Source: an uncultured bacterium (GTDB taxonomy: Bacteria > CAIJMQ01). Taken from it: a stretch of DNA of 64,000 nucleotides. Below the pieces are notes generated by a model. That model saw only the letters and a program-made list of their open reading frames with translations, ran no database searches and had not been told where the DNA came from. The stretch covers positions 695-64,694 of the forward strand of contig CAIJMQ010000121.1 of assembly GCA_903821905.1 (NCBI GenBank). Direction: 5' to 3'. Made by a program: the position numbers and the translations under genes. How positions within the stretch are numbered: position 1 is the stretch's first letter; each line of letters starts with the position of its first letter. Below are positions 1-64,000 of the stretch, piece after piece.

Positions 1-1346
1 TTTGTTCCGTTGTAATTCAAATGATTGCCGGAACCACTAGCAATATAAATACCGAGATTACTATTGGAATTAGCCGTATTGTCAGTTAAAATATTTGAGG
101 AAGAATTAAGATAGATACCGATATTGTTTAAGTTTGCTTCGTTGTAATTCAAATGATTGCCGGAACCTCCAGTAATAAAAATACCGGTATTACTATTGGA
201 ATTAGCCGTATTGCCGGTGCCTGGCGTTTCATCAAGACCTAAATTATTATTGGAGGAAGAATAAAGATAGATACCGTATTGGTTTGAGTTGGCTATAACG
301 TTTTTGATTATTGAACCGGTAGAATTGCTAAAATAAATTCCGTTTCCAAAATTAGTTATATTGGCGAAATTTTGAATAGTAATGTTGCTATAGCCACCTG
401 AATTATCAATACCATTAATACCACCTTCTCCATTTAAATTATGATTGCCGCCGTTAATAGTGATATCGCTGCTTCCAACGATTAATCCCAGATTCGTCGA
501 ACAAGTTAGATCTCCTGTAAGCGTATAAGTATAGCCACTTTTTCCTACAACCATATTGCTGCAAACACAGTTAGTGTCAGTTATTCCGTCGTAGTCGGTA
601 TCGCCGCAGGTTACAGTGTTAATGTTACTTGTGCCTAAATCCATGAAATCAGTTCCATTACCCGTCATTGTGTTGCTTATTAGGGTGTTGTTTGAGGAGT
701 CAGGATCAAGATAGATGCCGTATAAAGTGTTTAAGTTTGCAATATTGCTTATTAAGATGTTTGAGGAGGAATAAGAAAAATAAATACCATTCGCGTTTGA
801 GCTTGCTTCGTTGTAATTCAAATGATTTCCTGAACCACCAGCAATAAAAATACCGGTATTACTATTGGAATTAGCAGTGTTGCCGGTGCCCAATGTAGTT
901 CCTAGATAATTTTCGGAAGAATTAAGAAGATAAATGCCATCTTGAGTGTTTAAATTAGTAGTATTATTAGTTAAGGTATTGGAATTAGAAGAATCAAGAT
1001 AGATACCGTATTGGTTTGAACTTGTTGTAACGTTTTGGATTATTGAACCGGTAGAACTATATAAATAAATTCCGTTTCCAAAATTGGTTATACTAGCGAA
1101 ATTTTGAATAGTAATGTTGTCATAGCCACCTGAATTATCAATACCGTTAATGCCGCCATTTCCGGTTAAATTATGATTGCCACCATCAATAGTTATGCCA
1201 TCGCTTCCAACAATTAATCCCAGACTGTCCTCCGGACAAATTAAATCTCCTGTGAGCTGGTAAGTGTAACCGGACTCACCTACAACCGTATTGCCACAGG
1301 CACAGATAGTGTCAGTTGTTCCGTCATAGTCGGTATCGCCACAGTT
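1..1346. repeat. Tandem duplication of a ~735-nt (245-codon) beta-helix module inside the partial CDS; the second copy is truncated by the window edge
   Basis: The anchor cggtatcgcc (coding CGDT on the minus strand) occurs at 596 and 1331, an offset of 735 nt = 245 codons. Long near-identical stretches follow, e.g. 275-425 versus 1005-1160. A 66-nt indel (one coil) further in shifts the later anchor ttcgttgtaattcaaatgatt (about 139 versus about 808). Confidence 0.8.
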
Positions 1347-2495
1347 AGCGGTAATAGTGTTGTTTGTGCCTAAATCCAGGAAATTAGTTCCATTACCAGT
1401 TATTGCATTGCCTGTTAGGGTATTGTTTGAGGAGGAAGAATCAAGATAGATGCCGGTAGTGTTTAAGCTTGTAATATTGCCCATAAAGTTGTTTGAGTCA
1501 GAATCAAGATAGATGCCGAAATTAGCGTTTGACCTTGCAATATTGGCAGTTAGGGTGCTGTTCGAGGAATCAGGATCAAGATAGATGCCGTATTGGTTTG
1601 AGTTGACTGTAACTTTTTTGATTGTTGAACCGGTAGAATTGTCTAAATAAATGCCATAAACACCTGAACCTGCTGTTACATTCTCAATAGTTGAACCGGT
1701 AGAGCTTTTTAAATATACACCCGCCCAACTATTGGCTAACGTTGTGGCGTTTTTAACGGTTACATTAGTGCAGTTTATGCACCAAACCATCCCTATGTTT
1801 GCATTGCTGAAATCATGTGTTTGATTTGATTGACCGTAGTAATAATAGATAGGGTTGTCGTCACCGTCTTCTACTCCAGAGTAATTTGTAGTATCTATAT
1901 TATTATTGTAATCAGAAATAGCAGAGCCCGTTACAAAAAGATTGCCAGAGAGATTATCGTACATTTTATTGTTAGTAAGGATGCTACCTGGAGAATTGTT
2001 TAAATAGATGCCGTAGGTAGGATAACTATTATCGCCCATATAAGGGCCATTGCCATATATGGTATTGGTTATAACTTGTGCTCCTGGAGAATTATTCAAA
2101 TAAATACCTTTGCCGAAATAAACAATGCCTCCACCCCACTCTCCAAGAATAGATCCGAAATTCTCAATAATAACTCCGCTGTGGCCATTAGTATCAATTC
2201 CTATATTATTACCATTTCCGCTATCATTATAAAGAAAACAATGGTTTCCATTAATAGTAATCCCATCTGCTCCAACAATTAAACCAGTACCGCCGTAGCA
2301 ATGTAAATCACCACTTAAAGTATACGGGCCATAAGTACCTACTACGGTATCGCCGCAATTACAAGGGATATACGTAGTAGCATTTATCCATCCACAATTA
2401 GCCGCTTGAATAGTATTAGCCAATCCCAAAACAGCTGTGCTTATTATCAATATAGATAAAGAAACAAGTGCTAATTTTTTATTCTGTATTTTCAT
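1..2495 (-). CDS. Secreted multi-module right-handed parallel beta-helix (PbH1/NosD-like) repeat protein; C-terminal part lies beyond the left window edge
   Basis: Absent from the supplied ORF track because it has no stop inside the window. Hand translation of the minus strand from ATG 2495..2493 gives MKIQNKKLALVSLSILIISTAVLGLANTIQA/ANCGWINATTYIPCNCGDTVVGTYGPYTLSGDLHCYGGTGLIVGADGITINGN... The frame stays open down to nt 3. The body consists of ~22-aa coils of the form N..N.(Y)GIYL.SS.NN.L..N. There are three module heads of the form C.C(G/S)(D/N)T.VG..GYTY.LTGDL.C...GLIVG...ITI.GG. Confidence 0.85.
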   Translation of the reverse strand, partial: MKIQNKKLALVSLSILIISTAVLGLANTIQAANCGWINATTYIPCNCGDTVVGTYGPYTLSGDLHCYGGTGLIVGADGITINGNHCFLYNDSGNGNNIGIDTNGHSGVIIENFGSILGEWGGGIVYFGKGIYLNNSPGAQVITNTIYGNGPYMGDNSYPTYGIYLNNSPGSILTNNKMYDNLSGNLFVTGSAISDYNNNIDTTNYSGVEDGDDNPIYYYYGQSNQTHDFSNANIGMVWCINCTNVTVKNATTLANSWAGVYLKSSTGSTIENVTAGSGVYGIYLDNSTGSTIKKVTVNSNQYGIYLDPDSSNSTLTANIARSNANFGIYLDSDSNNFMGNITSLNTTGIYLDSSSSNNTLTGNAITGNGTNFLDLGTNNTITANCGDTDYDGTTDTICACGNTVVGESGYTYQLTGDLICPEDSLGLIVGSDGITIDGGNHNLTGNGGINGIDNSGGYDNITIQNFASITNFGNGIYLYSSTGSIIQNVTTSSNQYGIYLDSSNSNTLTNNTTNLNTQDGIYLLNSSENYLGTTLGTGNTANSNSNTGIFIAGGSGNHLNYNEASSNANGIYFSYSSSNILISNIANLNTLYGIYLDPDSSNNTLISNTMTGNGTDFMDLGTSNINTVTCGDTDYDGITDTNCVCSNMVVGKSGYTYTLTGDLTCSTNLGLIVGSSDITINGGNHNLNGEGGINGIDNSGGYSNITIQNFANITNFGNGIYFSNSTGSIIKNVIANSNQYGIYLYSSSNNNLGLDETPGTGNTANSNSNTGIFITGGSGNHLNYNEANLNNIGIYLNSSSNILTDNTANSNSNLGIYIASGSGNHLNYNGT

Positions 2496-2584
2496 AATTA
2501 ACATACTCTTAATATATTCACTCTATCAATATAATACTAGACATCAAAGTTACAATTCAAAATTTAAATTTGAATTTTAATTTA

Positions 2585-2962
2585 TTATTTTAATACTCTC
2601 TCAACTTTTATCTTCTCTCCGTCTTCTACTTTTGAAAATTGTTTTGCATCTCCTAACATTTTTCCAAAAATATTTACAGGACTTGCAGGTCTTATTTCTT
2701 TACCTTTGCTTATAGGAGTCGGACCAAAAAATATACAAAAACAACTACCTGATGGCCAAAAACCAAGATCTCCTTCTTGAACTATCTCTTTTGCATTGTT
2801 TTCTTCCAATCTTAAAGGAATAGAAAAATAGATTTCTTCCCCCCACCTATTAACTTCCTTCTCAATAGGGAGAATCTTCCACATCTTTTCAGCAGTATTG
2901 GAATTATTCAATTCAGCTTCCATCTGCACTTGAGATATTGAAATTTTTATTTTTTTAGCCAT
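2585..2962 (-). CDS. Small cyclophilin-like-fold protein (TM1367/PF04126-like), function unknown
   Basis: 125-aa ORF. The pattern ...WGEEIYFSIP...GDLGFWPSGSCFCIFFGPTP...PVNIFGK resembles the small cyclophilin-like family as I remember it. An AAAGGA RBS lies upstream of the ATG. Family assignment is from memory only. Confidence 0.5.
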   Translation of the reverse strand: MAKKIKISISQVQMEAELNNSNTAEKMWKILPIEKEVNRWGEEIYFSIPLRLEENNAKEIVQEGDLGFWPSGSCFCIFFGPTPISKGKEIRPASPVNIFGKMLGDAKQFSKVEDGEKIKVERVLK

Positions 2963-3050
2963 TATTAAATGATCCTTTTAACTTATTAATTAAAATTGTA
3001 GCATAGATTCAAGCTTAGTGGAATTTCAAAATCATCTTGGAGGGCGAGAT

Positions 3051-6000
3051 TTACAAACTCTTATTATTTTCTTCCTCAGTTACAAACACTGTCCCTTTAC
3101 CCAAAATTTCTTCAATTTTATCTATGAGGAGTTTACTTGGTTCTACTTTCATATAATTCCCAGCTAAAAGAACTGTTTCTTTGGAATCTCCAGAAACATG
3201 AAAATATACTTTGCTGTTACCTTTTGAAATCCGCAAAATATTCCTTAAAGTGGTAAAAATATCTTCGTTTGCCTGTGAATCATTAATATGTATGTGTAAT
3301 ATACGTTTTACCTCTGGAAGTGATGATAATCGAGGAATAGATCCCAGGTTTTTTATAACATCCGAGATGAGTTTCAAAGAAGAAGCAATTACTTTTAGTG
3401 TATCCCCATTCCTATCCAGTCTTCCTTCTACAATTACTTCTGAACCATCTGTTATATTAGTCTGTTCTTTCTCGAAAGCATCAGGAAATACCAAGACTTC
3501 GACATTTCCTTCCATATCTTCCAGTTTAAATATAGCCATTCTCTTCCCATCTTTTCTGGTAAATTTCTTCTGTATATTAGTTATTACTCCTCCTATTTTT
3601 ACCGATGCGGAACCGTTAAATTTGTGTAAATTAGTTGTATTGGCATTGGTAAACTTCCCAAGTATTTGTTCGTATCCAGCCAAAGGATGACCGGTTAAAT
3701 AAAAGCCCAAGAATTCTTTTTCAAATTTTAAAATTTCGGATTTACTCCATTGCGGAATTTTATTTACATCTTTTACTTCTTCATTTTCGGAAGCAGAAAA
3801 AAGAGCTATTTGTCCTTTCTTCTTTCCGGATTTTGCTTTTATATCGCCCTCCAACATGCTTATTAAATATGCCCGGTTATTATCCAAAAGGTCAAAAGCA
3901 CCACACTTAATTAAACTTTCAATCACTTTCTTTGAAACCTTTCTCGAGTCTCCTCTTTCAATAAAATCATACAAAGAAACAAAACTGCCTTTTTCTTCCC
4001 TGACTCTAATAATATCATCAACCGCCTGTTCGCCCACATTTTTAACTGCCGACAAACCAAACCTTATATTATTATCTACTACAGTAAAATTAGTTGAGCT
4101 AACGTTTATATCTGGTTGAAGAACTTTAATACCCATTTCCGTACATTCATTCATAACAATAGCCATTTTATCCCTGTTAGCTTTTTCAGAATTAAGAAGT
4201 GCCGCCATAAATTCCAACGGAAAATTAGCTTTAAGATAAGCGGTTCTATACGAGATAAAAGCATATGCAGTACTATGAGCTTTATTGAAACCATAACCGG
4301 CGAAATATGCCATATAGTCAAAAATTTTATTAGCTTTGGCTTCCGTAATACCATTTTTTTTAGCTCCCTTAACAAACTGGTCTCTCTTCTCATCCATAAC
4401 TTCCGGAATTTTTTTACCCATGGCAGCTCTTAAATCATCGGCATCTGCCAAAGAGAAATTAGCAATTTCCGAAGCTATCCGCATAACCTGCTCTTGATAA
4501 AGGATAATTCCATATGTTTCTTCCAGTATAGACTTTATTGAAGGATGGGGATAATCTATCGGCTCTTTGCCTTCTTTTCTTCTAATAAATGAATCTACCT
4601 GTCCTCCTCCTAACGGCCCGGGACGATACAGAGCTAAAAGAGCTACTAAATCTTTGAAACTTTCCGGATGCATTTTCTTTATCAATTCCCTCATACCTTC
4701 ACTTTCCAACTGAAAAACTCCTATGGTTTTTGCTGCTCTTAATAGCTTATAGGTAGGGGGATCGTTAAAAGGTAAAAGGTCAAAATCAATATCTATATTT
4801 TGCGTGGATTTAACTATTTCAACAGTGTTATATAATAAAGACAGGGTCTTCAATCCAAGAAGGTCCATTTTTAAAAGTCCAATCCTGTCCAAAGATTCCA
4901 TTGAATATTGGGTAAGAACTTCACCCTCACTCACTTGGTAAAGAGGTGTATACTCTGTTAAAGAATCTGCTGCTATAACAATCCCAGCAGCATGCGTTGA
5001 GGCATGACGAGGTAACCCTTCCAAAATATTCGATATTTGAAAAAGGGGCGGATACTTCTCTTGAAAATCTTGTAGTTCTTTATCCTTTTTCACAGCTTCG
5101 GATAATGTAAAATGTCCAAGCACGGGAATTTTTTTGGCAATCTGGTCAACTTCGCTGTAAGGCATATCAAGAACTCTACCAACATCCCTTATCACTGCTC
5201 TGGCTGCCATAGTTCCAAATGTAATTATTTGGGTAACCCTATCCTGGCCATATTTGCTTGTGACATAATTTATAACTTCATTTCTACGAGTATCAGAGAA
5301 ATCAATATCTATATCCGGCATCTTTTTCCGTCCAGGATTTAAAAATCTCTCAAAATATAATCCATACTCCAAAGGATTTATATCAGTGATACCTAACGAG
5401 AAAGCCACTAAACTACCTGCAGTAGAACCTCTGCCAGGTCCAACAGGAATACCTTTAGAGCGAGCAAAATTTATAAAATCCTGAACAATCAGAAAATAAC
5501 CGGAGAACCCCATTTTCTTTATTACTGATAATTCGTGTTCCAATCTTTCTATTGTTTTTTCATCAGCATCAGGTATCTTTCTCTTTAATCCATCGTAACA
5601 GAATCTTATAAGATATGAATCTAAGGTTTCTCCTTCAGGTACAGGGAAATGCGGAAGATGGAATTTTCCGAATTCCAACTCTAAATTGCATTTTTCAGTG
5701 ATTTCAATAGTATTGGTACAAGCTTCAGGATAGTCATTGAACATCTTTTTCATTTCTTGTGGTGATTTAAAATAGAACTCATCAGTCTGGAATTTTAATC
5801 TGTTTTCATCTTTTAAAAGAGATCCTGTTTGTATACAAAGCAAAGCATCATGTGCATAAGAGTGTTCCTTTTCAAGATAATGTACATCATTGGTAGCAAC
5901 TAACGGTATATCCAGTTTCTTGGCAATTCTGATCAGCCCTTCGTTAGCTTTCTTCTGTTCGGGCAAAGATAACTGCATAAGTTCCAAATAAAAGTTACCC

Positions 6001-6512
6001 TTGCCTAAAATCTCCTGTAAATTACCGGCTATTTGGATTGCTCCTTCTTCATCATTCTGTAATAGTTTCTGGGAGATTTCACCTTTAAGACATCCTGAAA
6101 GGGCTATTAACCCCTCCGAATATTTACTTAAGATTTCCTTGTCAATTCTCGGCCTATAATAGAATCCCTCCAAATAACCTATCGAATTAAGTTTCATCAG
6201 GTTTTTATAACCTTTATGGTCTTTACATAAAAGAGTCAGGTGATAGAAAGAAGTTTCACCACGCTCTATTTTTTTCTCTTTCCTGTCTTTGGGAGCCAGA
6301 TACATCTCGCTACCTATAATAGGCTTAATACCTTCGGAAATGGCTGTATCATAAAATTCAATAGCACCAAACATACAGCCATGGTCAGTTATGGCGAGTG
6401 CCGGCATCTTATATTCTTTCGCCTTTTTTACTAAGTCAGGAATCCTGCACATACCGTCTAAGAGGGAATACCCGGTATGCGTGTGTAAATGAACAAAATC
6501 AGAATGTTCCAT
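3051..6512 (-). CDS. dnaE: DNA polymerase III alpha subunit
   Basis: 1153 aa. N-terminal PHP domain motif HLHTHTGYSLLDG, conserved core (GPGRGSTAGSLVAFSLGIT, DIDIDF, GLLKMDLLGL) and C-terminal OB-fold region. Length is typical of DnaE. Confidence 0.95.
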   Translation of the reverse strand: MEHSDFVHLHTHTGYSLLDGMCRIPDLVKKAKEYKMPALAITDHGCMFGAIEFYDTAISEGIKPIIGSEMYLAPKDRKEKKIERGETSFYHLTLLCKDHKGYKNLMKLNSIGYLEGFYYRPRIDKEILSKYSEGLIALSGCLKGEISQKLLQNDEEGAIQIAGNLQEILGKGNFYLELMQLSLPEQKKANEGLIRIAKKLDIPLVATNDVHYLEKEHSYAHDALLCIQTGSLLKDENRLKFQTDEFYFKSPQEMKKMFNDYPEACTNTIEITEKCNLELEFGKFHLPHFPVPEGETLDSYLIRFCYDGLKRKIPDADEKTIERLEHELSVIKKMGFSGYFLIVQDFINFARSKGIPVGPGRGSTAGSLVAFSLGITDINPLEYGLYFERFLNPGRKKMPDIDIDFSDTRRNEVINYVTSKYGQDRVTQIITFGTMAARAVIRDVGRVLDMPYSEVDQIAKKIPVLGHFTLSEAVKKDKELQDFQEKYPPLFQISNILEGLPRHASTHAAGIVIAADSLTEYTPLYQVSEGEVLTQYSMESLDRIGLLKMDLLGLKTLSLLYNTVEIVKSTQNIDIDFDLLPFNDPPTYKLLRAAKTIGVFQLESEGMRELIKKMHPESFKDLVALLALYRPGPLGGGQVDSFIRRKEGKEPIDYPHPSIKSILEETYGIILYQEQVMRIASEIANFSLADADDLRAAMGKKIPEVMDEKRDQFVKGAKKNGITEAKANKIFDYMAYFAGYGFNKAHSTAYAFISYRTAYLKANFPLEFMAALLNSEKANRDKMAIVMNECTEMGIKVLQPDINVSSTNFTVVDNNIRFGLSAVKNVGEQAVDDIIRVREEKGSFVSLYDFIERGDSRKVSKKVIESLIKCGAFDLLDNNRAYLISMLEGDIKAKSGKKKGQIALFSASENEEVKDVNKIPQWSKSEILKFEKEFLGFYLTGHPLAGYEQILGKFTNANTTNLHKFNGSASVKIGGVITNIQKKFTRKDGKRMAIFKLEDMEGNVEVLVFPDAFEKEQTNITDGSEVIVEGRLDRNGDTLKVIASSLKLISDVIKNLGSIPRLSSLPEVKRILHIHINDSQANEDIFTTLRNILRISKGNSKVYFHVSGDSKETVLLAGNYMKVEPSKLLIDKIEEILGKGTVFVTEEENNKSL

Positions 6513-6530
6513 AATATTTATATTTTAGAA

Positions 6531-7280
6531 TTAGTACTCTACATCAACAAGAAATAACCCATGAGCAGGGACAACTTGTCCTTCCCTTTTTGCTTTCTTA
6601 TTTATAATCTCTTTGATTTCAGCAGGGTGCATCTTGCCTCTGCCAACTTCCAATAAGGTTGCGACTATATTTCTCACCATCTTATAGAGAAACGCATCTG
6701 CTTTTATATCAAATCTAACAACCGAGATTTTAGTTAAAAAGCTAATTTCTTCCTTTTTTATTTCTATTGATTTTACAATTTTTACTGTATTTTTTACAGG
6801 GCTACCGGAAGCTTGGAATGGAGAAAAATCATATTGTCCAATCAGGCATTCTGCTCCTTCCTGCATTCTTTTTATATTTAATTCATAAGGATAAAAATAA
6901 ACAAAATTTCTTAACCAGACTGGTGGCTCATTACTATAGACCAAATATTTGTAATGTCTCTGTTTTGCTAAATATCGAGCATGGAATTTATCATCCACAA
7001 TTTGTACATCTTTAATTCGTATGTCTGTAGGAAGCATACTATTCAAAGCTTTCTTTAGATTAAAAACGTTGAAATCTTTTTCTACCTTAAAATTCGCAAC
7101 CTGACCTAAAGCATGTGCCCCTGAATCAATTCTCCCCTGCCCTGCTATAGTAATTTTTTCATGAAATATTTTTTCAAGTTTCTTTTCGATTTTTTCTTGG
7201 ACTGTTATTTTCGTTTTTTGTCTCTGCCAACCGTGATAGTTAGTGCCTTCGTATTCAATAGTGAGTTTATAATTAACCAT
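6531..7280 (-). CDS. truA: tRNA pseudouridine(38-40) synthase
   Basis: 249 aa. N-terminal YEGTNYHGWQRQ and the catalytic-Asp motif GRIDSGAHALGQV are typical of TruA. Confidence 0.9.
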   Translation of the reverse strand: MVNYKLTIEYEGTNYHGWQRQKTKITVQEKIEKKLEKIFHEKITIAGQGRIDSGAHALGQVANFKVEKDFNVFNLKKALNSMLPTDIRIKDVQIVDDKFHARYLAKQRHYKYLVYSNEPPVWLRNFVYFYPYELNIKRMQEGAECLIGQYDFSPFQASGSPVKNTVKIVKSIEIKKEEISFLTKISVVRFDIKADAFLYKMVRNIVATLLEVGRGKMHPAEIKEIINKKAKREGQVVPAHGLFLVDVEY

Positions 7281-7360
7281 ATTTTAATATTTGAATTCTA
7301 AATTATTTAGCATTTTCCCATACTTTATATCTTCGTTCAACAAATGGTAGAATAAATAAA

Positions 7361-7984
7361 ATGCTGCTGGAAAAACTAATAGTAGGTCCTATAGAAACCA
7401 ATTGTTATGTAATTGGCTGCAAGAAAACTTTAGAAGGAATAGTTATAGATCCCGGAGCAGACGGAGAAAAAATTTTAAGGGTTATTAAAAGAAATAAGCT
7501 GAAAATTAAGTATATTGTTAACACGCATGCACATATAGACCATATCGGAGCCAATAAATATCTAAAAGATGCACTTGGGTCGGAAATTTGTATGCACGAA
7601 AAAGATATAAAATTTCTAGAGAATCCTTCCTTGAATCTTTCCGTTTTAATTGAAAGGGAAATATCTTTTCCGTATCCGGATATAATACTTACTGCAAGTT
7701 CTCAGATAAATATAGGGGATTTGCAAATATCAGTCCTACATACACCCGGACATACACCTGGAAGCATATCTCTTGTTATGAATGAATGCGTATTTACGGG
7801 AGATACTCTGTTTTCGGGAAGTATAGGAAGAACAGATTTCCCTTTGGCTAACTATTCTCAGCTTATGAGGTCTATAAATAAAATATTGGCTCTGCCGGAG
7901 AATTCCCATATTTACCCTGGGCATGGACCTTCTTCCCAAGTGGGTATAGAAAAAAGAGAGAATCCTTATTTAAAAAATAAATGA
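7361..7984 (+). CDS. MBL-fold metallo-hydrolase (glyoxalase II/YcbL-like)
   Basis: 207 aa. HxHxDH motif (NTHAHIDHIG) and later HTPGHTPGS and GD..F motifs. Confidence 0.8.
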   Translation: MLLEKLIVGPIETNCYVIGCKKTLEGIVIDPGADGEKILRVIKRNKLKIKYIVNTHAHIDHIGANKYLKDALGSEICMHEKDIKFLENPSLNLSVLIEREISFPYPDIILTASSQINIGDLQISVLHTPGHTPGSISLVMNECVFTGDTLFSGSIGRTDFPLANYSQLMRSINKILALPENSHIYPGHGPSSQVGIEKRENPYLKNK

Positions 7985-8859
7985 AGAGAATTGAAGAATT
8001 TTTGCAGTTTTTAACCGTCGAGAAAGGTCTTTCTAGAAATACCATACAAGCATACCAAGCCGACCTAAGAGATTTTTATGACTTCCTTTCTAAAGCAACA
8101 ATCTCTTGGGAAAATGTTAATTATCCCCTTCTAGTTTCATATATAGAACTCCTTAGAAAAAAGGGTTTTTCTTCTTATTCCATTGCACGTAAAGTTTCTG
8201 CTATACGCAGTTTCTTTAAGTTTTTATCTGGTCAGAAATACATAAAAGAAGACCCGACTATGATTTTAGAATCATTCAGAAGAGAACGGCATCTTCCGCT
8301 CGTTCTATCTGTCAGCCAAATAAATTCAATACTTGAAAATATCGATACCGTTAAACCATCAAACCTGAGAGACAAAGCACTCCTGGAACTGCTCTATGCT
8401 ACAGGCGTCAGGGTGTCCGAAATTGTAGATTTAAAAATTGAAAACATAGACATAGAAGTTGGATATGCAAAAGTTCTGGGAAAAGGCTCTAAAGAAAGAA
8501 TCGTTCCCATAGGGAAATATGCAACAAAATGGTTAAAGAAATACTTAGAAAACATAAGACCTGCTTTCAATAAAGGCATAGATTCAAAGTATGTATTCCT
8601 AAACAAAAGAGGAATGAAACTCTCCAGGCAGAGCATATGGAAGATAATTAAAAAATATGGAAGAAAGAGCGCAATCCCTAAAATTTCTCCCCACACTTTC
8701 AGACATTCTTTTGCTACACACTTATTGGAAGGAGGAGCAGATCTCCGCTCAGTTCAGGAAATGTTAGGGCATGTAGATATATCAACAACACAGATTTATA
8801 CTCAATTAAACCGAAAAATACTGAAAGAAATCCACAAGAAATATCACCCCAGAGGATGA
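7981..8859 (+). CDS. xerD: Tyrosine site-specific recombinase of the XerC/XerD type
   Basis: 292 aa. N-terminal SAM-like domain (FLTVEKGLSRNTIQAYQADLRDF). C-terminal catalytic region ATGVRVSE ... HTFRHSFATHLLEGGADLRSVQEMLGHVDISTTQIYT. XerC versus XerD cannot be separated by eye. ATGA overlap with the upstream MBL gene. Confidence 0.8.
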   Translation: MKRIEEFLQFLTVEKGLSRNTIQAYQADLRDFYDFLSKATISWENVNYPLLVSYIELLRKKGFSSYSIARKVSAIRSFFKFLSGQKYIKEDPTMILESFRRERHLPLVLSVSQINSILENIDTVKPSNLRDKALLELLYATGVRVSEIVDLKIENIDIEVGYAKVLGKGSKERIVPIGKYATKWLKKYLENIRPAFNKGIDSKYVFLNKRGMKLSRQSIWKIIKKYGRKSAIPKISPHTFRHSFATHLLEGGADLRSVQEMLGHVDISTTQIYTQLNRKILKEIHKKYHPRG

Positions 8860-9908
8860 GTCTGAGATACACCCTTTAAGTCTATTTCGTTACTCCTATG
8901 ACATGCAGCAAAATGGGGATGTTCTTTGTTATCCACCTTATTTTCTAAAAGCGGCGGGATATCGCGGCACCTCTGGATTACATATTTACAGCGTGGTGCA
9001 AATGGACAGCCTCGTATCTCCTTAGAAAGGTCAACAACCTCACCTGAAACGGTTTCTTCAAGCCATTTGCGGTGTGGGTCAATATCAGGAACTGCTGACA
9101 GCAATGCGCTTGTATAGGGATGTCGCGGCTTATTAAAAAGTGCTTCTGTTTGGGCTACTTCTGCCAATTTCCCTGCATACATTACCACTACTCTATTACA
9201 GATGTATCTGACAACACTCAAATCGTGAGTAATAAAAATATAAGTAAGATTCATTTTTTTCTGCATATCTTCAAGAAGATTAAGAATTTGTGCTTGCACG
9301 GATACATCCAAAGCAGAAACCGGTTCATCTGCCACTACCAGTGAAGGATTTAAAGCCAATGCACGGGCTATACTTATTCTTTGTCTCTGACCGCCACTAA
9401 ATGCATGCGGATAACGCCGCGTATAACGCGGGTCAAGCCCCACTAAACTCAATAGTTCTTCAACTCTTTTCTCGCACTGTTTTTGATTCCACCCATAAGC
9501 TCTCAGTGGCTCTGCAATCAATTCCATCACAGGCATACGGGGATTAAGAGACGAATATGGGTCCTGGAAAATCATCTGTATATCGCGCCGTACTGATTTT
9601 AGTTCTTTTTTCTCTAATATCGCCATATCAACCCTTTTGCCTTTGACTGTCTTTAAAAAAACATTTCCTCCGGTGGCATCTAAAGCACGCAATATAACTT
9701 TTGCAACAGTAGTTTTTCCGCATCCGCTTTCACCTACAAGACCAAGAGTTTCTCCCGGATAAACAGAAAAAGTGACATCATTTACTGCCCTAACATATCC
9801 TGTTACCTTACCTAAAAACCCCTTTTGGAGTGAGAAATACTTCTTCAACTCTTGTACTTCCAAAATAGGTTCAATATTTTTTTTATCTTTATTCTCTAAG
9901 TTCTTCAT
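8844..9908 (-). CDS. oppF: Oligopeptide/dipeptide ABC transporter ATP-binding protein (second ATPase)
   Basis: Walker A GESGCGKTT, signature FSGGQRQRISIA, Walker B LVVADEPVSALD, and a Cys-containing Opp/Dpp-type C-terminal extension. It is the last gene of an A-B-C-D-F ordered operon. Confidence 0.8.
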   Translation of the reverse strand: MKNLENKDKKNIEPILEVQELKKYFSLQKGFLGKVTGYVRAVNDVTFSVYPGETLGLVGESGCGKTTVAKVILRALDATGGNVFLKTVKGKRVDMAILEKKELKSVRRDIQMIFQDPYSSLNPRMPVMELIAEPLRAYGWNQKQCEKRVEELLSLVGLDPRYTRRYPHAFSGGQRQRISIARALALNPSLVVADEPVSALDVSVQAQILNLLEDMQKKMNLTYIFITHDLSVVRYICNRVVVMYAGKLAEVAQTEALFNKPRHPYTSALLSAVPDIDPHRKWLEETVSGEVVDLSKEIRGCPFAPRCKYVIQRCRDIPPLLENKVDNKEHPHFAACHRSNEIDLKGVSQTHPLG

Positions 9909-10953
9909 CGGAATATTGGAAACAGTTTACATAGTGACCAGAACTTATTTCTGTTCTGCCAGGTATTTTTTCATGACATTTCTTTCCTACCACTTTTTTA
10001 CAACGAGGATGAAAAGCACATCCAGAAGGTAAAGTATAAGAGTCAGGAACCGAACCTTCTATAGGATGTATTTTTTCTTTATTCCCGCTTAATCGGGGTA
10101 TGGACTCAAACAAAGCTTTAGTATAGGGATGGCAAGGATTGTCAAATATATTCTCTACGGGACCTTCCTCCACTATTCTACCAAGATACATAACATACAC
10201 ATGGTCAACCATATGCGCAATAACCCCGAGATTATGAGTAATAAGCATAAGAGATAATGAAAACTCTTTCTGCATACTTTTCATCAAACTAAGAACTTGA
10301 GCCTGAATAGTAACATCAAGTGCAGTAGTTGGCTCATCGGCTATCAATATTCTAGGATTACAGGCGAGTGCCATAGCAATCATTGCCCTCTGCCGCATTC
10401 CGCCGCTAAGTTGAAACGGATAATCATCAACTCTAACTTTAGGGTCAGGAACACCTACAAGGTCAAGTAGTTCTATTGTTCTCTGGCGAGCAGCTATTTT
10501 ATCCATATGCTGATGAATAATAAGAGCTTCAGAAATCTGATTGCAAATCGTGTAAACTAAACTAAAGGCAGCCATTGGTTCCTGGAATATCATCGCTATT
10601 TCTTTCCCTCTTATACTGCGTATTTCTTTGCCATCCGTGGTAAGCTTGGTTAAATCCTGTATAAGACCATCTTTTCTTTTAAAGTTAATCTCGCCCGTTA
10701 TGATTTTTGCCGTGCGTGGTAATATCTGCAATACGGAATAAGCGGTTATCGTTTTACCACAACCACTCTCTCCTAATATACCAATCGACTTACCAGACCA
10801 AACTTGGAAGTTAACTCCATTTACTGCGTTAACCGTACCTTCATCTAAATAAAACTTAACCCTTAAATCTCTCACATCAAGAATAAGGTTTTTTTCTTCT
10901 TGTATAACTTTGCCAGTATTAGATTCTTGAGACTTCAAAGTTTTAGATAACAT
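9889..10953 (-). CDS. oppD: Oligopeptide/dipeptide ABC transporter ATP-binding protein (first ATPase)
   Basis: Walker A GESGCGKTIT, signature LSGGMRQRAMIA, Walker B ILIADEPTTALD, and an Opp/Dpp C-terminal domain (CAFHPRC). Confidence 0.8.
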   Translation of the reverse strand: MLSKTLKSQESNTGKVIQEEKNLILDVRDLRVKFYLDEGTVNAVNGVNFQVWSGKSIGILGESGCGKTITAYSVLQILPRTAKIITGEINFKRKDGLIQDLTKLTTDGKEIRSIRGKEIAMIFQEPMAAFSLVYTICNQISEALIIHQHMDKIAARQRTIELLDLVGVPDPKVRVDDYPFQLSGGMRQRAMIAMALACNPRILIADEPTTALDVTIQAQVLSLMKSMQKEFSLSLMLITHNLGVIAHMVDHVYVMYLGRIVEEGPVENIFDNPCHPYTKALFESIPRLSGNKEKIHPIEGSVPDSYTLPSGCAFHPRCKKVVGKKCHEKIPGRTEISSGHYVNCFQYSDEELRE

Positions 10954-10971
10954 AATTTATGTCCTCAATAA

Positions 10972-12105
10972 TTAACCATTTGAATAGGGATCAGCTGCAT
11001 CCCTTAACCCGTCTCCAACAAAATTAAATGCCAACACAATAACAATCACAAATATTCCCGGGAATAGAAGCCATGGTGCCATAGCCACAGCTTGTATATT
11101 CTGTGCATCCTGAAGCAACACTCCCCAACTCACAATCGGCGGCCTGAGTCCTATCCCCAGGAAACTAAGAGCAGTTTCACCGAGTATCATACCGGGAATA
11201 GCTAATGTCGCAGAAGTTATGATGTGACTCATAAAAGAAGGCAGCAAATGTCTAAAAATTATTTTTGATTCGCTAGTTCCACATAGCCGCGCAGCAATAA
11301 CAAAATCTTCTTCTCTTAAAGATAGAAATTTTCCTCTTACCACCCGTGCCAATCCTGTCCATCCCAAGACAGACATAATAAGAGTTATTCCAAAGTATAC
11401 GCCTAAAGCAGACCAAGTAGCTGGAAGTGCAGCTGCAAGCGCCATCCACAATGGAATACCCGGGATAGACATGAGAGTCTCAATAATACGCTGGATAACA
11501 TTATCAATTAGACCTCCATAATATCCTGCAATTCCACCAAGAATTATGCCCAATATGAAACTCAATGCAACACCTATAAATCCTATAGATAGAGAAATCC
11601 TTGATCCATAAATCACGCGACTTAATAAGTCACGACCCAATCTGTCGGTTCCCAGCAAATGTATGTTACCTCTTTCTGCAACACCAAAAAGATGTATATC
11701 CATCTCCCAAATACCCCAAAATTTATATCTAGAACCATGCACAAAAAAATGGATGGGACATATGGCAGAATAATCCGCAACAGTTTTCCCTTCCCATGTT
11801 TTCGTATCAAAAATTTGTCTGGTTTTGTATACAAAAGGACGCAGGTGAAAATTCCCTTGTTTATCAATAAAATGGACTCTTTGAAGCGGTGCTTGAACAT
11901 AGTCCACATCTCTAAAAAATGGTTCATACGGAGCAACAAATTCGCAGAATATCGCAACAAGATAAAAAATAATCAGAACAACCATTGAAACAACAGCTAA
12001 TTTATGGCGTCTGAATCTCCACCACATCAAACGCCATTGTGAAGCTACAAATAGTTTTTCTTCTTTAGAAGTTTTCTTAATGTCTATTTTATTTTTATTA
12101 TTCAT
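10972..12105 (-). CDS. oppC: Oligopeptide/dipeptide ABC transporter permease (OppC/DppC type)
   Basis: 377 aa, multi-TM. Has the N-terminal extension typical of OppC and the EAA-loop region AARLCGTSESKIIFRHLLPS. Confidence 0.8.
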   Translation of the reverse strand: MNNKNKIDIKKTSKEEKLFVASQWRLMWWRFRRHKLAVVSMVVLIIFYLVAIFCEFVAPYEPFFRDVDYVQAPLQRVHFIDKQGNFHLRPFVYKTRQIFDTKTWEGKTVADYSAICPIHFFVHGSRYKFWGIWEMDIHLFGVAERGNIHLLGTDRLGRDLLSRVIYGSRISLSIGFIGVALSFILGIILGGIAGYYGGLIDNVIQRIIETLMSIPGIPLWMALAAALPATWSALGVYFGITLIMSVLGWTGLARVVRGKFLSLREEDFVIAARLCGTSESKIIFRHLLPSFMSHIITSATLAIPGMILGETALSFLGIGLRPPIVSWGVLLQDAQNIQAVAMAPWLLFPGIFVIVIVLAFNFVGDGLRDAADPYSNG

Positions 12106-13084
12106 ATCTGATACGCGGGTCGGAAATCACAAGTAAAATGTCCGACAAAAGTGTCCCAATCACAGTCAAAGTACTTATTATCAATATAAAACTCGCAGCA
12201 AGGAACATATCTTGGTTTAAAAGGGACTCTAAAAGCAAAGGGCCAACAGTCGGAAGTGATAATACGATTCCCACGATAGCTTCTCCGGAAAATAAGTAAG
12301 GTAGCGTCCACCCTACTGTACTGATAAATGGGTTTATAGCTATACGAACCGGGTATTTAAGAAGCAATTTTATAGGCCCTACTCCCTTGGCACGGGCAGT
12401 CCTCACATATGGTTTTTCAAGCTCGTCTATCAAATTGGCACGTAGAATACGAATTGAACCGGCTACACCACCGGTGCCTATCACAACAACCGGAATCCAA
12501 GCGTGTTTCAAAAGGTCTACAAACTTCCCCCAACTCCAAACAGCAACGGAATATTCTGGAGAAAACAATCCTCCGACACTGACTCCAAACCATTCAAAAG
12601 CCACGTACATCAAAACAAGGGCAAACATAAAAGCAGGCGTAGCAAGCCCGATGAAACCTAAAAAAGTAAACGTATAATCGCCGACAGTATAACGTTTCAC
12701 TGCCGAGTAAATACCGATAGGAATTGAAACTACCCATGTAAAAATCATTGATAAAAAAGTAAGTATAAATGTATATCCTATTCTTTCCCATATAAGCTGA
12801 TTCACCGGTAAATCATCGTGTGAAAAAGACCGTCCCATATCTCCATGAATAAATCCTGTTATCCATCTTAAATATTGAATATACAATGGCTTATCTAAAC
12901 CATACTGCGCCCGTAAAGTCTCAATACGTTCCATACTTATCTCTTGACCTTCCAATTGTAATTGCTGCAATCTGGATGTTAAAGCATCACCCGGAGGTAA
13001 TTGAATAAGGATAAAGGTAATAATTGATATGACAATCAGAGTGATTATCATTGTGAGTATTCGCCGAATAAGATAATTGGTCAT
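12098..13084 (-). CDS. oppB: Oligopeptide/dipeptide ABC transporter permease (OppB/DppB type)
   Basis: 328 aa. N-terminus MTNYLIRRILTMIITLIVISIITFILIQLPPGD and loop YVRTARAKGVGPIKLLLKYPVRIAINP are typical of OppB/DppB. Confidence 0.8.
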   Translation of the reverse strand: MTNYLIRRILTMIITLIVISIITFILIQLPPGDALTSRLQQLQLEGQEISMERIETLRAQYGLDKPLYIQYLRWITGFIHGDMGRSFSHDDLPVNQLIWERIGYTFILTFLSMIFTWVVSIPIGIYSAVKRYTVGDYTFTFLGFIGLATPAFMFALVLMYVAFEWFGVSVGGLFSPEYSVAVWSWGKFVDLLKHAWIPVVVIGTGGVAGSIRILRANLIDELEKPYVRTARAKGVGPIKLLLKYPVRIAINPFISTVGWTLPYLFSGEAIVGIVLSLPTVGPLLLESLLNQDMFLAASFILIISTLTVIGTLLSDILLVISDPRIRYE

Positions 13085-13121
13085 AGTAATTTCACTTCAT
13101 TGAATTAATTGTAATTACTTT

Positions 13122-15128
13122 TTATTTTTCCAAATACCACGTTTCCGGATAATACGGCAAACTCCATCTGCAATCCCATCCCCAATAACCGCTTTTGGGC
13201 ACATTATGTAACTTATTACTTACAATTAGAGGATGAGGAGCAATTCCAACCGTTCCTATTGTCCAAACATTCTCTGCATTTGAACGCAGTATTTTTTTCC
13301 CTAATTCTATGCGTTTTTGCTCATCAAAAGTTGTAATCATCTCCATCCACCAACTATACAGTTCTTTAATCACGGGGGGCGGTTCTTCACCTTTATCCCC
13401 ATTGGTTAAAAACCACCTTGTCCAACTACTCCACATGCCCGTCTCCCAGTTTAGATTCATTGGTACAAACCAGTAAGGTTGAGAGGGAAAAAGTATGTCT
13501 GTGCACCGGTCAGCATGCCATAGCGTCATATTCATAAGAGAACCTGTAGCTCTACTATTTACAATATTATATTGTTGAGCTCCGGAAATTTCTCTTAAAG
13601 CTATATCAATACCTATATTCTTCCAATACTCAACAACGAGTTCCATAGTCAAACCTTTAGGTGTCTCCATGGGAGTCCATTCAAGTGTAATATCAAGCGG
13701 TTTACCATTTGGACGTTCCCTCATATCGTCCCCATTTCTATCAATTACTCCCATCTCATCCAAAAGTTCAGAAGCCCTCTTGGGATCATATTCAGCATAG
13801 GCTTTAGCAAAATCCTCTTCATAGAACTCACTGGTAGGGAGAACTGTTGTCTGCCTAGGAATTCCGTGACCGTAATAAATAATCTGGTTAATCTCTTCTC
13901 TATTAATTGCGAGTGATAACGCCCTGCGGAATCGTGAGTCCCAAAACATTTCACGCAGTTCTTTATCGGGAGAATTAAAGTTGAATTGTATAGCAACATC
14001 TGTTCCCATAACACTACGCCACATATAAGTTTTATAGTTTCCTTTCTTTTCATGTAATTTAAATAGAGGAATATCCGATATTTGAGTTTGTTGTCCTGCA
14101 AAAGTAGCCTGACCTGTAGCCGCTTTTGCAGTCATCATGTCCTCGTTTTGCACAAAATGTATTTCTATCCTGTCAATGTAAGGAAGTTGATTACCTGCAG
14201 GGTCAATCTTAGGATAATAAGGATTGCGTTCTGCTATTAGAAGGGTTGGCGTCTTTTTTACTACGATAAATGGCTGCATGGATGGACATTTAACTTCCGG
14301 CTCATCAAGTTTAGCCATAAAATTATAATATTGAGTCCACTCATAAAAACCACGTTTTTTTACTTCTTTCATTAGCTCTTCTCTAGGAACAAAATCAGGA
14401 TGATAATTTTTCAAGTGATGAAAGGGCGGCGAAAACCCATCGGTAGAATTTTGTTGTGCCAGAAAATTAATGATATAAGGGTTAGGAACTGCTGAATGCA
14501 AAGCAACCGTATAATCGTCTATTTTTTCGAACTTCATTAGTTCTCCACCCATCTTCCAATTCCTGGAAATTGTTACTGTCTGCTCTTTATTTTGCAATAC
14601 ATGGTCATAATAGAACATAATGTCATCTGCCGTATATGGATAACCATCCGACCATTTCATCCCTTCCCTCAAATGTAGAATCAACGTCTTACCATCGTCT
14701 TTAAATTCCCACCCTTTGGCAAGGTTTGCCTGTATGCCTTTGACTTCCGGGTCCATAATAAGCAGCATCCCTGGAGGATTCAATAGTCCACCTTCTCCAA
14801 ATCCGCCAGTTGAGAAAACAACAGCTGTACCACCATATTGTCCTATTCTTTCACACGGTTCTACTACGATAGGGTCTTTAGGAAGTCTCTTTTCTACAGG
14901 TGGCAGTTTTCCGCTTTTAACTGCTTCATCCAACATTGGAGATTGATGAAACTTTGTAATACCAAGTTCGGAGGCGGTTTTTGGGTCATGGAACCAGCTT
15001 TCAGGCCAAGTATCTTTAGGTATAACTTGCCCTTGTACAAATTGAGAGGTAAAAAGAAAAGCAAATATTGCAAAAAATGTTGTTATCTTGGCCCGACTAT
15101 TAATAATAGACCTGTATATTGAATACAT
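13122..15128 (-). CDS. oppA: Extracellular solute-binding protein, family 5 (peptide/nickel type), unusually long at 668 aa
   Basis: Signal peptide, then the SBP_bac_5-like stretch DGKTLILHLREGMKWSDGYPYTADDIMFYYDHV. It is the first gene of the ABC operon. Substrate is unknown. Confidence 0.7.
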   Translation of the reverse strand: MYSIYRSIINSRAKITTFFAIFAFLFTSQFVQGQVIPKDTWPESWFHDPKTASELGITKFHQSPMLDEAVKSGKLPPVEKRLPKDPIVVEPCERIGQYGGTAVVFSTGGFGEGGLLNPPGMLLIMDPEVKGIQANLAKGWEFKDDGKTLILHLREGMKWSDGYPYTADDIMFYYDHVLQNKEQTVTISRNWKMGGELMKFEKIDDYTVALHSAVPNPYIINFLAQQNSTDGFSPPFHHLKNYHPDFVPREELMKEVKKRGFYEWTQYYNFMAKLDEPEVKCPSMQPFIVVKKTPTLLIAERNPYYPKIDPAGNQLPYIDRIEIHFVQNEDMMTAKAATGQATFAGQQTQISDIPLFKLHEKKGNYKTYMWRSVMGTDVAIQFNFNSPDKELREMFWDSRFRRALSLAINREEINQIIYYGHGIPRQTTVLPTSEFYEEDFAKAYAEYDPKRASELLDEMGVIDRNGDDMRERPNGKPLDITLEWTPMETPKGLTMELVVEYWKNIGIDIALREISGAQQYNIVNSRATGSLMNMTLWHADRCTDILFPSQPYWFVPMNLNWETGMWSSWTRWFLTNGDKGEEPPPVIKELYSWWMEMITTFDEQKRIELGKKILRSNAENVWTIGTVGIAPHPLIVSNKLHNVPKSGYWGWDCRWSLPYYPETWYLEK

Positions 15129-15145
15129 ATAATAATTTAACCTGG

Positions 15146-15174
15146 ATTATATTCACTCTTCAACGATTAATCAA
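15146..15174 (-). promoter_or_regulatory. Candidate sigma70-type promoter for the opp-like operon
   Basis: Minus strand reads TTGATT (15174..15169), a 17-nt spacer, then TATAAT (15151..15146). It lies only ~18 nt upstream of the ATG, so the leader would be very short. Confidence 0.4.
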
Positions 15175-15187
15175 TAGCGCGGAGAAG

Positions 15188-15215
15188 TTGCATTCCAAAC
15201 GAATTTATGTATAAT
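15188..15215 (+). promoter_or_regulatory. Candidate sigma70-type promoter for ileS
   Basis: TTGCAT (15188..15193), a 16-nt spacer, then TATAAT (15210..15215), ~38 nt upstream of the ileS ATG. It is divergent from the opp promoter. Confidence 0.5.
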
Positions 15216-15253
15216 ACGCAGTTACATTAAACGGTTTACAATCGTTATAAGCT

Positions 15254-18025
15254 ATGGTTAAAACAATAAATAAAGAAGATTATTCCCATACCTTAAATCT
15301 GCCTAAAACCAGATTTGATATGAAAGCCAATTTACCTCAAAAAGAACCCCTCACCCAGAAATTCTGGGAGGAAAATGACATATATCATAAGATGCTTGAA
15401 AAAGGTAAAAAGAAATATATTCTTCATGATGGTCCACCTTATGCTAACGGAGACATACACTTGGGACACGTTATAAATAAAGTTTTGAAAGATATTGTAA
15501 TCAAATATAAATCCTTAGAAGGTTATTCTACTCCTTTTACGCCGGGTTGGGATTGTCACGGATTGCCCATAGAACTGCAACTATTCAAGAAACTAAATAT
15601 CAAGAGAAAAGAAGAGATTGATGTCTTAGAGTTTCGAAAAAAAGCAAGAGAATATGCTCAAGGTTATGTGGAAATACAAAAAAACCAGCTTAAGAGATTA
15701 GGTGTAATGGGAGAATGGGATAGCCCATATGTCACAATGGATTATTACTATCAAAGCAAAATCATTGATGTATTCAAGGAACTTTCAGAGAAAGGCTATA
15801 TTTATTTAGATAAAAAACCTATTTACTGGTGTGTTTCCTGTGAGACTGCTTTAGCTGAAGCAGAAGTAGAATATTTCCCCCACACATCAGACTCTATCTG
15901 GGTAAAATTTCCTCTATTATCTTTAAAAGATACGTTTGTTATTGTTTGGACAACTACACCCTGGACTATTCCAGCCAATTTGGCAGTAGCTTTACACCCG
16001 GATTACGATTATGCATTGGTCCAGATTCAGAAAAAAGAAAAATGGATTATTGCAAAGGATTTAGTTGCTACTGTAATGGGACAATTAGGAATTAAAGATT
16101 ATGAGATTAAGAAAATAAATAAGGGGAAAGAATTGGAAGGGTTGGAATACAACCACCCTATCTTGGACAAGAAAGGCAAAATAGTAAACGCCAATTATAT
16201 AAGTTTGGAAGAAGGAACCGGATGCGTTCATATAGCACCTGGTCACGGACAAGAGGATTACCTTACAGGAATAAAATATAAGTTGCCTGTTTTTTCCCCT
16301 GTAGACGAAAAAGGTATTTTTACCGATGAAGTTCCAGAATTCCACGGAAGACACGTTTTTCAGGCAAACTCTTACATTGTGGAGTTATTACTTAAAGAAG
16401 GGGTACTTTTAAAAAGCGATAAGATAGAACATTCTTATCCGCACTGCTGGCGATGTAAAAAACCTGTAATATTCAGAGCATGCAAACAATGGTTTATCGG
16501 TGTAAATATTAAAAACTTAAGAGAACGTGTTTTAAAAAGTGTGAAACAAGTTCAGTGGGCTCCTGAAATTTCCATAAATAGAATGGAAGGCATGCTTAAA
16601 GTTCGTCCCGACTGGTGCCTTTCGCGTCAAAGATTATGGGGAGTTGGAATACCTGCTGTTTATTGCGAAAAATGCGGCAAAGAAATACTTGATAGCCGTA
16701 TAATGAAAAACGTAAGCGATATAATCAAAAAAGAAGGAGCAGATGCTTGGTTCAAGTACGAAGTTGAGAAATTCCTACCAAAAGATTTTTCGTGCCCAAA
16801 ATGCAAAAATAAACAGGGATTCAGGAAAGAGAAAGATATACTCGACGTATGGTTTGATTCCGGCATTTCACATGTTGCGGTTCTTAAAGATTCCGATGAT
16901 TTGAGCTGGCCTGCCGACATGTACCTTGAAGGGAGCGACCAGCACAGGGGATGGTTCCAAACATCACTCCTGACCTCTGTCGCTTTATATGACGAACCTC
17001 CATATAAAGCAGTCCTTACTCACGGTTTTGTAGTAGATAGTGAAGGTAAAAAGATGTCAAAATCCGTGGGGAATGTTACTAACCCGCAGGTTATAGTTAA
17101 CAGTCACGGTGCAGATATTTTGAGATTATGGGCTATATCTTCTGACTGGGAAACCGATATAAGGATTGGAGATGAGACATTAAAAAGATGCGTTGAAGCT
17201 TACAGAAAAATGCGGAACACCGCAAGATTTATGCTGGGTAATCTATACGATTTCAAATATCCGGAGAATGCACTACCCCAATCAAAATGGTTAGAGATTG
17301 ATAAATGGGCATATAACCGCTGCCTTATGCTTCTTGAAGATGTAAGGCAATCATACCAAAAGTTTCAATTCATCAAGGCATATCAGACAATCTATCAGTT
17401 TTCAAATATAGATATGAGCTCCACCTATTTAGACATACTTAAGGACAGGTTATACATTTTACCATCGGATTCAGATGAGAGACGTTCAGCTCAAACCGTT
17501 TTATATTTTATTCTTAGAACTTTAACCCAACTTACTGCTCCATTTATGTCTTTCACGGCAGAAGAAATATGGCAAAGTTTTAATTTTAAAGAAAAATCCG
17601 TATTCTTAACAGATTTACCCAAAAGACAAGAAATTGACCAAAAACTGGATAGTAAATGGGAAAAAATATTAAGCTTGAGAGAAGCCGTTCAGAAACACCT
17701 TGAAGAGACACGTCAGAAAGAGTTGATCGGTAGTTCTTCAGAAGCAGAGGTCATCCTATATGTAAAAGACTCCTATATTAAATCGCTTGATATTTCTAAA
17801 GAAGATTTGGCAACTATCTTTATAGTATCAAATGTAGGAATAGAAGATTTCAATAAAGTTAGTGAAGAAATCCAGGAAACAATTGAAGGAGTGAAAATTA
17901 AAATCAGAAAAGCAAAAGGTGAAAAGTGCGCCAGATGTTGGAAGTGGAGTGAAGGAGTAGATAAAACAAAAGAATTCCCTAAACTTTGTTCGAGATGTGT
18001 TAAAATAGTGTCCACTTTAAGGTAA
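15254..18025 (+). CDS. ileS: Isoleucine--tRNA ligase (type 1, with C-terminal zinc finger)
   Basis: 923 aa. HIGH motif (PPYANGDIHLGHVINK), KMSKS motif (KMSKSVGN), editing-domain insertion, and C-terminal CARCWKW...CSRC. Confidence 0.95.
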   Translation: MVKTINKEDYSHTLNLPKTRFDMKANLPQKEPLTQKFWEENDIYHKMLEKGKKKYILHDGPPYANGDIHLGHVINKVLKDIVIKYKSLEGYSTPFTPGWDCHGLPIELQLFKKLNIKRKEEIDVLEFRKKAREYAQGYVEIQKNQLKRLGVMGEWDSPYVTMDYYYQSKIIDVFKELSEKGYIYLDKKPIYWCVSCETALAEAEVEYFPHTSDSIWVKFPLLSLKDTFVIVWTTTPWTIPANLAVALHPDYDYALVQIQKKEKWIIAKDLVATVMGQLGIKDYEIKKINKGKELEGLEYNHPILDKKGKIVNANYISLEEGTGCVHIAPGHGQEDYLTGIKYKLPVFSPVDEKGIFTDEVPEFHGRHVFQANSYIVELLLKEGVLLKSDKIEHSYPHCWRCKKPVIFRACKQWFIGVNIKNLRERVLKSVKQVQWAPEISINRMEGMLKVRPDWCLSRQRLWGVGIPAVYCEKCGKEILDSRIMKNVSDIIKKEGADAWFKYEVEKFLPKDFSCPKCKNKQGFRKEKDILDVWFDSGISHVAVLKDSDDLSWPADMYLEGSDQHRGWFQTSLLTSVALYDEPPYKAVLTHGFVVDSEGKKMSKSVGNVTNPQVIVNSHGADILRLWAISSDWETDIRIGDETLKRCVEAYRKMRNTARFMLGNLYDFKYPENALPQSKWLEIDKWAYNRCLMLLEDVRQSYQKFQFIKAYQTIYQFSNIDMSSTYLDILKDRLYILPSDSDERRSAQTVLYFILRTLTQLTAPFMSFTAEEIWQSFNFKEKSVFLTDLPKRQEIDQKLDSKWEKILSLREAVQKHLEETRQKELIGSSSEAEVILYVKDSYIKSLDISKEDLATIFIVSNVGIEDFNKVSEEIQETIEGVKIKIRKAKGEKCARCWKWSEGVDKTKEFPKLCSRCVKIVSTLR

Positions 18026-18062
18026 TTACACAATTAAATATAAATAACGGAGGTTAAGACAC

Positions 18063-18434
18063 GTGAAAGCAAAGGAATTGAAGATATTTAAAGCAATACT
18101 TACAAAAGAAAGAGACAAAACATCTAAAGGATTAGATGAAAAAGAAAAAAATAGCATCGGAAAATCTCTTAAAGATTCATCCGGTGAAGTTTCTTCATAT
18201 AAAGTTCATATGGCAGACCTTGCTTCAGACAATGCCGAAGAAGATACTTCTCTTGACCTTTTATCTTCAGAGGAAAAACTTCTTAAACAGATACAAAAAG
18301 GATTAAAAAGAATAGAGGAAAAAGCTTATGGAAAGTGCACCAAATGCGGTCAAGATATCAGTATGAAAAGATTAAAAGCTATCCCCTATGCAGAATTATG
18401 TCACATATGTCAAGAGAAAGAGGAGCAAGGATAA
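18063..18434 (+). CDS. DksA/TraR-family C4-type zinc-finger protein
   Basis: 123 aa. GTG start preceded by GGAGG (18049..18053, 9-nt spacing). Coiled-coil N-terminal part and zinc finger CTKCGQDI...CHICQ. The position between ileS and lspA is a common arrangement. Confidence 0.75.
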   Translation: MKAKELKIFKAILTKERDKTSKGLDEKEKNSIGKSLKDSSGEVSSYKVHMADLASDNAEEDTSLDLLSSEEKLLKQIQKGLKRIEEKAYGKCTKCGQDISMKRLKAIPYAELCHICQEKEEQG

Positions 18435-18880
18435 CCGCCGTATTAATTTTAGTTTTGGACCAAATTTTAAAATTCCTTCTCTATAATAAAAATTTGATAA
18501 AGGAAGAATCCGCTATAATTAAGTGGTTGCTTTATATCGTTCCGGCATCTCATAACCCCGGCATAGCATTCGGTTTCTTTAGGAATCACGGTAATTTATT
18601 CATAATTCCAGCATCCATAGCTGTTTTATTTATATTTTTCATATATTTGCAGACGAGTACACAAAAAACTCTTTTTAGATGGGGACTCCTGTTAATCTTA
18701 GCAGGGGCAATAAGCAATCTTATAGATAGAATTATTTACGGTTCTGTGATAGATTATCTACTGCTTAATAAATTCCCCTACTCTTTTAACATTGCTGATT
18801 CATCTATACTGACAGGAGTGGGGCTGATAATAATAAAACTTATGAAAGATTCAAAAATACAAAAAGAAAAAAATATTTAA
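18398..18880 (+). CDS. lspA: Lipoprotein signal peptidase II
   Basis: Motifs NPGIAFGFF and FNIADSSI with four predicted TM segments. The track ORF starts at 18335, inside the upstream gene. I prefer ATG 18398 or 18407 (MSHMSRERGARITAVLILVLDQ...). The exact start is uncertain. Confidence 0.85.
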   Translation: MSHMSRERGARITAVLILVLDQILKFLLYNKNLIKEESAIIKWLLYIVPASHNPGIAFGFFRNHGNLFIIPASIAVLFIFFIYLQTSTQKTLFRWGLLLILAGAISNLIDRIIYGSVIDYLLLNKFPYSFNIADSSILTGVGLIIIKLMKDSKIQKEKNI

Positions 18881-18886
18881 TCTAAA

Positions 18887-19675
18887 ATGCATCCTATACT
18901 TTTTAGAATCGGTTCATTGGAAGTTTATTCTTATGGTGTTTTATTAGTAATAGCTTTCTATATAAGTTTATATTTTTTAACCACAGAAGCAAAAAGGAAA
19001 AAAATAGACACGCAAACAATATTAGACATTGCGCTTGTAGCGATTATATCGGGAATCCTTGGAGGAAAACTCGCTTATATTATTTTAAACCTTCAGCTTT
19101 ATATTCAAGAACCTTTTGATATAAATTTATGGCGTGGCGGTTTTATATTTAACGGTGGATTTTTTCTATCAATATTAACAGTCTTCATCTATGCAAAGAA
19201 GAAAAAATTGCCTTTTTTATTCATTATAGATTTATTTATCCCTTACGCTGCTTTAGGAGAAGCAATAGGCAGGATTGGCTGCTTCCTGAACGGTTGTTGT
19301 TACGGTAAACCAACAAAACTGCCGTGGGGACAAGTATTTACCCTGGACTCGCCGGCCGGTTTTCGCTACGGAGCCTTGCCGTTACAACCCACACAATTAT
19401 ATTCTTCATTTTTTTTATTCATCCTTTTCTTGATACTCAAAGAAACAAGAGACCACCAGAAATTTACAGGACAGACATTCCTCTTGTATTTGATTTTTTA
19501 TCCCACCTTCAGATTCTTTCTGGATTTCTTGAGGGGCGATAGATTGGGGCCATTTTTCTACAACTTAACACTCTTTCAGATAATATGTATTGGAATAGTT
19601 ATGATTGCTTTAGCGATTTTTACTTTCAAAAAGAGAAACAACCACTCAATACCCACCAACCTCACTAACCGATAG
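18887..19675 (+). CDS. lgt: Prolipoprotein diacylglyceryl transferase
   Basis: 262 aa, multi-TM. Has the signature GRIGCFLNGCCYGKPT and QPTQLYSS. Confidence 0.9.
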   Translation: MHPILFRIGSLEVYSYGVLLVIAFYISLYFLTTEAKRKKIDTQTILDIALVAIISGILGGKLAYIILNLQLYIQEPFDINLWRGGFIFNGGFFLSILTVFIYAKKKKLPFLFIIDLFIPYAALGEAIGRIGCFLNGCCYGKPTKLPWGQVFTLDSPAGFRYGALPLQPTQLYSSFFLFILFLILKETRDHQKFTGQTFLLYLIFYPTFRFFLDFLRGDRLGPFFYNLTLFQIICIGIVMIALAIFTFKKRNNHSIPTNLTNR

Positions 19676-19678
19676 TCA

Positions 19679-22186
19679 CTAATCCATTAAATCCACAATC
19701 TTAACTAAAGGTTTCAGAGACCATCTTACTACGGTCTTAAGACGAGGATGTTCTGATATAAAAGAAGCAATTCTTGGACCTACTTTGTAATATGTTCCAA
19801 CAAATATCTTTCCTAAAGAATTAGTCAAAAGATAATCATCTCTAAACTCAGATAACACCCTAACCTCTCTTGCCATAGGTGTTCCGTAACACGCCGTGGC
19901 TATGAAACAACCTGACAGTGAACCGGCACCACCGCCGCCGCCGCCACCACCACCACTACCATCACCGCCACTGCCGTCTCCTGTATCGCCCTCTGCCATC
20001 GTAGTAATCATACAAGGCGAAGAATAATCCGTATCAATACCGAAAGTATCTACAGCTGTTACCCAGTAATAATAAGTGGTCGCAGGAGTAAGAGTACTAA
20101 TATCGTAAAAATAATTATTCGTTATAACCGCACCGTTAACTTTTTCTTTTATTCCTGTTAAGGAAGTGCTCCTGTAAACGTTATATCCTGCCAATACAGA
20201 ACTTACTACGGAATTCCACCTTAGGGACACATATGTTCGTCCTGCTGTGGCTGTAAGACCGGTAGGAACGCTAATAAGAGAGAACAGAGCTGTATCTTCT
20301 ACGTCAGCTGGATTACCTGTTCCATCATCAGCATCATGATAAGTCACGGTTATGATATCATTATGATGAACCTGAAGTTTTCCATCTGCTGCAGCAGTCC
20401 CTACTTCCAAATTGATTGAACCTGTAAAAATACCGGTAGAATTACCTGTTTCGGTCAGGGTTTTAACTTCAGCAACAGCTTCTGTAGTAGATGTAAATTT
20501 CACAGTAGTAGTATCGGGACCACCTGTTGTATTCAAATCACCATCCAAAACAGTAACATTGACCACGCCACCAGCAGAGTAAGAATCTCTGTCAAGCCAG
20601 ACTGAACCAGCACCATTACGGGATAGTGAAACAGCCCATGATGGATTTGTTGTACTTGTATCTCCGGCATTCATTATAATTAACACTACATTGTCATAAG
20701 TATCGTAAGCTAAATCTACATATCCATCCTTGTGAGCGTCCAAAGAGAATGGATGGTCAGTACGTATTCCGGCTTTCTCGGTCACTAAGTTCACCGAGTA
20801 ATCCGTGGTGTTATCAAGTCCATTAAAATAGACCCAGTAATTCGCAACTGCAGGGTCTAATGCAATGGTAACGTAATCCGTAGCCCATTTGTCCATCCAC
20901 GCATCATAGTTGACATTAGTGCTGTCTATTGTAAATGGAATTCCGTCTGTAACTGCATCATATTGATACTCAAGCCATACTCCATCAAAAGTTGTTCCTG
21001 TAAGTTTAGCTCTATAATCAGCTCCGTCAGTATACATATCCTCCAAAAAGAAATTAGCCTCCGTGAATACATTGAATTCGTCTATAATGCTGGAACCATA
21101 CCCTCCTAACACAGTGTTTATTGCTGTAAGTCCATCGGTTGTCTGACATTGCTCCCAAATTTCTTTGATTATAGCATCTCCGCCTCCGCTGAAATCTTCT
21201 GATAATCTCTTGGCAAAAATGAAGTTCCCGTATTCGTGTCCTCCATCAAATGTTTCTAAACCATAACTGTCGCTGAATTGAAACCAATACGGTAAGTAGT
21301 TATAGTTATCATTTACAGCCGGCCAAACAACATCTTCCATATAAGTAGATGTTGTTTCCATCCACCAGACTTCTTCGTTTGCATCATAACTAAATTGAAC
21401 TGCATGGAAGAACTCGTGAGCTGCTGTGACCTTCGCTGCTCCATCAGCAGGAATAGGGTCATCATTTGGCGGCGCCCAACTATAACTCTTATTTACCGCA
21501 ATATAACTGTAGGAAGGGGTTGCAGGAGATTGCTCAGGGCACGTGTATCCATATAATCCAGTACCCAAGTCATAAATATAGACATCATATTTTCCATCCC
21601 CGCCATTGTTGGATGCAGCCAAATCGCTTGGCGGCGCATTATATCCCAAATTGGTCACTTCCTCAGTATAAGCAGTTTCAAAATAGCTGGATATTTTTGT
21701 GGCATAGGCAAGTGTAACGGCATTTGCTCCTGAGGTGTTGTAGTGTACTATGAAATGTGCAGAAGGGAAAGTTGAAGGGAAAGTGTCAACAATGCTGCCC
21801 TCACATATTAAACCATCATCCGGCCTTAGAAGAATATTACATTGCAGAATATCCTGTGTTTCTTGACTTAATTTATTCCAGTTCTTTTTTATCTCCAAGA
21901 TTGTCGGCGTGCCGCTTTTTCTAAACTTCGCATCCTCGGCAGATAACACATATTTCGTGCCGGATAACTTTTCCGGTTTAAACACCGCCCACGCCTTGTT
22001 TAATATGTATTCGTCAATCGTTATTTTTTGGGCTTTATAATCCGCCTGAATTCTCTCTACGGCACCAACCTTATTCCGGCTTTTAAGTGTTTCCGCTCCG
22101 GTGGGGGCAACTACTGCAAACATTGAAAACAATACTGTTAAAACCAACGCTATGCTTAAAACTTTTTTCTTATTTATTCTTTCCAT
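19679..22186 (-). CDS. Secreted putative zinc metalloprotease (HExxH) with beta-rich/FN3-like regions, a Gly-rich linker and a C-terminal CFIATACYG domain
   Basis: 835 aa. Signal peptide (VLFSMFAVVAPTGAET). AAHEFFHAVQFSYDANEEVWWMETT is HExxH followed by downstream Glu residues, which is gluzincin-like. FN3-like stretch LTATAGRTYVSLRWNS...YNVYRS...TTYYYWVTAVD. Linker GDGSGGDGSGGGGGGGGGAGSLSG, then CFIATACYGTPMAREVRVLSEFRDDYLLTN... Confidence 0.65.
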   Translation of the reverse strand: MERINKKKVLSIALVLTVLFSMFAVVAPTGAETLKSRNKVGAVERIQADYKAQKITIDEYILNKAWAVFKPEKLSGTKYVLSAEDAKFRKSGTPTILEIKKNWNKLSQETQDILQCNILLRPDDGLICEGSIVDTFPSTFPSAHFIVHYNTSGANAVTLAYATKISSYFETAYTEEVTNLGYNAPPSDLAASNNGGDGKYDVYIYDLGTGLYGYTCPEQSPATPSYSYIAVNKSYSWAPPNDDPIPADGAAKVTAAHEFFHAVQFSYDANEEVWWMETTSTYMEDVVWPAVNDNYNYLPYWFQFSDSYGLETFDGGHEYGNFIFAKRLSEDFSGGGDAIIKEIWEQCQTTDGLTAINTVLGGYGSSIIDEFNVFTEANFFLEDMYTDGADYRAKLTGTTFDGVWLEYQYDAVTDGIPFTIDSTNVNYDAWMDKWATDYVTIALDPAVANYWVYFNGLDNTTDYSVNLVTEKAGIRTDHPFSLDAHKDGYVDLAYDTYDNVVLIIMNAGDTSTTNPSWAVSLSRNGAGSVWLDRDSYSAGGVVNVTVLDGDLNTTGGPDTTTVKFTSTTEAVAEVKTLTETGNSTGIFTGSINLEVGTAAADGKLQVHHNDIITVTYHDADDGTGNPADVEDTALFSLISVPTGLTATAGRTYVSLRWNSVVSSVLAGYNVYRSTSLTGIKEKVNGAVITNNYFYDISTLTPATTYYYWVTAVDTFGIDTDYSSPCMITTMAEGDTGDGSGGDGSGGGGGGGGGAGSLSGCFIATACYGTPMAREVRVLSEFRDDYLLTNSLGKIFVGTYYKVGPRIASFISEHPRLKTVVRWSLKPLVKIVDLMD
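19745..19917. repeat. Dispersed repeat copy 1 (coding for the CFIATACYG C-terminal domain)
   Basis: Hand alignment to 23082..23254 gives 18 mismatches in ~173 nt (~90% identity). The rest of the two genes is unrelated. Confidence 0.85.
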
Positions 22187-22191
22187 AATTT

Positions 22192-22959
22192 TTACCTCGG
22201 TCCGGCAGGAACAACCTGCTCATATTTTGTTCTATTAATTAAATTTGGACTTACCTCTCCTTTATTTTCTACCTTTACGGAATAATGCGAGATGATAATA
22301 TCTTGCGGTGAAGGAATCCTGGGATATGAATTTACCCGTGTTGCCGTATAACAATCCAATAAATAATAAGAATTCTCTTTTTTTATTTCCAGACGGGTAA
22401 AATCCTCCGGTTTAATATTATATTTCTCTTTTGCCTCATCTGTCCATAATCCCAAATGTCTTTTTGTAAATATCTCCTCATCCTGTGCAGAAGAAGATAA
22501 CCCATATAATTTCAGATATATTTCAAATAAATTAATAACGTCTCTGTCTTTCTCCGGGCTGATGTTTTTCCCGTAATTTTCCAAAAATTTATTGAAATCT
22601 TCGGGAGATAAAAAATAAATCTTTTCGGAAGTGATTAAAATACAAAAATCGGGATTTATTCTAACAAGCCAATGTTCAACAGGAATAGACGGATATTTAT
22701 AACGGTATCCTATTTGATATTTCTTGTTCCAATCTTCCCCATATTTTTTATTTAAAGCAAATTTTGCGGTTTCAGCAGAGTCATTAATATTATAAGGATT
22801 GGACAAAGAATCGAAATTACTTGTTGTGACAGACCCCTTTACATCCGGGACTGCACTGCTTTTGCTTGAACATCCCGCCAAACAACCTACTCCCATGAAT
22901 ATTATTATCCCTATGATGCAATTTTTAATAGCACAGTTTAATATCTTCCTTTGAAGCAT
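22192..22959 (-). CDS. Lipoprotein of unknown function
   Basis: 255 aa. Signal sequence ending in the lipobox LAGC/SS (GVGCLAGCSSKS). No recognisable domain. It lies between the two CFIATACYG-domain genes. Confidence 0.6.
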   Translation of the reverse strand: MLQRKILNCAIKNCIIGIIIFMGVGCLAGCSSKSSAVPDVKGSVTTSNFDSLSNPYNINDSAETAKFALNKKYGEDWNKKYQIGYRYKYPSIPVEHWLVRINPDFCILITSEKIYFLSPEDFNKFLENYGKNISPEKDRDVINLFEIYLKLYGLSSSAQDEEIFTKRHLGLWTDEAKEKYNIKPEDFTRLEIKKENSYYLLDCYTATRVNSYPRIPSPQDIIISHYSVKVENKGEVSPNLINRTKYEQVVPAGPR

Positions 22960-22994
22960 TTTTAACTTTACCGGAAAAAAGGGGTGGTTCTATT

Positions 22995-25900
22995 TTAGTC
23001 ATTCTTTTCTCGGGAAACCACCAACTTTTCCGAAAAATACACTATCGGTTTCAACCCTGCTCTTACAAATTCTTTAAGTAAAGGATGTTCTGATATAAAA
23101 GAAGCAATTCTTGGACTTACTTTGTAATATGTTCCGACAAATATTTTCCCCAACGAATTAGTTATCAAATACTCATCTCTAAACTCGGATAACACTCTAA
23201 CCTCTTTCGCCATAGGTGTTCCGTAACACGCCGTGGCTATGAAACAGCCGGATAGCTTGCCAACTCTACCGCCGCCGCCACCATTGGTGCCGGTGTCAGT
23301 GCCATCTCCGCCGCCATCGCTAGTTCCACCTCCGCCTTCATCTTCCCCTGCCCCGGTATATGCCGGGGTTCCAAGCCAGGCAAGAATCGCAGTCATAACT
23401 CCGCTTCTGATGTGCTGATCGGAAATTGCTTCAAAACCCCAAGGTAAAAACACACTGGCACCCCGTCCCTGATAATAAGCTGTTCCTGCGGTTCCGAAGA
23501 AAGGCGTATCTCCTATACTACCTTCTATAGTATCAGGTCTTCCTCCGCCGGAAAAATCGTATTCAAATATCTTTCTTACAATAGGAGTATCGGTTTCCGG
23601 TTCAGCATCAACAAATAAAAATTGGTTCTGGGCACCGTAAGGTCCTGCAATATCAATACCGTAATTATCGTCTATTACAGGATTTCCAGAAATACTCTTT
23701 AGTTGTGTTAAATTTCCATATCCTAATGAAGAATAAACGTCGCTAATATGCATATAGCCGGTTAGAAACGTATTCAGTATCGAACTGGTATCATTCTTTC
23801 TTTCACACCAATATGCATTTTCTGATCTACCTGCACAACCCAAATCCAAGAGGATACCTTGACCAGATAAGAACAGCCGACCTGCATGATTATCCAGATA
23901 ATCTTCTAAAAGAGCTTGTTCCGGTCCAGTAAGCGTCTCTGTCATCCATATCGGGGTATCAGGAATATCATCATCATAAAAATAGGGACGCCAGTATCCG
24001 TTATAATCACCGGTCAGCCATATAACTTTATCATAATTATCCAGAAGGCCATTGTAGATTTCACCGTTCATTAAAGCATCGCCAGCATCTGTACCACCCC
24101 AAGCATCATCTTTTCCGGGATAGTGTGTCAGAGTATCATCAAAATCTACGTGCCAAATATCATAGGATTGCCCCAAATCATCAAGCGTCTTCAGATACCA
24201 GTCCTCATAACCATAAACAATATTACTTGGTACCGCAGAAGTAATATCAATCATAGCATTAAAATAATATGAAATAAGAGGATAACCGAAATCATCATCT
24301 ACAACTAAAATACCGGTATTAGTAGGAGTAAATTCATTCACTTCCTGAACATAAATCCAGCTTTCTTTTTCCCACCAGGTGCCCCAGTTAGAGGCAAGAT
24401 TATCATATCCCGGCTGTTCGACCTTTACAAAATAATATCCGGGGACAGTATTTAAAGTAGAGAAAGTATAATCTGCAGGTGAAGCAGGTGCAGGAAAATC
24501 TATTCCTATATCTCTTCTTATATCCATCCTCGTTATTTTTACCGGCGGAATTGAAGAGCCTACCGGTCTTCCAGGTGTTGTTATACCTACAGTAGTGACT
24601 GCAGAGCCGCCGGTCGGTATTTCATCTACTCCTATATCGTGTGATTCGTATTGAGGCAACTTAGTCCTTAAATTACTAAGAGCTAAACTTGGCGCTGAAG
24701 TCTGTGTTTCTATCGGTGTAAGTTGAGGATATGGAATCGGCAAAGCAGGGTCTCCGAATAATGTATATTCCCAAACTGTTTTCTGGCTTATGAAATGAGT
24801 CATATCGTTATTTTCTATAAAAGAATTAATAGGGCCTTGTGCTAATCCCCCAGGCACAGTCGGGGAACCGTAAACCAAATCGCCTATGTATTTGGGGGCA
24901 TTATTGAAACTTCTCATCGTATAGCTCAACAACTCATCCATATCAAAAAGTCTATCCTGATATAACACACCGTTATCGAAGAAAGGAATAATTCCTTGCC
25001 AGGCGGAACTAGTTAAACCGATATATGCTATACCTCCGCCTGTGGGAGATTCAACCACCGCTTCTCCAAAGGAAGGAGTGTTTCTGTCAAATCCTCCACT
25101 GCCACTGTTTCCATGACTGTACATACCTGCATTAGAAACCACAATCGGTATCTTGGAATCTGATGAAGTGTAGCCCAAAACATCGTCTCTATCTATGCGG
25201 CTGCCATCAAAGATTAAAGTAGTATCAGTTCCGTATCCCAATTCAAAAAGAAGACCGCAATCGGTATCATTAAGATAAGGAGCCACTGAAATGTCATTAA
25301 AATCATTACCCGCTACACCATCATTCCAATTTGTATGTCTAAGTTTCGTAATGTTGTTACCTTCAAAAAAACCTTGATTGGTAATATCAGCAAGGACAAA
25401 CTCATCCCAGAAAGCAAATACGCTCGGGTGAGAATCCCCTCCTGCAGTTACAACTTTTCTGAACCAATTAGACCATGCATTAGGAACCGCAACAGCGGTA
25501 AGGTAATTGTTACATTTAGTAAATATAGCTTGTGCCTCGACTAAACCGTTATCGTGTATCTCGTATCCGTCACCAGGTATAGGATGTGTAGTATCCGAAA
25601 GATCTTCGGCTTCCAAACCAACAGCAGACGGATCACCCAAAACCAGAAGACAGGTATCCGTATTATCTAAAATTTGGTAAGTAGCACCAATAGGAGCTGC
25701 AGTACCAGTGCCACCAGCAGTCGCAGGGGGATTGCCATCAGAAACTATCCACAATTCATCACCTACCCATCCACTAGCAACCCATGTTTTAGTACTATCA
25801 CATACATCACACTCATCGAAATTATAAGGGTTAAGACCTGTATCAGGTATAGCAGTAATCTCCGTAACGGTTCCGCTATCTTCAACAGGGAGAAGGTCAT

Positions 25901-26675
25901 GAACGGGTATTCTCCCGACTCTCAAGTTCGGTACCCAGTCTATTCCACCACCAGTACTACCACCATAATCAGGCGACGCATAGAAAAAATCGGTGGGAAA
26001 CCAAGTGCCATCGCCGAAAGGATATCCGGGATACGCGCTAAAATTCATCCATACATACCAGCTTTCCGGGACACCGTTGAAAGTCATAGCTCCACCGCTA
26101 CCGGCACCGGTTTCACCCAAGAGAAGCAGATATAGAAATTTGGGATGATTAATGCCGCCGTTATTAAAATCCCAGCTGTTCAGGGGTATAAAAGCACCTG
26201 TAGCATCCTGAAGTATATTAAAAGCATATACATAATCGTCTATGCCGTTTGTTTGAGTTCCATCGGGTAAACCTTCCGTTTTTAGTTGAAGCAACCCTCT
26301 TAATAATTTAACAATACAGAGATTGGGAAGGGGAGTCATTCCGGGAGGAGGATAATCGAACCCTGTAGGAATTAATGTAGGAGTAGCGGGAACAGGCGGT
26401 GGGTCTGCAGGAGAAGGTTCGAGTACACCCGAAGGCAAGTTATCGTAAGCGGCAACTATATTCTCTACTGTAACATAAGCTCCGTACATTGGTTTTGCTT
26501 GACCTACGTCTCCAGCATTTTGATGCATTGTAAGAAAACTTTGGGCTACTGTTTCAAATTTTGCGGACGTTATAATCAAAAGTTCATAGTCATAGGCTTT
26601 AACGATAGTAGAAAAAGAAAATAGAATAAGTAAACCCAAAGAAAATTTTATTAACAAAAATCTATTTTTCGTCAT
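22995..26675 (-). CDS. Large secreted peptidase-C25 (gingipain)-like protein, probably non-catalytic, with a C-terminal CFIATACYG domain
   Basis: 1226 aa. Signal peptide then YELLIITSAKFETVAQSF and RVGRIPVHD, both C25-like. The region LFELGYGTDTTL...IPIVVSNAGMYSHG...SFGEAVVESPTGGGIAYIGLTSSAW aligns by eye to the gingipain motifs YTGHGSETAW...PFIFDVACVNGDF...CFAEAL...GTVAIIAST, with His to Tyr and Cys to Gly changes. C-terminus is GGGGGRVGKLSGCFIATACYGTPMAKEVRVLSEFRDEYLITN... Confidence 0.6.
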   Translation of the reverse strand: MTKNRFLLIKFSLGLLILFSFSTIVKAYDYELLIITSAKFETVAQSFLTMHQNAGDVGQAKPMYGAYVTVENIVAAYDNLPSGVLEPSPADPPPVPATPTLIPTGFDYPPPGMTPLPNLCIVKLLRGLLQLKTEGLPDGTQTNGIDDYVYAFNILQDATGAFIPLNSWDFNNGGINHPKFLYLLLLGETGAGSGGAMTFNGVPESWYVWMNFSAYPGYPFGDGTWFPTDFFYASPDYGGSTGGGIDWVPNLRVGRIPVHDLLPVEDSGTVTEITAIPDTGLNPYNFDECDVCDSTKTWVASGWVGDELWIVSDGNPPATAGGTGTAAPIGATYQILDNTDTCLLVLGDPSAVGLEAEDLSDTTHPIPGDGYEIHDNGLVEAQAIFTKCNNYLTAVAVPNAWSNWFRKVVTAGGDSHPSVFAFWDEFVLADITNQGFFEGNNITKLRHTNWNDGVAGNDFNDISVAPYLNDTDCGLLFELGYGTDTTLIFDGSRIDRDDVLGYTSSDSKIPIVVSNAGMYSHGNSGSGGFDRNTPSFGEAVVESPTGGGIAYIGLTSSAWQGIIPFFDNGVLYQDRLFDMDELLSYTMRSFNNAPKYIGDLVYGSPTVPGGLAQGPINSFIENNDMTHFISQKTVWEYTLFGDPALPIPYPQLTPIETQTSAPSLALSNLRTKLPQYESHDIGVDEIPTGGSAVTTVGITTPGRPVGSSIPPVKITRMDIRRDIGIDFPAPASPADYTFSTLNTVPGYYFVKVEQPGYDNLASNWGTWWEKESWIYVQEVNEFTPTNTGILVVDDDFGYPLISYYFNAMIDITSAVPSNIVYGYEDWYLKTLDDLGQSYDIWHVDFDDTLTHYPGKDDAWGGTDAGDALMNGEIYNGLLDNYDKVIWLTGDYNGYWRPYFYDDDIPDTPIWMTETLTGPEQALLEDYLDNHAGRLFLSGQGILLDLGCAGRSENAYWCERKNDTSSILNTFLTGYMHISDVYSSLGYGNLTQLKSISGNPVIDDNYGIDIAGPYGAQNQFLFVDAEPETDTPIVRKIFEYDFSGGGRPDTIEGSIGDTPFFGTAGTAYYQGRGASVFLPWGFEAISDQHIRSGVMTAILAWLGTPAYTGAGEDEGGGGTSDGGGDGTDTGTNGGGGGRVGKLSGCFIATACYGTPMAKEVRVLSEFRDEYLITNSLGKIFVGTYYKVSPRIASFISEHPLLKEFVRAGLKPIVYFSEKLVVSREKND
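23082..23254. repeat. Dispersed repeat copy 2 (coding for the CFIATACYG C-terminal domain)
   Basis: See copy 1 (19745..19917). About 90% nucleotide identity and 54 of 59 identical residues at the protein level. Confidence 0.85.
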
Positions 26676-27418
26676 TTTTTATTCTCTCCACGACTCTTGG
26701 TGGATTGATAGTTGACTGTTATTTCCGCATCGGTAATAAGTATTGCGCGGTTTGAATTAGGGATATACTGCATAGGGAAAAATTTGATGAATACATATCG
26801 GTTATTGTTATCTTGTCCAGTAGAATAGGAAACTAAATTGCCAGGGAAGAAAGATTCTGAGTCACATGTCTTGCATTTGTTATAACTCTTATTTTCGTTT
26901 TTCCCGGTTGTGGTTTGTTTTCCGCCAGAAGTTTTAATTTGTTTTTCAGTATCGGCAGTTTGTTTTACTTTCTGCGTTTGTGTAACAGGCATAGGATTAG
27001 CAACAATATTCAATTTGTTCAAAATAGGTCTGTAAGAAACGCTGCTGACGCTTACTCCCGAAACTTCGCTGTTTATAGGTAAAGTGACTACGAATGACTT
27101 GAAAGGAAGCATTGGCTCGCCCGGATTGCCGTAAGGTTTTAAACCTTCTACCCTCACATAATCTTTGCCTTTTACATTATTAAGTGAAGTTTGAGCTGTA
27201 TCCAAGCTGAAATGCAGTATTTCTGTTTGTCCTCCTATACTGCGGACACTGCCTTCTGCGGATTTGGAAGTTAAAACGCCCGTGCCCTCCATACTGGATA
27301 TTACAGGGCCAAAAAATAGTGTTTTTGGGGGATTATTTTCAGCAAGAATGTAAGAACCGGCAGAAAGGAAAAGGAGAATTACCGTACAACCCAATAAGAA
27401 CAATTTTTTATTTTTCAC
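26672..27418 (-). CDS. Secreted protein resembling the N-terminal (pro)domain of C25-family peptidases, encoded as a separate ORF
   Basis: 248 aa. GTG start (27418..27416) with AAGGA ~10 nt upstream, and its own signal peptide. VRVEGLKPYGNPGEPMLPFKSFVVTLP and the C-terminal FFPMQYIPNSNRAILITDAEITVNY match what normally precedes the C25 catalytic domain. The stop overlaps the start of the next ORF (ATGA). Confidence 0.55.
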   Translation of the reverse strand: MKNKKLFLLGCTVILLFLSAGSYILAENNPPKTLFFGPVISSMEGTGVLTSKSAEGSVRSIGGQTEILHFSLDTAQTSLNNVKGKDYVRVEGLKPYGNPGEPMLPFKSFVVTLPINSEVSGVSVSSVSYRPILNKLNIVANPMPVTQTQKVKQTADTEKQIKTSGGKQTTTGKNENKSYNKCKTCDSESFFPGNLVSYSTGQDNNNRYVFIKFFPMQYIPNSNRAILITDAEITVNYQSTKSRGENKK

Positions 27419-27485
27419 TATTCTATATCCTTTTTGGTAAAGCCGTTAATGAATTTTAACTATTTTTAAATTTACAAGACTGAAG

Positions 27486-27514
27486 ATTTTAGAACTAAAA
27501 GTCCATTTTGTCAA
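27486..27514 (-). promoter_or_regulatory. Near-consensus sigma70-type promoter for the four-gene secreted-protein operon
   Basis: Minus strand reads TTGACA (27514..27509), a 17-nt spacer, then TAAAAT (27491..27486), ~65 nt upstream of the GTG start at 27418. Confidence 0.6.
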
Positions 27515-27740
27515 CAATTTTCTTCAGTTCTACTGTATCTTATGTGCAACTTGCGTGCCATTTAATGTCAACTTCAACTTAATGAACTTAAAAAATGTTC
27601 ATATATAGTTACCTTAACCGAATTTTTTGTACTTACCACTTTTCTTTATGAGTTTTTGAATGTGTGAATATTATCTCACAATTGCGAGCTATTGGTTACA
27701 CTCTAACCCTTCACACTCTGCGAGGTCAGATGACAGAAAT

Positions 27741-27769
27741 CAGAAACCAGATTTTTTATCTGTTCTCTG
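27741..27769 (-). terminator. Possible intrinsic terminator after the gspM-like gene
   Basis: On the minus strand, 3 nt after the stop: CAGAGAACAGAT-AAAAA-ATCTGGTTTCTG. This is a 12-position stem with 10 Watson-Crick pairs, one G-U wobble and one mismatch, followed by ATTTCTGTC. The U-tract is poor. Confidence 0.35.
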
Positions 27770-27771
27770 TC

Positions 27772-28290
27772 TTACTTCTTCTCCCATCTCGAAGCTGTGA
27801 AAGTAGCTTCAAGATATGAGCTATCCTTTGGAGAATTTATCTGTATTTCCTTTATCTTCAGATTATAAGGAGAATTTTCAAGAGTAAAAAGATAATTGAC
27901 GAGGTTCTGCATAGTGAAGTTTTTCATTTTAACTTCTACGCTTACTTCTTGGGAATCTTCCTTTTCTTTTACAGAAGAAGGGACAGATTTAATAGAAGAG
28001 ATGTTTTCGGATAATCCTTTACTTTTTGCTATTCTTTCTACTAATGAAAAAATACTCTCGCCTTCTTTAGATAAAGTTTCATCAGATGAATATTCTTTTT
28101 TAACGCTTAAGTATTCTGTTTTAAGTGTTTCCATTTCCCTTACTTCTTGCTCTTTTTTAGGTATTGCAGTTTTTAAAACTTTTATACGATTAAATGTGGG
28201 GAGTACGAAAAATATCGAATACAGCAGAATAAATACAATACCCTCTGCTAAAAAAACTAATAGTTTTCTATTTCTTAAGTAATCTTTCAT
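27772..28290 (-). CDS. gspM: T2SS GspM / PilO-like bitopic inner-membrane protein (module A)
   Basis: 172 aa. Short N-terminus, a single TM (LLVFLAEGIVFILLYSIFFVL), a coiled-coil and a periplasmic domain. It is the last gene of a G-H-I-J-K-L-M ordered set, with ATGA overlap to the L-like gene. Confidence 0.6.
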   Translation of the reverse strand: MKDYLRNRKLLVFLAEGIVFILLYSIFFVLPTFNRIKVLKTAIPKKEQEVREMETLKTEYLSVKKEYSSDETLSKEGESIFSLVERIAKSKGLSENISSIKSVPSSVKEKEDSQEVSVEVKMKNFTMQNLVNYLFTLENSPYNLKIKEIQINSPKDSSYLEATFTASRWEKK

Positions 28291-29720
28291 TTTTCACTTA
28301 TTTTTTTCCCAGACACAACATCGGGACGGACAGCGTTAACTTTCAATTTGAACGTCACACCTTTATCAGTCCTTTGAATTTCAACATCTATACCTGAAAA
28401 AAGTGGTAAATTTCCAAAAGTCTCTTTTATTTTATCAATATCTGCAGAAGATGAAGCACTACCAGAAATTGTTATATTGTCATCTTTTAATTTGAAGGAA
28501 TCCAGTTCTATCTGTAGGTTTTTATCTATATTCTGAGATATTACCCTTAAGGCTTCAAGTGGGCTTAAAAATTCTGATTTTGACTGAATTGCACTATTTT
28601 TAAGACTGTTGATTCTGGATTTCATCTGAAGAAGCGGGGTTCTTGTATCCGTAGCTTCAGGAAAAGTTTCTCTAAAAATATTTTCTACCCGGGAACTTAG
28701 CAAGTTAAATCTTTTTTCGTAGATACTCCTTTCAAACTGAAGCCTGAAACTGAGTATAATTAATACAAGAGTTACAAGAAAAAAGCTAAATCGTATTCCT
28801 TTCCTTTCCTTTTCCTTAAGAACTGATGGATAGAAATTTATTGAATGTGGTCTTAAGCTTCCATAACTGGCATAAAGTATTTCCGGGGTAAAATTTAAAT
28901 CTCCTTGCTCTACAGGTAACGCAGTATTAAGCTCTACAGATTTTACAGTAATATTAAAATTTTTAGTCAACCAATCACATGTTTTCGTTTGTTCTTCTAG
29001 TGCCTGCAGACCAGAAAAGTAAATTTTTCCGAGCCCGCTTTCAAAAAACTCAGAACCTTGGGAAAGTAAAACAGTGCTGATTTCTCTTTTAAGTTCTGAC
29101 TTCTCACTTATAAGGTTTTTTCTCCCGATGGGAATCTCCCTCAAATCTGTAAGTTGCCTATTCTTAAGTATAGAGAAAATATATGTTGAGTTCTCCCCTA
29201 TATATAACCATAATATGTTTTCCTTTATTTGAACATGAGATGCAAAAAGGTTAACAAGAGTAAGCGGGGTAAGATAGATCTCGTTACATGCTAATTCTGC
29301 AGAATTTATCAATTCTATCTGTTCATTCAAAATATCCTCTGGGATAACGAAAGTCATAACTTCCAGATTATTATTTTTTGCATGAACAGGATAAAAAAAT
29401 ACTTTTGTATTCTCCACAGGAATAGGAATATGCGGTTCTACGGCAAATCGTATGCTCTCCCTGATTTTGGATATTCTTCTATAAGGGAATGCGATTTTCC
29501 TTATATAAACAGATGACATCGGCAAAGAACAAATAGCTTGTACTGATACTGCTTTGTTATCTGAAACAAATTTTTTAATAAATTCTACTGCCTTGTCTTT
29601 ATTCCCGGCTTCTATTTCATATTCCTTATAATCTTTTATAAAAACCTTATCTTTCCCGATATGGAAAAACAGGAGTTTTAATTTGTTCTTATCTTTTTGA
29701 AAGGAAAGTAATTTCTTCAT
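28287..29720 (-). CDS. gspL: T2SS GspL-like protein (PilM-like cytoplasmic domain + TM + PilN-like periplasmic domain) (module A)
   Basis: 477 aa. ~315-aa cytoplasmic part, a single TM (FSFFLVTLVLIILSF) and a ~140-aa periplasmic part. Its position between the K-like and M-like genes supports the call. Confidence 0.6.
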   Translation of the reverse strand: MKKLLSFQKDKNKLKLLFFHIGKDKVFIKDYKEYEIEAGNKDKAVEFIKKFVSDNKAVSVQAICSLPMSSVYIRKIAFPYRRISKIRESIRFAVEPHIPIPVENTKVFFYPVHAKNNNLEVMTFVIPEDILNEQIELINSAELACNEIYLTPLTLVNLFASHVQIKENILWLYIGENSTYIFSILKNRQLTDLREIPIGRKNLISEKSELKREISTVLLSQGSEFFESGLGKIYFSGLQALEEQTKTCDWLTKNFNITVKSVELNTALPVEQGDLNFTPEILYASYGSLRPHSINFYPSVLKEKERKGIRFSFFLVTLVLIILSFRLQFERSIYEKRFNLLSSRVENIFRETFPEATDTRTPLLQMKSRINSLKNSAIQSKSEFLSPLEALRVISQNIDKNLQIELDSFKLKDDNITISGSASSSADIDKIKETFGNLPLFSGIDVEIQRTDKGVTFKLKVNAVRPDVVSGKKISEK

Positions 29721-29763
29721 TTTGATTTGGGATACAACGGTAGAATATAGAATTCATTATTCA

Positions 29764-30822
29764 TCAGTTTTCTTTCCAAAATTTCACTTTAACATCGGAC
29801 TGGTTTCTCTCTACAATCGCGATCACTTTTTTTTCTATTTTACCAACTTTAGTTTGTGCTGTGATAGTAAAAATATTGCTTTTAACATCAAAAAGTCCTG
29901 CTCCTGATATTTTCCCAACCACATCTTCAGGGAAAAATTCTTTAAGCTCTGACAGTTCGTAAAAAGGACTACCAATTCTATATTCCATTATATCAGTAAT
30001 TATAGCATCATCTATAATTTCAACTGTTTCTGTTCCCTTATCTCCAGAAGAAGAAATACAAGCTTGAATTGTAGATTTAAGTACTTCTTTGCCGGCAGTA
30101 TTGATATTTATTTTCCCATTGGTAAAAACAGTTATAAAATTTACCAACCCCGTATCACCGTTATAATTTTCTTTAGTTATACCCTTTATCATCATGACTT
30201 CTTCAACCGTATCAAGAGGAGCGTTCTTGCAAGGATATGGAAGAGGTAATTCTGCATAATAATCACTTTCAGCTCCTTTATTTTCACCAACTGTCACAGA
30301 TGAAAGTACGGTAACTTCATCATCAGCGTCTATCCAATCTATGATAGCGGGGACAATCGAGTATTCTAAGCCGATGTTATCGCAAAGCTCAAACATCTGC
30401 TCAATCCTTAAAGTTTTTCTTTCATTTCTTGCATTAAGATAATTCAAGTTTATCTTCCCGCTTTCGTCTCCTATATTTATTTTTACAATTCCGTCATCAA
30501 AGGTCAATTCCCCCTGTTTAGCCCAATCCTCTCCTAACCCGTCAATTTTCAAATCCTCGTCATTTTTAAGCACTGCAATACCATAATTTATTCCGCCTTT
30601 AGCTAAAGCAGAAGCTTTAAGAGAATCAATGGAATTTTGCAGAAGAGAAATCTCCTGATTCATTTTGGTGGATAAATTAATCGTTAAAGCACTTAAGACA
30701 GCCAGCATAATCAATGTAAAAATAAGTACCATTCCTTTTCTGCAGGATTGGGAACCGAGAATTACAGGTTGAATATTATGATTTTTAGTATTCTGACTTC
30801 TAATTTTGGATTTGTTACTCAT
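29764..30822 (-). CDS. gspK: T2SS minor pseudopilin GspK (module A)
   Basis: 352 aa. N-terminus RKG/MVLIFTLIMLAVLSAL is a pilin-like hydrophobic helix without Glu+5, typical of GspK. Also GKINLNYLN and the C-terminal helix-hairpin-helix GKININTAGKEVLKS, and FTITAQTKVG. Confidence 0.8.
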   Translation of the reverse strand: MSNKSKIRSQNTKNHNIQPVILGSQSCRKGMVLIFTLIMLAVLSALTINLSTKMNQEISLLQNSIDSLKASALAKGGINYGIAVLKNDEDLKIDGLGEDWAKQGELTFDDGIVKINIGDESGKINLNYLNARNERKTLRIEQMFELCDNIGLEYSIVPAIIDWIDADDEVTVLSSVTVGENKGAESDYYAELPLPYPCKNAPLDTVEEVMMIKGITKENYNGDTGLVNFITVFTNGKININTAGKEVLKSTIQACISSSGDKGTETVEIIDDAIITDIMEYRIGSPFYELSELKEFFPEDVVGKISGAGLFDVKSNIFTITAQTKVGKIEKKVIAIVERNQSDVKVKFWKEN

Positions 30823-30827
30823 AGGAT

Positions 30828-31412
30828 TTATATTCCCGTTGGGATATAGATTATTGTTGTAAATTTTTCTTTGTGTAATGAAGTTAATGTAATTCTGACA
30901 ATTTGCAGCTTTTGCCCTTCCTTTATAGAATCATACCAATTGTGCCCGTCTGAATATTTGAAACTAAAATCCTTTAAATCTTCGCTCCAAACATATGATT
31001 TAAAGATTACATTTTCTTCCAACGAGAAATTTATTAGAGGTTCTTCTTCTCTTGTAAGTAAATTTTGACCCTCATCATTGGTAATAAATTTATAAGTAAT
31101 TTTCATTAAACATGAAAAAGGGAAATATATAGACCCTGCTGTGGTATAGAAACTAAAGGTTTTTTCATCTCCTTCAAATGATTTTGTATCAGAAATAGAA
31201 TAAATTGAAGATATCTCATTATCCATTCTATTAAAGATATTTCTTGCAACGTAGTAATCTTCTTCCTTTGTGTCCCATTTTTCTAATGTATTCATAGTTA
31301 AAGAGTAAGTGGAAATAATTACCAAAAATATAAGGCTTGAAATTGCTAAAGCAATGAGAACTTCAAGGAGAGTAAAGCCTGAATAAATACTTCCTTTTTT
31401 TTGTTTCTTCAT
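30828..31412 (-). CDS. gspJ: T2SS minor pseudopilin GspJ-like (module A)
   Basis: 194 aa. Prepilin motif MKKQKKGSIYSG/FTLLEVLIALAISS. Size and position fit GspJ. Confidence 0.7.
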   Translation of the reverse strand: MKKQKKGSIYSGFTLLEVLIALAISSLIFLVIISTYSLTMNTLEKWDTKEEDYYVARNIFNRMDNEISSIYSISDTKSFEGDEKTFSFYTTAGSIYFPFSCLMKITYKFITNDEGQNLLTREEEPLINFSLEENVIFKSYVWSEDLKDFSFKYSDGHNWYDSIKEGQKLQIVRITLTSLHKEKFTTIIYIPTGI

Positions 31413-31413
31413 A

Positions 31414-31818
31414 TTATTTCTTTATCCCAGCCTGCTGAATATTTGCGGATAGGCAATAAGTATTAAGGACAATTTTTGTGTTTTCTGGGCCAGAGATAAC
31501 TATCTTTACGCTTTTTAATCCATCAATTTCCGTATCTTCTACTTTTCTCATCCAAGAGAATTCAGGATAGTCTGAAAAATCACCATCTTCGTCTCCTGTA
31601 ATAAGATTTTCTTGTGTAAAAGTATTGGTGAGAATTTCGTTCCCTAAAAATATAGCAGTCGTATAATAGCTTGAATGCATCCCTTCCCTTAAGGACAAGA
31701 GCTGCGAATGAATTAAAACAACCAGTGTAATGCTTACTATGGCAAGAGAAATTAGCACTTCAAGGAGAGTAAAACCTTTATTTTTTATTAAAAACCTAAG
31801 ATTGAATTTTCGTCTCAT
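31414..31818 (-). CDS. gspI: T2SS minor pseudopilin GspI-like (module A)
   Basis: 134 aa. Prepilin motif ...LIKNKG/FTLLEVLISLAIVS. Size and position fit GspI. Confidence 0.7.
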   Translation of the reverse strand: MRRKFNLRFLIKNKGFTLLEVLISLAIVSITLVVLIHSQLLSLREGMHSSYYTTAIFLGNEILTNTFTQENLITGDEDGDFSDYPEFSWMRKVEDTEIDGLKSVKIVISGPENTKIVLNTYCLSANIQQAGIKK

Positions 31819-32386
31819 ATTCTTGCAGATATCCTAATTCAATATGACTCTGACCTGTTAAAGGATTTACAAAAAGCGTGTAGGATTTTTCTTTCTCATC
31901 AATAAAATGTATGGTAACAGGTCCAACAAAACCGGAGGGATGAAAAATTAAAGGCGTTATTCCTTCAGTAATTTTATTACCTTCAGAATTTATTATATCC
32001 TGAACCTTCAAATAAGAGCTTATTCTTCTTGTACTAAGAATATTCTCCTCTTTATCTTCCCCTTCTAGTAAAGATATAGCCTTTAACTCATTTTTATCCA
32101 AATCAAATAGTAGGAGAATTTCTTCATTTTTGACTTGTGCTAAATTATATAGATATTTTATAGTCTGGGATATATTTTCAATATCTCTTTGTCTATCTAG
32201 TTTTGATTTAGGAATTTTAAGATTCGGCAAGACAAGAGCAAGGACCATACCAATAACTAAAATAACAAGGGACAATTCAAGAAGGGTAAAACCATTATTA
32301 CCTATTAAAGATTTTTTTTTGATATTATTACTCCAGATCCCAGGAATAGATATCCGCATCGAAGCCTTCCCCGCCCTCCTTACCAT
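31796..32386 (-). CDS. gspH: T2SS minor pseudopilin GspH-like (module A)
   Basis: Prepilin motif ...SLIGNNG/FTLLELSLVILVIG. The track start at 32386 lies deep inside gspG. ATG 32359 (MRISIPGIW...) is more likely, but the start remains uncertain. Confidence 0.65.
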   Translation of the reverse strand: MVRRAGKASMRISIPGIWSNNIKKKSLIGNNGFTLLELSLVILVIGMVLALVLPNLKIPKSKLDRQRDIENISQTIKYLYNLAQVKNEEILLLFDLDKNELKAISLLEGEDKEENILSTRRISSYLKVQDIINSEGNKITEGITPLIFHPSGFVGPVTIHFIDEKEKSYTLFVNPLTGQSHIELGYLQEYETKIQS

Positions 32387-32768
32387 CTCTTCCCAGAGAT
32401 ATTATGTCATAATCATTTTGTATCCCCGGGCACAAATAAATAAAAGGATTACCCCATGCATCCAAAGGAACTTTCCCTTTTTCTAAATATCCGCCCTCAT
32501 CGTAATTTTCAGGAATTTTTCCTGTAGTTGGTTTTTCTATCAAAGCTCTCAACCCCTGTTCAGTGGAAGGATAAAAACCGCAGCTCAATTTAAAAAGCTT
32601 CAAAGCCTGCTCAAGATTACTAATTTGAATCTTTGTTGTTTTAACTTTTGCGTTCTCGAATTGGACCATAAACTTCGGAGATACAATTGCTACTAATAAA
32701 CCAATGATGACAATTACTACCATTATTTCGATGAGGGTAAACCCTGCTTGATAATTTTTTATTTTCAT
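32328..32768 (-). CDS. gspG: T2SS major pseudopilin GspG (module A)
   Basis: 146 aa. MKIKNYQAG/FTLIEIMVVIVIIGLLVAIVSPKF, then DAWGNPFIYLCPGIQNDYDIISLGRDGKEGGEGFDADIYSW, which is the classical GspG C-terminal (calcium-site) pattern. Confidence 0.9.
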   Translation of the reverse strand: MKIKNYQAGFTLIEIMVVIVIIGLLVAIVSPKFMVQFENAKVKTTKIQISNLEQALKLFKLSCGFYPSTEQGLRALIEKPTTGKIPENYDEGGYLEKGKVPLDAWGNPFIYLCPGIQNDYDIISLGRDGKEGGEGFDADIYSWDLE

Positions 32769-32770
32769 TG

Positions 32771-33634
32771 TTATTCTCTCCTTGCAATCACTATTCTATC
32801 TATACCACTATAGTCTTTTTTTATAACTATGTCTTCAAAATTTCCTTTACTTTGTATAAGATTCTTTACAGCTTCTGCCTGGTCATAACCTACTTCCATT
32901 ATAAGATATCCGCCTTTCCTAAGAAGAAACTTACCACCTTCTATCAGTAATGGATAAAAATAAAGGCCGTCATATCCTCCATCTAAAGCTTCTTTTGGCT
33001 CATATCCCAATTCGGAAGCTAAATCACTTAACTGGCTGCTCCTAATATAAGGGGGGTTACTCACTAAAGCATCTATTCTACCTTTCCACTTCTTGTCATT
33101 AAAATAATCCCAGAGATTGCAATTAATGAAAGACACTGTATTTTCCATGTTCAATCTTTTCCTATTTTCGAAAGCAACATTAATAGCTTTTGATGAAATA
33201 TCAGTAGCATATACATAAATATCTTTATTGTATTTAGCTAATGATAAAGCAATATTCCCACAACCAGTTCCCACGTCAACTATAGTATGCTGACTGGCAT
33301 CTTGAAGTGGAAAAAGTTTTAATGTTTCCTCTACTAGAATTTCTGTTTCTGGACGCGGGATTATTACATTTTCATTTACTATAAAATCCAAAGACATAAA
33401 TTCTTTTTTGCCTATAATGTAAGCTAAAGGATAATGTTGAGCTCTTTTCTTTATTATGCTTGAAAATTTTTTAACGACAGAATCGGAAAGTTCTCTTGAC
33501 GGATGAGAATAAACATAACTTTTATCTTTACCCAGTAAATGCGATAGCAAAATTACGGTTTCAATATGTGGACTATCTATATTGGATTCTTCTATCGGTT
33601 GAACACCTAAAGATATAACATTTTCCAATTTCAT
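32771..33634 (-). CDS. prmC: Release-factor glutamine N5-methyltransferase
   Basis: 287 aa. SAM motif VDVGTGCGNIA and NPPY motif (SNPPYIRSS). ATGA overlap with prfA upstream. Confidence 0.9.
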   Translation of the reverse strand: MKLENVISLGVQPIEESNIDSPHIETVILLSHLLGKDKSYVYSHPSRELSDSVVKKFSSIIKKRAQHYPLAYIIGKKEFMSLDFIVNENVIIPRPETEILVEETLKLFPLQDASQHTIVDVGTGCGNIALSLAKYNKDIYVYATDISSKAINVAFENRKRLNMENTVSFINCNLWDYFNDKKWKGRIDALVSNPPYIRSSQLSDLASELGYEPKEALDGGYDGLYFYPLLIEGGKFLLRKGGYLIMEVGYDQAEAVKNLIQSKGNFEDIVIKKDYSGIDRIVIARRE

Positions 33635-34707
33635 TTTTGTTCAGCCTCTAATTGTTCTTTCAAAGGTTCTGTTATCAGTTCCAGTTTACCATCCAGAAGA
33701 TCTTTTAATCTATAAATTGTAACATTTACTCTGTGGTCTGTAATCCTTCCCTGAGAAAAATTATACGTCCTTATTTTTTCACTTCTATCACCGGTTTTTA
33801 TCTGGTTTTTCCTCTGCTCTGACATTTCCTCTGTTTGTTTATCCGTATAGTATTGAATAAGTTTCGCTTTAAGTACTCTTAAAGCCCGGGCTCTATTTTG
33901 ATGTTGGGATCTTTCGTCTTGGCATTGAACTCTTATTCCCGAAGGTTTATGGAATATGCGAATTGCTGAAGATGTCTTGTTAACATGTTGACCGCCAGGA
34001 CCTGAAGCTCTATATGTATCTATTTCCAAATCTGCAGGATTTATCTTTATCTCCATTTCTCCCACTTCGGGAAGAACTGCTACCGTAGCTGTTGAAGTAT
34101 GTACTCTTCCTAAAGATTCTGTCTCTGGAACCCGTTGGACCCGATGGACTCCTGATTCATACTTTAGACTTGCCCATGTACCTTCGCCTTCCACTACATA
34201 AATTATTTCTTTTAATCCCCCCCTATCGGAAAAATTAGAGTCCATTATTTCTATTTTCCATCCCTTTCTCTCGGCAAATTTTGAATACATCTTGAACAAG
34301 TCTCTGGCAAAAAGAGATGCTTCATCACCACCTGTCCCTGCTCTTATTTCCATAATCACATTACCCTGTTCTTCCCTGGAAATAGGTTTTAAAAGAGTAT
34401 TCCATTCTTTCTGTAAAGTTTTTTTTCTTTCTTCCAATCCTTTTAGTTCTTCTTCTACAAGACCAACCATATCTGAATCTTTCTCTTTGTTAAGCCACTT
34501 TTTTAGATTTTCGATTTCGGAAATTGTCTTCTGATATTCTTTGAAAGTTCTTATTTTAGGTTCTAATTCTTTTACAAGGCGGCTGTTTTCTTTCAATCGG
34601 ACTGGGTCTTTGATTATTTCAGGTGAAGAGAGGATAGCAGTAATTCTTGTATACTCCTGTTCAATCCTTTGTCCTTCTATATTTATATCCATGCTATTTA
34701 GAACCAT
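33631..34707 (-). CDS. prfA: Peptide chain release factor 1
   Basis: 358 aa. GGQ motif (SGPGGQHVNKT) and an RF1-type P-x-T tripeptide (RVPETE). Confidence 0.95.
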   Translation of the reverse strand: MVLNSMDINIEGQRIEQEYTRITAILSSPEIIKDPVRLKENSRLVKELEPKIRTFKEYQKTISEIENLKKWLNKEKDSDMVGLVEEELKGLEERKKTLQKEWNTLLKPISREEQGNVIMEIRAGTGGDEASLFARDLFKMYSKFAERKGWKIEIMDSNFSDRGGLKEIIYVVEGEGTWASLKYESGVHRVQRVPETESLGRVHTSTATVAVLPEVGEMEIKINPADLEIDTYRASGPGGQHVNKTSSAIRIFHKPSGIRVQCQDERSQHQNRARALRVLKAKLIQYYTDKQTEEMSEQRKNQIKTGDRSEKIRTYNFSQGRITDHRVNVTIYRLKDLLDGKLELITEPLKEQLEAEQK

Positions 34708-34783
34708 TGTGTAGTATTTAACAGTTAGTAACCAGTAGCCGGATAGACCAGGTTTTTGTTTTTTCTAAATATTTCACTAATTA

Positions 34784-34993
34784 CTATTTTGACTGTTTCT
34801 TGCCATATTTTTTTTCAAATTTTTCTACTCTTCCTGCTGTATCTACAAATTTTTGTTTACCAGTAAAAAAAGGATGACATTGAGAACATATATCTACTTT
34901 CATCTCTTTTTTTGTGGAGTGAGTAACCACTGCATTTCCACAGGCACATCTTACTGTAATTTTTTCATATTGTGGATGTATATCTTTTTTCAA
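34784..34993 (-). CDS. rpmE: 50S ribosomal protein L31 (Cys-containing type A)
   Basis: 69 aa: [20 protein letters not shown]...[24 protein letters not shown]. Confidence 0.95.
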
Positions 34994-35028
34994 GTTCGCT
35001 TCCTCCTTTTTTTAATTTTGCATTTTTA

Positions 35029-36321
35029 TCATACTTCCTTTAAATTCATGCTTTTCAAAAACTCCTTATTACCTTTGGTCTTACTTAGTCTTTCAAGAAG
35101 CAATGTCACTTTTTCTACCAGACTCAATGAGGATATTGCTTTTCTCAACATGTATATTTTTCTCAAATCGTCTTCTTCTATTAAAATTTCCTCTTTTCTT
35201 GTCCCTGAACGTTCTATATCTATAGCCGGGAAGATCCGTTTATCAACAAGACCTCTGTCTAAAATCAATTCCATATTCCCCGTACCTTTAAATTCTTCAA
35301 AGATAACATCATCCATTCTACTGCCTGTATCTATTAAACATGTACCTATGATAGAGAGGCTTCCACCTTCTTCAATATTCCGCGCAGCACCAAAAAACCT
35401 TTTCGGTTTAATAAGCGCATTGGAATCAACACCACCTGATAATAGCTTTCCGCCAGGTGGCATAATAGCATTATGCGCTCTGGCTAAACGAGTTATAGAA
35501 TCCAACAGTATTACAACATCTTTCTTGTGTTCCACTAATCTCTTTGCCTTATTAAGAACAATATCCGCTATCTGTATATGTCTCTCCGGAGACTCATCAA
35601 AAGTAGCCGCTATTACTTCCCCTTTTACCGAACGCTTCATATCTGTTACTTCTTCAGGCCGTTCTCCTATAAGTAGAATAAATTGAATTGTTTCGGGATC
35701 ATTCTTCGTTATTGCATTTGAAATTTTTTTCAGAAGGACCGTCTTGCCAGCACGCGGAGGAGATACAATTAACCCTCTTTGTCCTTTCCCAATAGGGATA
35801 AGCATATCAATAACTCGGGTAGATAGTTCTTCAGGTGTAGTTTCAAGCATAAAGCGAGGTTCTGGGAATATAGGGGTTAATTCCTCGAAAATCTTTATTT
35901 CCTTTGCATTTTCAGGATTATCGTGATTAACTCCGTCTACCCTCACAAGAGCGGGATACTTTTCATTTTCTTTAGGTGGTCTAACCTGACCTGAGACTAA
36001 ATCGCCTGTGCGCAAAGAAAACTTTCTAATTTGTGAAGGGGAAATGTAAATATCATCCGAAGAAGGCATATAGTTAAATTTCATAGAACGTAAAAATCCA
36101 AATCCTTCGGGTAGAATTTCAAGAACACCTTCACCAAAAATATACCCATTTTTTTCGCTCTGTTTCTTGAGAATTTCCATTGACAGTTCATCTTTATTTT
36201 TACTTTTGCTACTTTTTATACCCATATCCCCAGCTAAACCTTCTAGTTCTTTTACGGTTTTCTGTTTCAGTTCACCCATATTTACGCTTATACTTTTATT
36301 AACTTCTAATTCTTGACTCAT
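35029..36321 (-). CDS. rho: Transcription termination factor Rho
   Basis: 430 aa. Rho N-terminal domain, cold-shock-like RNA-binding domain (GFGFLR) and Walker [17 protein letters not shown]-terminal region is typical. Confidence 0.95.
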
Positions 36322-36355
36322 ATGTATTCCTCCTTACTCCTTTAAATTTTGTTTA

Positions 36356-36976
36356 TCAATGAATTTTTGATTGTTTATTTTTAGTTTTAAGATTAGTACT
36401 TATTTGTTTCACCTGGCATTCTGTATCTTTAAATGTACCATTGTTATCAACTATAAAATGAGCTTTTTTCGCCTTTTCCGCTAAAGGTAATTGCGATTCT
36501 ATTCTCTGTTTAGCTTCTTTTAGAGATAACCCTTTTTCTTTTCTTAAAGTCTCAATCTGTGCTTTTTGCTTTCTAACAACCACTATTATCTTGTCCACCA
36601 TATTTTCCATTTTAGCCTCAAAAAGAAGTGGTATGTCTACTACTACCCATTCCCTATTACTTTTTCTAAGTTGGTTTAATTTGTCCTTTATTATTTTTTT
36701 AACTGACGGATGAATAATACTTTCCAGTTTTTTTCTCTTGCATGGATTACTAAATATTTCCTGTCCGAGTTTCTTTCTATCTATGTAAGAACTATCTTTT
36801 AAAATCTCTTTACCAAAGTACTGAACTACTTCCTCCCATGTTTTTTCACCAGGACAAAGAAATTTATGAGCAATCTTATCGGCATCTATTATCTCCGCTT
36901 TTAGGAGCGAGGAAAACATTCTTGCTACTGTTGTTTTCCCCGTAGCTACGCTGCCTGTAATTCCAACGATTTTCAT
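36356..36976 (-). CDS. coaE: Dephospho-CoA kinase
   Basis: 206 aa. P-loop GITGSVATGKTT, and VVDIPLLFE. Confidence 0.9.
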   Translation of the reverse strand: MKIVGITGSVATGKTTVARMFSSLLKAEIIDADKIAHKFLCPGEKTWEEVVQYFGKEILKDSSYIDRKKLGQEIFSNPCKRKKLESIIHPSVKKIIKDKLNQLRKSNREWVVVDIPLLFEAKMENMVDKIIVVVRKQKAQIETLRKEKGLSLKEAKQRIESQLPLAEKAKKAHFIVDNNGTFKDTECQVKQISTNLKTKNKQSKIH

Positions 36977-37056
36977 TCATCCTTCTTAAGTTGAAGTGGG
37001 ACTGAAAGATAAATCAATTACAAAAGTTTTATTTTAAAAGAATAGTTCCCTTTTCT

Positions 37057-37956
37057 TTAAGAGAAAAGAGTTGGTTCAACTTCTTTCTTAAATTTTTTAA
37101 ATTCTAAGCCTTCAAATATTCTGTTCAACAAAGCCCAGTCTGGAATTGTAACCATTAATTCATCGACACTTACTTCTACAGGTACGTTTTTATCCAAAAT
37201 GAGCAGTTTTTTATTATTTAATGCGATGTTGAAATTGTTCTCTAAACTGGTTCCTACTTTTTTGTTTTTAATTCTCTCTTTAGAGGAAACCACATCTTCC
37301 AGAAAGCCAAACTCATTGAGAAGTTCCTTAGCAGTTTTTTCCCCTATTCCAGGAACTCCGGCTATATTATCTACCGAATCACCAATTAATGCAAGTAGGT
37401 CCGGAATTTTTTCCGGCAAGACACCGAATTTTTCTCTAACTTCCAAAGGCCCAAACAAATTATCTTCTTTAGAAGAGTTTAAAACATTTATTTTATCAGT
37501 AACTATCTGGAGCATGTCTTTATCTGAAGTAACAATTAGTATCTTATCAAAATCATCTCTAAACTTAGAAGCCAAGGTTGCAAGTATGTCATCGGCTTCG
37601 TACCCGTCCGCCTGCAAACATTTAAGATGAAAAGCATCCAGTATCTGGCTAATTCGTGGCAGTTGGCGATGTAAATCATCTGGCATTGGAGGACGATTTT
37701 TCTTGTAGTCGGCAAACTGATAATGTCTGAAAGTAGGAGTTTTGCTGTCAAAACAAATTGCCATATATTTTACATTCTTCTTATTAAGTAGCGACAACAG
37801 CATTTTTGTGAACCCATAAATAGCGCCTGTAGGAAAACCTTCTTTCGTAGTAAATTTAGGTAAAGCATGAAAAGCACGATAAATATAGGAACTTGCATCC
37901 AACAGATAAAGTTCTTTAATTGATTTGGTCACTATCAAACTTCTAACTTTTTGCAA
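37057..37956 (-). CDS. Stand-alone 5'-3' exonuclease / flap endonuclease (Pol I N-terminal domain only)
   Basis: 299 aa. LLDASSYIYRAFHALP, acidic-cluster motifs (EADD, DKD) and H3TH GVPGIGEKTAKELL. No 3'-5' exonuclease or polymerase domain follows; the ORF ends after ~300 aa. Confidence 0.85.
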   Translation of the reverse strand: MQKVRSLIVTKSIKELYLLDASSYIYRAFHALPKFTTKEGFPTGAIYGFTKMLLSLLNKKNVKYMAICFDSKTPTFRHYQFADYKKNRPPMPDDLHRQLPRISQILDAFHLKCLQADGYEADDILATLASKFRDDFDKILIVTSDKDMLQIVTDKINVLNSSKEDNLFGPLEVREKFGVLPEKIPDLLALIGDSVDNIAGVPGIGEKTAKELLNEFGFLEDVVSSKERIKNKKVGTSLENNFNIALNNKKLLILDKNVPVEVSVDELMVTIPDWALLNRIFEGLEFKKFKKEVEPTLFS

Positions 37957-39151
37957 AGAAGGGGTTACCTTGCGAATCTAAAACATGTACGGTTATGAAA
38001 ATCAATAGATGTTGCCTATCTACGCTGTTTATTTTTTCCTGGAAAAAAGCTTTCCCGATAATAGGTATATCACCAAGGAAAGGAACTTTAGAAATTAATT
38101 CTGTGGTTGCCTCATTCATCAATCCCCCAAGAACAATAGTAGTTCCATCATGTACATTAACATTGGTAGTAGCATCTCTACTGGTAAAAGTTGGCGGGGT
38201 AATTGTAATCGGCGCTTGACCAGTTATTTGAGATATAATGTAAGAAGTTGTTCCTGCCTGCATTTCACTTACTACAGGTTGCAAGAATAATCTGACAGAT
38301 TGTGTAGGACGAATTACAGTAGGACTTACATATAAAACTATCCCAACATCGCGGTCTATAAAAGTCCAGTCATAAGTAGTAGTTGTTGTTGCTGTTGTCG
38401 TTGTTGTGCCCTCAGTGGCTGCTGAAGAAACATCAACACTATCTACATACCGAACGGTCGTCACAAATCTTACATCTGCCGGTTCATTATTCAAAGTTGT
38501 TACTGTAGGTGCAGATAGAAATTTGGTATCTGCTCTGGTAGAAAGCATACGAAGTGTTGCTTGAAGCTGTGGATAATTAAAAGCTTGATAGGTCAGTTGT
38601 AAACCACCAGTACTACTACCAGTAGGAGCTGATACGCCCGATGTAATAGAACCACTAATTGTGTCGTAAGACCAGGCCGTACCCGCAATACCAGAATATC
38701 TCTCGTCTCTTCCAACAGGATTTGCCCAACTAAAAGATAAGGGGGTTACATCACCCCATTCCAACCCCAAATCCCTGAATGTTTTTTCTCCGACAATAAT
38801 AAATTTTGCCTCTATAGCAACTTGAGGGGGAACAGTAAGGTCTTTTAGAAATTCATCTATCTTTTTTAAATTTGATGGGGTATTCCTAACTATTAATTGA
38901 TTCTGACCTGGGAGAAGTGTAATTGAAGAACCTGGAGGTTGAGGAACAAGTTGATTAAGAACCGCTACAATATCCATGTCTGAGGTTCCAGCACCTGTTC
39001 CTGTAGCAGCTGTAGTTCCAGCAGCTGTAGTTCCAGCTGCAGCAGGTGCCGCTGCTCCTCCACCAACACCTACTTCTTGACTAAAAGTTTTTTCCATAGG
39101 AAGAATTATCAAAAAAGCTATTATAAATGTTAATGCTAACTTTCTATTCAT
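37943..39151 (-). CDS. Secretin (GspD/PilQ family) core: one N-type domain plus the secretin domain, lacking its own N0 domain
   Basis: 402 aa. Signal peptide and Gly/Ala/Thr-rich linker. N-domain end LIVRNTPSNLKKIDEFLKDLTVPPQVAIEAKFI. Secretin domain motifs LSAPTVTTLNNEPA, GIVLYVSPTV, TIVLGGLM, VPFLGDIPIIGKAFF, LLIFITVHV. Confidence 0.85.
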   Translation of the reverse strand: MNRKLALTFIIAFLIILPMEKTFSQEVGVGGGAAAPAAAGTTAAGTTAATGTGAGTSDMDIVAVLNQLVPQPPGSSITLLPGQNQLIVRNTPSNLKKIDEFLKDLTVPPQVAIEAKFIIVGEKTFRDLGLEWGDVTPLSFSWANPVGRDERYSGIAGTAWSYDTISGSITSGVSAPTGSSTGGLQLTYQAFNYPQLQATLRMLSTRADTKFLSAPTVTTLNNEPADVRFVTTVRYVDSVDVSSAATEGTTTTTATTTTTYDWTFIDRDVGIVLYVSPTVIRPTQSVRLFLQPVVSEMQAGTTSYIISQITGQAPITITPPTFTSRDATTNVNVHDGTTIVLGGLMNEATTELISKVPFLGDIPIIGKAFFQEKINSVDRQHLLIFITVHVLDSQGNPFFAKS

Positions 39152-39226
39152 TGGTTATACCCCTCTGTTTATTTTTTTCCTTTTTATTAAATTTTTTATA
39201 ATTATTTATATATTTATAACAGCAAA

Positions 39227-40861
39227 TTAATTTCCACTGCTACTGTTGCTGCTTCCTCCGGAACTATTCGATTGTCCGAATGTAATTGTGCTAAGCTGCA
39301 TTGGAGTTGGTTGAATCTGCCCGTTAATAGTTGAACCAGACTGTAAGTCAAAAATTCTAGTTTCCAATGCTTCCAATGGGACATTATCAAGCCTATCTCT
39401 TGTGGATATCCAAATAACGTTGGGGTATATTTCATAGTCTAAACCTTTTGGACGAAGTACCAAGGATAAAACATCAGAAAGTGGCATATCACGCAATGAA
39501 GCAGTAATATTATAGGTTTTCTCTGGGGTTGCAGTGGTTGTTGCTCCTACTGCTCCACCAACTACTCCAGCACCACCTCTTGCTGCACCACCACCTCCAC
39601 CAGCTCCAGGCGGTCCACCAACTCCAGCACCACCTCCTGCTGCTACACCTCCAACCCCAGCTGTAGGTGCTGCTTCAAATATAGCTTCATCAATCATCAT
39701 ATTTATACCGCTCTGTTTTGAAAGAAATAATATAACAGATCTTAAATCAGCACCAGTAAATTCCAGAGAAACCTTTTTCTCTTTGGCTTTCTTTGTGATT
39801 TCTTCTATAGCAAGAGCTTCTTCATCTTCTACTGTTTTTCCCTTCTTTTCTTCTTTTACTCCACCAACAACAGGCACATAAGCTTCATCAACTTTTAACC
39901 ATTTCTTTTCTCTTTCGGCTTTCTCTTTTTCTACATCGACTATACGTTCTGCTTTTGCCTTAGAAACTTCTGCTTGAGAAATAAGTATTTCTATACCTGG
40001 GTAATCCTCTTTTTCTTTTAAAACTTGTCCCCATATTTCAATTGCCTTATCGTATTCTTTATCTCTTAAATATTCCTTCCCTTTATTTACCATATTTTCT
40101 AGTTTCTCGGCATTATCTGTTTTCGCTCCAAACAATTTCATTTCTTCTGCAAGCTCCATATACTTTATTGCTTCTGTATCTGTGGGATTTATAGCAAGTA
40201 TTTTTTTGAGTTCATTAATAGATTCGTCATATTGTTTACTGCGATAGTATCTTTTAGCATTATCCCAATATTCTCTCATTTGTCCTGTTCTTTCTAATGT
40301 TTCTTTGATGTCTGCGTTCTTCTTGGATTTCTCCATTGCAATTTGGGTTTTTTCTATATATGCAATAGCATCTTTGTCCTTGGGATTAATTACAAGGATT
40401 TTATTAAACTCAAAAAGCGCTTCTTCATATTTCTCCTGTTCATAATAGGAGGTACCTTTATCTATATATGTTTTCTTTTTCTGTTCCTTTTCAAATTGAA
40501 TAATGTTTTGTTTCAATTCTGCTGTCTTCTTGGATTCTTCTTCACCTTTAATTATTGTATCTTCTGTCAATGCTTTCTTTTTATTGGCCATCTCATCGCT
40601 GCGAGCTATTATGCCCTTAATTTCCTCTGTCATTCCCGCAGGTGCGATTTTCAAAGCTTCTTCAAATTTTGACTTAGCTTGTTCAAATGCATTCAACTGT
40701 AAATATTCAAAACCTTCATCCAAAAGATTTTTCACCTGTTCCAGGTTTTCAGTTTCAGACTGCTGTTTTGTCTCTTCTTGTGCATAGACATAAATTGTAC
40801 CTGAAAACATCAGAAGTACAAGAAAACACCCCACAAATCTTTTATTTTTTAGGATATTCAT
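39227..40861 (-). CDS. Secreted TPR protein fused to a secretin-type N0 domain (the missing N-terminus of the downstream secretin)
   Basis: 544 aa. Signal peptide, ~6 TPR-like units and an E/K-rich segment. Then VSLEFTGADLRSVILFLSKQSGINMMIDE ...[~55-aa Gly/Ala tract]... YNITASLRDMPLSDVLSLVLRPKGLDYEIYPNVIWISTRDRL, which is the N0 pattern of GspD/PilQ. Confidence 0.7.
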   Translation of the reverse strand: MNILKNKRFVGCFLVLLMFSGTIYVYAQEETKQQSETENLEQVKNLLDEGFEYLQLNAFEQAKSKFEEALKIAPAGMTEEIKGIIARSDEMANKKKALTEDTIIKGEEESKKTAELKQNIIQFEKEQKKKTYIDKGTSYYEQEKYEEALFEFNKILVINPKDKDAIAYIEKTQIAMEKSKKNADIKETLERTGQMREYWDNAKRYYRSKQYDESINELKKILAINPTDTEAIKYMELAEEMKLFGAKTDNAEKLENMVNKGKEYLRDKEYDKAIEIWGQVLKEKEDYPGIEILISQAEVSKAKAERIVDVEKEKAEREKKWLKVDEAYVPVVGGVKEEKKGKTVEDEEALAIEEITKKAKEKKVSLEFTGADLRSVILFLSKQSGINMMIDEAIFEAAPTAGVGGVAAGGGAGVGGPPGAGGGGGAARGGAGVVGGAVGATTTATPEKTYNITASLRDMPLSDVLSLVLRPKGLDYEIYPNVIWISTRDRLDNVPLEALETRIFDLQSGSTINGQIQPTPMQLSTITFGQSNSSGGSSNSSSGN

Positions 40862-40864
40862 TCT

Positions 40865-42928
40865 TCAATTCTCCCTTTCCAAGATTTTCTCACTTTCATT
40901 TATTTTATTTTTAATTTGTTCCATTAACTGGGTTATGCTCTTTTCTAATTCGCTGTTTCCAAGTTCTTCAGTTACCTTCATTTTTGCACTATCTTCTTTT
41001 ATGTTATTACTCTCTATGAATTGATGACTTTCCTGAGATTGCAATTCAACTCTTCTTGGTAAATCATTCTTGTGAATAAAAGAGTTTACATCGCTTTCTA
41101 TAGTTTTTACTACTTGTTCCTTTATCTGGGGAGAAGCCATTCCCACCGCATCCTTGAAAATTGATTCTGCTTTATCAAATTGTCCTTCTGCTAAATATTT
41201 CATTCCATTATCTATTACTACCTTTACCTTATCAAATTGTTGTTTGTTTTTATACTCGTCTCTTGCTTTTTCCACCAAATCAAGAGAAGAAAGTGCTTCC
41301 GAATACGTTGGATTCAAATTTAATACTTCTTCAAACTTTGCTTTAGCTAAGTCAAATTTATTATCTTTCAAATACTCTTTACCTTCTGTCATCATTGTCT
41401 GCAATCTGGACTGATTAGCTTCTTCTTGGGATTTATCAAGCCGTTTTAACCATTCTTCGGCTTCAGAATAATCCGGTTTAACAGATAATGCCTTTTCAAA
41501 ATTAGTTCTTGCTTTAGCATATTGATTCTTATTAAAATTATCTACGCCGCTAGCTATATATACATCCGCTTGTTGTTGGAGCTTTCTATTATATATATTT
41601 TGTTTTGTCTTATCAATGTCATCCAGAAGAGTTTGAATCTCAGTTTGCTTATCTCCTGATGAAGCTATTTTCAACGCTTTTCTGAAAATTGCATCTGCTT
41701 TATCCAACTGTTCTGCTTCTAAATATTTTTTACCTTCAGTTATTAATCCTTCTATAACTCCTTTACTCTCATAATCCTTTTTTGCTTGTTCGGTTTCAGA
41801 TAAATACTGCAGTACAAGTTCATTCCCTGGTCTAATTTGTAACGCCTCTAAAAATTTTTTCTTAGCTTCTTCAAAATTATTTGCAGTTAGGTATTCTTTT
41901 CCCCGTTTTATTAATTCGCCCAACTTGTTCTCTTCAATCTGTTGTTTTGCTTCGGATACAATATTTTCTATTCTTCCAAGGTTTGCGCCTGCCTGATATT
42001 TTTGTTTCAATTCAGGGACAGAAGCAAGTAATGATTCTATTTCCCCCCTTCTCTTTTTCTCCTGGGGTAACAAAAGTTTAAGAGCTTCATTAAGACCAGT
42101 TTCTGCTTCTTCAAACCTGCCCATCTTGAGATTGTTTTTTCCTTCTTCTATTTTACTATCAATATTTGCAAGTAAATCTTTATCTTCTTTTGCCTGTCTT
42201 AATTTTTCAATCTTCTCTAAGTAACCCTGAGCTTTACTGTTGTCGGGTTGTAGTGTCAATACTTCCTTTAATCCTTTCTCTGCTTCATCAAATGCCTCCA
42301 TATTAATATTATTGCTTGCTTCTTCTAAAAGGTTCGATATGTGTTCAGCATTCATGCGGCGGCGTGCATTGCCTACTCGTACAAGTCCATCTTTAGCTTT
42401 ACGATTATCTGGAAAAATATCAAGCGCTTTATTAAAACTGGATTCTGCCCCATCAAGATTACTTGATTTTAAATATTCAAATCCTTGCATGATATAATTT
42501 TCAGATTCTTCTTTAGATTTTTTACCTTCATTTTTCTCTTGAAGTATTGCTATTTCTTTTAAAGATTGGGAAATTTTAATAGATATTTTCCCAAGAGAAG
42601 ATGCTTCTCGGTAATAGATTTTAGCACTATTGTTTTTATCTTCAGAAACGAGGTTCTGCGCTTTATTTCCATATGAAGAAATTTGCTCGTTTACCAAATT
42701 CAAAGTGTTTTCTAATTCTTTCTTGGCTTTATCTGGTTCCTTGTTTTTGATAAATAGATTTGCTGCTTCAATAGACTTTTTTGTTTGTTCTTCAAAATTA
42801 CGGATTAACGATATTTCTTCAGAACTAATACCGTTATCTGAATTATTACAATAAATATTTATTACTGGAAATAACCCAGACAAAACAAATAAAAATAAAA
42901 TTATCAAAAACGTTTTTTTAAAGTTCAT
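40865..42928 (-). CDS. Large TPR / coiled-coil repeat protein with an N-terminal signal or anchor
   Basis: 687 aa. Many units of the form G..YL....F..A...F..AL...P.N..A. Hydrophobic N-terminus. ATGA overlap with the upstream PilP-like gene. Confidence 0.7.
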   Translation of the reverse strand: MNFKKTFLIILFLFVLSGLFPVINIYCNNSDNGISSEEISLIRNFEEQTKKSIEAANLFIKNKEPDKAKKELENTLNLVNEQISSYGNKAQNLVSEDKNNSAKIYYREASSLGKISIKISQSLKEIAILQEKNEGKKSKEESENYIMQGFEYLKSSNLDGAESSFNKALDIFPDNRKAKDGLVRVGNARRRMNAEHISNLLEEASNNINMEAFDEAEKGLKEVLTLQPDNSKAQGYLEKIEKLRQAKEDKDLLANIDSKIEEGKNNLKMGRFEEAETGLNEALKLLLPQEKKRRGEIESLLASVPELKQKYQAGANLGRIENIVSEAKQQIEENKLGELIKRGKEYLTANNFEEAKKKFLEALQIRPGNELVLQYLSETEQAKKDYESKGVIEGLITEGKKYLEAEQLDKADAIFRKALKIASSGDKQTEIQTLLDDIDKTKQNIYNRKLQQQADVYIASGVDNFNKNQYAKARTNFEKALSVKPDYSEAEEWLKRLDKSQEEANQSRLQTMMTEGKEYLKDNKFDLAKAKFEEVLNLNPTYSEALSSLDLVEKARDEYKNKQQFDKVKVVIDNGMKYLAEGQFDKAESIFKDAVGMASPQIKEQVVKTIESDVNSFIHKNDLPRRVELQSQESHQFIESNNIKEDSAKMKVTEELGNSELEKSITQLMEQIKNKINESEKILEREN

Positions 42929-43650
42929 TCTTTTATACGTTGGGACTCGCCCCCACTCTTCAATTCGTATTTACCAGAATCTGATCTGGAGATTATAACT
43001 TTATTTTCATCAATACTCAATATCTTCCAACCTTCAACTTCATCTCCTGCGTTTGCAAAATAGGTCTTTTTTGTACTATCGTTTTGCAACATTGCTTGAA
43101 ACCCTTTCTCTATAGGCATAATACCTGTTAATTTGAAAGGCATTATTACAATCGAAGGTATCAATCGATATTGCTTCACTTCGTCACTAAGTATAACAAC
43201 ATCCCGAGTAATAGACACCACTGTAAAATTCTCCACCTTGTCGCCGACTTTAGCTTTATAAGTATTGCCTGTTTGAGAATTTCCAAAAGTAGCGGTAAGA
43301 ATACCTTCGGCATCAGAAACTACTCCAGTACATCCCAAATTCATCTGAGATGTAGCCGACCCTGATTTTTTAACATCCGTTGGAAAAAACATGTTTTTAT
43401 CAATTAATGGCTGGTATTGTGAAAAATCTTTCTTAATTAAGTAGGTACCAAAGTTCGGTTCATAAGGAGGAGGGGGATTAAGAGTTGTCCCTCCAGTTGG
43501 TTGTATTTTTATTTTGAAATCCTCAATTGCCTTGTTTCTATCTACCCCAGAAAATAAACGGACTGCTGTAATTATCAATATAACTAAAAGGAGACCAAGA
43601 ACTAATTTTTCATAATTTTCTTTAATCCACACTAATAGTTTATTAGACAT
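42925..43650 (-). CDS. Bitopic membrane protein with two PilP / GspC-HR-like beta domains
   Basis: 241 aa. N-terminal TM (LVLGLLLVILIITAV). Two similar segments, TYKAKVGDKVENFTVVSITRDVVILSDEVKQYRL and TYFANAGDEVEGWKILSIDENKVIISRSDSGKYEL, fit the PilP/GspC homology-region pattern (..vGd.v.gw.v.sI....v.l....g....l). Confidence 0.5.
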   Translation of the reverse strand: MSNKLLVWIKENYEKLVLGLLLVILIITAVRLFSGVDRNKAIEDFKIKIQPTGGTTLNPPPPYEPNFGTYLIKKDFSQYQPLIDKNMFFPTDVKKSGSATSQMNLGCTGVVSDAEGILTATFGNSQTGNTYKAKVGDKVENFTVVSITRDVVILSDEVKQYRLIPSIVIMPFKLTGIMPIEKGFQAMLQNDSTKKTYFANAGDEVEGWKILSIDENKVIISRSDSGKYELKSGGESQRIKE

Positions 43651-43695
43651 TATTTTTTCAACTTGGTCTTTATTCTTAATAAAGGAAATAATATA

Positions 43696-44526
43696 TCACG
43701 ATTTCCCCCATCTGATTACGGATAGTCTTAATTGTACCTGTATCTTTTTTCCCCCTACAGATCCAGTTTTAACAGTTCCCAATGTTTCCGATCTGGTTTG
43801 ATCTTGAAAACGTCCTGCCCGAGGATCCATTGAAGCATCAGATATTCCTGTCATTTCTTTGCCTTCTATTATCGACGAGAGGGAAAAGTTCTTTACTATA
43901 AAAAATCCCTGGTCGGTATTTTCCAATGTAAATAAAAGTTTTGCTAAAGAAAGGATATCGCATTTCACACTCAGGATTAATGGTATCTCCTCATACATGT
44001 CTGTTTTCGTTATTTCCCCCAACCCTATACTGTCTATTGAACTCACTCCTGTATCAATTAACAAATTAACAATCATTTCAGTAAGGTATAGATTTTTTAT
44101 TAGTTGGGGTGCTCCTTGGTCGGTCGGTAGACTATTATCTAATCCTAAACCTTCAGTAGTAATTTCGATTCCTTTTTCTTTAGCTTTAGTTCCAATCCGC
44201 TCTTTTGTATTTTTTAATTCTTCCATAAAAAACAGAGATAAATTAACACCTTCCGGAATAGATGACTCTTTTGCCACAGGTAAACTCTCTCTAATTTTTT
44301 TATATTTATCTGCTAATACAATGTTGTCTTTTTCCATGGCACTAATCAATTCGTCGGAAGGAAGATTGCCTGCGGAATAAATTTGTTGAAGCGTACTCTC
44401 TTTTTCTTTAAGCATTTTATTAGTTTCATTGTTATTTTTTAATAATAAATATCCAAACAAAGAAAATAATAAGACTATAATAAGCAAGGTTATTATATAT
44501 GGCAATCCTTGTTTTAACATAGTCAC
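43696..44526 (-). CDS. PilO / GspM-like bitopic inner-membrane protein (module B)
   Basis: 276 aa. TM (LPYIITLLIIVLLFSLFGYLLL), a coiled-coil and a periplasmic domain. Its position after the PilMN fusion (ATGA overlap) supports the call. Confidence 0.55.
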   Translation of the reverse strand: MTMLKQGLPYIITLLIIVLLFSLFGYLLLKNNNETNKMLKEKESTLQQIYSAGNLPSDELISAMEKDNIVLADKYKKIRESLPVAKESSIPEGVNLSLFFMEELKNTKERIGTKAKEKGIEITTEGLGLDNSLPTDQGAPQLIKNLYLTEMIVNLLIDTGVSSIDSIGLGEITKTDMYEEIPLILSVKCDILSLAKLLFTLENTDQGFFIVKNFSLSSIIEGKEMTGISDASMDPRAGRFQDQTRSETLGTVKTGSVGGKKIQVQLRLSVIRWGKS

Positions 44527-46394
44527 TTCCCAATAACTATTTCAAGTGTAAATTTAACTTCTTCTTCTTTATCAACTGTTGCTTCTGCTGCTGATGTAGT
44601 CCCTCTGGCTCCTTTGACCGGTCCCCTAATTCCTTCTGTTGTAGCAGATCGACCTCCCGAGCTATCTGATGTAGATACTACAGAAGTTATTCCTACAGTT
44701 TTAAATAAAGGTGAAGTCTTTAACTTGTTAATATACTCATCAACCGTAGGATAAGAAGCAGTAGTCCCACTTAAAGATATTTTATCTGTTAATAATATGT
44801 TTCCATTTCCTTCTGGTAAGGGAGTTCCCGTATTCGGATTTTTTCCTCCAGTTGGCATAGTTCTGGGGTCAATAGGAACACCCTTAGAATTTCCTTCGGT
44901 ATTCATTGCGGGCACTCTTCTATCTTCGCTTGGATTTGTTCTAACAGCACCTCTTACTCCTGTTGTTTCTCTCCCTGTTTCCAATGCTCCTGTAGTTATC
45001 TCCGTTATAGATATACTTGAAGGAGTAAGTTTAGAAATCTCAAGAAGTATTTTGGACAACTGCGATTTTTGTTTTAGAATCACTTCAATATTTTGAAATT
45101 TACTGATAATCTGTTGTCTCTCATTCTTCAATTCTTCAGCCTTAGACACATAGGGCTTGTAATTTTTAAGAATCGGCTCAATCATATCAATTTTTTCTTT
45201 TGTTAAATTATAGCTTCTTGTACCCAAAACCAATATGATCCAACCTATCAAAAATATCATAACAAAAGAAGAAATAAAGTATAACCTTTTATCCGCCAAC
45301 TGTCTCTTGCTTAGTAGTTTCGGAGGCAATAGATTTATCTCAATTGAAAAATGCTTCAATGCCCTAAGAGCTAATCCAGTAACAACACAAAAATTACTTG
45401 CACTATCGGTTAGCTTAGCAGGGTCATAAGCTATTTTATTAAACGGGTTAATTTCTTTCACTTCAACTCTGAACGAATTTTGCAGGAGGTTTATAAGATT
45501 AACATCTTGGGGAAATTCACCCGATATGTATATATATTGAAAGTGAGTTACTTTTTCTACTTGAGATAAATAGTAATTTGTAGTCCTCTTAATTTCTGCT
45601 ACTAAATCTTCCCAAACAGAAAGAATTAAAGGAGAAATATCTTTCACGCCTGCTTCCGACGTTACGTCGGAGCGGGCATACTTTTCAAGAATTTCTTCAG
45701 CTTTTTCAATATCCACTCCTTTTGACTCGGCGATTTTCTTAAGTATATTCTTCTTACCTATAGGCACTGCTCTGGTAAATGCCATTTCTCCCTTATTTTC
45801 AATAGAGACGTCAGTATAACTAAACCCGAAATTCACTAAAATTCCAACTTTTTCCTTAGGTAACAAATCATTAAAAACAAGACAGTTATGCAAAGCAAGT
45901 GATGAAGTGTCTACAACGTCAGGAATTTTATTTATGGAATTCTGCAAAACTTTGAGCAAATCTTCCACAAAACTTTGTTTTATTGCTGCCATTAGTACTA
46001 TTACGGGGCCCGGGACTTTACTAACAGGAGAAACTACTTGATAGTCCCATATAACTTCATTTAAAGAGAAAGGTACCTGCTGTTGAACTTCAAAAGATAT
46101 TACTTGTTTTAATTTGGAATAGGATACCGGGGGAAGTTTCACTTTTCTTACAAAACTTATCTGCCCACCAACACCTAAAGAAATCTCATCTTTGGCAGAA
46201 GCCAATCCTTCAAAAATTTTAATTATATTAGCAGCTAATAATTTTTTATCGTCTTCTTTATTACCTAAAGGAAGTTTTATTGACCTTGCCCCAACCAAAA
46301 CCACGCCATTAGGGCCTTGGGCAAGTTTTGCTAAATTTATGCGGTCATCCCTGATTTCTATTCCTATACCTGATTTAGCTCTTCTTTTGGGCAT
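44523..46394 (-). CDS. PilM-PilN fusion (GspL-like) assembly protein with a low-complexity periplasmic extension (module B)
   Basis: 623 aa. N-terminal actin-like PilM pattern (GIGIEIRDDRINLAKL..., SFVRKVKLPP, VDTSSLAL). TM LYFISSFVMIFLIGWIILVL. PilN-like coiled-coil and core, interrupted by Pro/Thr/Gly-rich tracts. Confidence 0.7.
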   Translation of the reverse strand: MPKRRAKSGIGIEIRDDRINLAKLAQGPNGVVLVGARSIKLPLGNKEDDKKLLAANIIKIFEGLASAKDEISLGVGGQISFVRKVKLPPVSYSKLKQVISFEVQQQVPFSLNEVIWDYQVVSPVSKVPGPVIVLMAAIKQSFVEDLLKVLQNSINKIPDVVDTSSLALHNCLVFNDLLPKEKVGILVNFGFSYTDVSIENKGEMAFTRAVPIGKKNILKKIAESKGVDIEKAEEILEKYARSDVTSEAGVKDISPLILSVWEDLVAEIKRTTNYYLSQVEKVTHFQYIYISGEFPQDVNLINLLQNSFRVEVKEINPFNKIAYDPAKLTDSASNFCVVTGLALRALKHFSIEINLLPPKLLSKRQLADKRLYFISSFVMIFLIGWIILVLGTRSYNLTKEKIDMIEPILKNYKPYVSKAEELKNERQQIISKFQNIEVILKQKSQLSKILLEISKLTPSSISITEITTGALETGRETTGVRGAVRTNPSEDRRVPAMNTEGNSKGVPIDPRTMPTGGKNPNTGTPLPEGNGNILLTDKISLSGTTASYPTVDEYINKLKTSPLFKTVGITSVVSTSDSSGGRSATTEGIRGPVKGARGTTSAAEATVDKEEEVKFTLEIVIGK

Positions 46395-46431
46395 TTTTCT
46401 TATATTATATTAATTTAGAACAAATCACGTG

Positions 46432-46470
46432 AATATATCAATATTAACAAATATTGGCAAGTTAGGTCAA
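46432..46470 (-). promoter_or_regulatory. Candidate internal promoter(s) in the only sizeable gap (173 nt) of module B
   Basis: Two overlapping minus-strand candidates: TTGACC-17-TTAATA (46470..46442) and TTGCCA-17-TATATT (46460..46432). The AT-rich background makes false positives likely. Confidence 0.3.
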
Positions 46471-46567
46471 GGTGTGAACTACATTCATTAAAGATTGAAA
46501 ATTACAGATTCAAGTTTGATCATTGAAGAATCTTTAATCTTAAATTTTAAATTTTGAATTTATTAAC

Positions 46568-49500
46568 TTATTCCCCAATCTCCCTAAAATACTTATAAAG
46601 ATTATCAGGAGAAACCGTCGAATACGGCGGATGATTCGGGTCAACTACAGTAAATATTTTTCGTGCAGGTGTCTGGTCAAAATTATTATGATTATTTTGT
46701 TCTCTAGCTTGCACTTCAAATATATAAGTTCCTTCTTTTAACCCTAAATAACTTGCACTATTATCTAACGGAACCCAACCAGTCCAACCGGAGTCTTTTC
46801 CTATTAAGTAATGTCTATATTCATAAGGCGGCATTCCACCTACTCCTGTAAATCTAAAAGTAACATCTCCGGATGTCTGATCTGACGGGCCATAAGTAAT
46901 AATAGTATCAGGAACTTCGGGAGATACATACCAGACCCAGATGACATCAGCGGAAACTCTTCGAGGAACAAGACTCTGGACACATGAACTTCCATTCTGG
47001 TCTTTTGCCTTCACCAAGAATCTGTACCATGTTCCCACTGTTAAATTTTCAAAAGAAGTGGAAGTTGCATCAGTCGTCCCAGGTACCAAACTCCAATCAC
47101 CAATATCATTGGAAGGGTCATAATAAGAGGGATCATAATCAGTTGTCCACACAGTTCCAGTCCAATGTTCCAACTTACTTTTGTATCTGCATTCAGTCGT
47201 ATCAATCTTAGTCCATCTAAACGAAGCATATGTGTGCGGGAACGGGTTTGACGGATATTGAGTAAGTATGACTTGTGGTACATCCGCATTAATTTGTATC
47301 GAATAGCCGTAAGTATTACTTGCCACCTGGAATTCTACAGGATGACCTGTTACTATTTCCACAGACTCTGTATCGGCATGCGAATAGCCCATATTAGGTG
47401 TAATCCATACTGTTGTTGTATCATTTAAATCCTTTTTAACTTCCAAATTTCCTTCATCTTTTATTCTAAACTGTATTAGATTTGTATCGCCGTTATCAAA
47501 TTTTACATTTGCATATAACCACACAAAAGTATTTCTTGTTTCGTCTGTCTCTTTTATCACGTTTCCTACATGATAAGGAAGAATAGTTTCATCATATAAT
47601 CGGATTTCACTACAGTCCTGCCATTGGCTCCAAACACGCGGTTCAGGAGACGTAGCAAGGCTGTATCTATACTGTGCACTGCCTTTATTAATTGATATCC
47701 CCGAACAGTCTGTGTCTTTCTCGTCAAATTCGATGGTAGCAGGATTGTGTCCTTTGTGTGATGGGTCACCGACTTCAGCGAGATTCTCATTATTCCTATC
47801 TTTCACCTTTACTCTTACAGTTACGTCTTTGGTAGGTATCCATGGTGAATCGGTTTGGACAATTTCCGTATTCCCACCATCCCATTCTACACACACTTCA
47901 TCCCAATAATAGTTGTCGGTCTGTAGATAATTGGCAATAGAATCTCCGTTATTAATTTTTATAGGGCCTTTTGTTGTTGCAGGCACATTTACCTGTTTCC
48001 CCGATTCCTGTGTTCCTGTTCCGCATACTAAATATGCGCCGGGCGGGGTTCTATCAAGTGTGAATGTTATAGGGCTGTAGCTATTCAAAGCATCCGATAT
48101 AAGTTCCGGATAAGTATCTTCGACATCATTCTTATTTTTTACCGTTAGCTGAACATAGAAAGTGTGGTCGCCTGTACTAGTATCAGTAACATCATCAAAG
48201 ATTTGTGATAGGTCAGGACAGTCATCAAGATCAAATGGCGGTGAATAATGGTCAGCGCTATAAATACTTGTTGAATCGTTTTCTTTGGTAGTGCCTGATA
48301 CCTTATCCCAATCGGTATATATCCATTGCCCCGGCATAATATCAATTCCCGGTTGAATTACTTGTATGTCAGAATCCCAAACTGGTACAAAATGATTGCC
48401 ACCCTCTTTATTAATAGTATAAATCTGAATTTGATATGACTTTAACGGCAAACCACTGCCGTCCACATCGAGATATTTCCATCTAAACTGCGGTGTAGCA
48501 TCGTGGACAGGTGCCATAGCAGGGAAAGGTTCCCAACCGTCATCTTGGTCAACAGGAATCTTGTCTTTATCAACCACATACAATTCTCTTATTTGTAAAC
48601 CCCAAGGATGTAGGCCTTGACCTAAATCAGGGCCTCTGAAAGCTGAGACATCTTTAGGAGAAGAGACACCACCTACTCTTGCCAGTTCTTTATATACTCC
48701 GGCACCGCCAGACACCACTGCTTCCAAACCGGAAGCAAGTTCAATTATAGTAGTATCTGCACTGGGGTAACTCACACTTTTTAATTCATAAACCGGTTCT
48801 ATATCAGTAGTGAAACTTCCAAAACTTACCTTTAAAGGACGATAAAGGTCGGTATCACTTGTACCAGTAGTTGGGTTTGCTAAAGTAATTTCAGTATCAC
48901 TTATCGCATAACTACCCAATACTGTGTATCCCGTATATCTATGCCCTTCTGGAGCTAATCTGACTATCTGGCTATCGCCGCTGTCAACTACCCAGCATTC
49001 GCCGGTTGATGGGTCCACCGATACTGAGGTAGGTGAAGAAAATCCGTAGATTTTAGTGTGCAGATTGCCTGAACCGCTGATATCATATCCATTAGTTATT
49101 TCTTTATCCAATCTTACTATGTATGAATCTCCGCCATCTTCGCCCTGACAGGCAACCCAGCAATCACCTGAAACAGGGTCAACAGCCACGGAAACGGGAT
49201 TATTAAAGCCTTTTATTATTTTGTGAGAACCAACATCATTGGTTATATCATATCCGGCTGTAGTTATATCTGCCTCGCCAATATTACCCTTTATCCAGAC
49301 AACAGTATCATCAGTATCAGTATTAGGGTCGTCATCAGCCACCCAACAATCACCGGAATTGGAATTAACAGATACTGATATGGGATTTAAAAATCCGTCT
49401 ATACGCGCAAGTTCTCTGCCTACGGGAATAGTAAATGATGGAGTGACAAAACTAGGCTGATTGAGAAAAATGTTATAGGCAAAAATGCTATTTGTATCGC

Positions 49501-52500
49501 CGTCATCCTGCTGCCATACCGCTACCGCATTATTTCCACTCATCGCTACTTGAGGAGAAGAAGCTTCACCATTATCCTGCTCGATAAGCTGACTATCATG
49601 CCAAGTTGCTCCGCCATCACTTGAGTAATTGAAATAAATACTATTTGCAGTGCCGTCATACTGCTTCCATACTGCTACTGCAGTATCACTGTTTATTGCT
49701 ATTTGAGGAGAAAAAGCCCAATCATTATCCATCTCAAGAAGCTGACTATCATGCCAAGTTGCTCCGCCATCACTTGAGTAATTGGAATAAATACTATAGA
49801 CAGGACCATCATACTGCTGCCATACTGCTACTGCAGTATCACTGTTTATTGCTATTTGAGGAGAAGAAGCACCACCATTACCCTGCTCAAGAAGCTGACT
49901 ATCACCCCAAGTTGCTCCGCCATCACTTGAGTAATTGGAATAAACACTACTACTTTGCTGCCATACTGCTACTGCATTATTTCCACTCATTGCTATTTGA
50001 GGAGAATCAGCTTCTTCAGAACCCATCTCGAGAAGTTGACTATCACTCCAGCTCGCTCCGCTATTAATAGAATAACTGGAAACAATATTACCTCCACCTA
50101 TGCCTGTTCCCTTCGTTTTGACTATGCGGCTATTTCCAGTATCCGCCACATAGATATAGCCCGTGGAAGAATCGTAAGAAATACCCTCGGGACCACTAAA
50201 CTGCCCAGCACCGCTACCTGCCGAGCCATAAGTAGTCCAGCCGGTGCCATCTATTTTGGTCTTAATTATGCAACTATTATCGATATCCGTCACATAGATA
50301 TATCCTGTGGAAGAATCGTAAGAAATACCAGTGGGCCAACTAAATCCTCCTAATATAGTCCAGCCGCTTCCGTCTATTTTGGTTTTGACTATAGAGCTAT
50401 TTCCCTCATCCGACACATAGATATATCCCGTGGAAGAATCGTAAGAAATACCATAGGGATAAGCAAATCCTCCTAATGTAGTCCAGCCGGTACCATCTAT
50501 TTTGGTCTTGATTATGCGACTATTATCGGTATCCGCCACATAGATATATCCCGTGGAAGAATCGTAAGAAATACCTCCTTCGATATAAGAAGTAAATCCT
50601 CCTAATGTAGTCCAGCCGGTACCGTCCATCTTTGTCTTGACTATGCGGTCATTGCCAGAATCCAGAACATAGATATATCCTGTGGAAGAATCGTAAGAAA
50701 TACCCTCGGGACCACTAAACTGTCCAGCACCGCTACCATATGAACCATAAGCAGTCCAGCCGGTGCCATCCATTTTGGTTTTGACTATGCGATGATTGAC
50801 GGTATCTGCTACATAGATATAACCCGTGGAAGAATCGTAAGAAATACCATAGGGATAATAAAATCCTCCTAAAGTCATCCATCCCTCAGATCCCTGCCAT
50901 ACTGCTGCCGCATTATTTCCACTCATCGCTACTTGAGGAGACAAAGCCGCATCATTACCCTGCCCAAGAAGTTGACTACCACCCCAATACCAGCTTGTTC
51001 CGCCATTAATAGAATAGTTGTAATAAGTACTACTATTCTGCTGCCATACTACTACTACTTTGTTCCCATCCATTGCTATGTCAAGAGATGGTATAGGTCC
51101 CAATGTTGTTGCTGTTTCCTCCGCATTCCCAAAAGTAATAAGATTATCTATCATAGAGTTGTACTGGGCTTTTATCCAGGCAGAGGAACGTGCTACATCG
51201 GAAATGCGGACTTCGTCTATTGTGCCGCTAAAATTTCGTTTAAAAGCGTTTTGAGGGTCTGCCCCTATCCAAAGGCCCGAAGCCGAGATAGGATTAGGGT
51301 TTAATGTTTGAACTGCAGTGCCAATATTTGTTCCGTCCTGATATAGTTTTAAATTAGTCCCATTCCAAGTTCCTACAATGTTATGCCAAGTAGTTCCCAG
51401 AGATGGTGTAACATCAACCTTATTAGAGAGAGTAGTATCTGCTATTTCGAAAAGTATTCTGTTCTGATGAGCACTCAAACTGTAACCATTCGTGTCGGTA
51501 GTGATATCTTCGGTTCCTACAATATACATGTTGCTATTAGTAGTTCCGGTATCGCTAACCCAAGCTTCTAAGGTTCCTGCCGTATTAAGATTTAAACTCG
51601 CATTACTTCCCATATTTACTTTTACAGTAGATGGTAGCTGTAGAAAACCGAACTTCACGTTGTATGGAGTTGCCCCTCGAGTCATGTATTCCACCCCGAT
51701 CTTAGAACTATATGACTGGTAGAAACATGAAAGGGTATCGTTGCTCGGAAAACTGGATTCAAATAACGCCCTAAAATAACCGTCTTTGTTTATATCTGCA
51801 GTCCAAGTTAATTCAGTATCCGCACTGAATGCCCAGTTCCCGTCGGTATAAGTCGGTGAAGTGCTGTCGACATACCACTGATAATATTGTGCTGCCGTCC
51901 CGGTTGGTGCACCAAGCACCAGACAGTATTTTTGGCCCGCAAGAACGCTCAACGGTGTAGTTAGAATGTGAGTCCTCCATGCAGCGCCTCCGCCAGGCGT
52001 AAAACTCGAAATTGTCCCTGTGTATAAAGCAGAACCTGTCGGTTTATTCTGCGCATCGGCGGCGTATATTTTTACTGTGATTGGTACATTGTTTGTACCC
52101 GCACCACGCTGAAGATAGAATTCTACCCGAAACAGGTTGTCATTAATCGTCGATATAAAGGATTGTGATTTCCAAGTAGTCGCCCCGTAAAAGGTTTCAT
52201 ATAAATCGCCACCAGATTCGTAAGATTGCATAGGTTGCCCACTAACACTCCAGTTTGTATCTGTCGGGTTGGTATCCCAAGTTCCATTCACGCATTTTTT
52301 GTAATAGATATGGACTGCAGTCGGTGCCCCTGCCCAAAAGCAGTACAGATTGTTTGTAGCGGGGTCCATGCTCAATACAGGCACCATCGCAGTAGCTGCA
52401 CTTGCCTGCACCGCCGCCTCAGTTCCCCACAATCCAGTACTGCCAATACGCTTGTTGTACATTATTCCTGTTGCTAAAGTATTGTTCAAATAGACGAGAT

Positions 52501-55500
52501 ATATATCATCACCGTTTGCCACTGCGGAATGACCATAACCAAGTTCTGCGTCTGCCATCGTCGTTTCTTCCGAACCCCAAGTAGAGCCGTTCCAGAGTTT
52601 ACCTTTACCAGGCTGGCCATCTCTGGAATAGATTGCATAAACTTTTCCACCTGTCAGAGGCAGGATTGAAACTCTCCAAGTAGTATCATTAGTTGCTGAA
52701 AGTGCGTAAGGAAAACCGCTTGCGGTGCTCCAAGTGCCGTTGTTATTCGCATTTTTGAATACTAATGGAAGGTATGTGGTGCTTGCCGCTGAAACAGAAC
52801 GATACATCCCTATCCAAGCGTACCCATTGCTGTCAATTGCAATCATAGGAGCAAGATAATTGTAATTTCCTGGATTGGTTATTACAAGTTGTTCCGCGGC
52901 GTTCCAAGTTATTGAACCGTCACTAACAGGCGTTCCCCTGCGATAATAGATATAATTCGTGCCCGTAGGATAAGTAAATCGAACGTAGTGAACATAGGTG
53001 CCGTCGAAACAGGCTGAACCGCTGTAACCGTAAGCAGCACCTCCATTAACCGCCCCAACACTCGTAAAACTGCTCCAAGTCGCTCCGTCTGCGCTTGTCC
53101 TATAGCCAAAGTTTGTTCCATCAACATACCAAACCCAATGTAGACCTGCAGCATAGAAAGTTTTACGCTGGTTGGGATACTGTGTTGCACTTGATATAGT
53201 GCTTGTCCCTATCACAGTGCTTGCCTGCACTACTACAGGATCTTCAAGAAAATTTTGTGCTTTGGAAATTTCTCCAGCTGTTTCTATCGGCTTATTAGCT
53301 GATGTTTTAGTACCGTTATTTGCATATGTTGTAGAGTCTTTAATGGAAGATACATTTGGGTCATCTTTCATATGGGTAACTAACTTGAAATTAGAATCCC
53401 AGACATTGGCTGCATCCTGCGCATCTGTAGCATCAGGATTGCCGTAATACATATATATAATAGTAGAATCCGTTGAACTTACTTTGGGAATTTTTACCCA
53501 AATTGTTGAGGTATCGGTCTCGTCCCATTTCTCTATTTCATATTTCAACGGGGTGTCTTCAGAACTAACAAACCTTATGTCTTGACCGGAATCTTGAGTA
53601 TTGCTGTAATCTATACGGGTTGGATTAAGTTCTACACATAATGGGAAATCGGTTAAGTCTGTATCTATTTTGGTGTGGTCTATAAAAATAGGTTTTCTGT
53701 ATTGCCATTTGCCATGTGTCCCTTCAAGAATCTGACTATCATGCCAAGTTGCTCCGCCATCGGTTGAGTAGTTGGAATAGATGCTATTTGCAGCGCCGTC
53801 ACTTTGTTGCCAAACCGCTACTGCAGTACTGCCACTCATTGCTATTTGAGGAGAATCGGCTTCTTCAGAACCTAGCTCGAGAAGTTGACTATCACCCCAG
53901 CTTGTTCCGCCATCAATAGAATAGTTGGAATAGATGCTATTTGCAGCGCCGTCATTCTGCTGCCATACTGATACTGCATTAGTACCACTTATTGCTATTT
54001 GAGGAGAAGAAGCCTCTCCGTTACCCCGCTCAAGAAGCCAGGGGATAGGAAACCATTGGGATTGCGCACCTAAAGATTCTTTCAAAGGAGAAGCTATCAC
54101 AATCTGGGTATCTGATTCAATACCTCCTATCATGTAGACATCAGTAAGATTATTACCAAAACTTATATTTATACCGGTATCCAGTTCTGATGTATCGGTA
54201 AGGGTTATGGTAGCAGTTCCTATGGAATGATATTGGTTTATGGTAGCGTTGATAGTTTTATATCCATCTTTGGATAGTTTAACCACTGCCGGAGCGTAAC
54301 TTGGAGTTGTTTCATCATAATGCAGCGTTTCATCATAAACTGCTAAGGAATATACACCCTGCTTGGTGTCTAGCTGACCTAAATCTGTCCAATTATTAGG
54401 ACCGTTATAACGATATACATGCCCGGATGGAGATGTTCCAGCATGCAGTTTGCCATTATAAACTGCTAAGGACGTAACAGTATCATTGGAACCTAACTGT
54501 CCTAAATCTGACCATATCCCATGCTTTTCACTATCAAGACCATCATAACGATATACATGTCCGGACGGAGATGTCCCGCCATACAGTTTGCCATTATAAA
54601 CTATTAAGGAATCTACAGATGTATTGGCACCTAAGGGAGGAATTAAGGGGCCTAAATGACCTAAATCTGTCCACTTATAACCGCCACCGCCACTAGTAAT
54701 AGGACCATCGTAACGATATACATGTCCAGACGGATATGTTCCAGCATACAGTTTCTCACCATAAACCCCGTCATCATAAACTGCCAATGAAAACACATGA
54801 TTACCTAATCCGCCTACAGGTTCCCACGTAGTCCCACCATCATAACGATATACACCCCCGGATGGATATGTTCCAGCATATAGTTGGTCATTATAAACTG
54901 CTAAGGAAAGTACATCCTCATCGGAACCTAATCTACCCACATCTGTCCAGCTGTGCCCCCCATCGTAACGATATACTCTGGCCCCATTCGAACTATCTGT
55001 TCCGGCATATAGTTTGCCATCATAAACTACTAATGAATATACCGATGACCCTCCCAACCATGTATCTTTCCAAGTGCTACCATCGTAATAAAATACGCTC
55101 GCCTGATCAGCTGTTCCAACATACAGTTTGTTATTATAAACTGCTAAGCAATATGCACTACTACCGGGATTACCGAATGGAGTGAACTTACCTAAATCTG
55201 TCCAGGTACTACCCCCATCGTAACGATATACCTTGGCCCTATTCGAACCAGACGATGCATAAGATCCACCATACAGTTTGAGATTTGGTTCGGGAGTAGC
55301 TACCCATGCCTCTCCATTTGAAGAATTGACAGAGATAGACTTAGGAGAATTAAAAACTTTTACTTTCGAAACACCCGCATAACGAATATTTTCTTCATCG
55401 CCAAAAGTGACGAGATGGGCAGAAGGAGTATCGCACTCTGAATAATAAGATGCTTTAATCCAAGCAGAAGAACGGGCTATATTGGAAATGCGGACTTCAT

Positions 55501-57277
55501 CAATCGTGCCTTCCATGCTTGAACCTATTCTAAGTGTTTTGTTTGCATCTCTTATGTATGCTGATATTGTTCCTGTGCCGTTTGGGGTTCCGTTTAAATA
55601 ATGGGTTACTTCTGTTCCCGACATCCTAACTGCTAAATATTGCCAACCAAAAGAAGGGCTACTCGTTGCCGGAACGGAATCAGATACAACACCACTGCCA
55701 CCGGAGAATGACGGAATACCGTCGTCCAAATAGTAATCATATGGCGCAGGTATGTCATTCTTGGTCTTACCAACTAAACCTCTGTATCCTACAAAATCTG
55801 TAACTTTAACCCATAACGAAATTGTAATATTTCCGGTAATAGCTAAACTGGAGGAATCAGGCACAATGATAGAATCTCCGGATGTAAACTCATCGGCTCC
55901 GTCTATTTGCGCTGCAGTATCTTTGCTAATGGAACCCAAAGGCGTGCCATCGTTACTGTTAAAGGTTGAATCATATCGAGTATCAGAAGAATCTTCCTCC
56001 AAATGCTGAACCATCATATAATTAGAATCCCACACATTTTCCGTATCTTGTGCATCTTGAGCACTAGGATTGCCGTAATACATATATATAATAGTAGTAT
56101 CTGCTGAGCTTATCTCCGGCACTTTTACCCAGACTACAGAATTGCTACCTTTATCCCATTTTTCTATTTCGTATTTTAATGGATTGCCTTCGGAATCAGT
56201 GAATCTTATATCTGCACCAGCATCTTTTGTATTATTGTAATCGATGCGGGAAGAATCAAGTTTCACACACAGCGGGAAATTCTCTAAATTTGCATCTATC
56301 TTGGTATAGTCTATGCTGAGTTTTTTCCTGAAATTCCATTTTTCATATTTAACTACTGAACCATCTCCTGTATTAGCAGCCCAAGCTGTATCGTATTCAG
56401 TATTGGTTCTATCAGAAATAGAATTGGCAGATACATCTTGAGGAGAAACGGATGTTTTGTCTCTGAACCTGTCTATATGAATGAGTGCGGTATCTTGACC
56501 AATAATAGAATGGTCGGCTGGCAAGCCAGAGATAGTGGTAAGAATATTGGGATTGGTTGTTTTATCTATATCTTTTATTTCTAAAACATAGGTGTTGGTT
56601 TTAGCTCGGTTATCGCTCTTAAAATCTATTTTCATTCCCGGCAGAATGCCGGTATCTTCGCTGTAAAGGTTGAACATGGTATCGCCGGCATCAAAACTAC
56701 TGTAATAATAAGGCGTTACTATTGCAGTATCGGGAGGTTCTATCCTGCCCTCACTGGCGAGTTGGGTAACTGACGAATCTTCATCTGATTTATCTGTTAT
56801 CCATACTCTCTCATTGCTTTGATTGGCAGAAACGGCAACCGGTTCGGCAAATCCCCCTGCTCTCACTAGCTCCATATAGATAGGAGAATCTGTTACATCC
56901 TCGGTTTTGTTATTAAAATTATAGAATTCTACAATCCAAGAATCCTGACCATCACCATCAAATTTTATGCTCTGAATCTCATAAACATTTTTTCTATCAT
57001 CTCCGAAACTTAATTTTAAACCCGGATAGAATAAAGCTGTGGGATTAGTGTTAACTCTTATTTCACTATCTGTTAAACTTACGTCTTCTTTAGGGTCTCC
57101 TGCTACACTTATAACAGTCGGTGCGTGGCCTTCTTTGTAAAGACGGCTTACTTGCTCATTACCTGTATCTGCTACCCACGCGTCTGAAAATGCGTATGAA
57201 GGGAAAAGAAGCGCAAGGATAATAACAAGTATTAAATTTTCCCTGAAGAATTTGTTTTTTATTAATCTGTTATTCAT
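46568..57277 (-). CDS. Giant (3569 aa) secreted mosaic protein with DUF2341, LamG, Kelch-like propeller, Asp-box (BNR) blades, a six-blade NHL propeller and Ig/FN3-like C-terminal domains
   Basis: Sec signal peptide (LILVIILALLFPSYAFS/DA). Two DUF2341-like segments (IDYTKIDANLENFPLCVKL...IRFTDSEGNPLKYEIEKWD...VWVKVPEISS..TIIYMYYGNP, and a second copy). Two LamG-like segments ending TIDEVRISN(/D)(I/V)ARSSAWIKA.Y. Seven YRYDGG..W.D.G...SLAVY..KLYAGT units. At least 9 S.DGG.(S/T)W Asp-boxes. Six GISYDSSTGYIYV.D..N.RI(V/I)KTK.DGTGWT units. Confidence 0.85.
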   Translation of the reverse strand: MNNRLIKNKFFRENLILVIILALLFPSYAFSDAWVADTGNEQVSRLYKEGHAPTVISVAGDPKEDVSLTDSEIRVNTNPTALFYPGLKLSFGDDRKNVYEIQSIKFDGDGQDSWIVEFYNFNNKTEDVTDSPIYMELVRAGGFAEPVAVSANQSNERVWITDKSDEDSSVTQLASEGRIEPPDTAIVTPYYYSSFDAGDTMFNLYSEDTGILPGMKIDFKSDNRAKTNTYVLEIKDIDKTTNPNILTTISGLPADHSIIGQDTALIHIDRFRDKTSVSPQDVSANSISDRTNTEYDTAWAANTGDGSVVKYEKWNFRKKLSIDYTKIDANLENFPLCVKLDSSRIDYNNTKDAGADIRFTDSEGNPLKYEIEKWDKGSNSVVWVKVPEISSADTTIIYMYYGNPSAQDAQDTENVWDSNYMMVQHLEEDSSDTRYDSTFNSNDGTPLGSISKDTAAQIDGADEFTSGDSIIVPDSSSLAITGNITISLWVKVTDFVGYRGLVGKTKNDIPAPYDYYLDDGIPSFSGGSGVVSDSVPATSSPSFGWQYLAVRMSGTEVTHYLNGTPNGTGTISAYIRDANKTLRIGSSMEGTIDEVRISNIARSSAWIKASYYSECDTPSAHLVTFGDEENIRYAGVSKVKVFNSPKSISVNSSNGEAWVATPEPNLKLYGGSYASSGSNRAKVYRYDGGSTWTDLGKFTPFGNPGSSAYCLAVYNNKLYVGTADQASVFYYDGSTWKDTWLGGSSVYSLVVYDGKLYAGTDSSNGARVYRYDGGHSWTDVGRLGSDEDVLSLAVYNDQLYAGTYPSGGVYRYDGGTTWEPVGGLGNHVFSLAVYDDGVYGEKLYAGTYPSGHVYRYDGPITSGGGGYKWTDLGHLGPLIPPLGANTSVDSLIVYNGKLYGGTSPSGHVYRYDGLDSEKHGIWSDLGQLGSNDTVTSLAVYNGKLHAGTSPSGHVYRYNGPNNWTDLGQLDTKQGVYSLAVYDETLHYDETTPSYAPAVVKLSKDGYKTINATINQYHSIGTATITLTDTSELDTGINISFGNNLTDVYMIGGIESDTQIVIASPLKESLGAQSQWFPIPWLLERGNGEASSPQIAISGTNAVSVWQQNDGAANSIYSNYSIDGGTSWGDSQLLELGSEEADSPQIAMSGSTAVAVWQQSDGAANSIYSNYSTDGGATWHDSQILEGTHGKWQYRKPIFIDHTKIDTDLTDFPLCVELNPTRIDYSNTQDSGQDIRFVSSEDTPLKYEIEKWDETDTSTIWVKIPKVSSTDSTIIYMYYGNPDATDAQDAANVWDSNFKLVTHMKDDPNVSSIKDSTTYANNGTKTSANKPIETAGEISKAQNFLEDPVVVQASTVIGTSTISSATQYPNQRKTFYAAGLHWVWYVDGTNFGYRTSADGATWSSFTSVGAVNGGAAYGYSGSACFDGTYVHYVRFTYPTGTNYIYYRRGTPVSDGSITWNAAEQLVITNPGNYNYLAPMIAIDSNGYAWIGMYRSVSAASTTYLPLVFKNANNNGTWSTASGFPYALSATNDTTWRVSILPLTGGKVYAIYSRDGQPGKGKLWNGSTWGSEETTMADAELGYGHSAVANGDDIYLVYLNNTLATGIMYNKRIGSTGLWGTEAAVQASAATAMVPVLSMDPATNNLYCFWAGAPTAVHIYYKKCVNGTWDTNPTDTNWSVSGQPMQSYESGGDLYETFYGATTWKSQSFISTINDNLFRVEFYLQRGAGTNNVPITVKIYAADAQNKPTGSALYTGTISSFTPGGGAAWRTHILTTPLSVLAGQKYCLVLGAPTGTAAQYYQWYVDSTSPTYTDGNWAFSADTELTWTADINKDGYFRALFESSFPSNDTLSCFYQSYSSKIGVEYMTRGATPYNVKFGFLQLPSTVKVNMGSNASLNLNTAGTLEAWVSDTGTTNSNMYIVGTEDITTDTNGYSLSAHQNRILFEIADTTLSNKVDVTPSLGTTWHNIVGTWNGTNLKLYQDGTNIGTAVQTLNPNPISASGLWIGADPQNAFKRNFSGTIDEVRISDVARSSAWIKAQYNSMIDNLITFGNAEETATTLGPIPSLDIAMDGNKVVVVWQQNSSTYYNYSINGGTSWYWGGSQLLGQGNDAALSPQVAMSGNNAAAVWQGSEGWMTLGGFYYPYGISYDSSTGYIYVADTVNHRIVKTKMDGTGWTAYGSYGSGAGQFSGPEGISYDSSTGYIYVLDSGNDRIVKTKMDGTGWTTLGGFTSYIEGGISYDSSTGYIYVADTDNSRIIKTKIDGTGWTTLGGFAYPYGISYDSSTGYIYVSDEGNSSIVKTKIDGSGWTILGGFSWPTGISYDSSTGYIYVTDIDNSCIIKTKIDGTGWTTYGSAGSGAGQFSGPEGISYDSSTGYIYVADTGNSRIVKTKGTGIGGGNIVSSYSINSGASWSDSQLLEMGSEEADSPQIAMSGNNAVAVWQQSSSVYSNYSSDGGATWGDSQLLEQGNGGASSPQIAINSDTAVAVWQQYDGPVYSIYSNYSSDGGATWHDSQLLEMDNDWAFSPQIAINSDTAVAVWKQYDGTANSIYFNYSSDGGATWHDSQLIEQDNGEASSPQVAMSGNNAVAVWQQDDGDTNSIFAYNIFLNQPSFVTPSFTIPVGRELARIDGFLNPISVSVNSNSGDCWVADDDPNTDTDDTVVWIKGNIGEADITTAGYDITNDVGSHKIIKGFNNPVSVAVDPVSGDCWVACQGEDGGDSYIVRLDKEITNGYDISGSGNLHTKIYGFSSPTSVSVDPSTGECWVVDSGDSQIVRLAPEGHRYTGYTVLGSYAISDTEITLANPTTGTSDTDLYRPLKVSFGSFTTDIEPVYELKSVSYPSADTTIIELASGLEAVVSGGAGVYKELARVGGVSSPKDVSAFRGPDLGQGLHPWGLQIRELYVVDKDKIPVDQDDGWEPFPAMAPVHDATPQFRWKYLDVDGSGLPLKSYQIQIYTINKEGGNHFVPVWDSDIQVIQPGIDIMPGQWIYTDWDKVSGTTKENDSTSIYSADHYSPPFDLDDCPDLSQIFDDVTDTSTGDHTFYVQLTVKNKNDVEDTYPELISDALNSYSPITFTLDRTPPGAYLVCGTGTQESGKQVNVPATTKGPIKINNGDSIANYLQTDNYYWDEVCVEWDGGNTEIVQTDSPWIPTKDVTVRVKVKDRNNENLAEVGDPSHKGHNPATIEFDEKDTDCSGISINKGSAQYRYSLATSPEPRVWSQWQDCSEIRLYDETILPYHVGNVIKETDETRNTFVWLYANVKFDNGDTNLIQFRIKDEGNLEVKKDLNDTTTVWITPNMGYSHADTESVEIVTGHPVEFQVASNTYGYSIQINADVPQVILTQYPSNPFPHTYASFRWTKIDTTECRYKSKLEHWTGTVWTTDYDPSYYDPSNDIGDWSLVPGTTDATSTSFENLTVGTWYRFLVKAKDQNGSSCVQSLVPRRVSADVIWVWYVSPEVPDTIITYGPSDQTSGDVTFRFTGVGGMPPYEYRHYLIGKDSGWTGWVPLDNSASYLGLKEGTYIFEVQAREQNNHNNFDQTPARKIFTVVDPNHPPYSTVSPDNLYKYFREIGE
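49480..50095. repeat. Tandem coding repeats: five ~50-aa Asp-box (BNR) blade units
   Basis: Unit is SPQIA(M/I).(S/G)..AVAVW(Q/K)Q.DG...SIY.NYSSDGGATW.DSQL(L/I)E. Near-identical DNA blocks (ctgactatcatgccaagttgctccgccatcacttgagtaattg) recur at ~150-nt spacing. Related units are at about 50890-51060 and 53730-54050. Confidence 0.8.
50110..50870. repeat. Tandem coding repeats: six NHL-type blades (123-144 nt each) with very high nucleotide identity
   Basis: The 37-nt anchor catagatata(t/g/a)cc(c/t)gtggaagaatcgtaagaaatacc occurs at 50149, 50293, 50416, 50539, 50668 and 50812. The spacings are 144, 123, 123, 129 and 144 nt, all in frame. Confidence 0.9.
54330..55245. repeat. Seven Kelch-like beta-propeller blade units (protein-level repeat)
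   Basis: Repeated (K/R/G/H)VYRYDG...W.D.G.LG......SLAVY(N/D)..LYAGT at ~45-aa spacing. Family assignment (Kelch-like) is by pattern only. Confidence 0.6.
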
Positions 57278-57309
57278 AATCTTTTAATTTTTACTTTTAC
57301 ATTTTACTA

Positions 57310-60300
57310 CTATCTCTCCATTACCACTATATATTTCTTCTCGCCTAAAATCTCGTATGTTTTATGATCATGACTAACAGTTCCATTATCGCTTTCTCTA
57401 AGCGCCTGCCCCTGCGATATTATCGTGAAAACTTTGGATTTGGTTGTTATGAGATTTGAGATTTTGGAGAAAGTATTTAAATCAATAGCCTTATGACCGG
57501 AGCTACCTTCTACATCCAAAATTTCCCCGATGGTGTGGAATGGGCTATTATTCTTTCTATGAGCTACTATAGAATCAGCAATATCTTTATCTATTCCCGG
57601 CAATGCCTGCAACACCACTGTATCAGCCGTGTTAATGTTTATTACTCCGTAGGTTTTGTATTCAGGAGCTAAAATGGCAGCGTCAAAATAAAGAGAAATG
57701 ACATCAGTATCAGGCGGGGCAATCTCCAACTGGAGAAATTCACCATCACTTCCGCTAGGGATTTTTCCTCCGATAGTTATCTGCCCAAAACAGGCAATAT
57801 TATCTTCTGAAAAAGACACAACTCTGGTTTCGCCGGATGGCTCAACTCCTGTTGTCACTGTTACCAGCATTGTATCTGAAACATCAATGCTATGTCTGGA
57901 CACTTTGCCTGAAATATAGAGAGTATAAATACCGGTATCAGGATTAATTCGCTGATTTATACCCCATGTCCAAATACCAGGACTACCACCCAGAGCGGAA
58001 ATAGAATAAAAGGGTGTCAAAAATGTATCACCAGCTGGTTGTTCAGGATCCCATCCCACCCCAGAATAATATGTAGAATTCTCCGCTTCCAATCTCTTCG
58101 CAGATACTGTAATTTTATCGGCAAGCGCTCTGATTTCATCTATATAGTCATTGTTGCTATTAGATAAATAACCTAAACGAGACCATTCATTCGTAGTATC
58201 GCATATGCTTACTTCCTTTATATCCCCTATTGTAGCAAACGGCAAATTTCGTATTTCCATATTAACATCCAAGGCTTTGTTATATATGCTATTTTCCCCA
58301 CCCGGAGTTCCGCCTTTAATACTTGGCACTTCCGAATCAGCATTATTAAGATGCCAAAAATCATCTACTCCATCGCCATCCAAATCATAAATAGCAGTCG
58401 GGTCATTTTTCTCCAGAGCTATAAATCCATACACAGGAGTAATAGTGTCAACTCCCGGAATATTTTGAATATAACAGACCTGATTTATATCCTTTGCCCG
58501 ATAATTGACCTGCGCCACGATTTTTCTGTCAGCCAATGGGCCTTTCCACAATGTAACAGCCTTAAGTGGAAAGAATATGTAATAGTTGGATGGCACTGAA
58601 ATGCTAATGAGATCCCCATCCCAAGCCCACTTGGTATTTATAGTTATTTTATTTGAAGTATTACTTATAATCTGTCGTGTAATCTGTCGTAGTTCAGCCC
58701 CACCACTTGTCGTATTAACTGTCATATTAGCCGTAATAGTTGCGCCTTTCCATTGGTCAACATCCCAAGTTTTGGTAACTTCAGTTAAGGTATTGTTATC
58801 CACGCCCGTAGGAATTCCAGAATCTTCCCACTGTTTAGGAATAATCGGGGAATCTTCAAAGATACCGCCCCTAAGAACAATTGTATCTCCTAAAACATTT
58901 TCTGCAATATTTACCGGGGAAGTAGAAAGTTGAAGCGCCCGAACGTGCTTATCAAGGTCAACTCCGGGCCAAGTATTCTTAAAAGCTATGTTGTCAATTC
59001 CTGTCCCAAACCTAGCGCCTAGTTTCACATCAGGGTCCAGCATAAATTCTAAATTATCATCCCTGTCAACCGTCAATACCATATAATCTTTTGCTTCAAT
59101 AATAGTATCATTAGGAATTCTTCCCACAAAACCGCCTGAAGTAGTAAGTTCCCATCCGCCAATCTCTATATCTGTATCGGATATATTCACAAGCTCAACA
59201 TATTCGCAGTCAGGTTGTTGTGAGAATTGGATATAACCAAGTCGGGCTCCCGTTTTTATAATGTGATAGGAACAACCGATATTAATGGTCGGGCTCCAAT
59301 TGCCATCTATCTCTACCGTATCGGAGGTATTATTAGTAATTGTGTGAGTCTGCCTTACTCCTGTACCGTCCATAATTTTAATAGTATCACCTACCCATTC
59401 GCCAGGTGTCCAACTATTTACTCCGGTTTTGGAACCATCCGTCAACCTGTTAATATCTGTGTCCGTAGCAGTTCCTTCTTCATCAAAAAGGTCAGGAGAT
59501 GTTTTCAATACTACCGTGTAGTCACCGGGAACAAGAGGATGTCCATATTCCGGATTACTTAGCAGTTTTGGCACCCCCAAATCTTCCAGTAACCAACCGC
59601 CCATGTTATGCCCGCCAACATTATCCTCTGCTAAAACAGTATCATTTCGATCATCATTATTATATATATAAACACCAAAACTATTATCTGTTGAAGGATA
59701 AACACAATCATCATAAGAAAGAACTCTGACCCTGTAGAAACCGCCACGTTCAAGATGAATTTTAGCGGTTATATCGGCGCCGGGCATTTTAGAATAAATG
59801 CCGGTATCAGGCGTATCTAAATACCAATTTGTTATCCCTAATTGGTTTGGTAGTGTTCCCAATGGGTTCTGATTCTTGAAAAGGTCTTTCGCTTCCCATT
59901 GATATGCAGGCTTGACCATAATTTCATTTATCCGTATTCCTTCAATACCGCGCGCTATTGTTGGTGTTTCGGCTCCGGTTTCATCGGTAATTTTAAGAAA
60001 AGTGGAGACATTATCGGTATCGGCATAATCTATCGTATTAACTGCACATTGAGCCGCTAATCGTTTGATGTAATCATAGGTATAATCGGGAGAAGAACCA
60101 ATCAAACCTTCCCAAGCATCATACATAACTGTATAAAGAGCCGTTGCATCTTTAACAAGATTTATATTCATCCTCAAAAACCCCGAATCATTTGTATTTT
60201 CATCTGAGGAATAGACGGTGATATAGGGGTCAATATCACCTAATGCAACACCAGCATCAGCTATTTCTTCAACAACTATAAATGGGTCATCGTAGTTAGC

Positions 60301-61215
60301 CTCACCAGCATCACGAATACCATTAGGAATAATGGTATCCTTAAAATAAGGATCCCAAGCAACAAATTCATATGGGTCATCTACCCCCTCGCCTGGTTCA
60401 TCACATCCGGCATCTCCAATATATTCACCATGGTCGGGTCTACCATTACCGTTAAAATCCATTGTTGTAACATCCCAATCAGCGTCGTTGTCTATTCCGT
60501 CATATTCTAAAATAATACTGTCGGCATCGTCATCAATATTTGGTTGCCCTGCCTGTGGAAACGGTGGTGGTGTTACAATACCATCTAAACCATAACGACC
60601 ACGATTTGTACCATGTACCACGCCATCTGCTAAATCCTGAGGATTGCCTAAACCCCAACCTAATTGGGTGTTACCTGCATTGAAAAATCTTTCCAAACTT
60701 ATTTCAAATGGCTTCCATCCTTGAACAGCACCTCTGTTCCCTGCAGTATTTATATTTATTTTACTTGATTCATCGATTATTAGGACTGCATAACGACCAA
60801 CTGTATCGCTGCCGGTATCATCGGTAACATATATCCATTTGGACTCGTTACCACCAGTCCCATTATTTGTTACAGTTGTGTCATCTAAATTAACTTCCGA
60901 ACCGCCGAAAACTGAAATATTAGAAACAGGAGTCGTGTCATACCCCCAATTTTCGCTGTATGCATCATATCCTGTATCGCCTCCGTCTGATTTAAGGACT
61001 GCAATTGCGTGGTCTATTCCCGATTTTGCGATGTAGGATGCCTTCAAACTGTTTACGTAATTGAATGCGGCTTTTTCTTCCATCCGCATTGTATACATAA
61101 ATGAGACACCTATGGCTGAAAGAATAGCAATAATCGCAACAATAATAATAAGAGCCATACCGGATTTATTTTTAGAATCTGGAATAGTATCTTGAATTTT
61201 GAATTTATTTCTCAT
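57310..61215 (-). CDS. Giant (1301 aa) GspK/PilX-like minor pseudopilin with a ~1000-aa insertion including a lamin-tail-domain-like module and acidic calcium-binding-like loops (module B)
   Basis: N-terminus KNKSG/MALIIIVAIIAILSAIGVSF is a pilin-like helix without Glu+5, as in GspK. KININTAGNRG near the N-terminal part. C-terminus VININTADTVVLQALPGIDKDIADSIVAHR...SKVFTIISQGQAL is the GspK HhH end. The insert contains RINEIMVKP ... EYVELVNISDTDIEIGGWEL (LTD-like) and D-rich loops (DIDDDADS, DGIDNDADWD, DLDGDGVDD). ATGA overlap with the J-like gene upstream. Confidence 0.7.
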   Translation of the reverse strand: MRNKFKIQDTIPDSKNKSGMALIIIVAIIAILSAIGVSFMYTMRMEEKAAFNYVNSLKASYIAKSGIDHAIAVLKSDGGDTGYDAYSENWGYDTTPVSNISVFGGSEVNLDDTTVTNNGTGGNESKWIYVTDDTGSDTVGRYAVLIIDESSKININTAGNRGAVQGWKPFEISLERFFNAGNTQLGWGLGNPQDLADGVVHGTNRGRYGLDGIVTPPPFPQAGQPNIDDDADSIILEYDGIDNDADWDVTTMDFNGNGRPDHGEYIGDAGCDEPGEGVDDPYEFVAWDPYFKDTIIPNGIRDAGEANYDDPFIVVEEIADAGVALGDIDPYITVYSSDENTNDSGFLRMNINLVKDATALYTVMYDAWEGLIGSSPDYTYDYIKRLAAQCAVNTIDYADTDNVSTFLKITDETGAETPTIARGIEGIRINEIMVKPAYQWEAKDLFKNQNPLGTLPNQLGITNWYLDTPDTGIYSKMPGADITAKIHLERGGFYRVRVLSYDDCVYPSTDNSFGVYIYNNDDRNDTVLAEDNVGGHNMGGWLLEDLGVPKLLSNPEYGHPLVPGDYTVVLKTSPDLFDEEGTATDTDINRLTDGSKTGVNSWTPGEWVGDTIKIMDGTGVRQTHTITNNTSDTVEIDGNWSPTINIGCSYHIIKTGARLGYIQFSQQPDCEYVELVNISDTDIEIGGWELTTSGGFVGRIPNDTIIEAKDYMVLTVDRDDNLEFMLDPDVKLGARFGTGIDNIAFKNTWPGVDLDKHVRALQLSTSPVNIAENVLGDTIVLRGGIFEDSPIIPKQWEDSGIPTGVDNNTLTEVTKTWDVDQWKGATITANMTVNTTSGGAELRQITRQIISNTSNKITINTKWAWDGDLISISVPSNYYIFFPLKAVTLWKGPLADRKIVAQVNYRAKDINQVCYIQNIPGVDTITPVYGFIALEKNDPTAIYDLDGDGVDDFWHLNNADSEVPSIKGGTPGGENSIYNKALDVNMEIRNLPFATIGDIKEVSICDTTNEWSRLGYLSNSNNDYIDEIRALADKITVSAKRLEAENSTYYSGVGWDPEQPAGDTFLTPFYSISALGGSPGIWTWGINQRINPDTGIYTLYISGKVSRHSIDVSDTMLVTVTTGVEPSGETRVVSFSEDNIACFGQITIGGKIPSGSDGEFLQLEIAPPDTDVISLYFDAAILAPEYKTYGVININTADTVVLQALPGIDKDIADSIVAHRKNNSPFHTIGEILDVEGSSGHKAIDLNTFSKISNLITTKSKVFTIISQGQALRESDNGTVSHDHKTYEILGEKKYIVVMER

Positions 61216-61877
61216 TGTCTGCTCCCCGGTATATTTACAACAGTAATGAAAGTGTCATGTCTTATATCGTCTTTCTCCGGCTCATATTGCATAACAAGAG
61301 TAATTTTTACTGCTTTAGGTAAAGCATAAATTCCCGGGGAAGTTGATATTGTAGCTCTCTCGAACTTGGAGGTAGTTTTATCCCAATATTCAAATTTAAG
61401 GTCACTCACACTACCAATTAATGCATCACTATCTTGATTCCCGTGTCTGGTATTAAAATCAAAATCAGTTGAATTCGAAGTATAATGTCTCATAACAGTA
61501 TCCGCCTTATTATCACCTGCAGTACCATTCAACCAATACCCCACTTCACATAAATCGCCTTTTTCATTAGGGATAATAAAATAAAATTCATCTCCTATAC
61601 TATTTGTTCGGTCTCCACTAGCCACATTCCAAAGTTCGTAATGAGCTCCTATCCTTTCATCTACCATTGCTTGTTCTATTTCTCTTGACATCATATCAAG
61701 AGCAGCTCGTGCTTCTGAATAAATAAGCGCTTTGTTGGAGCCCCTTCTCTGAGAAAACAAACTGCCCTGAAACACCGAAAATACGGTTGAAGATATAACC
61801 GCCAAAATAGCAACAACAACCATTACCTCTATAAGAGTCAATCCCATTGCGGATTTAAAAATTTTTAATTTATTCAT
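61212..61877 (-). CDS. Minor pseudopilin, GspJ-like (module B)
   Basis: 221 aa. Prepilin motif MNKLKIFKSAMG/LTLIEVMVVVAILAV. Position immediately before the K-like gene, with 4-nt overlaps on both sides. Confidence 0.65.
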   Translation of the reverse strand: MNKLKIFKSAMGLTLIEVMVVVAILAVISSTVFSVFQGSLFSQRRGSNKALIYSEARAALDMMSREIEQAMVDERIGAHYELWNVASGDRTNSIGDEFYFIIPNEKGDLCEVGYWLNGTAGDNKADTVMRHYTSNSTDFDFNTRHGNQDSDALIGSVSDLKFEYWDKTTSKFERATISTSPGIYALPKAVKITLVMQYEPEKDDIRHDTFITVVNIPGSRQ

Positions 61878-62425
61878 CGGTATTTCTCATAAAAAGGGTT
61901 TGAAATGTAAGTGATAAATGTATCGGCTCTTTCCTTATCAGCTTCCATCCAGTAAACAGCGACATAAACTTTTTGGCTTAACAAAACATCGTCCCAATCT
62001 CCAGGTCGTCCAATAATTCCATTTCCGTTTGCATCCCAATCCTCAACTTTAATATATACATCCATCCCAGTAGTATCTCTATAGTCATATTCAATAAAAG
62101 GGAAATGATTAGTGTAATCTATTTTTGCATCTGTATCAGTAAATGGACCTGTATCTTGGCGTGCCAACTCAAAATATCCTACTCCATCAACATTGGTTGA
62201 AGCTAGATCATCGACTGTATCATAAATAGATGCGGCTGTTTTTATATTTTCTATTACTCTCTGGGCAAGAATACTTGCTGCTGAAAAGTTGGATGCTCTG
62301 CGGGAAGCTTTTAATCCGATAGGAAAAAGATTCGCCAATGCAACCAAAGCTATGGATAGGATAGCAAGAGATATGGCAATTTCAAGAAGAGTCATACCCT
62401 TATTATTAATTCTTAACTTTTTCAT
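61874..62425 (-). CDS. Minor pseudopilin, GspI-like (module B)
   Basis: 183 aa. Prepilin motif MKKLRINNKG/MTLLEIAISLAILS. Confidence 0.6.
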   Translation of the reverse strand: MKKLRINNKGMTLLEIAISLAILSIALVALANLFPIGLKASRRASNFSAASILAQRVIENIKTAASIYDTVDDLASTNVDGVGYFELARQDTGPFTDTDAKIDYTNHFPFIEYDYRDTTGMDVYIKVEDWDANGNGIIGRPGDWDDVLLSQKVYVAVYWMEADKERADTFITYISNPFYEKYR

Positions 62426-62943
62426 TCTACTGTTACCCTTCCCGTAAGACTATTAAAGGTAATTCTTTTAGTGTCAGAAGTAGATTCTTCCAAAAGAATA
62501 ATCGATGCATTTGCCGTACATCCGCCATTTGGTTTAAATTCTATCCAGTATATATCTCCACCGGGAGGATAACTAAATGATGTTGAGAGTTTCCAGTCAC
62601 TGGTAGAATCATCAAACTTCACAAATTCAGGTAATTTCTGCCAATTTTCTGAAACAGTATCTACACCATTTTCATTAAGATAAATACCGACAGCTTGATT
62701 AACCGTATCCAAAACTGCCCTGTAATGTTTTCTATATGTAATAGCAGCTTCACGGCTTTTTCTTAAAGCGGACATAACCATATCGCTACCTGCTCTTAAA
62801 TTACGGCCGCGCGCAAAACTTCTGAAAACCGGCATTGAAGCAGCAATTAATATAGCTATAATCGCCACCACCACCATCAGCTCCATAAAGCTGAAGCCTG
62901 CTTTATTTGACCGGCAATTGATGGATTTTTGATTTTTATCCAT
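62422..62943 (-). CDS. Minor pseudopilin, GspH-like (module B)
   Basis: 173 aa. Prepilin motif ...CRSNKAG/FSFMELMVVVAIIAILIA. Confidence 0.6.
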   Translation of the reverse strand: MDKNQKSINCRSNKAGFSFMELMVVVAIIAILIAASMPVFRSFARGRNLRAGSDMVMSALRKSREAAITYRKHYRAVLDTVNQAVGIYLNENGVDTVSENWQKLPEFVKFDDSTSDWKLSTSFSYPPGGDIYWIEFKPNGGCTANASIILLEESTSDTKRITFNSLTGRVTVE

Positions 62944-62946
62944 AAT

Positions 62947-63591
62947 CTATTTCGCTTCTCTCCAACTCTTATTTACATCCCAGTTGTTTATGTCGTCGTT
63001 ATGATCATGGTGAGCTGTAGGAAAAGTAGATTCATAATTTGCCGAATCCCCACCAGTTGAATTTGAAGTTTTATTATCTCTCCCCATGGAGTAAATGTAA
63101 TAACTAAGATTTCTAGCTGGTGCTACCCAACTACCATCGCCAGCTTTTGGGTAATCTGTGCCATCAACCTGATTACATGCAGGAGGGCTACCAGGACAGA
63201 TATCTCTAGGATGTTCATTTTTAAGATATACATAATCTTGTTTCCATGGGTCTTGCTCTATACCTTTTATGTATGGACCATGCCAATTCTTAGCTTCAGG
63301 AGCGTTTACATCTACTCCTGTACCTGTATCTACTCCTGTTAACCAATCTTTTAACTCATGAAGTGTTGTGGGCGGATATCTTCCTGTATCCGTTTCATAC
63401 ATAGCAAGAGCGCCTTCTATGGCAGCGATGTCTGCTTCTGCTTTGGTTATTTTTGCTTTTTCTATTCTACCTGCTAAATTGGGGACCATTATTCCGGCAA
63501 GCAGAACTATAATAGCGATTACGACCATCAATTCCATAAGGGTGAAACCACCGTTTCTCATTGAAGATTCTGGAATCTGGAATTTTTTCAT
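62947..63591 (-). CDS. GspG-type major pseudopilin with an internal Cys-pair insertion and a His/Asp-rich C-terminus (module B)
   Basis: 214 aa. MKKFQIPESSMRNGG/FTLMELMVVIAIIVLLAGIMVPNL. GspG-like WHGPYIKG..QDPWKQDYVY ... YYIYSMGRD ... DDINNWD. Insertion NEHPRDICPGSPPACNQVDGTDYPKAGDG. Confidence 0.75.
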   Translation of the reverse strand: MKKFQIPESSMRNGGFTLMELMVVIAIIVLLAGIMVPNLAGRIEKAKITKAEADIAAIEGALAMYETDTGRYPPTTLHELKDWLTGVDTGTGVDVNAPEAKNWHGPYIKGIEQDPWKQDYVYLKNEHPRDICPGSPPACNQVDGTDYPKAGDGSWVAPARNLSYYIYSMGRDNKTSNSTGGDSANYESTFPTAHHDHNDDINNWDVNKSWREAK

Positions 63592-63603
63592 ATTTTCTCC
63601 TCC

Positions 63604-64000
63604 TTATAAATTACCGAAAGTTATTGTCTTTGAAACTTTTACTGTCGTTCCATCGCTACCAGTAGCTGTGATAGTGTAAGAACCTGTTCCCGGAACAATA
63701 GAATAACTGCCTCCCCAAGGAGTTGTTGACACCTGATCACTGGAGATATAAGGACCTTGTCCGGTGGCAGTCCACAATTCACTCAAACTAGTTGGAAGTC
63801 TACCGTTATCAATCTGGAAAAGATTGACTGATTTGATAAGGACATCAATATCTGCAGTTGCCTTAGCTATTCTTCCCCTTTCTACGTTTTTGGCTACATT
63901 AGGTATCATTACTGCAGCAAGAATCATGATGATCGCAATTACAGCCATAAGTTCAATAAGGGTAAAGCCCATTTTCGTTATTGGTAATTTAACATCTTTC
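63604..64000 (-). CDS. Type IV pilin / GspG-like pseudopilin; true start probably beyond the right window edge (module B)
   Basis: The track ORF starts MG/FTLIELMAVIAIIMILAAV, which would leave only a 2-aa leader. The frame is open upstream to nt 63997 (...KDVKLPIRKMG/FTLIEL), which fits a normal prepilin leader whose Met lies outside the window. Confidence 0.75.
   Translation of the reverse strand, partial: KDVKLPITKMGFTLIELMAVIAIIMILAAVMIPNVAKNVERGRIAKATADIDVLIKSVNLFQIDNGRLPTSLSELWTATGQGPYISSDQVSTTPWGGSYSIVPGTGSYTITATGSDGTTVKVSKTITFGNL

Follow-up and report, generated by a model that had tools for sequence, protein, structure and literature searches.

The T9SS C-terminal domain is a beta-sandwich, and the C25 peptidases of Bacteroidota classically bear it. 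This domain (Por_Secre_tail, TIGR04183), present on gingipains and further Bacteroidota proteins, is a fold of 70 to 100 residues that serves sorting and attachment on C25 peptidases and metalloproteases. Dockerins are small C-terminal modules found on many unrelated secreted enzymes and set a precedent for docking onto anchored scaffolds. In tripartite signals, a short motif is followed directly by a transmembrane (TM) helix and then by an Arg cluster (bioRxiv 10.1101/2023.06.07.544157). Proteins carrying the MYXO-CTERM and GlyGly-CTERM signals are cleaved and reach the surface via the type II secretion system (T2SS) (PMC11980579, PMC6219818, PMC13393428).

We analyzed a 64-kb stretch of DNA (hereafter, the window) in which two minus-strand genes both end in a CFI-box-CTERM domain, NF041770. 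The first gene (19679..22186) encodes an 835-aa HExxH metalloprotease with predicted export, laid out as a signal peptide, an MXAN_6640-family HExxH domain, Ig/fn3 domains, a Gly-rich linker, and the CFI-box. Profile searches with NCBIfam and Pfam gave 193.6 bits to NF045524 (cutoff, 140), a metalloprotease family named after a Myxococcus protein, and recovered fn3 as well. The second gene (22995..26675) encodes a 1,226-aa C25-like peptidase (Pfam Peptidase_C25, 72.9 bits) that is also predicted to be exported and also closes with a Gly-rich linker and a CFI-box; a partial ortholog of it (P0131) likewise carries a CFI-box at its end. Both proteins have signal-peptide-like N termini, as judged by eye.

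The CFI-box spans residues 760 to 828 of the metalloprotease (copy 1; 19703..19909, minus strand; 93.0 bits) and residues 1144 to 1212 of the C25-like protein (copy 2; 23040..23246, minus strand; 92.2 bits). Each match covers positions 1 to 69 of the 69-position NF041770 model against a cutoff of 40, and each copy begins with CFIATACYG and contains the LxxFRD and YYxxSP motifs. In translation, a Gly-rich linker lies ahead of each copy, GDTGDGSGGDGSGGGGGGGGGAGSLSG for copy 1 (19910..19990, minus strand) and a second one for copy 2 (23247..23345, minus strand). [quoted passage not shown] Because the tails are nonhydrophobic and the neighboring genes begin or end within 3 to 35 nt, the TM-less state is real and not the product of a frameshift. 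These are the only two CFI-box copies in the window. An earlier, sequence-only reading had described a shared C-terminal module without a TM helix on two otherwise unrelated proteins, and this description stands: BLASTP returned a single significant match, over the last 75 aa (63/75 identical; E = 2e-36), all remaining matches had E > 0.1, and the tails are short and polar.

A 248-aa open reading frame with a C25 propeptide domain (26672..27418, minus strand; Pfam Propeptide_C25, 24 bits; cutoff, 22) shares 4 nt with the C25 gene, and the highest-scoring promoter-like site of the region occupies 27514-27486 (minus strand; 11/12). Directly upstream, on the same strand as the two protease genes, are the type II secretion genes gspM, gspL, and gspK and pseudopilin genes (27772..32386, minus strand; Pfam T2SSM, GspL_C, T2SSK_1st, and N_methyl). 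The C25 body used as a query had no match in a metagenome scan. Adjacent lgt and lspA genes prompted us to consider the LSGC sequence, present in both copies of the module, as a lipobox. We rejected this candidate: the sequence lies ~760 and ~1,140 residues from the respective N termini, it is preceded by a Gly linker rather than by the hydrophobic core of a signal peptide, the Leu at position -3 is not conserved across the family, and linkage of ileS and lspA is a common housekeeping arrangement.

Like MYXO-CTERM with its myxosortase and GlyGly-CTERM with its rhombosortase, the CFI-box is a C-terminal tag on secreted hydrolases with a Gly-rich region ahead of it. It has an invariant Cys in common with MYXO-CTERM and, like both, is linked to type II secretion and putative surface retention (PMC11980579, PMC6219818). 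However, those signals are 20 to 40 residues long and an intramembrane protease is known for each, whereas the CFI-box is a fold of ~70 residues with no such enzyme seen nearby. The tripartite signals in general (LPXTG, PEP-CTERM, GlyGly-CTERM, and MYXO-CTERM) resemble the CFI-box in having a short motif, but the motif of the CFI-box opens a folded 69-residue domain, and the TM helix that directly follows the motif in tripartite signals is absent from the window copies and lies ~60 residues away in TM-bearing CFI-box members. The T9SS domain shares with the CFI-box its folded nature and its occurrence on C25 peptidases and metalloproteases, and it takes the same slot on the HExxH protease homologs P0355 and P0321. 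Neither window protein matches TIGR04183 or PF18962 (NCBIfam and Pfam), however, the CFI-box is predicted to be all-helical, and the window contains no T9SS genes. Dockerins resemble the CFI-box in size, position, and breadth of host enzymes, and many HExxH protease homologs end in one (precomputed PF00404 annotations). The two are nonetheless not homologous, and the window C termini give no PF00404 match (Pfam). No cohesin-like partner was identified, and the CFI-box often comes with its own TM anchor.

Distribution, conservation, and predicted structure of the CFI-box family

The module is a catalogued one, with the NCBIfam entry NF041770 (CFI-box-CTERM). The wider family expected by the sequence-only reading does exist, spanning Bacteria and Archaea with candidate phyla included; far from being confined to these two genes, it comprises 26,334 clusters at 50% identity (profile/exhaustive search, E <= 1e-3). 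Its hosts include Chloroflexota, Nitrospirota, Desulfobacterota, Gammaproteobacteria, Omnitrophota, Planctomycetia, Ratteibacteria, and one archaeon. The domain is nearly always C-terminal and found on surface or secreted proteins, and the passenger domains in 74 members are all of surface or secreted types, such as InlB B-repeats, CBM_X2, subtilase, fn3, PKD, and beta-helix domains. Our literature search found no publication on the CFI-box or NF041770, and Pfam has no model covering the module. A profile search of PDB sequences gave nothing under E = 0.5, and Foldseek searches of the PDB with two AF2 models gave no match with E < 3.9.

Conservation was counted over a sample of 342 distinct modules (228 with a TM helix and 114 TM-less). 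The domain opens with CFIATA[A/C]YG; Cys1 and Thr5 are present in all of the modules and F2, A4, and A6 in 99%. Some 20 positions reach 90% conservation or more across phyla, and R20, R23, D24, N30, Y40, Y41, and S44 are nearly invariant. Gly immediately precedes the Cys in 179/342 modules, and the stretches upstream are Gly-rich. In 228 of the 342 members, a TM helix and a basic, Arg-rich tail (for example, RRRGRGPEYT) come right after the domain, so that the earlier statement that the module has no TM helix is true of the window copies and false for the family. Conservation of the Cys pair is split, with the first Cys invariant and a second Cys at +6 present in 18/114 TM-less and 0/228 TM-type modules; counting any extra Cys, the figures are 33/114 and 15/228. 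Both window copies fall within a TM-less subgroup defined by CFIATACYG with the second Cys at +6, LSxFRD, Ser replacing the conserved Arg20, Arg replacing Pro46, and short polar tails. This CFIATACYG subgroup was found in Omnitrophota- and Ratteibacteria-like double-membrane bacteria.

The AF2 model of copy 1 (pLDDT 78.6) has four helices, at 13-17, 24-38, 42-63, and 66-86. For a TM-bearing member, pLDDT exceeds 90 over the domain and a single residue separates helix 4 from the TM helix. AF2 predicts the CFI-box to be small and helical and to rest right against the membrane. Other architectures were also encountered, including a minimal signal peptide-CFI-TM protein (P0001), a TM-CFI-TM protein (P0161), and a metagenome-assembled genome (JBATUN) with TM-less L017 alongside TM-type L011, L016, and L023; together with the extra Cys residues of TM-less forms, these may be hints of docking. 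In small zinc-ribbon-CFI proteins that lack a signal peptide (P0069, P0093, and P0113), the domain would be cytoplasmic, which is hard to square with an exclusively extracytoplasmic anchor.

Candidate roles of the C-terminal module

Homologs of the HExxH protease end instead in a dockerin, in TIGR04183 (45 bits), in a TM helix with RRRR, or in a CFI-box with a TM helix. Because homologous proteases bear dockerin, T9SS, or TM anchors in this slot, the module is best read as an envelope-retention tag, and the CFI-box is probably a modular C-terminal tag that retains exported proteins at the cell envelope. Such a tag would hold Sec-exported enzymes and adhesins at the envelope, with the Gly-rich linker joining the domain to its passenger. 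In most members, the final helix would run into the TM helix and Arg-rich tail, so that the domain would sit on the outward side of the cytoplasmic membrane. TM-less proteins would instead dock on a shared partner, such as membrane-anchored CFI-box proteins or some other receptor, and this docking could be fixed through the conserved Cys. The docking or sorting role put forward from the sequence is plausible; we advance docking as the means of retaining TM-less copies only tentatively. As a whole, the combination of an envelope tag, a TM-less subgroup, docking, and module exchange is the best overall explanation, one that we judge slightly better than even.

The association with type II secretion extends beyond the window. 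Among non-Chloroflexi loci, 6/19 TM-less and 1/29 TM-type CFI-box loci adjoin T2SS genes (Fisher p = 0.011). For example, the CFI-HExxH gene of L071 lies within a gspC-D-E-F...J-K-L-M operon, gspC-like genes abut CFI-box genes in L045, L049, L051, and L076, and gspG..M are found downstream in L079. As the HExxH orthologs in L085, L086, and L088 have no adjoining T2SS genes, the adjacency is a trend in the statistics rather than a fixed arrangement. On the gene association, the TM-less window proteases may be T2SS cargo, although we put this at somewhat less than an even chance. The core role of the CFI-box itself cannot be T2SS targeting, since neither the single-membrane Chloroflexota, in which the domain is abundant, nor the archaeon that carries it has a T2SS.

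A rival explanation is that the CFI-box is a cleavable sorting signal, whereby an enzyme would modify the Cys (for example, with a lipid) and remove the rest, leaving a lipid-anchored protease that reaches the surface via T2SS. The invariant Cys, usually after Gly or a Gly-rich linker, fits this explanation, as does the TM helix plus Arg-rich tail in about two-thirds of sampled members, an arrangement also seen in tripartite signals. MYXO-CTERM and GlyGly-CTERM offer a precedent for T2SS export after cleavage (PMC11980579, PMC6219818, PMC13393428), and CFI-box genes tend to adjoin T2SS genes; the HExxH passenger exchanges its CFI-box for true sorting signals, and the similarity of modules within a genome (see below) would also fit coevolution with a single enzyme. 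However, the Cys stands ~60 structured and highly conserved residues away from the TM helix, and a TM helix and a basic cluster are both missing from the window copies. Minimal signal peptide-CFI-TM proteins such as P0001, with almost no passenger, would be purposeless as mere substrates, and the curated name of NF041770 reads "domain-containing" and not "sorting domain." A cooccurring maturase or protease, which the sequence-only reading had suggested looking for, did not emerge either: among 110 flanking genes (BLAST clustering and Pfam) and within 10 kb in 80 loci, neither a peptidase nor any other family was recurrent, and no cognate sorting enzyme was found in the 64-kb window. We consider a cleavable signal unlikely. 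Similarly unlikely, in our estimation, is a stronger form of the retention idea in which the CFI-box would serve an undescribed anchoring system of bacteria and archaea as its domain for recognition and attachment, with its Cys covalently modified or cross-linked and its TM-less forms T2SS cargo tethered outside the cell.

A 255-aa predicted lipoprotein with the lipobox LAGC (22192..22959, minus strand) is encoded by a gene that lies between the two others and ends 5 nt ahead of the HExxH gene; it was earlier speculated to be the receptor on which the CFI-box docks. The operon is tight (gaps of 35 and 5 nt), the lipobox means that the protein would be membrane anchored, and a 69%-identical homolog lies directly upstream of the closest HExxH-CFI ortholog (L085), whose neighborhood is otherwise unlike the window. 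On the other hand, tblastn found no homolog in 80 other CFI-box loci of many phyla, two metagenome scans found none, and an exact look-up was also empty; the lipoprotein is missing beside the orthologs P0269, P0270, and L019, all of which have TM-less CFI-boxes. A family of this size cannot rely on a lineage-restricted orphan, and the lipoprotein fails as a general CFI-box partner. The protein itself has no significant Pfam or NCBIfam match. It goes with the HExxH protease and not with the module, and a metalloprotease inhibitor, chaperone, or activator is therefore at least as likely as a receptor, a role that we regard as highly improbable.

Slightly less probable still is a self-processing or folding-helper domain, acting as an intramolecular chaperone or through Gly|Cys N-to-S acyl-shift cleavage and released after export. 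C-terminal self-cleaving chaperone domains occur in phage tail spikes, the CFI-box has an invariant nucleophile Cys directly after small residues, and its near-invariant Arg, Asp, Asn, Tyr, and Ser exceed the needs of a passive anchor; but the predicted small helical fold is unlike Hint, intein, or S74 domains, and the window subgroup keeps the domain with Ser in place of R20. Autoprocessing at G|CF in the manner of inteins or Hedgehog proteins was considered separately and set aside, as the modeled helical fold does not support it.

Similarity of modules within and between genomes

The two window modules are 85.5% identical in amino acids and 83.6% identical in nucleotides over 69 codons, and the last ~75 residues of the two proteins are 84% identical. 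A hand alignment of 19745-19917 with 23082-23254 had given 18 mismatches in ~173 nt, and a recount returned exactly 18 in 173. A repeat search delimited the exchanged tract as a 223-nt direct repeat (84% identity) at 19724..19946 and 23061..23283, spaced by 3,337 nt, which is the sole direct repeat of at least 40 nt within 19000-27500. Identity in 30-nt windows is 77 to 93% over 19740-19919 and at most 0.63 in the adjoining 30-nt windows. Compared with the L085 ortholog, the protease body is 76% identical in nucleotides and the module only 64%, whereas the module is 84% identical to that of the neighboring paralog; the module is thus nearer to its paralog than to its ortholog, which points to intragenomic exchange and upholds the earlier proposal of recent domain transfer or gene conversion. 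The module was swapped between the two genes, through gene conversion or replacement of the module, once this lineage had separated from its nearest sequenced relative.

A chimeric contig or a chance match is the weakest explanation of this similarity and can be dismissed: short k-mers could bridge the identical runs between the copies, but the longest run is only 38 nt, the 18 differences are scattered over the tract, both copies are full-length and in frame, an independent ENA contig (ERZ1426817) encodes an identical 835-aa product, the module is also present in orthologs of both proteins, and chance is countered by the BLASTP E value, so that the assembly artefact entertained in the sequence-only reading was not borne out.

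Exchange is not the only source of module similarity. Modules from different Dehalococcoidia genomes reach up to 97% nucleotide identity, which shows that strong purifying selection also contributes. Paralogous modules of the same genome are 74 to 89% identical in nucleotides, and the mean between loci is 57%. Such likeness within a genome would be expected if all of its modules must fit one partner or enzyme, and homogenization within genomes implies that a shared partner or enzyme exists.

Implications for surface proteins of uncultured lineages

Taken by itself, the finding in the window is ordinary annotation, and the NCBI pipeline would name both products "CFI-box-CTERM domain-containing protein." The CFI-box ranks among the larger C-terminal modules of surface proteins in prokaryotes, and the leads to follow are its TM and TM-less forms, with the T2SS clustering of TM-less genes in non-Chloroflexi genomes, its homogenization within genomes, and its interchange with dockerins, T9SS domains, and TM anchors. 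If the anchoring-system reading is true, the CFI-box would provide a further route for retaining T2SS substrates beside N-terminal lipidation, rhombosortase, and myxosortase. If the retention role is true, it would explain how hydrolases and adhesins are displayed in many uncultured lineages, such as Dehalococcoidia, Omnitrophota, and Nitrospirota.

The CFI-box family and its two copies

The C-terminal module shared by the two proteases belongs to a known and named, yet uncharacterized, family, NCBIfam NF041770 ("CFI-box-CTERM domain"). Both copies cover the whole 69-position model, scoring 93.0 bits in the 835-aa protein (aa 760-828; gene at 19679..22186, minus strand) and 92.2 bits in the 1226-aa protein (aa 1144-1212; gene at 22995..26675, minus strand) against a curated cutoff of 40. 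The former is a MXAN_6640-family HExxH metalloprotease (NF045524, 193.6 bits) with an fn3 domain, and the latter carries a Peptidase_C25 domain (72.9 bits). ORF translation confirmed both genes as drawn in the sequence-only reading, and its claim of otherwise unrelated proteins with a common end held in BLASTP: the one significant alignment spans the last 75 residues (63/75 identical, E=2e-36), with no match below E=0.1 outside them. A motif scan of all six frames found only these two copies in the window. No Pfam model covers the module, a profile search of PDB sequences with it gave no match, and full-text literature search found no paper on CFI-box, CFIATAAYG, or NF041770.

Rather than being confined to these two genes, the module turned up in 26,334 clusters at E<=1e-3 (16,204 at E<=1e-10) when 1.84 billion representative proteins were searched exhaustively with its profile, almost always at the C terminus. 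A scan of one genome per species yielded at least 578 loci, with Chloroflexota/Dehalococcoidia as the dominant hosts and further occurrences in Nitrospirota, Desulfobacterota, Gammaproteobacteria, Omnitrophota, Planctomycetia, Ratteibacteria, Aminicenantes, Hydrogenedentota, Armatimonadota, Clostridia, and the archaeon Ca. Ethanoperedens; the sequence-only reading's mention of archaea and candidate bacterial phyla is thereby borne out. Some long predicted proteins (P0122, P0123, P0124, P0127, and those at loci L063 and L080) have an internal CFI-box and TM helix followed by an apparent new signal peptide and second protein body, and have the look of tandem CFI-box genes that read-through or errors in gene calling have joined.

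C1 and T5 never vary among 342 distinct modules, and conservation reaches 90% or more at about 18 other positions, listed as F2, I3, A4, A6, A7, Y8, G9, L19, R20, F22, R23, D24, L27, N30, G33, V37, Y40, Y41, S44, P45, A48, I51, L57, R62, and L65. The residue before the Cys is Gly in 179/342. In two thirds of the modules (228/342) a hydrophobic helix and Arg-rich tail follow (TM-type), and in the remaining third the protein ends within a few residues of the domain (TM-less). The window copies are followed by only 7 (835-aa protein) and 14 (1226-aa protein) nonhydrophobic residues, and neighboring genes start or stop within 3-35 nt; therefore the missing TM helix, already noted from sequence, is genuine in both.

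Together with their orthologs and several other proteins, these copies make up a TM-less subgroup whose members have a second Cys (CFIATACYG) and carry Ser in place of Arg20 (LSxFRD). Among them are P0268-P0270 and P0272, whose annotation points to Omnitrophica or Ratteibacteria MAGs, as well as P0128, P0131, P0153, and P0173. When the proposed Cys pair was checked for conservation, the first Cys proved invariant and the second, at +6, did not, occurring in 18/114 TM-less and 0/228 TM-type modules. By inspection rather than count, the Ala7-to-Cys and Arg20-to-Ser changes appear paired, which suggests that the positions are close in space or that the chemistry changed in the subgroup.

Probable retention at the cell envelope and its alternatives

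Passenger domains in 74 members are all of surface or secreted-protein types. Of the homologs of the HExxH body, 5/119 end in a CFI-box, namely the four closest relatives, all TM-less, and a more distant TM-bearing homolog (P0343). Others end in a dockerin, in CARDB or PKD domains followed by a TM helix and RRRR tail, in Cys-containing motifs followed by a TM helix, or in a T9SS type A sorting domain (P0355, 45 bits). The CFI-box therefore takes the position of established anchoring, docking, or sorting modules, and mainly because of this equivalence we consider that it probably retains exported proteins at the cell envelope. Parallels that have been studied by experiment exist in the MYXO-CTERM tag with its myxosortase and the GlyGly-CTERM tag with its rhombosortase; their substrates are delivered to the surface, and kept there, by way of type II secretion (T2SS) (PMC11980579, PMC6219818, PMC13393428). 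Both are short tripartite tags of motif, TM helix, and Arg cluster (bioRxiv 10.1101/2023.06.07.544157), a design that the window copies do not fit.

In the AF2 model, the window module folds into a helical domain (helices 13-17, 24-38, 42-63, and 66-86; pLDDT 78.6). In P0001, a complete small protein of signal peptide, CFI-box, and TM helix (pLDDT >90 across the domain), helix 4 (residues 100-121) is modeled one residue from the TM helix (123-144), which would place the domain directly on the membrane. TM-less copies might dock onto CFI proteins that are anchored, or onto some other shared partner, with Cys possibly making the link. This is somewhat less likely than not; it is hinted at by the existence of minimal signal peptide-CFI-TM and TM-CFI-TM proteins, by the presence of both types of copy in one MAG, and by the extra Cys residues of TM-less forms.

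The module could instead be a sorting signal that some enzyme modifies at the Cys and cleaves off. No co-occurring maturase or protease emerged: when all ORFs of 80 loci were clustered by BLAST and 110 immediately flanking genes were annotated with Pfam, no family other than T2SS genes occurred more than 3-4 times, with no peptidase or sortase-like family among these. We regard this alternative as unlikely. Foldseek found no solved structure resembling the AF2 models, and a self-processing or chaperone domain seems very improbable.

Three proteins of ~112-118 aa (P0069, P0093, and P0113) join an N-terminal zinc ribbon (PF13248 in P0093 and P0113; labeled Elf1 by JGI in P0069) to a TM-less CFI-box with no signal peptide. 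They may imply a role for the domain inside the cell too, and are poorly explained by retention, by docking, and by every alternative.

Gene neighborhoods and type II secretion

Pseudopilins, gspK, gspL, and gspM lie in that order at 32386-27772 on the minus strand, followed by a 353-nt gap containing the region's best promoter-like site and then the C25 propeptide, C25-CFI, lipoprotein, and HExxH-CFI genes, separated by -4, 35, and 5 nt. Among non-Chloroflexi loci, 6/19 TM-less versus 1/29 TM-type loci are T2SS adjacent (Fisher p=0.011), as are 0/31 Chloroflexi loci. In a Thermodesulfovibrio sp. MAG (L071; PNOC01000015.1, 2452-15174), a CFI MXAN_6640-type metalloprotease gene sits inside a complete, otherwise canonical operon (gspC-D-E-F-[CFI]-pseudopilin-J-K-L-M). 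In two Omnitrophota (L045, L051) and two Planctomycetia (L049, L076) MAGs, a large TM-less CFI gene lies directly beside a gspC-like PDZ gene, with gspD-gspE also at L049; at a Chromatiales locus (L079), gspG..K-L-M follow downstream. HExxH orthologs at L085, L086, and L088 lie amid housekeeping genes, so the adjacency is not fixed. The window proteases could be T2SS cargo, a possibility we put at somewhat short of even.

The 255-aa lipoprotein (22192..22959, minus strand), without family assignment in Pfam or NCBIfam, had been proposed as a receptor. It has no homolog in the 80 CFI loci or in metagenome scans; the closest HExxH-CFI ortholog does have a 69%-identical homolog immediately upstream, in a neighborhood that is unrelated in other respects, and the next-closest orthologs have none beside them. 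It thus belongs with this protease rather than being a general CFI partner, and may be its inhibitor, chaperone, activator, or local receptor; that it is the receptor of the CFI-box itself is very improbable.

Classical gingipain-type C25 peptidases carry the propeptide within the same chain. Here it occupies a separate upstream ORF (26672-27418, minus strand; 248 aa) with, by eye, its own N-terminal signal peptide and a 4-nt overlap with 22995-26675, and could be a trans-acting prodomain or inhibitor, or part of a split gene. Convergent with the HExxH-CFI gene are ileS, a dksA-like zinc finger gene, lspA (Peptidase_A8), and lgt (LGT) (15254-19675, plus strand), the lgt stop (19675) lying 3 nt from the HExxH stop (19679). 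An lnt gene lies two genes downstream of the TM-less CFI gene at L045; such adjoining lipoprotein-maturation genes are probably coincidence. A second T2SS/type IV pilus-like cluster (37943-63591, minus strand) combines three pseudopilins and a gspG-like gene with a GspK-like protein of 1301 aa that has a lamin-tail domain and with a giant ORF of 3569 aa (NHL, DUF2341, Laminin_G_3, BNR). It also contains fused PilM/PilN, a short secretin, two TPR proteins, and two ORFs without assignment. Within a few kb of the secreted proteases lies a complete operon for an oligopeptide ABC transporter (8844-15128, minus strand; SBP_bac_5, two permeases, two ATPases), which would suit a lifestyle of extracellular protein breakdown. 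The tyrosine recombinase at 7981-8859 (plus strand; Phage_integrase and SAM-like N domain) is probably xerC/xerD-like, with no other mobile-element features seen nearby.

Module exchange between the two genes

The hand alignment of 19745-19917 with 23082-23254 was exact at 18 mismatches in 173 nt. The module pair is the only direct repeat of at least 40 nt within 19000-27500 (223 nt, 84%), and identity in 30-nt windows is 77-93% across 19740-19919, falling to 0.63 or less in the adjoining windows on both sides. The body of the 835-aa protein shares 76% nucleotide identity over 1563 nt with its closest ortholog (L085) and its module only 64%, whereas the module is 84% identical over 69 codons (90% in the 173-nt core) to that of the neighboring C25 gene. 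The module's history is thus decoupled from that of the body, upholding the proposed recent transfer; once the L085 lineage had diverged, the module was either replaced or altered by gene conversion. An assembly artefact or chimeric contig was excluded as the source of the likeness, and its probability is negligible: the exact 835-aa product is also on an independent contig, differences are spread through the tract (longest identical run, 38 nt), and orthologs of both proteins carry the module.

This exchange fits a family-wide likeness, with same-genome paralogous modules at 74-89% nucleotide identity and a mean of 57% between loci, the likeness to be expected where every copy in a cell has to match a single partner or enzyme. 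Strong purifying selection plays a part too, because modules of some different Dehalococcoidia MAGs are up to 97% identical. Identity, distribution, TM-less status, neighborhoods, and exchange of the module are what the analysis demonstrates.

Follow-up and report, generated by a model that had tools for sequence, protein, structure and literature searches.

The region described here covers positions 37943-64000 of a 64,000-nucleotide stretch of contig CAIJMQ010000121.1, referred to below as the window. According to the ORF list of the window the 13 genes are all on the minus strand, and the ORFs and their coordinates match the earlier description. They encode five prepilins, a 1301-aa GspK/PilK-type pilin, a 3569-aa protein with a Sec signal, a PilM-PilN fusion, a PilO-like protein, a double-PilP-like protein, two TPR proteins and a short secretin. 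Going by the names attached to homologues, the host is a Candidatus Omnitrophota bacterium. Of a retractile type IV pilus locus, this part of the window holds the half that encodes the pilins, the tip and the outer-membrane components. The features are as follows, with profile matches in brackets.

63604..64000, minus strand: pilin 1, GspG-like, probable major pilin (T2SSG 5.9e-11, N_methyl)
62947..63591, minus strand: pilin 2, GspG-like, 214 aa (T2SSG 1.5e-16)
62422..62943, minus strand: pilin 3, GspH/FimU-like minor pilin, 173 aa (N_methyl 3.2e-7)
61874..62425, minus strand: pilin 4, PilV/GspI-like minor pilin, 183 aa (N_methyl)
61212..61877, minus strand: pilin 5, GspJ/PilW-like minor pilin, 221 aa (N_methyl, weak T2SSJ)
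57310..61215, minus strand: K-LTD, GspK/PilK-type minor pilin, 1301 aa (T2SSK, HHH_3, LTD)
46568..57277, minus strand: giant secreted multidomain protein, 3569 aa (Pfam domains and sequence)
46571..46612, minus strand: candidate "plug" beta-strand SPDNLYKYFREIGE, last 14 codons of the 3569-aa gene, conserved in four orthologues
46395..46567, no strand: intergenic region, 173 nt, the single long gap of the locus
44523..46394, minus strand: PilM-PilN fusion, 623 aa (PilM_2 7.9e-29, PilN 6.6e-6)
43696..44526, minus strand: PilO-like protein, 276 aa (Amuc_1100_fam 1.2e-10, below cut-off)
42925..43650, minus strand: PilP/GspC-HR-like protein, 241 aa, built of two HR-type domains in tandem (GspC_delta 1.6e-6, pilP_fam 2.9e-4, both below cut-off)
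40865..42928, minus strand: TPR protein, 687 aa (TPR families)
39227..40861, minus strand: TPR and STN (secretin N0) protein with its own signal peptide, 544 aa (TPR, STN)
37943..39151, minus strand: short secretin with its own signal peptide, 402 aa (one Secretin_N and the secretin core, Secretin 5.2e-35)

The original prediction of a type IV-filament locus, with genes in the orders H-I-J-K and PilMN-O-P-secretin, is borne out by these matches to pilin and assembly families of Pfam and NCBIfam. The genes were said to overlap by 4 nt or to lie less than 80 nt apart, which holds throughout except for the 173 nt between the 3569-aa gene and pilMN. All six predicted class III (prepilin-type) N-termini are real: the five with Glu+5, of the form G/F(M,L)xxxE (G/FTLIEL, G/FTLMEL, G/FSFMEL, G/MTLLEI, G/LTLIEV), match N_methyl in every case, and the K-type G/MALIII without Glu5 belongs to the 1301-aa protein, so that the smaller of the two giants is the K pilin. 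Pilin 1 is cut by the window end, its 5' end lying about 8 nt beyond; read from L001, an identical contig of 1692 bp, it has 134 aa, with the leader MKLKDVKLPITKMG followed by /FTLIEL. T2SSG is matched by pilins 1 and 2 (42.8 and 60.9 bits; cut-off 21), and pilin 2, whose C-terminus is extended by a long stretch rich in His and Trp, scores just above the NCBIfam GspG cut-off (90.9 vs 88.85 bits). Pilin 3 weakly matches Verru_Chthon cassette protein D, XpsH and GspH, pilin 4 matches PilV (8.4e-9), cassette protein B and GspI (7.9e-4), and pilin 5 matches GspJ (1.6e-8) and cassette protein C (6.1e-9). Minor pilins of the H-I-J-K kind occur in T2SS and in type IVa pili (T4aP) alike.

Alignment complex and divided secretin

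The PilM-PilN fusion also matches Amuc_1101_fam (3.2e-48) and pilM (8.2e-36), and its homologues are found in Omnitrophota, Kiritimatiellia and Verrucomicrobia. The 276-aa protein has no Pfam or PDB sequence match of its own, but its orthologues do match Pfam Amuc_1100 and its place after PilMN is conserved. The halves of the 241-aa protein are 36% identical to each other (E 3e-9). The 687-aa protein resembles type_IV_pilW (3.6e-19) and the N-terminal region of Amuc_1098 (1.6e-15), both below cut-off, and may be a PilF/PilW/Tgl-like pilotin or scaffold. The split of the secretin has been upheld. The 544-aa protein carries a weak STN match at 452-486 (21.2 bits vs the Pfam cut-off of 28.4) and is matched at 451-495 by the N0 region of PilQ; by its domains it represents the N-terminal half of the divided secretin. 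The 402-aa protein, with GspD as its best match (2.2e-42), has its own RBS, and a separate short-secretin gene with a signal peptide is kept in locus L007 at 68% identity; in L009 the counterparts of both polypeptides form one 851-aa protein. The split is conserved and real.

Within the 173-nt gap two sigma-70-like sites were found (46460-46432 and 46433-46404) and no terminator was called. Because of these sites, and because pilMN lies apart from the pilin genes in other genomes (L008 and L009), the genes from pilMN to the secretin probably form a separate transcription unit starting in the gap. The Akkermansia Amuc_1098-Amuc_1101 cluster (PVC-type T4P) shares the PilM-PilN fusion, the PilO-like protein, the gene order and a TPR-bearing secretin (Amuc_1098_fam 2.5e-39); in contrast, all scores here fall well short of the equivalog cut-offs, the secretin is made of two polypeptides, and a pilin and giant-tip module is adjacent.

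The enlarged K pilin and its proposed giant partner

Profile matches in the 1301-aa protein are to T2SSK/HHH_3 at 1191-1242, to HHH_3 and ComEA at 1191-1243 and to LTD at 668-719, and its GspK fold is interrupted by CBM6-like and lamin-tail modules of beta-sandwich type, about 850 aa in all. Alignment of the K-LTD family with the 352-aa GspK of the same window by hhalign gave 98.3% for the N-terminal and 97.1% for the C-terminal part. An AF2 model of a K-LTD homologue, P0007 (pLDDT 80.3, pTM 0.81), has an alpha1 of 62 residues, inserts of beta-sandwich type, HhH helices and a hairpin at its end, and Foldseek returned CBM6-type matches at probability 1.0. The protein is shown to be a K-type minor pilin grown by modules inserted into the GspK fold. 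Like GspK of T2SS (ETEC GspK, P. aeruginosa XcpX; PDB 3CI0, 5VTM), it has no Glu5, is encoded after I and J, and retains the homologous N-terminal pilin part and HhH alpha-domain. Unlike GspK, it is about 4 times longer owing to the beta-sandwich insertions, has no cis C-terminal strand, and stands in the context of PilMNOP and PilT, not of GspC/L/M. Binding modules grafted on a pilin or a pilin-like tip subunit are also found in Streptococcus sanguinis PilB/PilC, Thermus ComZ and Caulobacter CpaL/TadG; the K-LTD insert differs from these in family and size (LTD and CBM-like, 600-1200 aa). The middle region of CpaL is likewise an insertion between pilin-like domain and terminal strand, but CpaL retains that strand in cis and the K-LTD family does not.

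K-LTD and all 47 of its closest homologues stop at the same place, the homologues with ...ER, a point where canonical GspK has one further beta-strand and carries on with NQSDVKVKFWKEN; judged by alignment, this strand is absent from K-LTD. Among 169 representatives whose match reaches the profile end, 105 are tail-less and 58 have tails of 8-30 aa.

The presence of a Sec signal peptide on the 3569-aa protein has been verified. Its domains include DUF2341, Laminin_G_3, NHL, BNR_2 and Y_Y_Y, arranged as two DUF2341-LamG modules, Kelch/NHL-type propellers and BNR/Asp-box repeats. Orthologues in the same position have 2109, 2448 and at least 2034 aa, the conserved parts being the N-terminal 710 and the C-terminal 950 aa; AF2 applied to the C-terminal 951 aa gave a pLDDT of 34.9. 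Neither the PilY1/PilC beta-propeller signature (IPR008707/PF05567) nor a match to MshQ was found in it. Since the internal repeats of the giant genes are just 60-90% identical, and since both genes have orthologues in unchanged order in other samples, they are not assembly chimeras, a possibility named with the original prediction. Both giant genes belong to the system, as claimed.

The last residues of the giant, SPDNLYKYFREIGE (ending NLYKYFREIGE), are similar to the cis tails of tail-bearing K members, for example SPVKILYYREISSD, and to the canonical GspK end VKVKFWKEN. Where K is tail-less, the next large gene encodes a Sec-signal protein at 9 of the 11 loci, and no such partner accompanies any of five tail-bearing K genes; the tail-less K genes of L010 and L026 have no partner immediately downstream. 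Seven partner C-termini could be read (the window and six loci), and they run LYKY(F/S)R.I.E, PFKFWKEE, PFRFWKEE, RRFWTWEEGD or PVKYRLEE, on proteins of unrelated sizes (589-3569 aa) and domains. In a nearest-neighbour test of similarity to cis tails, partner C-termini rank 4, 5, 21 and 23 of 616 ORF C-termini, and the giant orthologues of L006 and L007 rank 69 and 67; the Trp- and Arg-rich tail of pilin 2 scores alike (rank 20). The tail of the 3569-aa protein did not stand out when an HMM of the full set of cis tails was used.

Orthologous loci and known relatives

PilT, PilB, PilC, PilR and PilS are encoded directly upstream in L002, L005, L006, L010, L027 and the P0001 contig. PilT of these loci scores 452.7 bits against a pilT_fam cut-off of 319.1, PilB bears a c-di-GMP-binding MshEN domain, and PilR/PilS is a pair of sigma-54 response regulator and kinase. 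Loci L002 and L007, from one sample, join through a broken giant gene; taken as one, they show the same gene order as the window throughout, as far as its exonuclease, CoaE and Rho genes. None of PilT, PilB and PilC is encoded within the window; from synteny and 7.6 kb of contig beyond it, all three are expected in the source organism. No prepilin peptidase was seen. A sigma-54-type -24/-12 motif, TGGCATacaaaTTGC, stops 25 nt short of the pilin 1 ATG in L001 and precedes the first pilin also in L002, L005, L006 and L010, giving five loci, at a chance expectation of 0.24 matches per 64 kb. The giant gene has its own such motif in L006 and L005, and in L006 unrelated genes lie between it and K. 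On the strength of the upstream PilT, PilB, PilC and regulator pair together with the motif, the system is classed as a type IVa pilus and not as a T2SS. The T2SS-like character described earlier for the GspG/H/I/J/K-type pilins does not extend to the machine.

The locus was also regarded as atypical, no characterised T2SS or T4P locus being known to have about 14.6 kb of giant coding sequence between the minor pilins and the alignment complex. Both points need correcting. This layout, with a partner of 589-3569 aa, is found again and again across Omnitrophota and is thus typical of the lineage. PilY1/PilC, which comes after pilVWX, and MshQ (about 1200 aa), which comes after mshDOP, provide the precedent (PMC13533445). 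The PilY1/PilC tip of T4aP (Pseudomonas, Neisseria, Myxococcus) and MSHA (MshD-O-P-Q, Vibrio cholerae) share with the present locus a large Sec-exported non-pilin encoded after the minor pilins I-J-K, a K-type pilin missing its terminal beta-strand, a short conserved tail on the large protein, and a PilMNOP(Q), PilB, PilC and PilT machine with sigma-54 and PilR/PilS control of the pilins; MSHA also has an extension ATPase with an MshEN domain, MshE. The differences are a partner of 3569 aa instead of about 1000-1500 aa and lacking the PilY1/PilC or MshQ signature, a K pilin that carries inserted binding modules and reaches 1301 aa where PilX/PilK have about 200 aa, a GspG-like major pilin, the PilM-PilN fusion and a split, TPR-associated secretin.

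The Verru_Chthon cassette (TIGR02596, TIGR02598, TIGR02599, TIGR02600; order D-B-C-A) likewise consists of three prepilin-type proteins followed by one of about 1300 aa, and the H-, I-, J- and K-like N-termini of the window match D, B, C and A respectively; nevertheless, the matches cover only the N-terminal 50-65 residues and are far below cut-offs (protein A 39.9 vs 332 bits). To our knowledge no function of this cassette has been characterised. In Omnitrophota, type IVa pili were already on record from TXSScan calls (PMC10066038, from which the lifestyle context of the phylum is also taken), and a T2SS-like locus has been described upstream of giant genes of more than 30,000 aa, with a role in prey adhesion proposed (West-Roberts et al. 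2023, bioRxiv 10.1101/2023.11.21.568195). The phylum, the pairing of very large genes with type IV filament genes and the suggested part in adhesion to prey are common to both cases. That locus differs in having gspD/E/F and rcpC (Tad-like), many class III signal peptides and giants with transmembrane regions and SecA-like domains, whereas the genes of the window measure 3.9 and 10.7 kb, the larger with a plain Sec signal, and lie inside a PilMNOPQ-type locus as K pilin and partner.

Proposed function of the tip

It is proposed, with a probability of roughly 0.6, that the region comprises a pilin-tip operon and an alignment-complex/secretin operon of a type IVa-class pilus, with the 3569-aa protein docked on K at the tip. 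In the PilY1 "plug" model of 2026, PilY1/PilC and MshQ are modelled as completing the K beta-sheet in trans (PMC13533445; 10.64898/2026.09.18.752573). The tail-less K and the strand-like partner tails fit this model, and the 3569-aa protein is thus probably a PilY1/MshQ-like, sugar-binding tip adhesin subunit.

It is possible, though doubtful, that a pilus is indeed made but has the enlarged K as its sole tip adhesin, the 3569-aa protein being an independent surface or secreted adhesin or glycan-binder that is co-regulated and co-located but undocked. The want of PilY1 or MshQ homology, the weak or mixed outcome of the objective tail tests, the two tail-less K genes with no adjacent partner and the separation and own promoter of the giant gene in L006 speak for such an arrangement. 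However, with no strand donor the K sheet would stay incomplete, which blocks pilus formation in studied systems (PMC13533445); moreover, similar C-terminal tails have been reached by unrelated partners of different clades, tail-bearing K genes go without partners, and K-partner synteny is kept in at least nine loci. An unlikely reading is that of a T2SS whose G-H-I-J-K pseudopilus acts as a piston, with the 3569-aa protein, perhaps among others, as secreted substrate and not a part of the pilus. The T2SSG matches of both G-like pilins (pilin 2 passing the GspG cut-off), the GspK-like K protein, GspD as best match of the secretin and the Sec signal peptide are in keeping with it, and T2SS substrate genes often adjoin machine genes. 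The link between giant genes and T2SS-like loci drawn by West-Roberts et al. points the same way, but that locus is Tad-like and its giants are of another order of size. Against a T2SS stand inner-membrane parts of PilM/PilN/PilO type in place of GspL/GspM, a PilT-family retraction ATPase above cut-off in orthologous loci, a separate canonical GspG-H-I-J-K-L-M set at 27.8-32.8 kb of the same window, and a K family devoid of the cis terminal strand of T2SS GspK. Least of all is a DNA-uptake (competence) pilus to be expected, in which the ComEA-like helix-hairpin-helix of K would bind DNA at the tip. The HHH_3 and ComEA matches, a DprA gene some kilobases upstream in L025, one of the related loci, and Thermus ComZ, reported as a tip DNA receptor (PMC6561018), could be cited for it; the HhH/SAM-like subdomain is nevertheless present in every GspK (Pfam T2SSK spans the same residues) and hence unspecific, the inserted K modules look like carbohydrate-binding modules, domains of lectin, propeller and Asp-box type are present in the partner, and neither comEC nor comF lies within the window.

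In the docked-tip pilus favoured here, PilMN, the PilO-like and double PilP-like proteins, the TPR proteins and the secretin with its separate N0-bearing polypeptide form the envelope conduit, and I-J-K (with H) would cap the filament as in other type IV filaments, so that the K pilin shows its inserted modules at the tip. By analogy with PilY1/PilC and MshQ, the tail of the 3569-aa protein would complete the K beta-sheet in trans and anchor a lectin- and propeller-rich protein of about 390 kDa there; transit of this folded protein through the secretin is a presumed step. With PilB driving extension and PilT driving retraction, the adhesive tip would be cast out and the very small cell pulled onto the surface glycan of a host or prey. 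The earlier suggestion of an adhesion or prey-attachment filament showing large binding modules is the best reading. A tip pilin of 1301 aa on which a 3569-aa sugar-binding protein probably docks suggests a very large grappling tip for attachment to other cells.

Gene content of the locus

All genes of the locus at 37943-64000 are placed on the minus strand. Neighbours overlap by 4 nt or are 3-75 nt apart, and only the 3569-aa gene and pilMN are separated by more, namely 173 nt. The genes are listed below in the order of transcription.

Genes of the locus at 37943-64000
First in order, minus strand: five prepilins with N-termini G/FTLIEL, G/FTLMEL, G/FSFMEL, G/MTLLEI and G/LTLIEV, all matching Pfam N_methyl
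57310-61215, minus strand: K protein, 1301 aa; N-terminus SG/MALIII without Glu5; LTD at residues 668-719, T2SSK/HHH_3 at 1191-1242
46568-57277, minus strand: giant protein, 3569 aa; Sec signal peptide; DUF2341, Laminin_G_3, NHL, BNR_2 and Y_Y_Y domains
Minus strand: PilM-PilN fusion, 623 aa
Minus strand: PilO-like protein, 276 aa; Amuc_1100 family match (1.2e-10)
Minus strand: tandem double PilP/GspC-HR-like protein, 241 aa; GspC_delta 1.6e-6, pilP_fam 2.9e-4
Minus strand: two TPR proteins, the second also with a weak STN/N0 segment (21.2 bits against a Pfam cut-off of 28.4)
Last in order, minus strand: secretin, 402 aa

The succession of pilins, giants, PilMN, PilO-like and PilP-like proteins, TPR proteins and secretin read from the sequence was confirmed, the family matches of the PilO-like and PilP-like proteins being below cut-off. 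Both of the "two giant genes" said to follow the pilins exist, but the smaller one is the K pilin itself and not a separate gene. Pilins 1 and 2 additionally match Pfam T2SSG. Pilin 1 is cut by the window end, and an identical short contig (L001) gives its full product of 134 aa with a 14-residue leader. Neither an Rfam family nor a tRNA was found in the window. The possibility that the giant genes are assembly chimeras was rejected, because their internal repeats are only 60-90% identical and the orthologues are collinear. A link to a diversity-generating retroelement was dropped as well, since the window ORFs scanned contain no reverse transcriptase and only diverged repeats are present. Small four-helix-bundle genes (23S_rRNA_IVP / bAvd, TIGR02436) are found beside the gene of the K family in the related contigs L002 (14248-14613) and L027 (7639-8004 and 11325-11663) and in the P0001 contig; the window has no such insertion beside K. 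At the other edge of the window (1-about 2540, minus strand) an ORF of at least 830 aa with a signal peptide crosses the window start and carries repeats like those of right-handed beta-helix proteins, ...GGSGNHLNYNEANLNNIGIYL...

Class of the machine and the split secretin

Homologues of the 1301-aa protein are named by their sources mostly as Candidatus Omnitrophota/Omnitrophica. In orthologue contigs (46-63% identity) one and the same set of genes lies immediately upstream of the pilins; it encodes a PilT-type ATPase of 354-357 aa, an MshEN-domain ATPase of 569-571 aa and a platform protein (GspF/PilC), together with a histidine kinase and a response regulator dependent on sigma-54. The first ATPase of L002 scores 452.7 bits on NCBIfam pilT_fam (PilT/PilU), above the cut-off of 319.1, and the second, which bears an MshE-type c-di-GMP-binding motif, reaches 637.7 bits on PilB (cut-off 675.65) and remains narrowly below the cut-offs of both PilB and GspE; PilC/GspF of this contig scores about 360 bits. 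PilT, PilB and PilC are also encoded in L005, L006, L010, L027 and the P0001 contig. L002 and L007 are two scaffolds of one sample which join through a broken giant gene, and together they match the entire window order, through the 5'-3' exonuclease, CoaE and Rho genes after the secretin. In the organism studied here the locus runs off the window end, and PilT, PilB and PilC are presumed to be present from synteny; as the contig has 71,656 bp, about 7.6 kb lie beyond the window, roughly the size of pilT through pilS. No Peptidase_A24 match to a prepilin peptidase (PilD) was obtained among the window ORFs scanned, and this enzyme may be encoded elsewhere in the genome.

A -24/-12 motif, TGGCAY-N5-TTGC, stops about 25 nt 5' of the pilin 1 ATG in L001, L002, L005, L006 and L010, with 0.24 matches expected by chance in 64 kb. 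The motif also precedes the giant gene in L006 and L005, two loci with small genes between K and the giant. Together with the upstream PilT-PilB-PilC-regulator-kinase set it argues that the machine is of the type IVa pilus class, not a type II secretion system (T2SS), and that the pilin and tip operon is under PilR/PilS- and sigma-54-type control. The 623-aa fusion matches both PilM_2 (7.9e-29, 101.1 bits, cut-off 27) and PilN (26.5 bits, cut-off 22.8), and it is PilM and PilN that the locus has instead of GspL or GspM, for which no Pfam match was obtained there. The pilin set had been described as T2SS-like, and it is true that the G-like pilins and the K-type pilin match T2SS families; the machine itself, however, is not assigned to T2SS. 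Pilin 2 scores 90.9 bits and pilin 1 60.2 bits on TIGR01710 (GspG, cut-off 88.85), a match which does not discriminate T2SS from type IV pili because the T2SSG fold is also common among non-proteobacterial type IV pilins (PMC5131608). GspL_C and T2SSM matches are confined to 27772-29720, within a separate canonical set.

26672-32768, minus strand: module A (pseudopilin and platform genes at 27.8-32.8 kb), with GspG (1e-38), three minor pseudopilins, a 352-aa GspK, GspL_C and GspM

No GspD, GspE or GspF adjoins module A. It is followed by a sigma-54-like motif, TGGCACgcaagTTGC (27546-27560, minus strand), and then by genes for two C25-peptidase-like products (248 and 1226 aa), for a protein of 255 aa and for an fn3 protein of 835 aa (19679-27418).

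The NCBIfam match of the 276-aa protein (Amuc_1100_fam) is below cut-off, no Pfam match was found and a PDB sequence search was empty; its position and synteny agree with PilO. Likewise, both matches of the 241-aa protein are below cut-off, while its position and synteny agree with PilP, and its two halves are 36% identical (E 3e-9). Among named families, the Akkermansia ones match best: Amuc_1101 for the PilMN fusion, Amuc_1100 for the PilO-like protein and Amuc_1098 for the secretin; PilMN homologues reach into Kiritimatiellia and Verrucomicrobia. The alignment complex and secretin are classified as a PVC-type arrangement. Probably pilMN is a separate operon: sigma-70-like sites are present in the 173-nt gap, and in other genomes pilMN adjoins F-type ATPase genes or unrelated genes, not pilins. 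In one related locus (L008, 5128-9859) the F-type ATPase genes OSCP, alpha, gamma and beta lie directly upstream of pilMN, with a GspC and STN-secretin pair farther upstream, an arrangement matching the "symbiotic F-ATPase/T4aP" loci in which an F-type ATPase next to pilMN was described earlier (Seymour et al. 2023, PMC10066038).

The secretin scores 121 bits on Pfam Secretin (cut-off 27.5) and is below cut-off on every subtype model (GspD, MshL, Amuc_1098 and PilQ). In the distant Omnitrophota loci L009, L025, L026 and L027, TPR, STN and Secretin domains are carried by one protein of 851-1906 aa; the window and L007 have two genes instead, encoding a TPR-N0 protein and a secretin of 375-402 aa with its own conserved signal peptide and RBS. 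The split that had been noticed in the sequence is real, derived and conserved. The fused products called in L025 (16353-19120 and beyond, 1906 aa) and L027 (18552 onward, 1151 aa) are very large, in contrast to 544 and 402 aa in the window.

The enlarged K pilin and its candidate partner

The K protein shows all the features of the GspK/PilK family: a prepilin N-terminus without Glu5, a pilin part bearing an HhH alpha-domain, and a gene that follows I and J. It scores 32.6 bits on T2SSK (cut-off 24.2) and 51.7 bits on NCBIfam T2SS_GspK, under the 130-bit cut-off. LTD and HHH_3/T2SSK are common to 60 homologues of 750-1530 aa, and an exhaustive profile search gave 583 clusters at 50% identity (E <= 1e-30) for this K-LTD family. 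In hhalign the family was aligned with the 352-aa GspK of module A over the N-terminal pilin part and first alpha-domain (98.3% probability) and over the HhH region and terminal hairpin (97.1%). The homology to GspK rests on hhalign, because a whole-chain Foldseek search with a K-family model returned beta-sandwich and carbohydrate-binding module (CBM) matches and not GspK; a PDB sequence search with K gave HhH and ComEA matches only. The AlphaFold2 model of the 1054-aa homologue P0007 (pLDDT 80.3, pTM 0.81) comprises a 62-residue alpha1, a small sheet, a helical region and three beta-sandwich regions (about 363-577, 608-690 and 800-950), and is closed by HhH helices and a final beta-hairpin; at the scale of single domains, Foldseek matched it best to carbohydrate-binding modules of CBM6 type (probability 1.0, target TM about 0.6). 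A near-invariant acidic motif of the family, DGIDNDADGxIDExxEGxDEPxEF (window K residues about 225-280, in the A1 family alignment), lies within the GspK-homologous N-terminal region and is similar to thrombospondin-type-3-like calcium-binding loops.

The C-terminus of K, ...EKKxxVxER, is shared by 47 of its 47 closest homologues. The canonical GspK of module A runs 13 residues farther (NQSDVKVKFWKEN), and the cis C-terminal beta-strand of self-complemented T2SS-type GspK is absent from K. Among the 169 family representatives whose match reaches the profile end, 105 are tail-less and 58 have a tail of 8-30 residues (for example SPIKILSWKEITE and SPVKILYYREISSD). In two papers of 2026 it is shown or modelled that the last beta-strand of the K sheet is provided in cis in T2SS GspK, ComG and CpaL, whereas in type IVa pili PilY1/PilC donates it in trans with its final 10-12 residues; a like role is predicted for MshQ (PMC13533445; 10.64898/2026.09.18.752573).

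The 3569-aa giant (signal peptide ...SYAFS/DA) begins 32 nt past K, a position kept in orthologues, and it resembles PilY1/PilC in its Sec signal peptide, large size and gene position directly after a K-type minor pilin. The N-terminal 710 aa and C-terminal 950 aa are conserved in its orthologues (41-52% identity) and the repeat-rich middle varies, with total sizes from 2109 to 3569 aa, a pattern that would suit fixed docking ends with a variable binding array. Of 11 loci with a tail-less K, 9 have a Sec-signal protein as the product of the next large gene and two have no adjoining partner; none of five tail-bearing K genes is followed by such a partner. Partner C-termini were readable in the window and six related loci; despite unrelated sizes and domains, in all seven a linker rich in proline leads into an aromatic/basic strand whose end is acidic.

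C-termini of partner proteins in the window and six related loci
Window and L006, DUF2341/LamG/NHL giants: ...NLYKYFR(E/D)I(G/E)E
L007, DUF2341/LamG/NHL giant: ...NLYKYSRGIEE
L027, 1157-aa LamG protein: ...RRFWTWEEGD
L003, 600-aa Ig-like protein: ...PFKFWKEE
L012, 601-aa Ig-like protein: ...PFRFWKEE
L025, 589-aa Ig-like protein: ...PVKYRLEE

The giant's tail, NLYKYFREIGE, is conserved and similar to the cis tails, and the candidate plug peptide at its C-terminus is SPDNLYKYFREIGE. In a nearest-neighbour comparison with cis tails, partner C-termini ranked 4, 5, 21 and 23 of 616 ORF C-termini, with two orthologous giants at 67 and 69, so the support is moderate only; a pooled HMM from 58 cis tails was too heterogeneous and did not pick out partner tails. 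Pilin 2 (62947-63591, minus strand) has an unusual extension in its C-terminal 60 or so codons, ...TFPTAHHDHNDDINNWDVNKSWREAK, whose Trp-/Arg-rich end is conserved in L002 (...NNWDVIKNWRQVY); these ends score like candidate plug tails (ranks 20 and 11 of 616).

The giant is judged not to be a sequence homologue of PilY1 or MshQ, because no match to the PilY1/PilC beta-propeller (IPR008707 / PF05567) was found in Pfam or NCBIfam and none to MshQ in NCBIfam; the propellers present are of the NHL and BNR kinds. A homology search with its C-terminal segment returned one full-length relative, the remaining matches being NHL-blade pieces only, and an AlphaFold2 model of the last 951 aa, made from a two-sequence alignment, was unusable (pLDDT 34.9). 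The plug model, the partner tails and the conserved ends lead us to think that in function the giant is a PilY1/MshQ analogue, a tip subunit that would plug in trans. The most far-reaching reading, to which we give slightly less than even odds (about 0.45), is an Omnitrophota type IVa pilus with a two-part giant tip, composed of the 1301-aa K pilin and the lectin- and propeller-rich 3569-aa protein, whose last 10 or so residues would supply in trans the final beta-strand lost by K. The partners would be interchangeable (589-3569 aa) and unrelated to PilY1/MshQ, and with such a tip these ultra-small bacteria would capture host or prey cells and pull them in.

Known systems and meaning for Omnitrophota

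Type IVa pilus gene clusters (TXSScan) have been reported in nearly all Omnitrophota, with a proposed role in host attachment (Seymour et al. 2023, PMC10066038). The machine is therefore not new but of a known kind already noted in this phylum. West-Roberts et al. (2023) and a preprint of 2026 tie genes for more than 30,000 aa to Tad/T2SS-like loci (gspD/E/F, rcpC), which are of a different type. In the locus of 2023, gspD/E/F, rcpC and PPIase come before a gene for more than 30,000 aa that has SecA-like domains and transmembrane regions; no rcpC, Rotamase_2 or SecA domain was found in the window locus, the largest gene product of which has 3569 aa. MshQ of the MSHA system has the LamG domain type and gene position in common with the giant, and nothing else. 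The uncharacterised Verru_Chthon cassette of NCBIfam (D-B-C-A, A of about 1300 aa) shows N-terminal similarity only: K scores 39.9 bits on protein A (TIGR02600, cut-off 332.3), with residues 19-81 alone aligned. In full-text literature searches, no paper was found that connects GspK or minor pilins with a lamin-tail domain, and none that mentions the Verru_Chthon cassette. The enlarged tail-less K-LTD pilin family, its putative pairing with interchangeable large partners bearing plug-like tails, the size of the 3569-aa partner and the split secretin appear to be new.

The conserved splitting of the secretin, with N0 and TPR segments in one protein and the pore in a second, short one, bears on secretin assembly. 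If the proposed tip is real, at about 0.5 MDa it would far exceed every PilY1-type assembly known so far, with partners non-homologous to PilY1/MshQ and interchangeable across the phylum, and the newly described beta-strand-addition ("plug") rule would extend to the large, uncharacterised K-LTD family and reach partner proteins without PilY1 homology. Tip subunits could then be predicted from two sequence features, a K pilin lacking the tail and, encoded downstream of it, a secreted protein whose own tail matches. The Omnitrophota, abundant and uncultured bacteria of ultra-small size, are regarded as predators or parasites, and the locus offers a concrete candidate for their cell attachment: a retractile pilus which would carry very large carbohydrate-binding modules at its tip.

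Follow-up and report, generated by a model that had tools for sequence, protein, structure and literature searches.

In the secretins PilQ (T4aP) and GspD, the N0 domain and the pore are contained in one chain without TPR, together with AMIN domains in PilQ and the domains N1-N3 in GspD. Their partner proteins are PilP and GspC, respectively, and PilP binds the N0 domain of PilQ (PMC3441751). Secreted TPR proteins such as PilF, PilW, Tgl and TadD are encoded beside the secretin, and these are small lipoproteins without N0. In the Amuc_1098 family (NF042912; Amuc_1098-Amuc_1102 cluster of Akkermansia muciniphila), TPR, N0, an N1 whose beta1-alpha1 loop is long and the secretin domain follow one another, all on one chain of about 805 aa. 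A two-gene secretin is also known: the rhizobial-type T3SS secretin is split into RhcC1 and RhcC2 (HrcIIC1 / HrcIIC2), with the N-terminal periplasmic and C-terminal pore parts on two non-adjacent genes and a TPR protein associated (PMC3574062, PMC4500985). RhcC2 is reported to be a Tad-like secretin gained by replacement, and RhcC1 a remnant (PMC4500985).

Here we describe a locus within a window of 64,000 nucleotides (the whole stretch of DNA analysed, from an uncultured bacterium), in which an outer-membrane pilus/secretion pore that is a single chain in relatives is encoded as two adjacent secreted proteins, ORF A and ORF B. The order of the modules is that of Amuc_1098, distributed over two polypeptides instead of one. 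Against the NF042912 equivalog cutoff of 750 bits, ORF A scored 43.5 and ORF B 135, both far under it, and the two are therefore distant relatives of this family and not members. The initial annotation considered the arrangement an unusual reorganisation, but a two-gene secretin has its precedent in RhcC1/RhcC2, which belongs to a different machine. PMC3574062 and PMC4500985 do not describe an in-situ cut of a single domain, a break point within a domain or repeated fission; the intradomain break of N1 and its recurrence are reported here for the PVC/Omnitrophota type.

Layout and domains of the two-gene locus

The features of the two genes are as follows.

39227..40861 (-), ORF A, 544 aa: signal peptide, TPR region, N0, strand beta1 of N1, conserved tail and S/G-rich end
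40781..40861 (-), signal peptide of ORF A, aa 1-27, MNILKNKRFVGCFLVLLMFSGTIYVYA followed by QEE, SPase-I type without lipobox, read from the sequence and conserved in orthologues
39872..40744 (-), TPR / helical-repeat region of ORF A, about aa 40-330 (Pfam TPR_2, AF2, Foldseek)
39383..39772 (-), N0 (STN-like) domain of ORF A, aa 364-493 (profile, AF2 fold, Foldseek)
39524..39670 (-), N0 insert of about 50 aa, aa 398-446, G/A-rich and disordered, between beta2 and beta3
39266..39382 (-), detached N1 beta1 and conserved tail, ...GQIQPTPMQLSTITFGQ, aligned with beta1 of fused orthologues
39341..39364 (-), N1 strand beta1, ETRIFDLQ, aa 500-507, in the C-terminal part of ORF A
39152..39226 (-), A-B gap, 75 nt, AT-rich, with three in-frame TAA stops
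39160..39166 (-), Shine-Dalgarno sequence AGAGGGG, 8 nt 5' of the ORF B ATG
37943..39151 (-), ORF B, 402 aa: signal peptide, low-complexity linker, N1 without beta1, secretin core
39080..39151 (-), signal peptide of ORF B, aa 1-24, MNRKLALTFIIAFLIILPMEKTFS followed by QE, read from the sequence and present in all aligned split orthologues
38981..39079 (-), G/A/T-rich low-complexity linker of mature ORF B, aa 25-57, read from the sequence
38825..38980 (-), alpha1-beta2-beta3-alpha2 of N1 (Secretin_N), aa 58-109 (Pfam profile and fused model)
37946..38824 (-), secretin pore domain, aa 110-402 (Pfam Secretin), C-terminal S-domain absent

Each ORF begins with its own predicted Sec-type signal peptide, and the signal-peptidase-I-type sites, read by eye, lie between IYVYA and QEE in ORF A and between KTFS and QE in ORF B, in agreement with the initial description of a secretin made as two secreted polypeptides. 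In the window the two ORFs share one reading frame. A search of the gap between them for terminators and promoters gave nothing above chance.

By the pore-domain threshold, ORF B belongs to the secretin superfamily, with 121 bits against Pfam Secretin (PF00263; cutoff 27.5) over residues 203-391. Its scores were 122.5 bits against PilQ (TIGR02515; cutoff 284) and 145.3 bits against GspD (TIGR02517; cutoff 351), and a single N-domain lies between N0 and the pore; neither ORF matched an AMIN domain in Pfam. The model of a fused orthologue matched the core of PilQ 6w6m (E = 1.4e-13) and also BfpB, GspD 5w68 and InvG (1e-13 to 1e-9). The Pfam search of ORF B detected no N0/STN, and the pore-forming polypeptide indeed lacks N0, as had been proposed.

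The N0 domain is located on ORF A, upstream of the pore gene, as both profile and fold indicate. The single protein scored only 21.2 bits against Pfam STN, under the cutoff of 28.4, so that the proposed N0 did not stand on this score, but it holds at the level of family profile and fold. A profile built on the N0 region of 14 relatives matched the N0 of Neisseria meningitidis PilQ (4ar0) with E = 2.2e-9, the two N0 halves flanking the low-complexity insert of about 50 aa, and among these relatives STN was matched in 14/14 and the GspD N0 model in 10/14. In the AlphaFold model, residues 363-493 of ORF A form a beta-alpha-beta...beta-alpha-beta-beta fold (pLDDT 85-90), and the ORF A model was matched to 4ar0 by Foldseek with probability 1.0 and a TM of 0.55. 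The preceding region, in which Pfam matched four TPR stretches (TPR_2, E = 7.5e-17), is all-helical in the AF2 model (pLDDT 80-97), with TPR proteins among its Foldseek matches. ORF A had been likened to a pilotin, and it resembles PilF, PilW, Tgl and TadD as a secreted TPR protein encoded beside a secretin. A pilotin likeness is not supported beyond that: its signal peptide ends in VYA before QEE without a lipobox, its score against TIGR02521 (T4P pilotin PilF/PilW/Tgl) is a weak 40.5 bits with a threshold of 154, and ORF A, on which N0 and one N1 strand lie, has its origin in the secretin chain.

Position of the break inside N1

The cut interrupts the N1 (Secretin_N) domain at the disordered loop that joins strand beta1 to helix alpha1, and does not fall at the boundary between N0 and the N-domain as the initial annotation had it. 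Strand beta1 and the conserved tail remain on ORF A, and the N1 part of ORF B starts at alpha1. Against Secretin_N, ORF B scored 29.9 bits (cutoff 28.2), matching positions 13-67 of the 69 in the profile; a complete same-chain N-domain before the pore is thus absent, and positions 1-12 (beta1) come from the C-terminus of ORF A. When the segment ...ETRIFDLQSGS of ORF A was prefixed to ORF B, the match reached position 1 and the score rose from 33.3 to 39.1 bits. The same extension was observed on adding beta1 in three further A-B pairs, the gain being 3-8 bits, which is modest in absolute size. With ten control prefixes, six of them shuffled and four taken from other segments of A, the scores were 32.0-33.7 bits and the match was never extended (0/10).

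In the AF2 model of P0135, a fused orthologue, the equivalent of beta1 is a strand at residues 367-372 (pLDDT of about 80), followed by disorder at 376-443 and then by helix 446-456, strands 464-468 and 473-478 and helix 480-494, corresponding to alpha1-beta2-beta3-alpha2. Judged by the secondary structure and the confidence values of this single-chain AlphaFold model, beta1 would pair with N1. When ORF A was modelled alone, N0 was well folded, residues 498-544 had pLDDT below 50 and beta1 was not a strand. The linker of ORF B, poorly conserved (identity 0.25), is the counterpart of the distal half of the disordered loop in fused forms.

Pairwise identity among 13 ORF A orthologues was 0.76 for beta1 and 0.65 for the tail. 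Elsewhere the values were 0.73-0.77 for N0, 0.72 for N1, 0.55 for the TPR region and 0.25-0.31 for the flanking low-complexity segments. The strand and the tail are thus conserved at the level of domain cores, above the TPR region and far above the low-complexity flanks.

Orthologues, fused relatives and recurrence of the split

The same two-gene split is kept in independent assemblies. We found about 15 orthologues of ORF B (375-430 aa, 49-76% identity), from Omnitrophota-type assemblies, and 13 of ORF A (497-580 aa). Signal peptides and SPase-I sites are conserved in the split orthologues; in P0004 and P0005 the start as called removes the N-terminal part of the ORF B signal peptide. Adjacent syntenic A-B pairs were present in L003, L004/L005 and L006. 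Their gaps measure 33-75 nt, and the ribosome-binding sites are of the GGAG type.

Among 171 relatives classified from exhaustive and earlier searches, 141 were fused, with lengths of about 425-2,330 aa. These include P0135 (L001/L002, two independent assemblies), a syntenic orthologue with a continuous chain of N0, beta1, Gly-rich loop, alpha1 and secretin. In P0039, named by NCBI as Amuc_1098 family, N0, beta1, loop, N1 and secretin core are likewise in one chain, the N-terminus being missing. At 80 PVC loci, all complete secretin genes outside the close clade of the window are long ORFs of about 480-1,100 aa, which reach well 5' of the secretin core, and N0 and TPR profiles match there in about one-third of them. 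The single chain of TPR, N0, N1 and secretin is the normal architecture of PVC-type (Amuc_1098-like) secretins, and the joining of TPR and N0, taken initially as part of the reorganisation, is therefore the common state. The derived event is gene fission, its polarity with respect to re-fusion being given by parsimony.

The identical break point is found in at least three other lineages, which are apart on the secretin tree. In L086 (Omnitrophota bin.291, with the same synteny), L088 and L090, the upstream proteins end with N0, (V/T)K(V/I)Y-x-(L/V) and the tail, and the downstream proteins begin with signal peptide, linker and alpha1; stop and start overlap in L086 and L090. In a neighbour-joining tree of the secretin core (321 columns, 200 bootstraps), split forms were monophyletic in 0/200 replicates. 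The split form P0151 grouped with the fused P0185 in 199/200, and P0219 with the fused P0279 in 134/200, the A half of the P0219 locus also having P0279 as its best match. The window clade was monophyletic in 139/200 and nested among fused forms in 106-121/200, both with no more than moderate support. Since the break point recurs in separate lineages, the beta1-alpha1 loop appears to be a permissive hot spot for fission, and the split may be nearly neutral and not adaptive.

Alternative readings and proposed assembly of the two halves

We regard it as fairly probable that the locus represents a natural fission of the secretin of a PVC/Omnitrophota type IV pilus-like machine (Amuc_1098-1102-type cluster), with N1 rebuilt in trans by A and B. 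The cut falls inside a ring-building domain, and hence the two halves probably must rejoin in the periplasm. It is unlikely that A and B act independently, ORF B as a self-sufficient minimal secretin with an N-domain tolerating the loss of beta1, and ORF A as a free periplasmic or pilotin-like TPR accessory with N0 binding the PilP-like protein and a vestigial beta1. Such independence would agree with the full secretin domain and most of N1 retained on ORF B, with TPR accessory proteins being usually separate, and with the existence of pore chains without N0, such as the Tad-like RhcC2 (PMC4500985). A vestigial strand is expected to decay, however, yet beta1 and the tail are conserved like domain cores in the 13 orthologues, and in three other lineages that split independently the upstream protein keeps them at its extreme C-terminus. 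The N-domain has a beta-alpha-beta-beta-alpha fold, and its three-stranded sheet without the first strand would leave an unsatisfied edge and part of the core exposed, which also argues against independence.

A single gene cut by an assembly or sequencing error, or a recent pseudogene, is very improbable. A and B share a reading frame both in the window and in L003, with one stop codon alone between them in L003, and none of the low-depth public DNA contigs spans 39147..39224; but three stops lie in the gap of the window, the signal peptide and ribosome-binding site of ORF B are conserved, both halves are under purifying selection, and about 15 independent assemblies are split alike, the frames of A and B differing in L004 and L006. 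A simple frameshift is ruled out, in accordance with the initial view. The stops and the differing frames also speak against programmed stop-codon readthrough or frameshifting restoring one fused chain, which the shared frame in the window and L003 would allow; as stop and start overlap in L086 and L090 and the product would contain an internal signal peptide, we consider such recoding hardly credible. The reversed polarity, with the two-gene form ancestral in Omnitrophota and P0135, P0185 and P0279 as secondary fusions whose signal peptide decayed into the loop, is improbable. The loop of fused forms coincides with the site of the ORF B signal peptide and linker and has a similar G/A-rich composition, and the bootstrap for nesting of the window clade in fused forms is just 53-60%. 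Fused forms, however, dominate Verrucomicrobiota, Kiritimatiellia, Auribacterota and the remaining tree, and the split forms are four separate tips, each with a fused sister, requiring about four fissions as against many more fusions.

Under the preferred reading of a natural fission, an ancestral chain of signal peptide, TPR, N0, N1 and secretin would have been divided within the long disordered low-complexity beta1-alpha1 loop of N1, adjoining the pore, and the downstream half would have gained a ribosome-binding site, a start codon and a Sec signal peptide of its own, so that the two halves would be exported separately. ORF B would multimerise into the outer-membrane pore with an incomplete periplasmic N1 ring (a two-stranded sheet and two helices), and the C-terminal beta1 and tail of ORF A may insert into each B subunit and finish the N1 fold by beta-strand complementation. 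The N0 ring and TPR arms would thereby be tethered below the pore at 1:1 stoichiometry, and N0 may dock the PilP-like protein, whose gene lies two genes upstream, and by way of this protein a PilM/N/O-like platform in the inner membrane, comparable to PilQ-PilP and GspD-GspC. The genes upstream of ORF A are as follows.

40865..42928 (-), secreted TPR protein, 687 aa, in a cluster conserved in the window clade
42925..43650 (-), PilP/GspC-like protein, 241 aa; its two beta domains are HR-like, and it is a candidate N0 partner
43696..44526 (-), Amuc_1100-like (PilO-position) protein, 276 aa (NCBIfam Amuc_1100_fam 1.2e-10, below cutoff)
44523..46394 (-), PilM-PilN fusion, Amuc_1101-like, 623 aa (Pfam PilM_2 7.9e-29, PilN 6.6e-6; NCBIfam Amuc_1101_fam 3.2e-48)

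The neighbours are PilM/N/O/P-like genes and pilins, not a T3SS context, and the cluster is of the Amuc_1098-1102 type by its PilM-like (Amuc_1101) and Amuc_1100-like members, as in Akkermansia muciniphila, with matches that are significant and under equivalog cutoffs. Orthologues of the 276-aa gene in L001 and L086 matched Pfam Amuc_1100. The 241-aa protein matched NCBIfam GspC_delta (1.6e-6) and pilP_fam (2.9e-4), each below the curated cutoff, and the position of its gene is conserved in L001, L086, L088 and L090.

Gene organization and domains of the split secretin

The secretin of the window is encoded by two genes, ORF A for the upstream secreted protein with TPR and N0 and ORF B for the downstream secreted pore-forming half, arranged head to tail.

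39227..40861, minus strand: ORF A, 544 aa
37943..39151, minus strand: ORF B, 402 aa

The gap between the two ORFs, 75 nt in length, is AT-rich and contains three in-frame TAA codons, and a Shine-Dalgarno sequence, AGAGGGG, is located 8 nt 5' of the ORF B ATG. A consensus scan of this gap gave no terminator or promoter above chance, making co-transcription of ORF A and ORF B probable. No Rfam match was found within the window. As judged by sequence reading, both proteins carry Sec-type signal peptides with SPase-I-type sites, the predicted cleavage being between IYVYA and QEE in ORF A and between KTFS and QE in ORF B, and a lipobox is absent from both signal peptides. The identification of ORF A as a lipoprotein or pilotin was rejected, because it has no lipobox and its Cys 12, a residue lacking conservation, is located before the hydrophobic core.

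ORF B matched Pfam Secretin with 121 bits (cutoff 27.5) and Secretin_N with 29.9 bits (cutoff 28.2), the latter only over profile positions 13-67 of 69. ORF A gave four Pfam matches to TPR, and its own matches to STN and N0 were sub-threshold. The presence of N0 on ORF A was confirmed by profile and structure. When the N0 regions of 14 relatives were combined into a profile, it matched the solved N0 domain of Neisseria meningitidis PilQ (4ar0) with E = 2.2e-9, N0 being aligned in two halves on both sides of a G/A-rich insert of about 50 aa; STN was matched by all 14 profile members and the GspD N0 model by 10 of them. In the AlphaFold model, residues 363-493 of ORF A form an N0-type beta-alpha-beta/beta-alpha-beta-beta unit (pLDDT 85-90), for which Foldseek returned 4ar0 with probability 1.0 and TM 0.55. 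These domain tests agree with the initial annotation in its factual description, two secreted ORFs with N0 on ORF A and the pore on ORF B, while its interpretation was only partly upheld.

The insert of ORF A (aa 398-446; window 39524..39670, minus strand; disordered) lies between beta2 and beta3 of N0. It is present in most relatives of the window protein, in P0185 as a Q-rich version, and is almost missing from the locus L086. Secretins of the window type tolerate long low-complexity loops in two successive periplasmic domains.

Homology searches detected about 15 B-type proteins (375-430 aa, 49-76% identity) and 13 A-type proteins (497-580 aa, 47-73% identity), all sharing the same two-gene split. 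The named orthologues come from metagenome bins of Omnitrophota or 'Ratteibacteria' and are annotated as 'hypothetical protein' or 'tetratricopeptide repeat protein'. In three loci from other assemblies, L003, L004/L005 and L006, A and B are adjacent and the gene order is that of the window: PilM/N, Amuc_1100-like, PilP-like, TPR, A, B, 5'-3' exonuclease, coaE, rho, rpmE, prfA, prmC and gspG-K. The A-B gaps are 33-75 nt in length, each with a GGAG-type ribosome-binding site, and the relative frame of A and B is the same in the window and L003 but different in L004 and L006. The signal peptide and cleavage motif of B are present in all aligned split orthologues, the called start shortening both in P0004 and P0005. 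In public runs the locus was detected as low-depth Logan contigs, none crossing 39147..39224, and a search for RNA runs gave none. The comparison of orthologues indicates that the split is not an artefact, and the two-gene secretin is almost certainly genuine. At 3352..3388 of L003, A and B stand in the same frame, separated by one stop codon and 11 sense codons, and the signal peptide of B is full.

Position of the cut within the N1 domain

Alignment of split and fused proteins placed the break within the N-domain beside the pore, herein named N1 after the PilQ nomenclature (N3 in GspD), and not between N0 and the N-domain. ORF A ends with NVPLEALETRIFDLQ, which is beta1, the first strand of N1, followed by a conserved tail and an S/G-rich terminus, and in mature ORF B alpha1, the first helix (DIVAVLNQLVPQPPGS), is preceded by an N-terminal linker rich in G/A/T. 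With beta1 on A and alpha1 on B, the cut at the N0/N-domain boundary proposed in the initial annotation was not borne out.

When beta1 of ORF A was joined to the N1 remainder of ORF B, the Secretin_N match reached position 1 and its score increased from 33.3 to 39.1 bits. The same joining in three other pairs increased the score from 27.1 to 34.7, from 33.5 to 36.7 and from 25.3 to 33.3 bits. With ten control prefixes, six shuffles and four other segments of ORF A, the match was not extended and scored 32.0-33.7 bits. In the AlphaFold model of P0135, a fused relative with TPR, N0, N1 and secretin in a single chain (mean pLDDT 75), the beta1 equivalent is the strand E367-372 (pLDDT about 80), followed by a disordered stretch (376-443), H446-456, E464-468, E473-478, H480-494 and the barrel; the model matches PilQ, BfpB, GspD and InvG. 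In the model of ORF A alone, N0 folds well, residues 498-544 have pLDDT below 50 and beta1 forms no strand, the behaviour expected of a model with the partner missing. The joining test, the P0135 model and the model of ORF A alone support the location of the cut inside N1.

The detached beta1 could be regarded as a vestige, but conservation at the level of a domain core would then not persist. The mean pairwise identity among split orthologues was 0.76 for the beta1 segment and 0.65 for the tail behind it, as compared with 0.73-0.77 for N0, 0.72 for the N1 remainder, 0.68 for the Secretin domain, 0.55 for the TPR region and 0.25-0.31 for low-complexity stretches.

Fused relatives and recurrence of the cut

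At the syntenic locus of L001 and, independently, of L002, the single continuous protein P0135 is encoded in the order TPR, N0, LVEKVFDLQFG, a Gly-rich loop of about 70 aa, PQDIKSILEEIIPQPPGS and the secretin core. Its TPR region contains a near-perfect tandem repeat (LKEADEAIKKEEFEKAEEKIKEAKEIWPGH; about 7560..7660 of L001 and 34..900 of L002), which coincides in L001 with an N-run scaffold gap, and the N-terminus and length of P0135 (about 1,100 aa) are therefore uncertain.

A total of 80 loci of the PVC superphylum (Verrucomicrobiota, Kiritimatiellia and Auribacterota) was scanned with region-specific HMMs. Outside the close clade of the window, all complete secretin genes code for about 480-1,100 aa and extend far 5' of the core, the few shorter secretin ORFs being cuts at contig ends; roughly one third of the loci had an upstream part matched by N0 and TPR profiles, which were built from the window clade. 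With ORF B as the query, phmmer was run exhaustively over 1.84 billion cluster representatives and returned 169 matches below 1e-30; the best 150 of these were classified together with proteins from earlier searches. Among the 171 proteins thus classified, 141 are fused (about 425-2,330 aa), including P0039, named by NCBI an Amuc_1098 family type IV pilus outer membrane protein, which contains N0, beta1, loop, N1 and secretin core in a single chain with its N-terminus missing. The linkage of TPR to N0, taken initially as an unusual new fusion, is the norm of the family, which points to gene fission as the derived event.

An alignment-based scan yielded, among the matches listed, mostly Verrucomicrobiota of about 30% identity, which served only as fused outgroups, and no match was obtained when GTDB genomes were scanned with ORF B alone, the patterns being too specific. 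Short relatives (P0140, P0141, P0145, P0157, P0162, P0213, P0255 and others) were inspected singly and not counted as split, being mostly contig-edge fragments of fused genes with N0 or beta1 still directly 5'. In P0146, P0150, P0160, P0161 and P0155, the secretin core is C-terminal in very large proteins of 1,632-2,330 aa, and two adjacent fused TPR-secretins of about 800-870 aa stand in tandem in several PVC loci (L007, L008 and L009 of Auribacterota; L026).

Three further split-type representatives were found among the top matches, with 34-37% identity to ORF B.

Further split-type representatives and their loci
P0151; L086/L087/L091; 'Candidatus Omnitrophota bacterium bin.291', synteny as in the window but with full-length polA as the downstream gene
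P0188; L088; B-type pair in tandem after a single A-type gene
P0219; L090; split-type representative

The upstream protein at these loci has a signal peptide, TPR and N0 and ends soon after a beta1-like strand (MVVKVYDVQDL, IVVKIYTLKYG and MVTKIYHLS), and the downstream protein starts with a signal peptide, from which alpha1 is separated by a short linker. The two adjacent B-type secretins of L088 (4847..7071), behind the lone A-type gene, are diverged.

A neighbour-joining tree of N1 and secretin core was built from 168 sequences and 321 columns. In it, the four split groups occupy tips apart from one another, and the sister of each is a fused form. Bootstrap analysis (200 replicates, 42 taxa) gave 0/200 for monophyly of all split forms, 199/200 for P0151 with fused P0185, 134/200 for P0219 with fused P0279 and 139/200 for monophyly of the window clade, which was nested in a fused grade (P0135, P0017, P0139, P0142, P0140, P0144 and P0143) in 106-121/200. 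In BLAST, the A half of L090 was likewise matched best by P0279, in its N-terminal half. The simplest reading of these sequences is that fission took place three or four times independently in the same disordered intradomain loop; the reverse polarity, an ancient split with later re-fusions, is less parsimonious. The split may be either adaptive or neutral, and recurrence of the cut is compatible with a permissive hot spot as well as with selection.

Proposed assembly, known systems and neighbouring genes

We propose that ORF B builds the outer-membrane pore, its own N1 ring being incomplete, and that the C-terminal strand and tail of ORF A would complete every N1 domain in trans, suspending the N0 ring and TPR arms below the pore. 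N0 of ORF A would bind the PilP-like protein (42925..43650), thereby connecting the platform proteins, PilM/N-like and Amuc_1100-like, with the pore. This PilP-like protein has two HR-like domains and was matched weakly by GspC/PilP models. Contact of PilP with N0 is documented for the PilQ N0 domain matched by the present profile (PMC3441751). Trans-complementation of N1 by the ORF A strand appears likely to us. If true, it would offer a ready-made split system, in which the roles of the pore and the N0/TPR adaptor in assembly, gating and coupling are separable.

The periplasmic N-domain rings of secretins are thought to couple the gate with the inner-membrane machine, and a conserved and recurrent cut in the N-domain next to the pore marks where the chain is breakable without losing the machine. 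It is a tentative and rather unlikely extension that the intradomain split is itself functional, the N1 ring serving as a reversible joint, so that a pre-assembled pore would couple with adaptor A and with the inner-membrane platform no sooner than the C-terminal strand of A inserts, and the repeated cut reflecting selection for modularity. Such a joint would allow assembly checkpoints or the use of one adaptor for alternative pores (cf. L088, with one A and two B). Contact of PilP with N0 is documented for the PilQ N0 domain matched by the present profile (PMC3441751).

The closest architecture to ORF A and ORF B is the Amuc_1098 family with its cluster (PMC5332112). Since the scores for this family, 43.5 and 135 bits, are far under the equivalog cutoff of 750 bits, ORF A and ORF B are its distant relatives and not members; ORF B also scores below the PilQ and GspD cutoffs. 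In the literature searched for Omnitrophota secretins or other split secretins, only the case of the Rhc T3SS was found. RhcC1/RhcC2 (HrcIIC1/C2) of the rhizobial-type T3SS is a two-gene secretin, the significance of which was stated to be unknown (PMC3574062), and it is described as having arisen by replacement of the pore part with a Tad-like secretin (PMC4500985), in contrast to the in-situ intradomain cut of ORF A and ORF B. The pair is a PVC-type TPR-secretin cut within N1; one clade has conserved the cut, and it recurs in other lineages. The reach of this finding is limited, the organisms being uncultivated and two-gene secretins having partial precedent; the split is structurally informative, and could be tested in a heterologous host. 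Because its halves are currently named 'tetratricopeptide repeat protein' or 'hypothetical protein' in the Omnitrophota-type genomes concerned, automated surveys would overlook the half with N0 or take the secretin for a truncated one.

Two large genes, preceded by four pilin-like genes (61212..63591), are located directly 5' of PilM/N:

46568..57277, minus strand: 3,569-aa ORF with NHL repeats, DUF2341, two LamG-like domains, BNR and Y_Y_Y
57310..61215, minus strand: GspK-like protein, 1,301 aa, with a lamin-tail domain

Both may be giant pilus-associated or tip proteins, and smaller counterparts are present at the same position in L001. The window contains a single secretin pair and neither a GspE/PilB ATPase nor a GspF/PilC platform gene. 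Behind the housekeeping block of exo, coaE, rho, prfA and prmC stands another T2SS-like set, the second of the window (GspG, H, I, J, K, L and M; 27772..32768, minus strand), and this unusual interleaving with housekeeping genes is kept in relatives. In the window clade, an additional secreted TPR protein of 687 aa (40865..42928, minus strand) is encoded 3' of the PilP-like gene and 5' of ORF A. Neither the fused locus L001 nor L086 or L088 has this protein; it may be either a duplicate or a second fission product of a longer ancestral TPR arm.

Directly 3' of ORF B, with an overlap of 14 nt, a stand-alone 5'-3' exonuclease of 299 aa is encoded (37057..37956, minus strand), as is also the case in L001, L003 and L004; in the more distant Omnitrophota locus L086, a full-length PolA of 893 aa (7412..10093) takes this position. 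In gingipain-type proteases the propeptide is normally in the same chain as the protease. At 22995..27418 (minus strand) of the window, Propeptide_C25 (248 aa, 26672..27418) and Peptidase_C25 (1,226 aa, 22995..26675) are separate ORFs with a 4-nt overlap, possibly another split gene.
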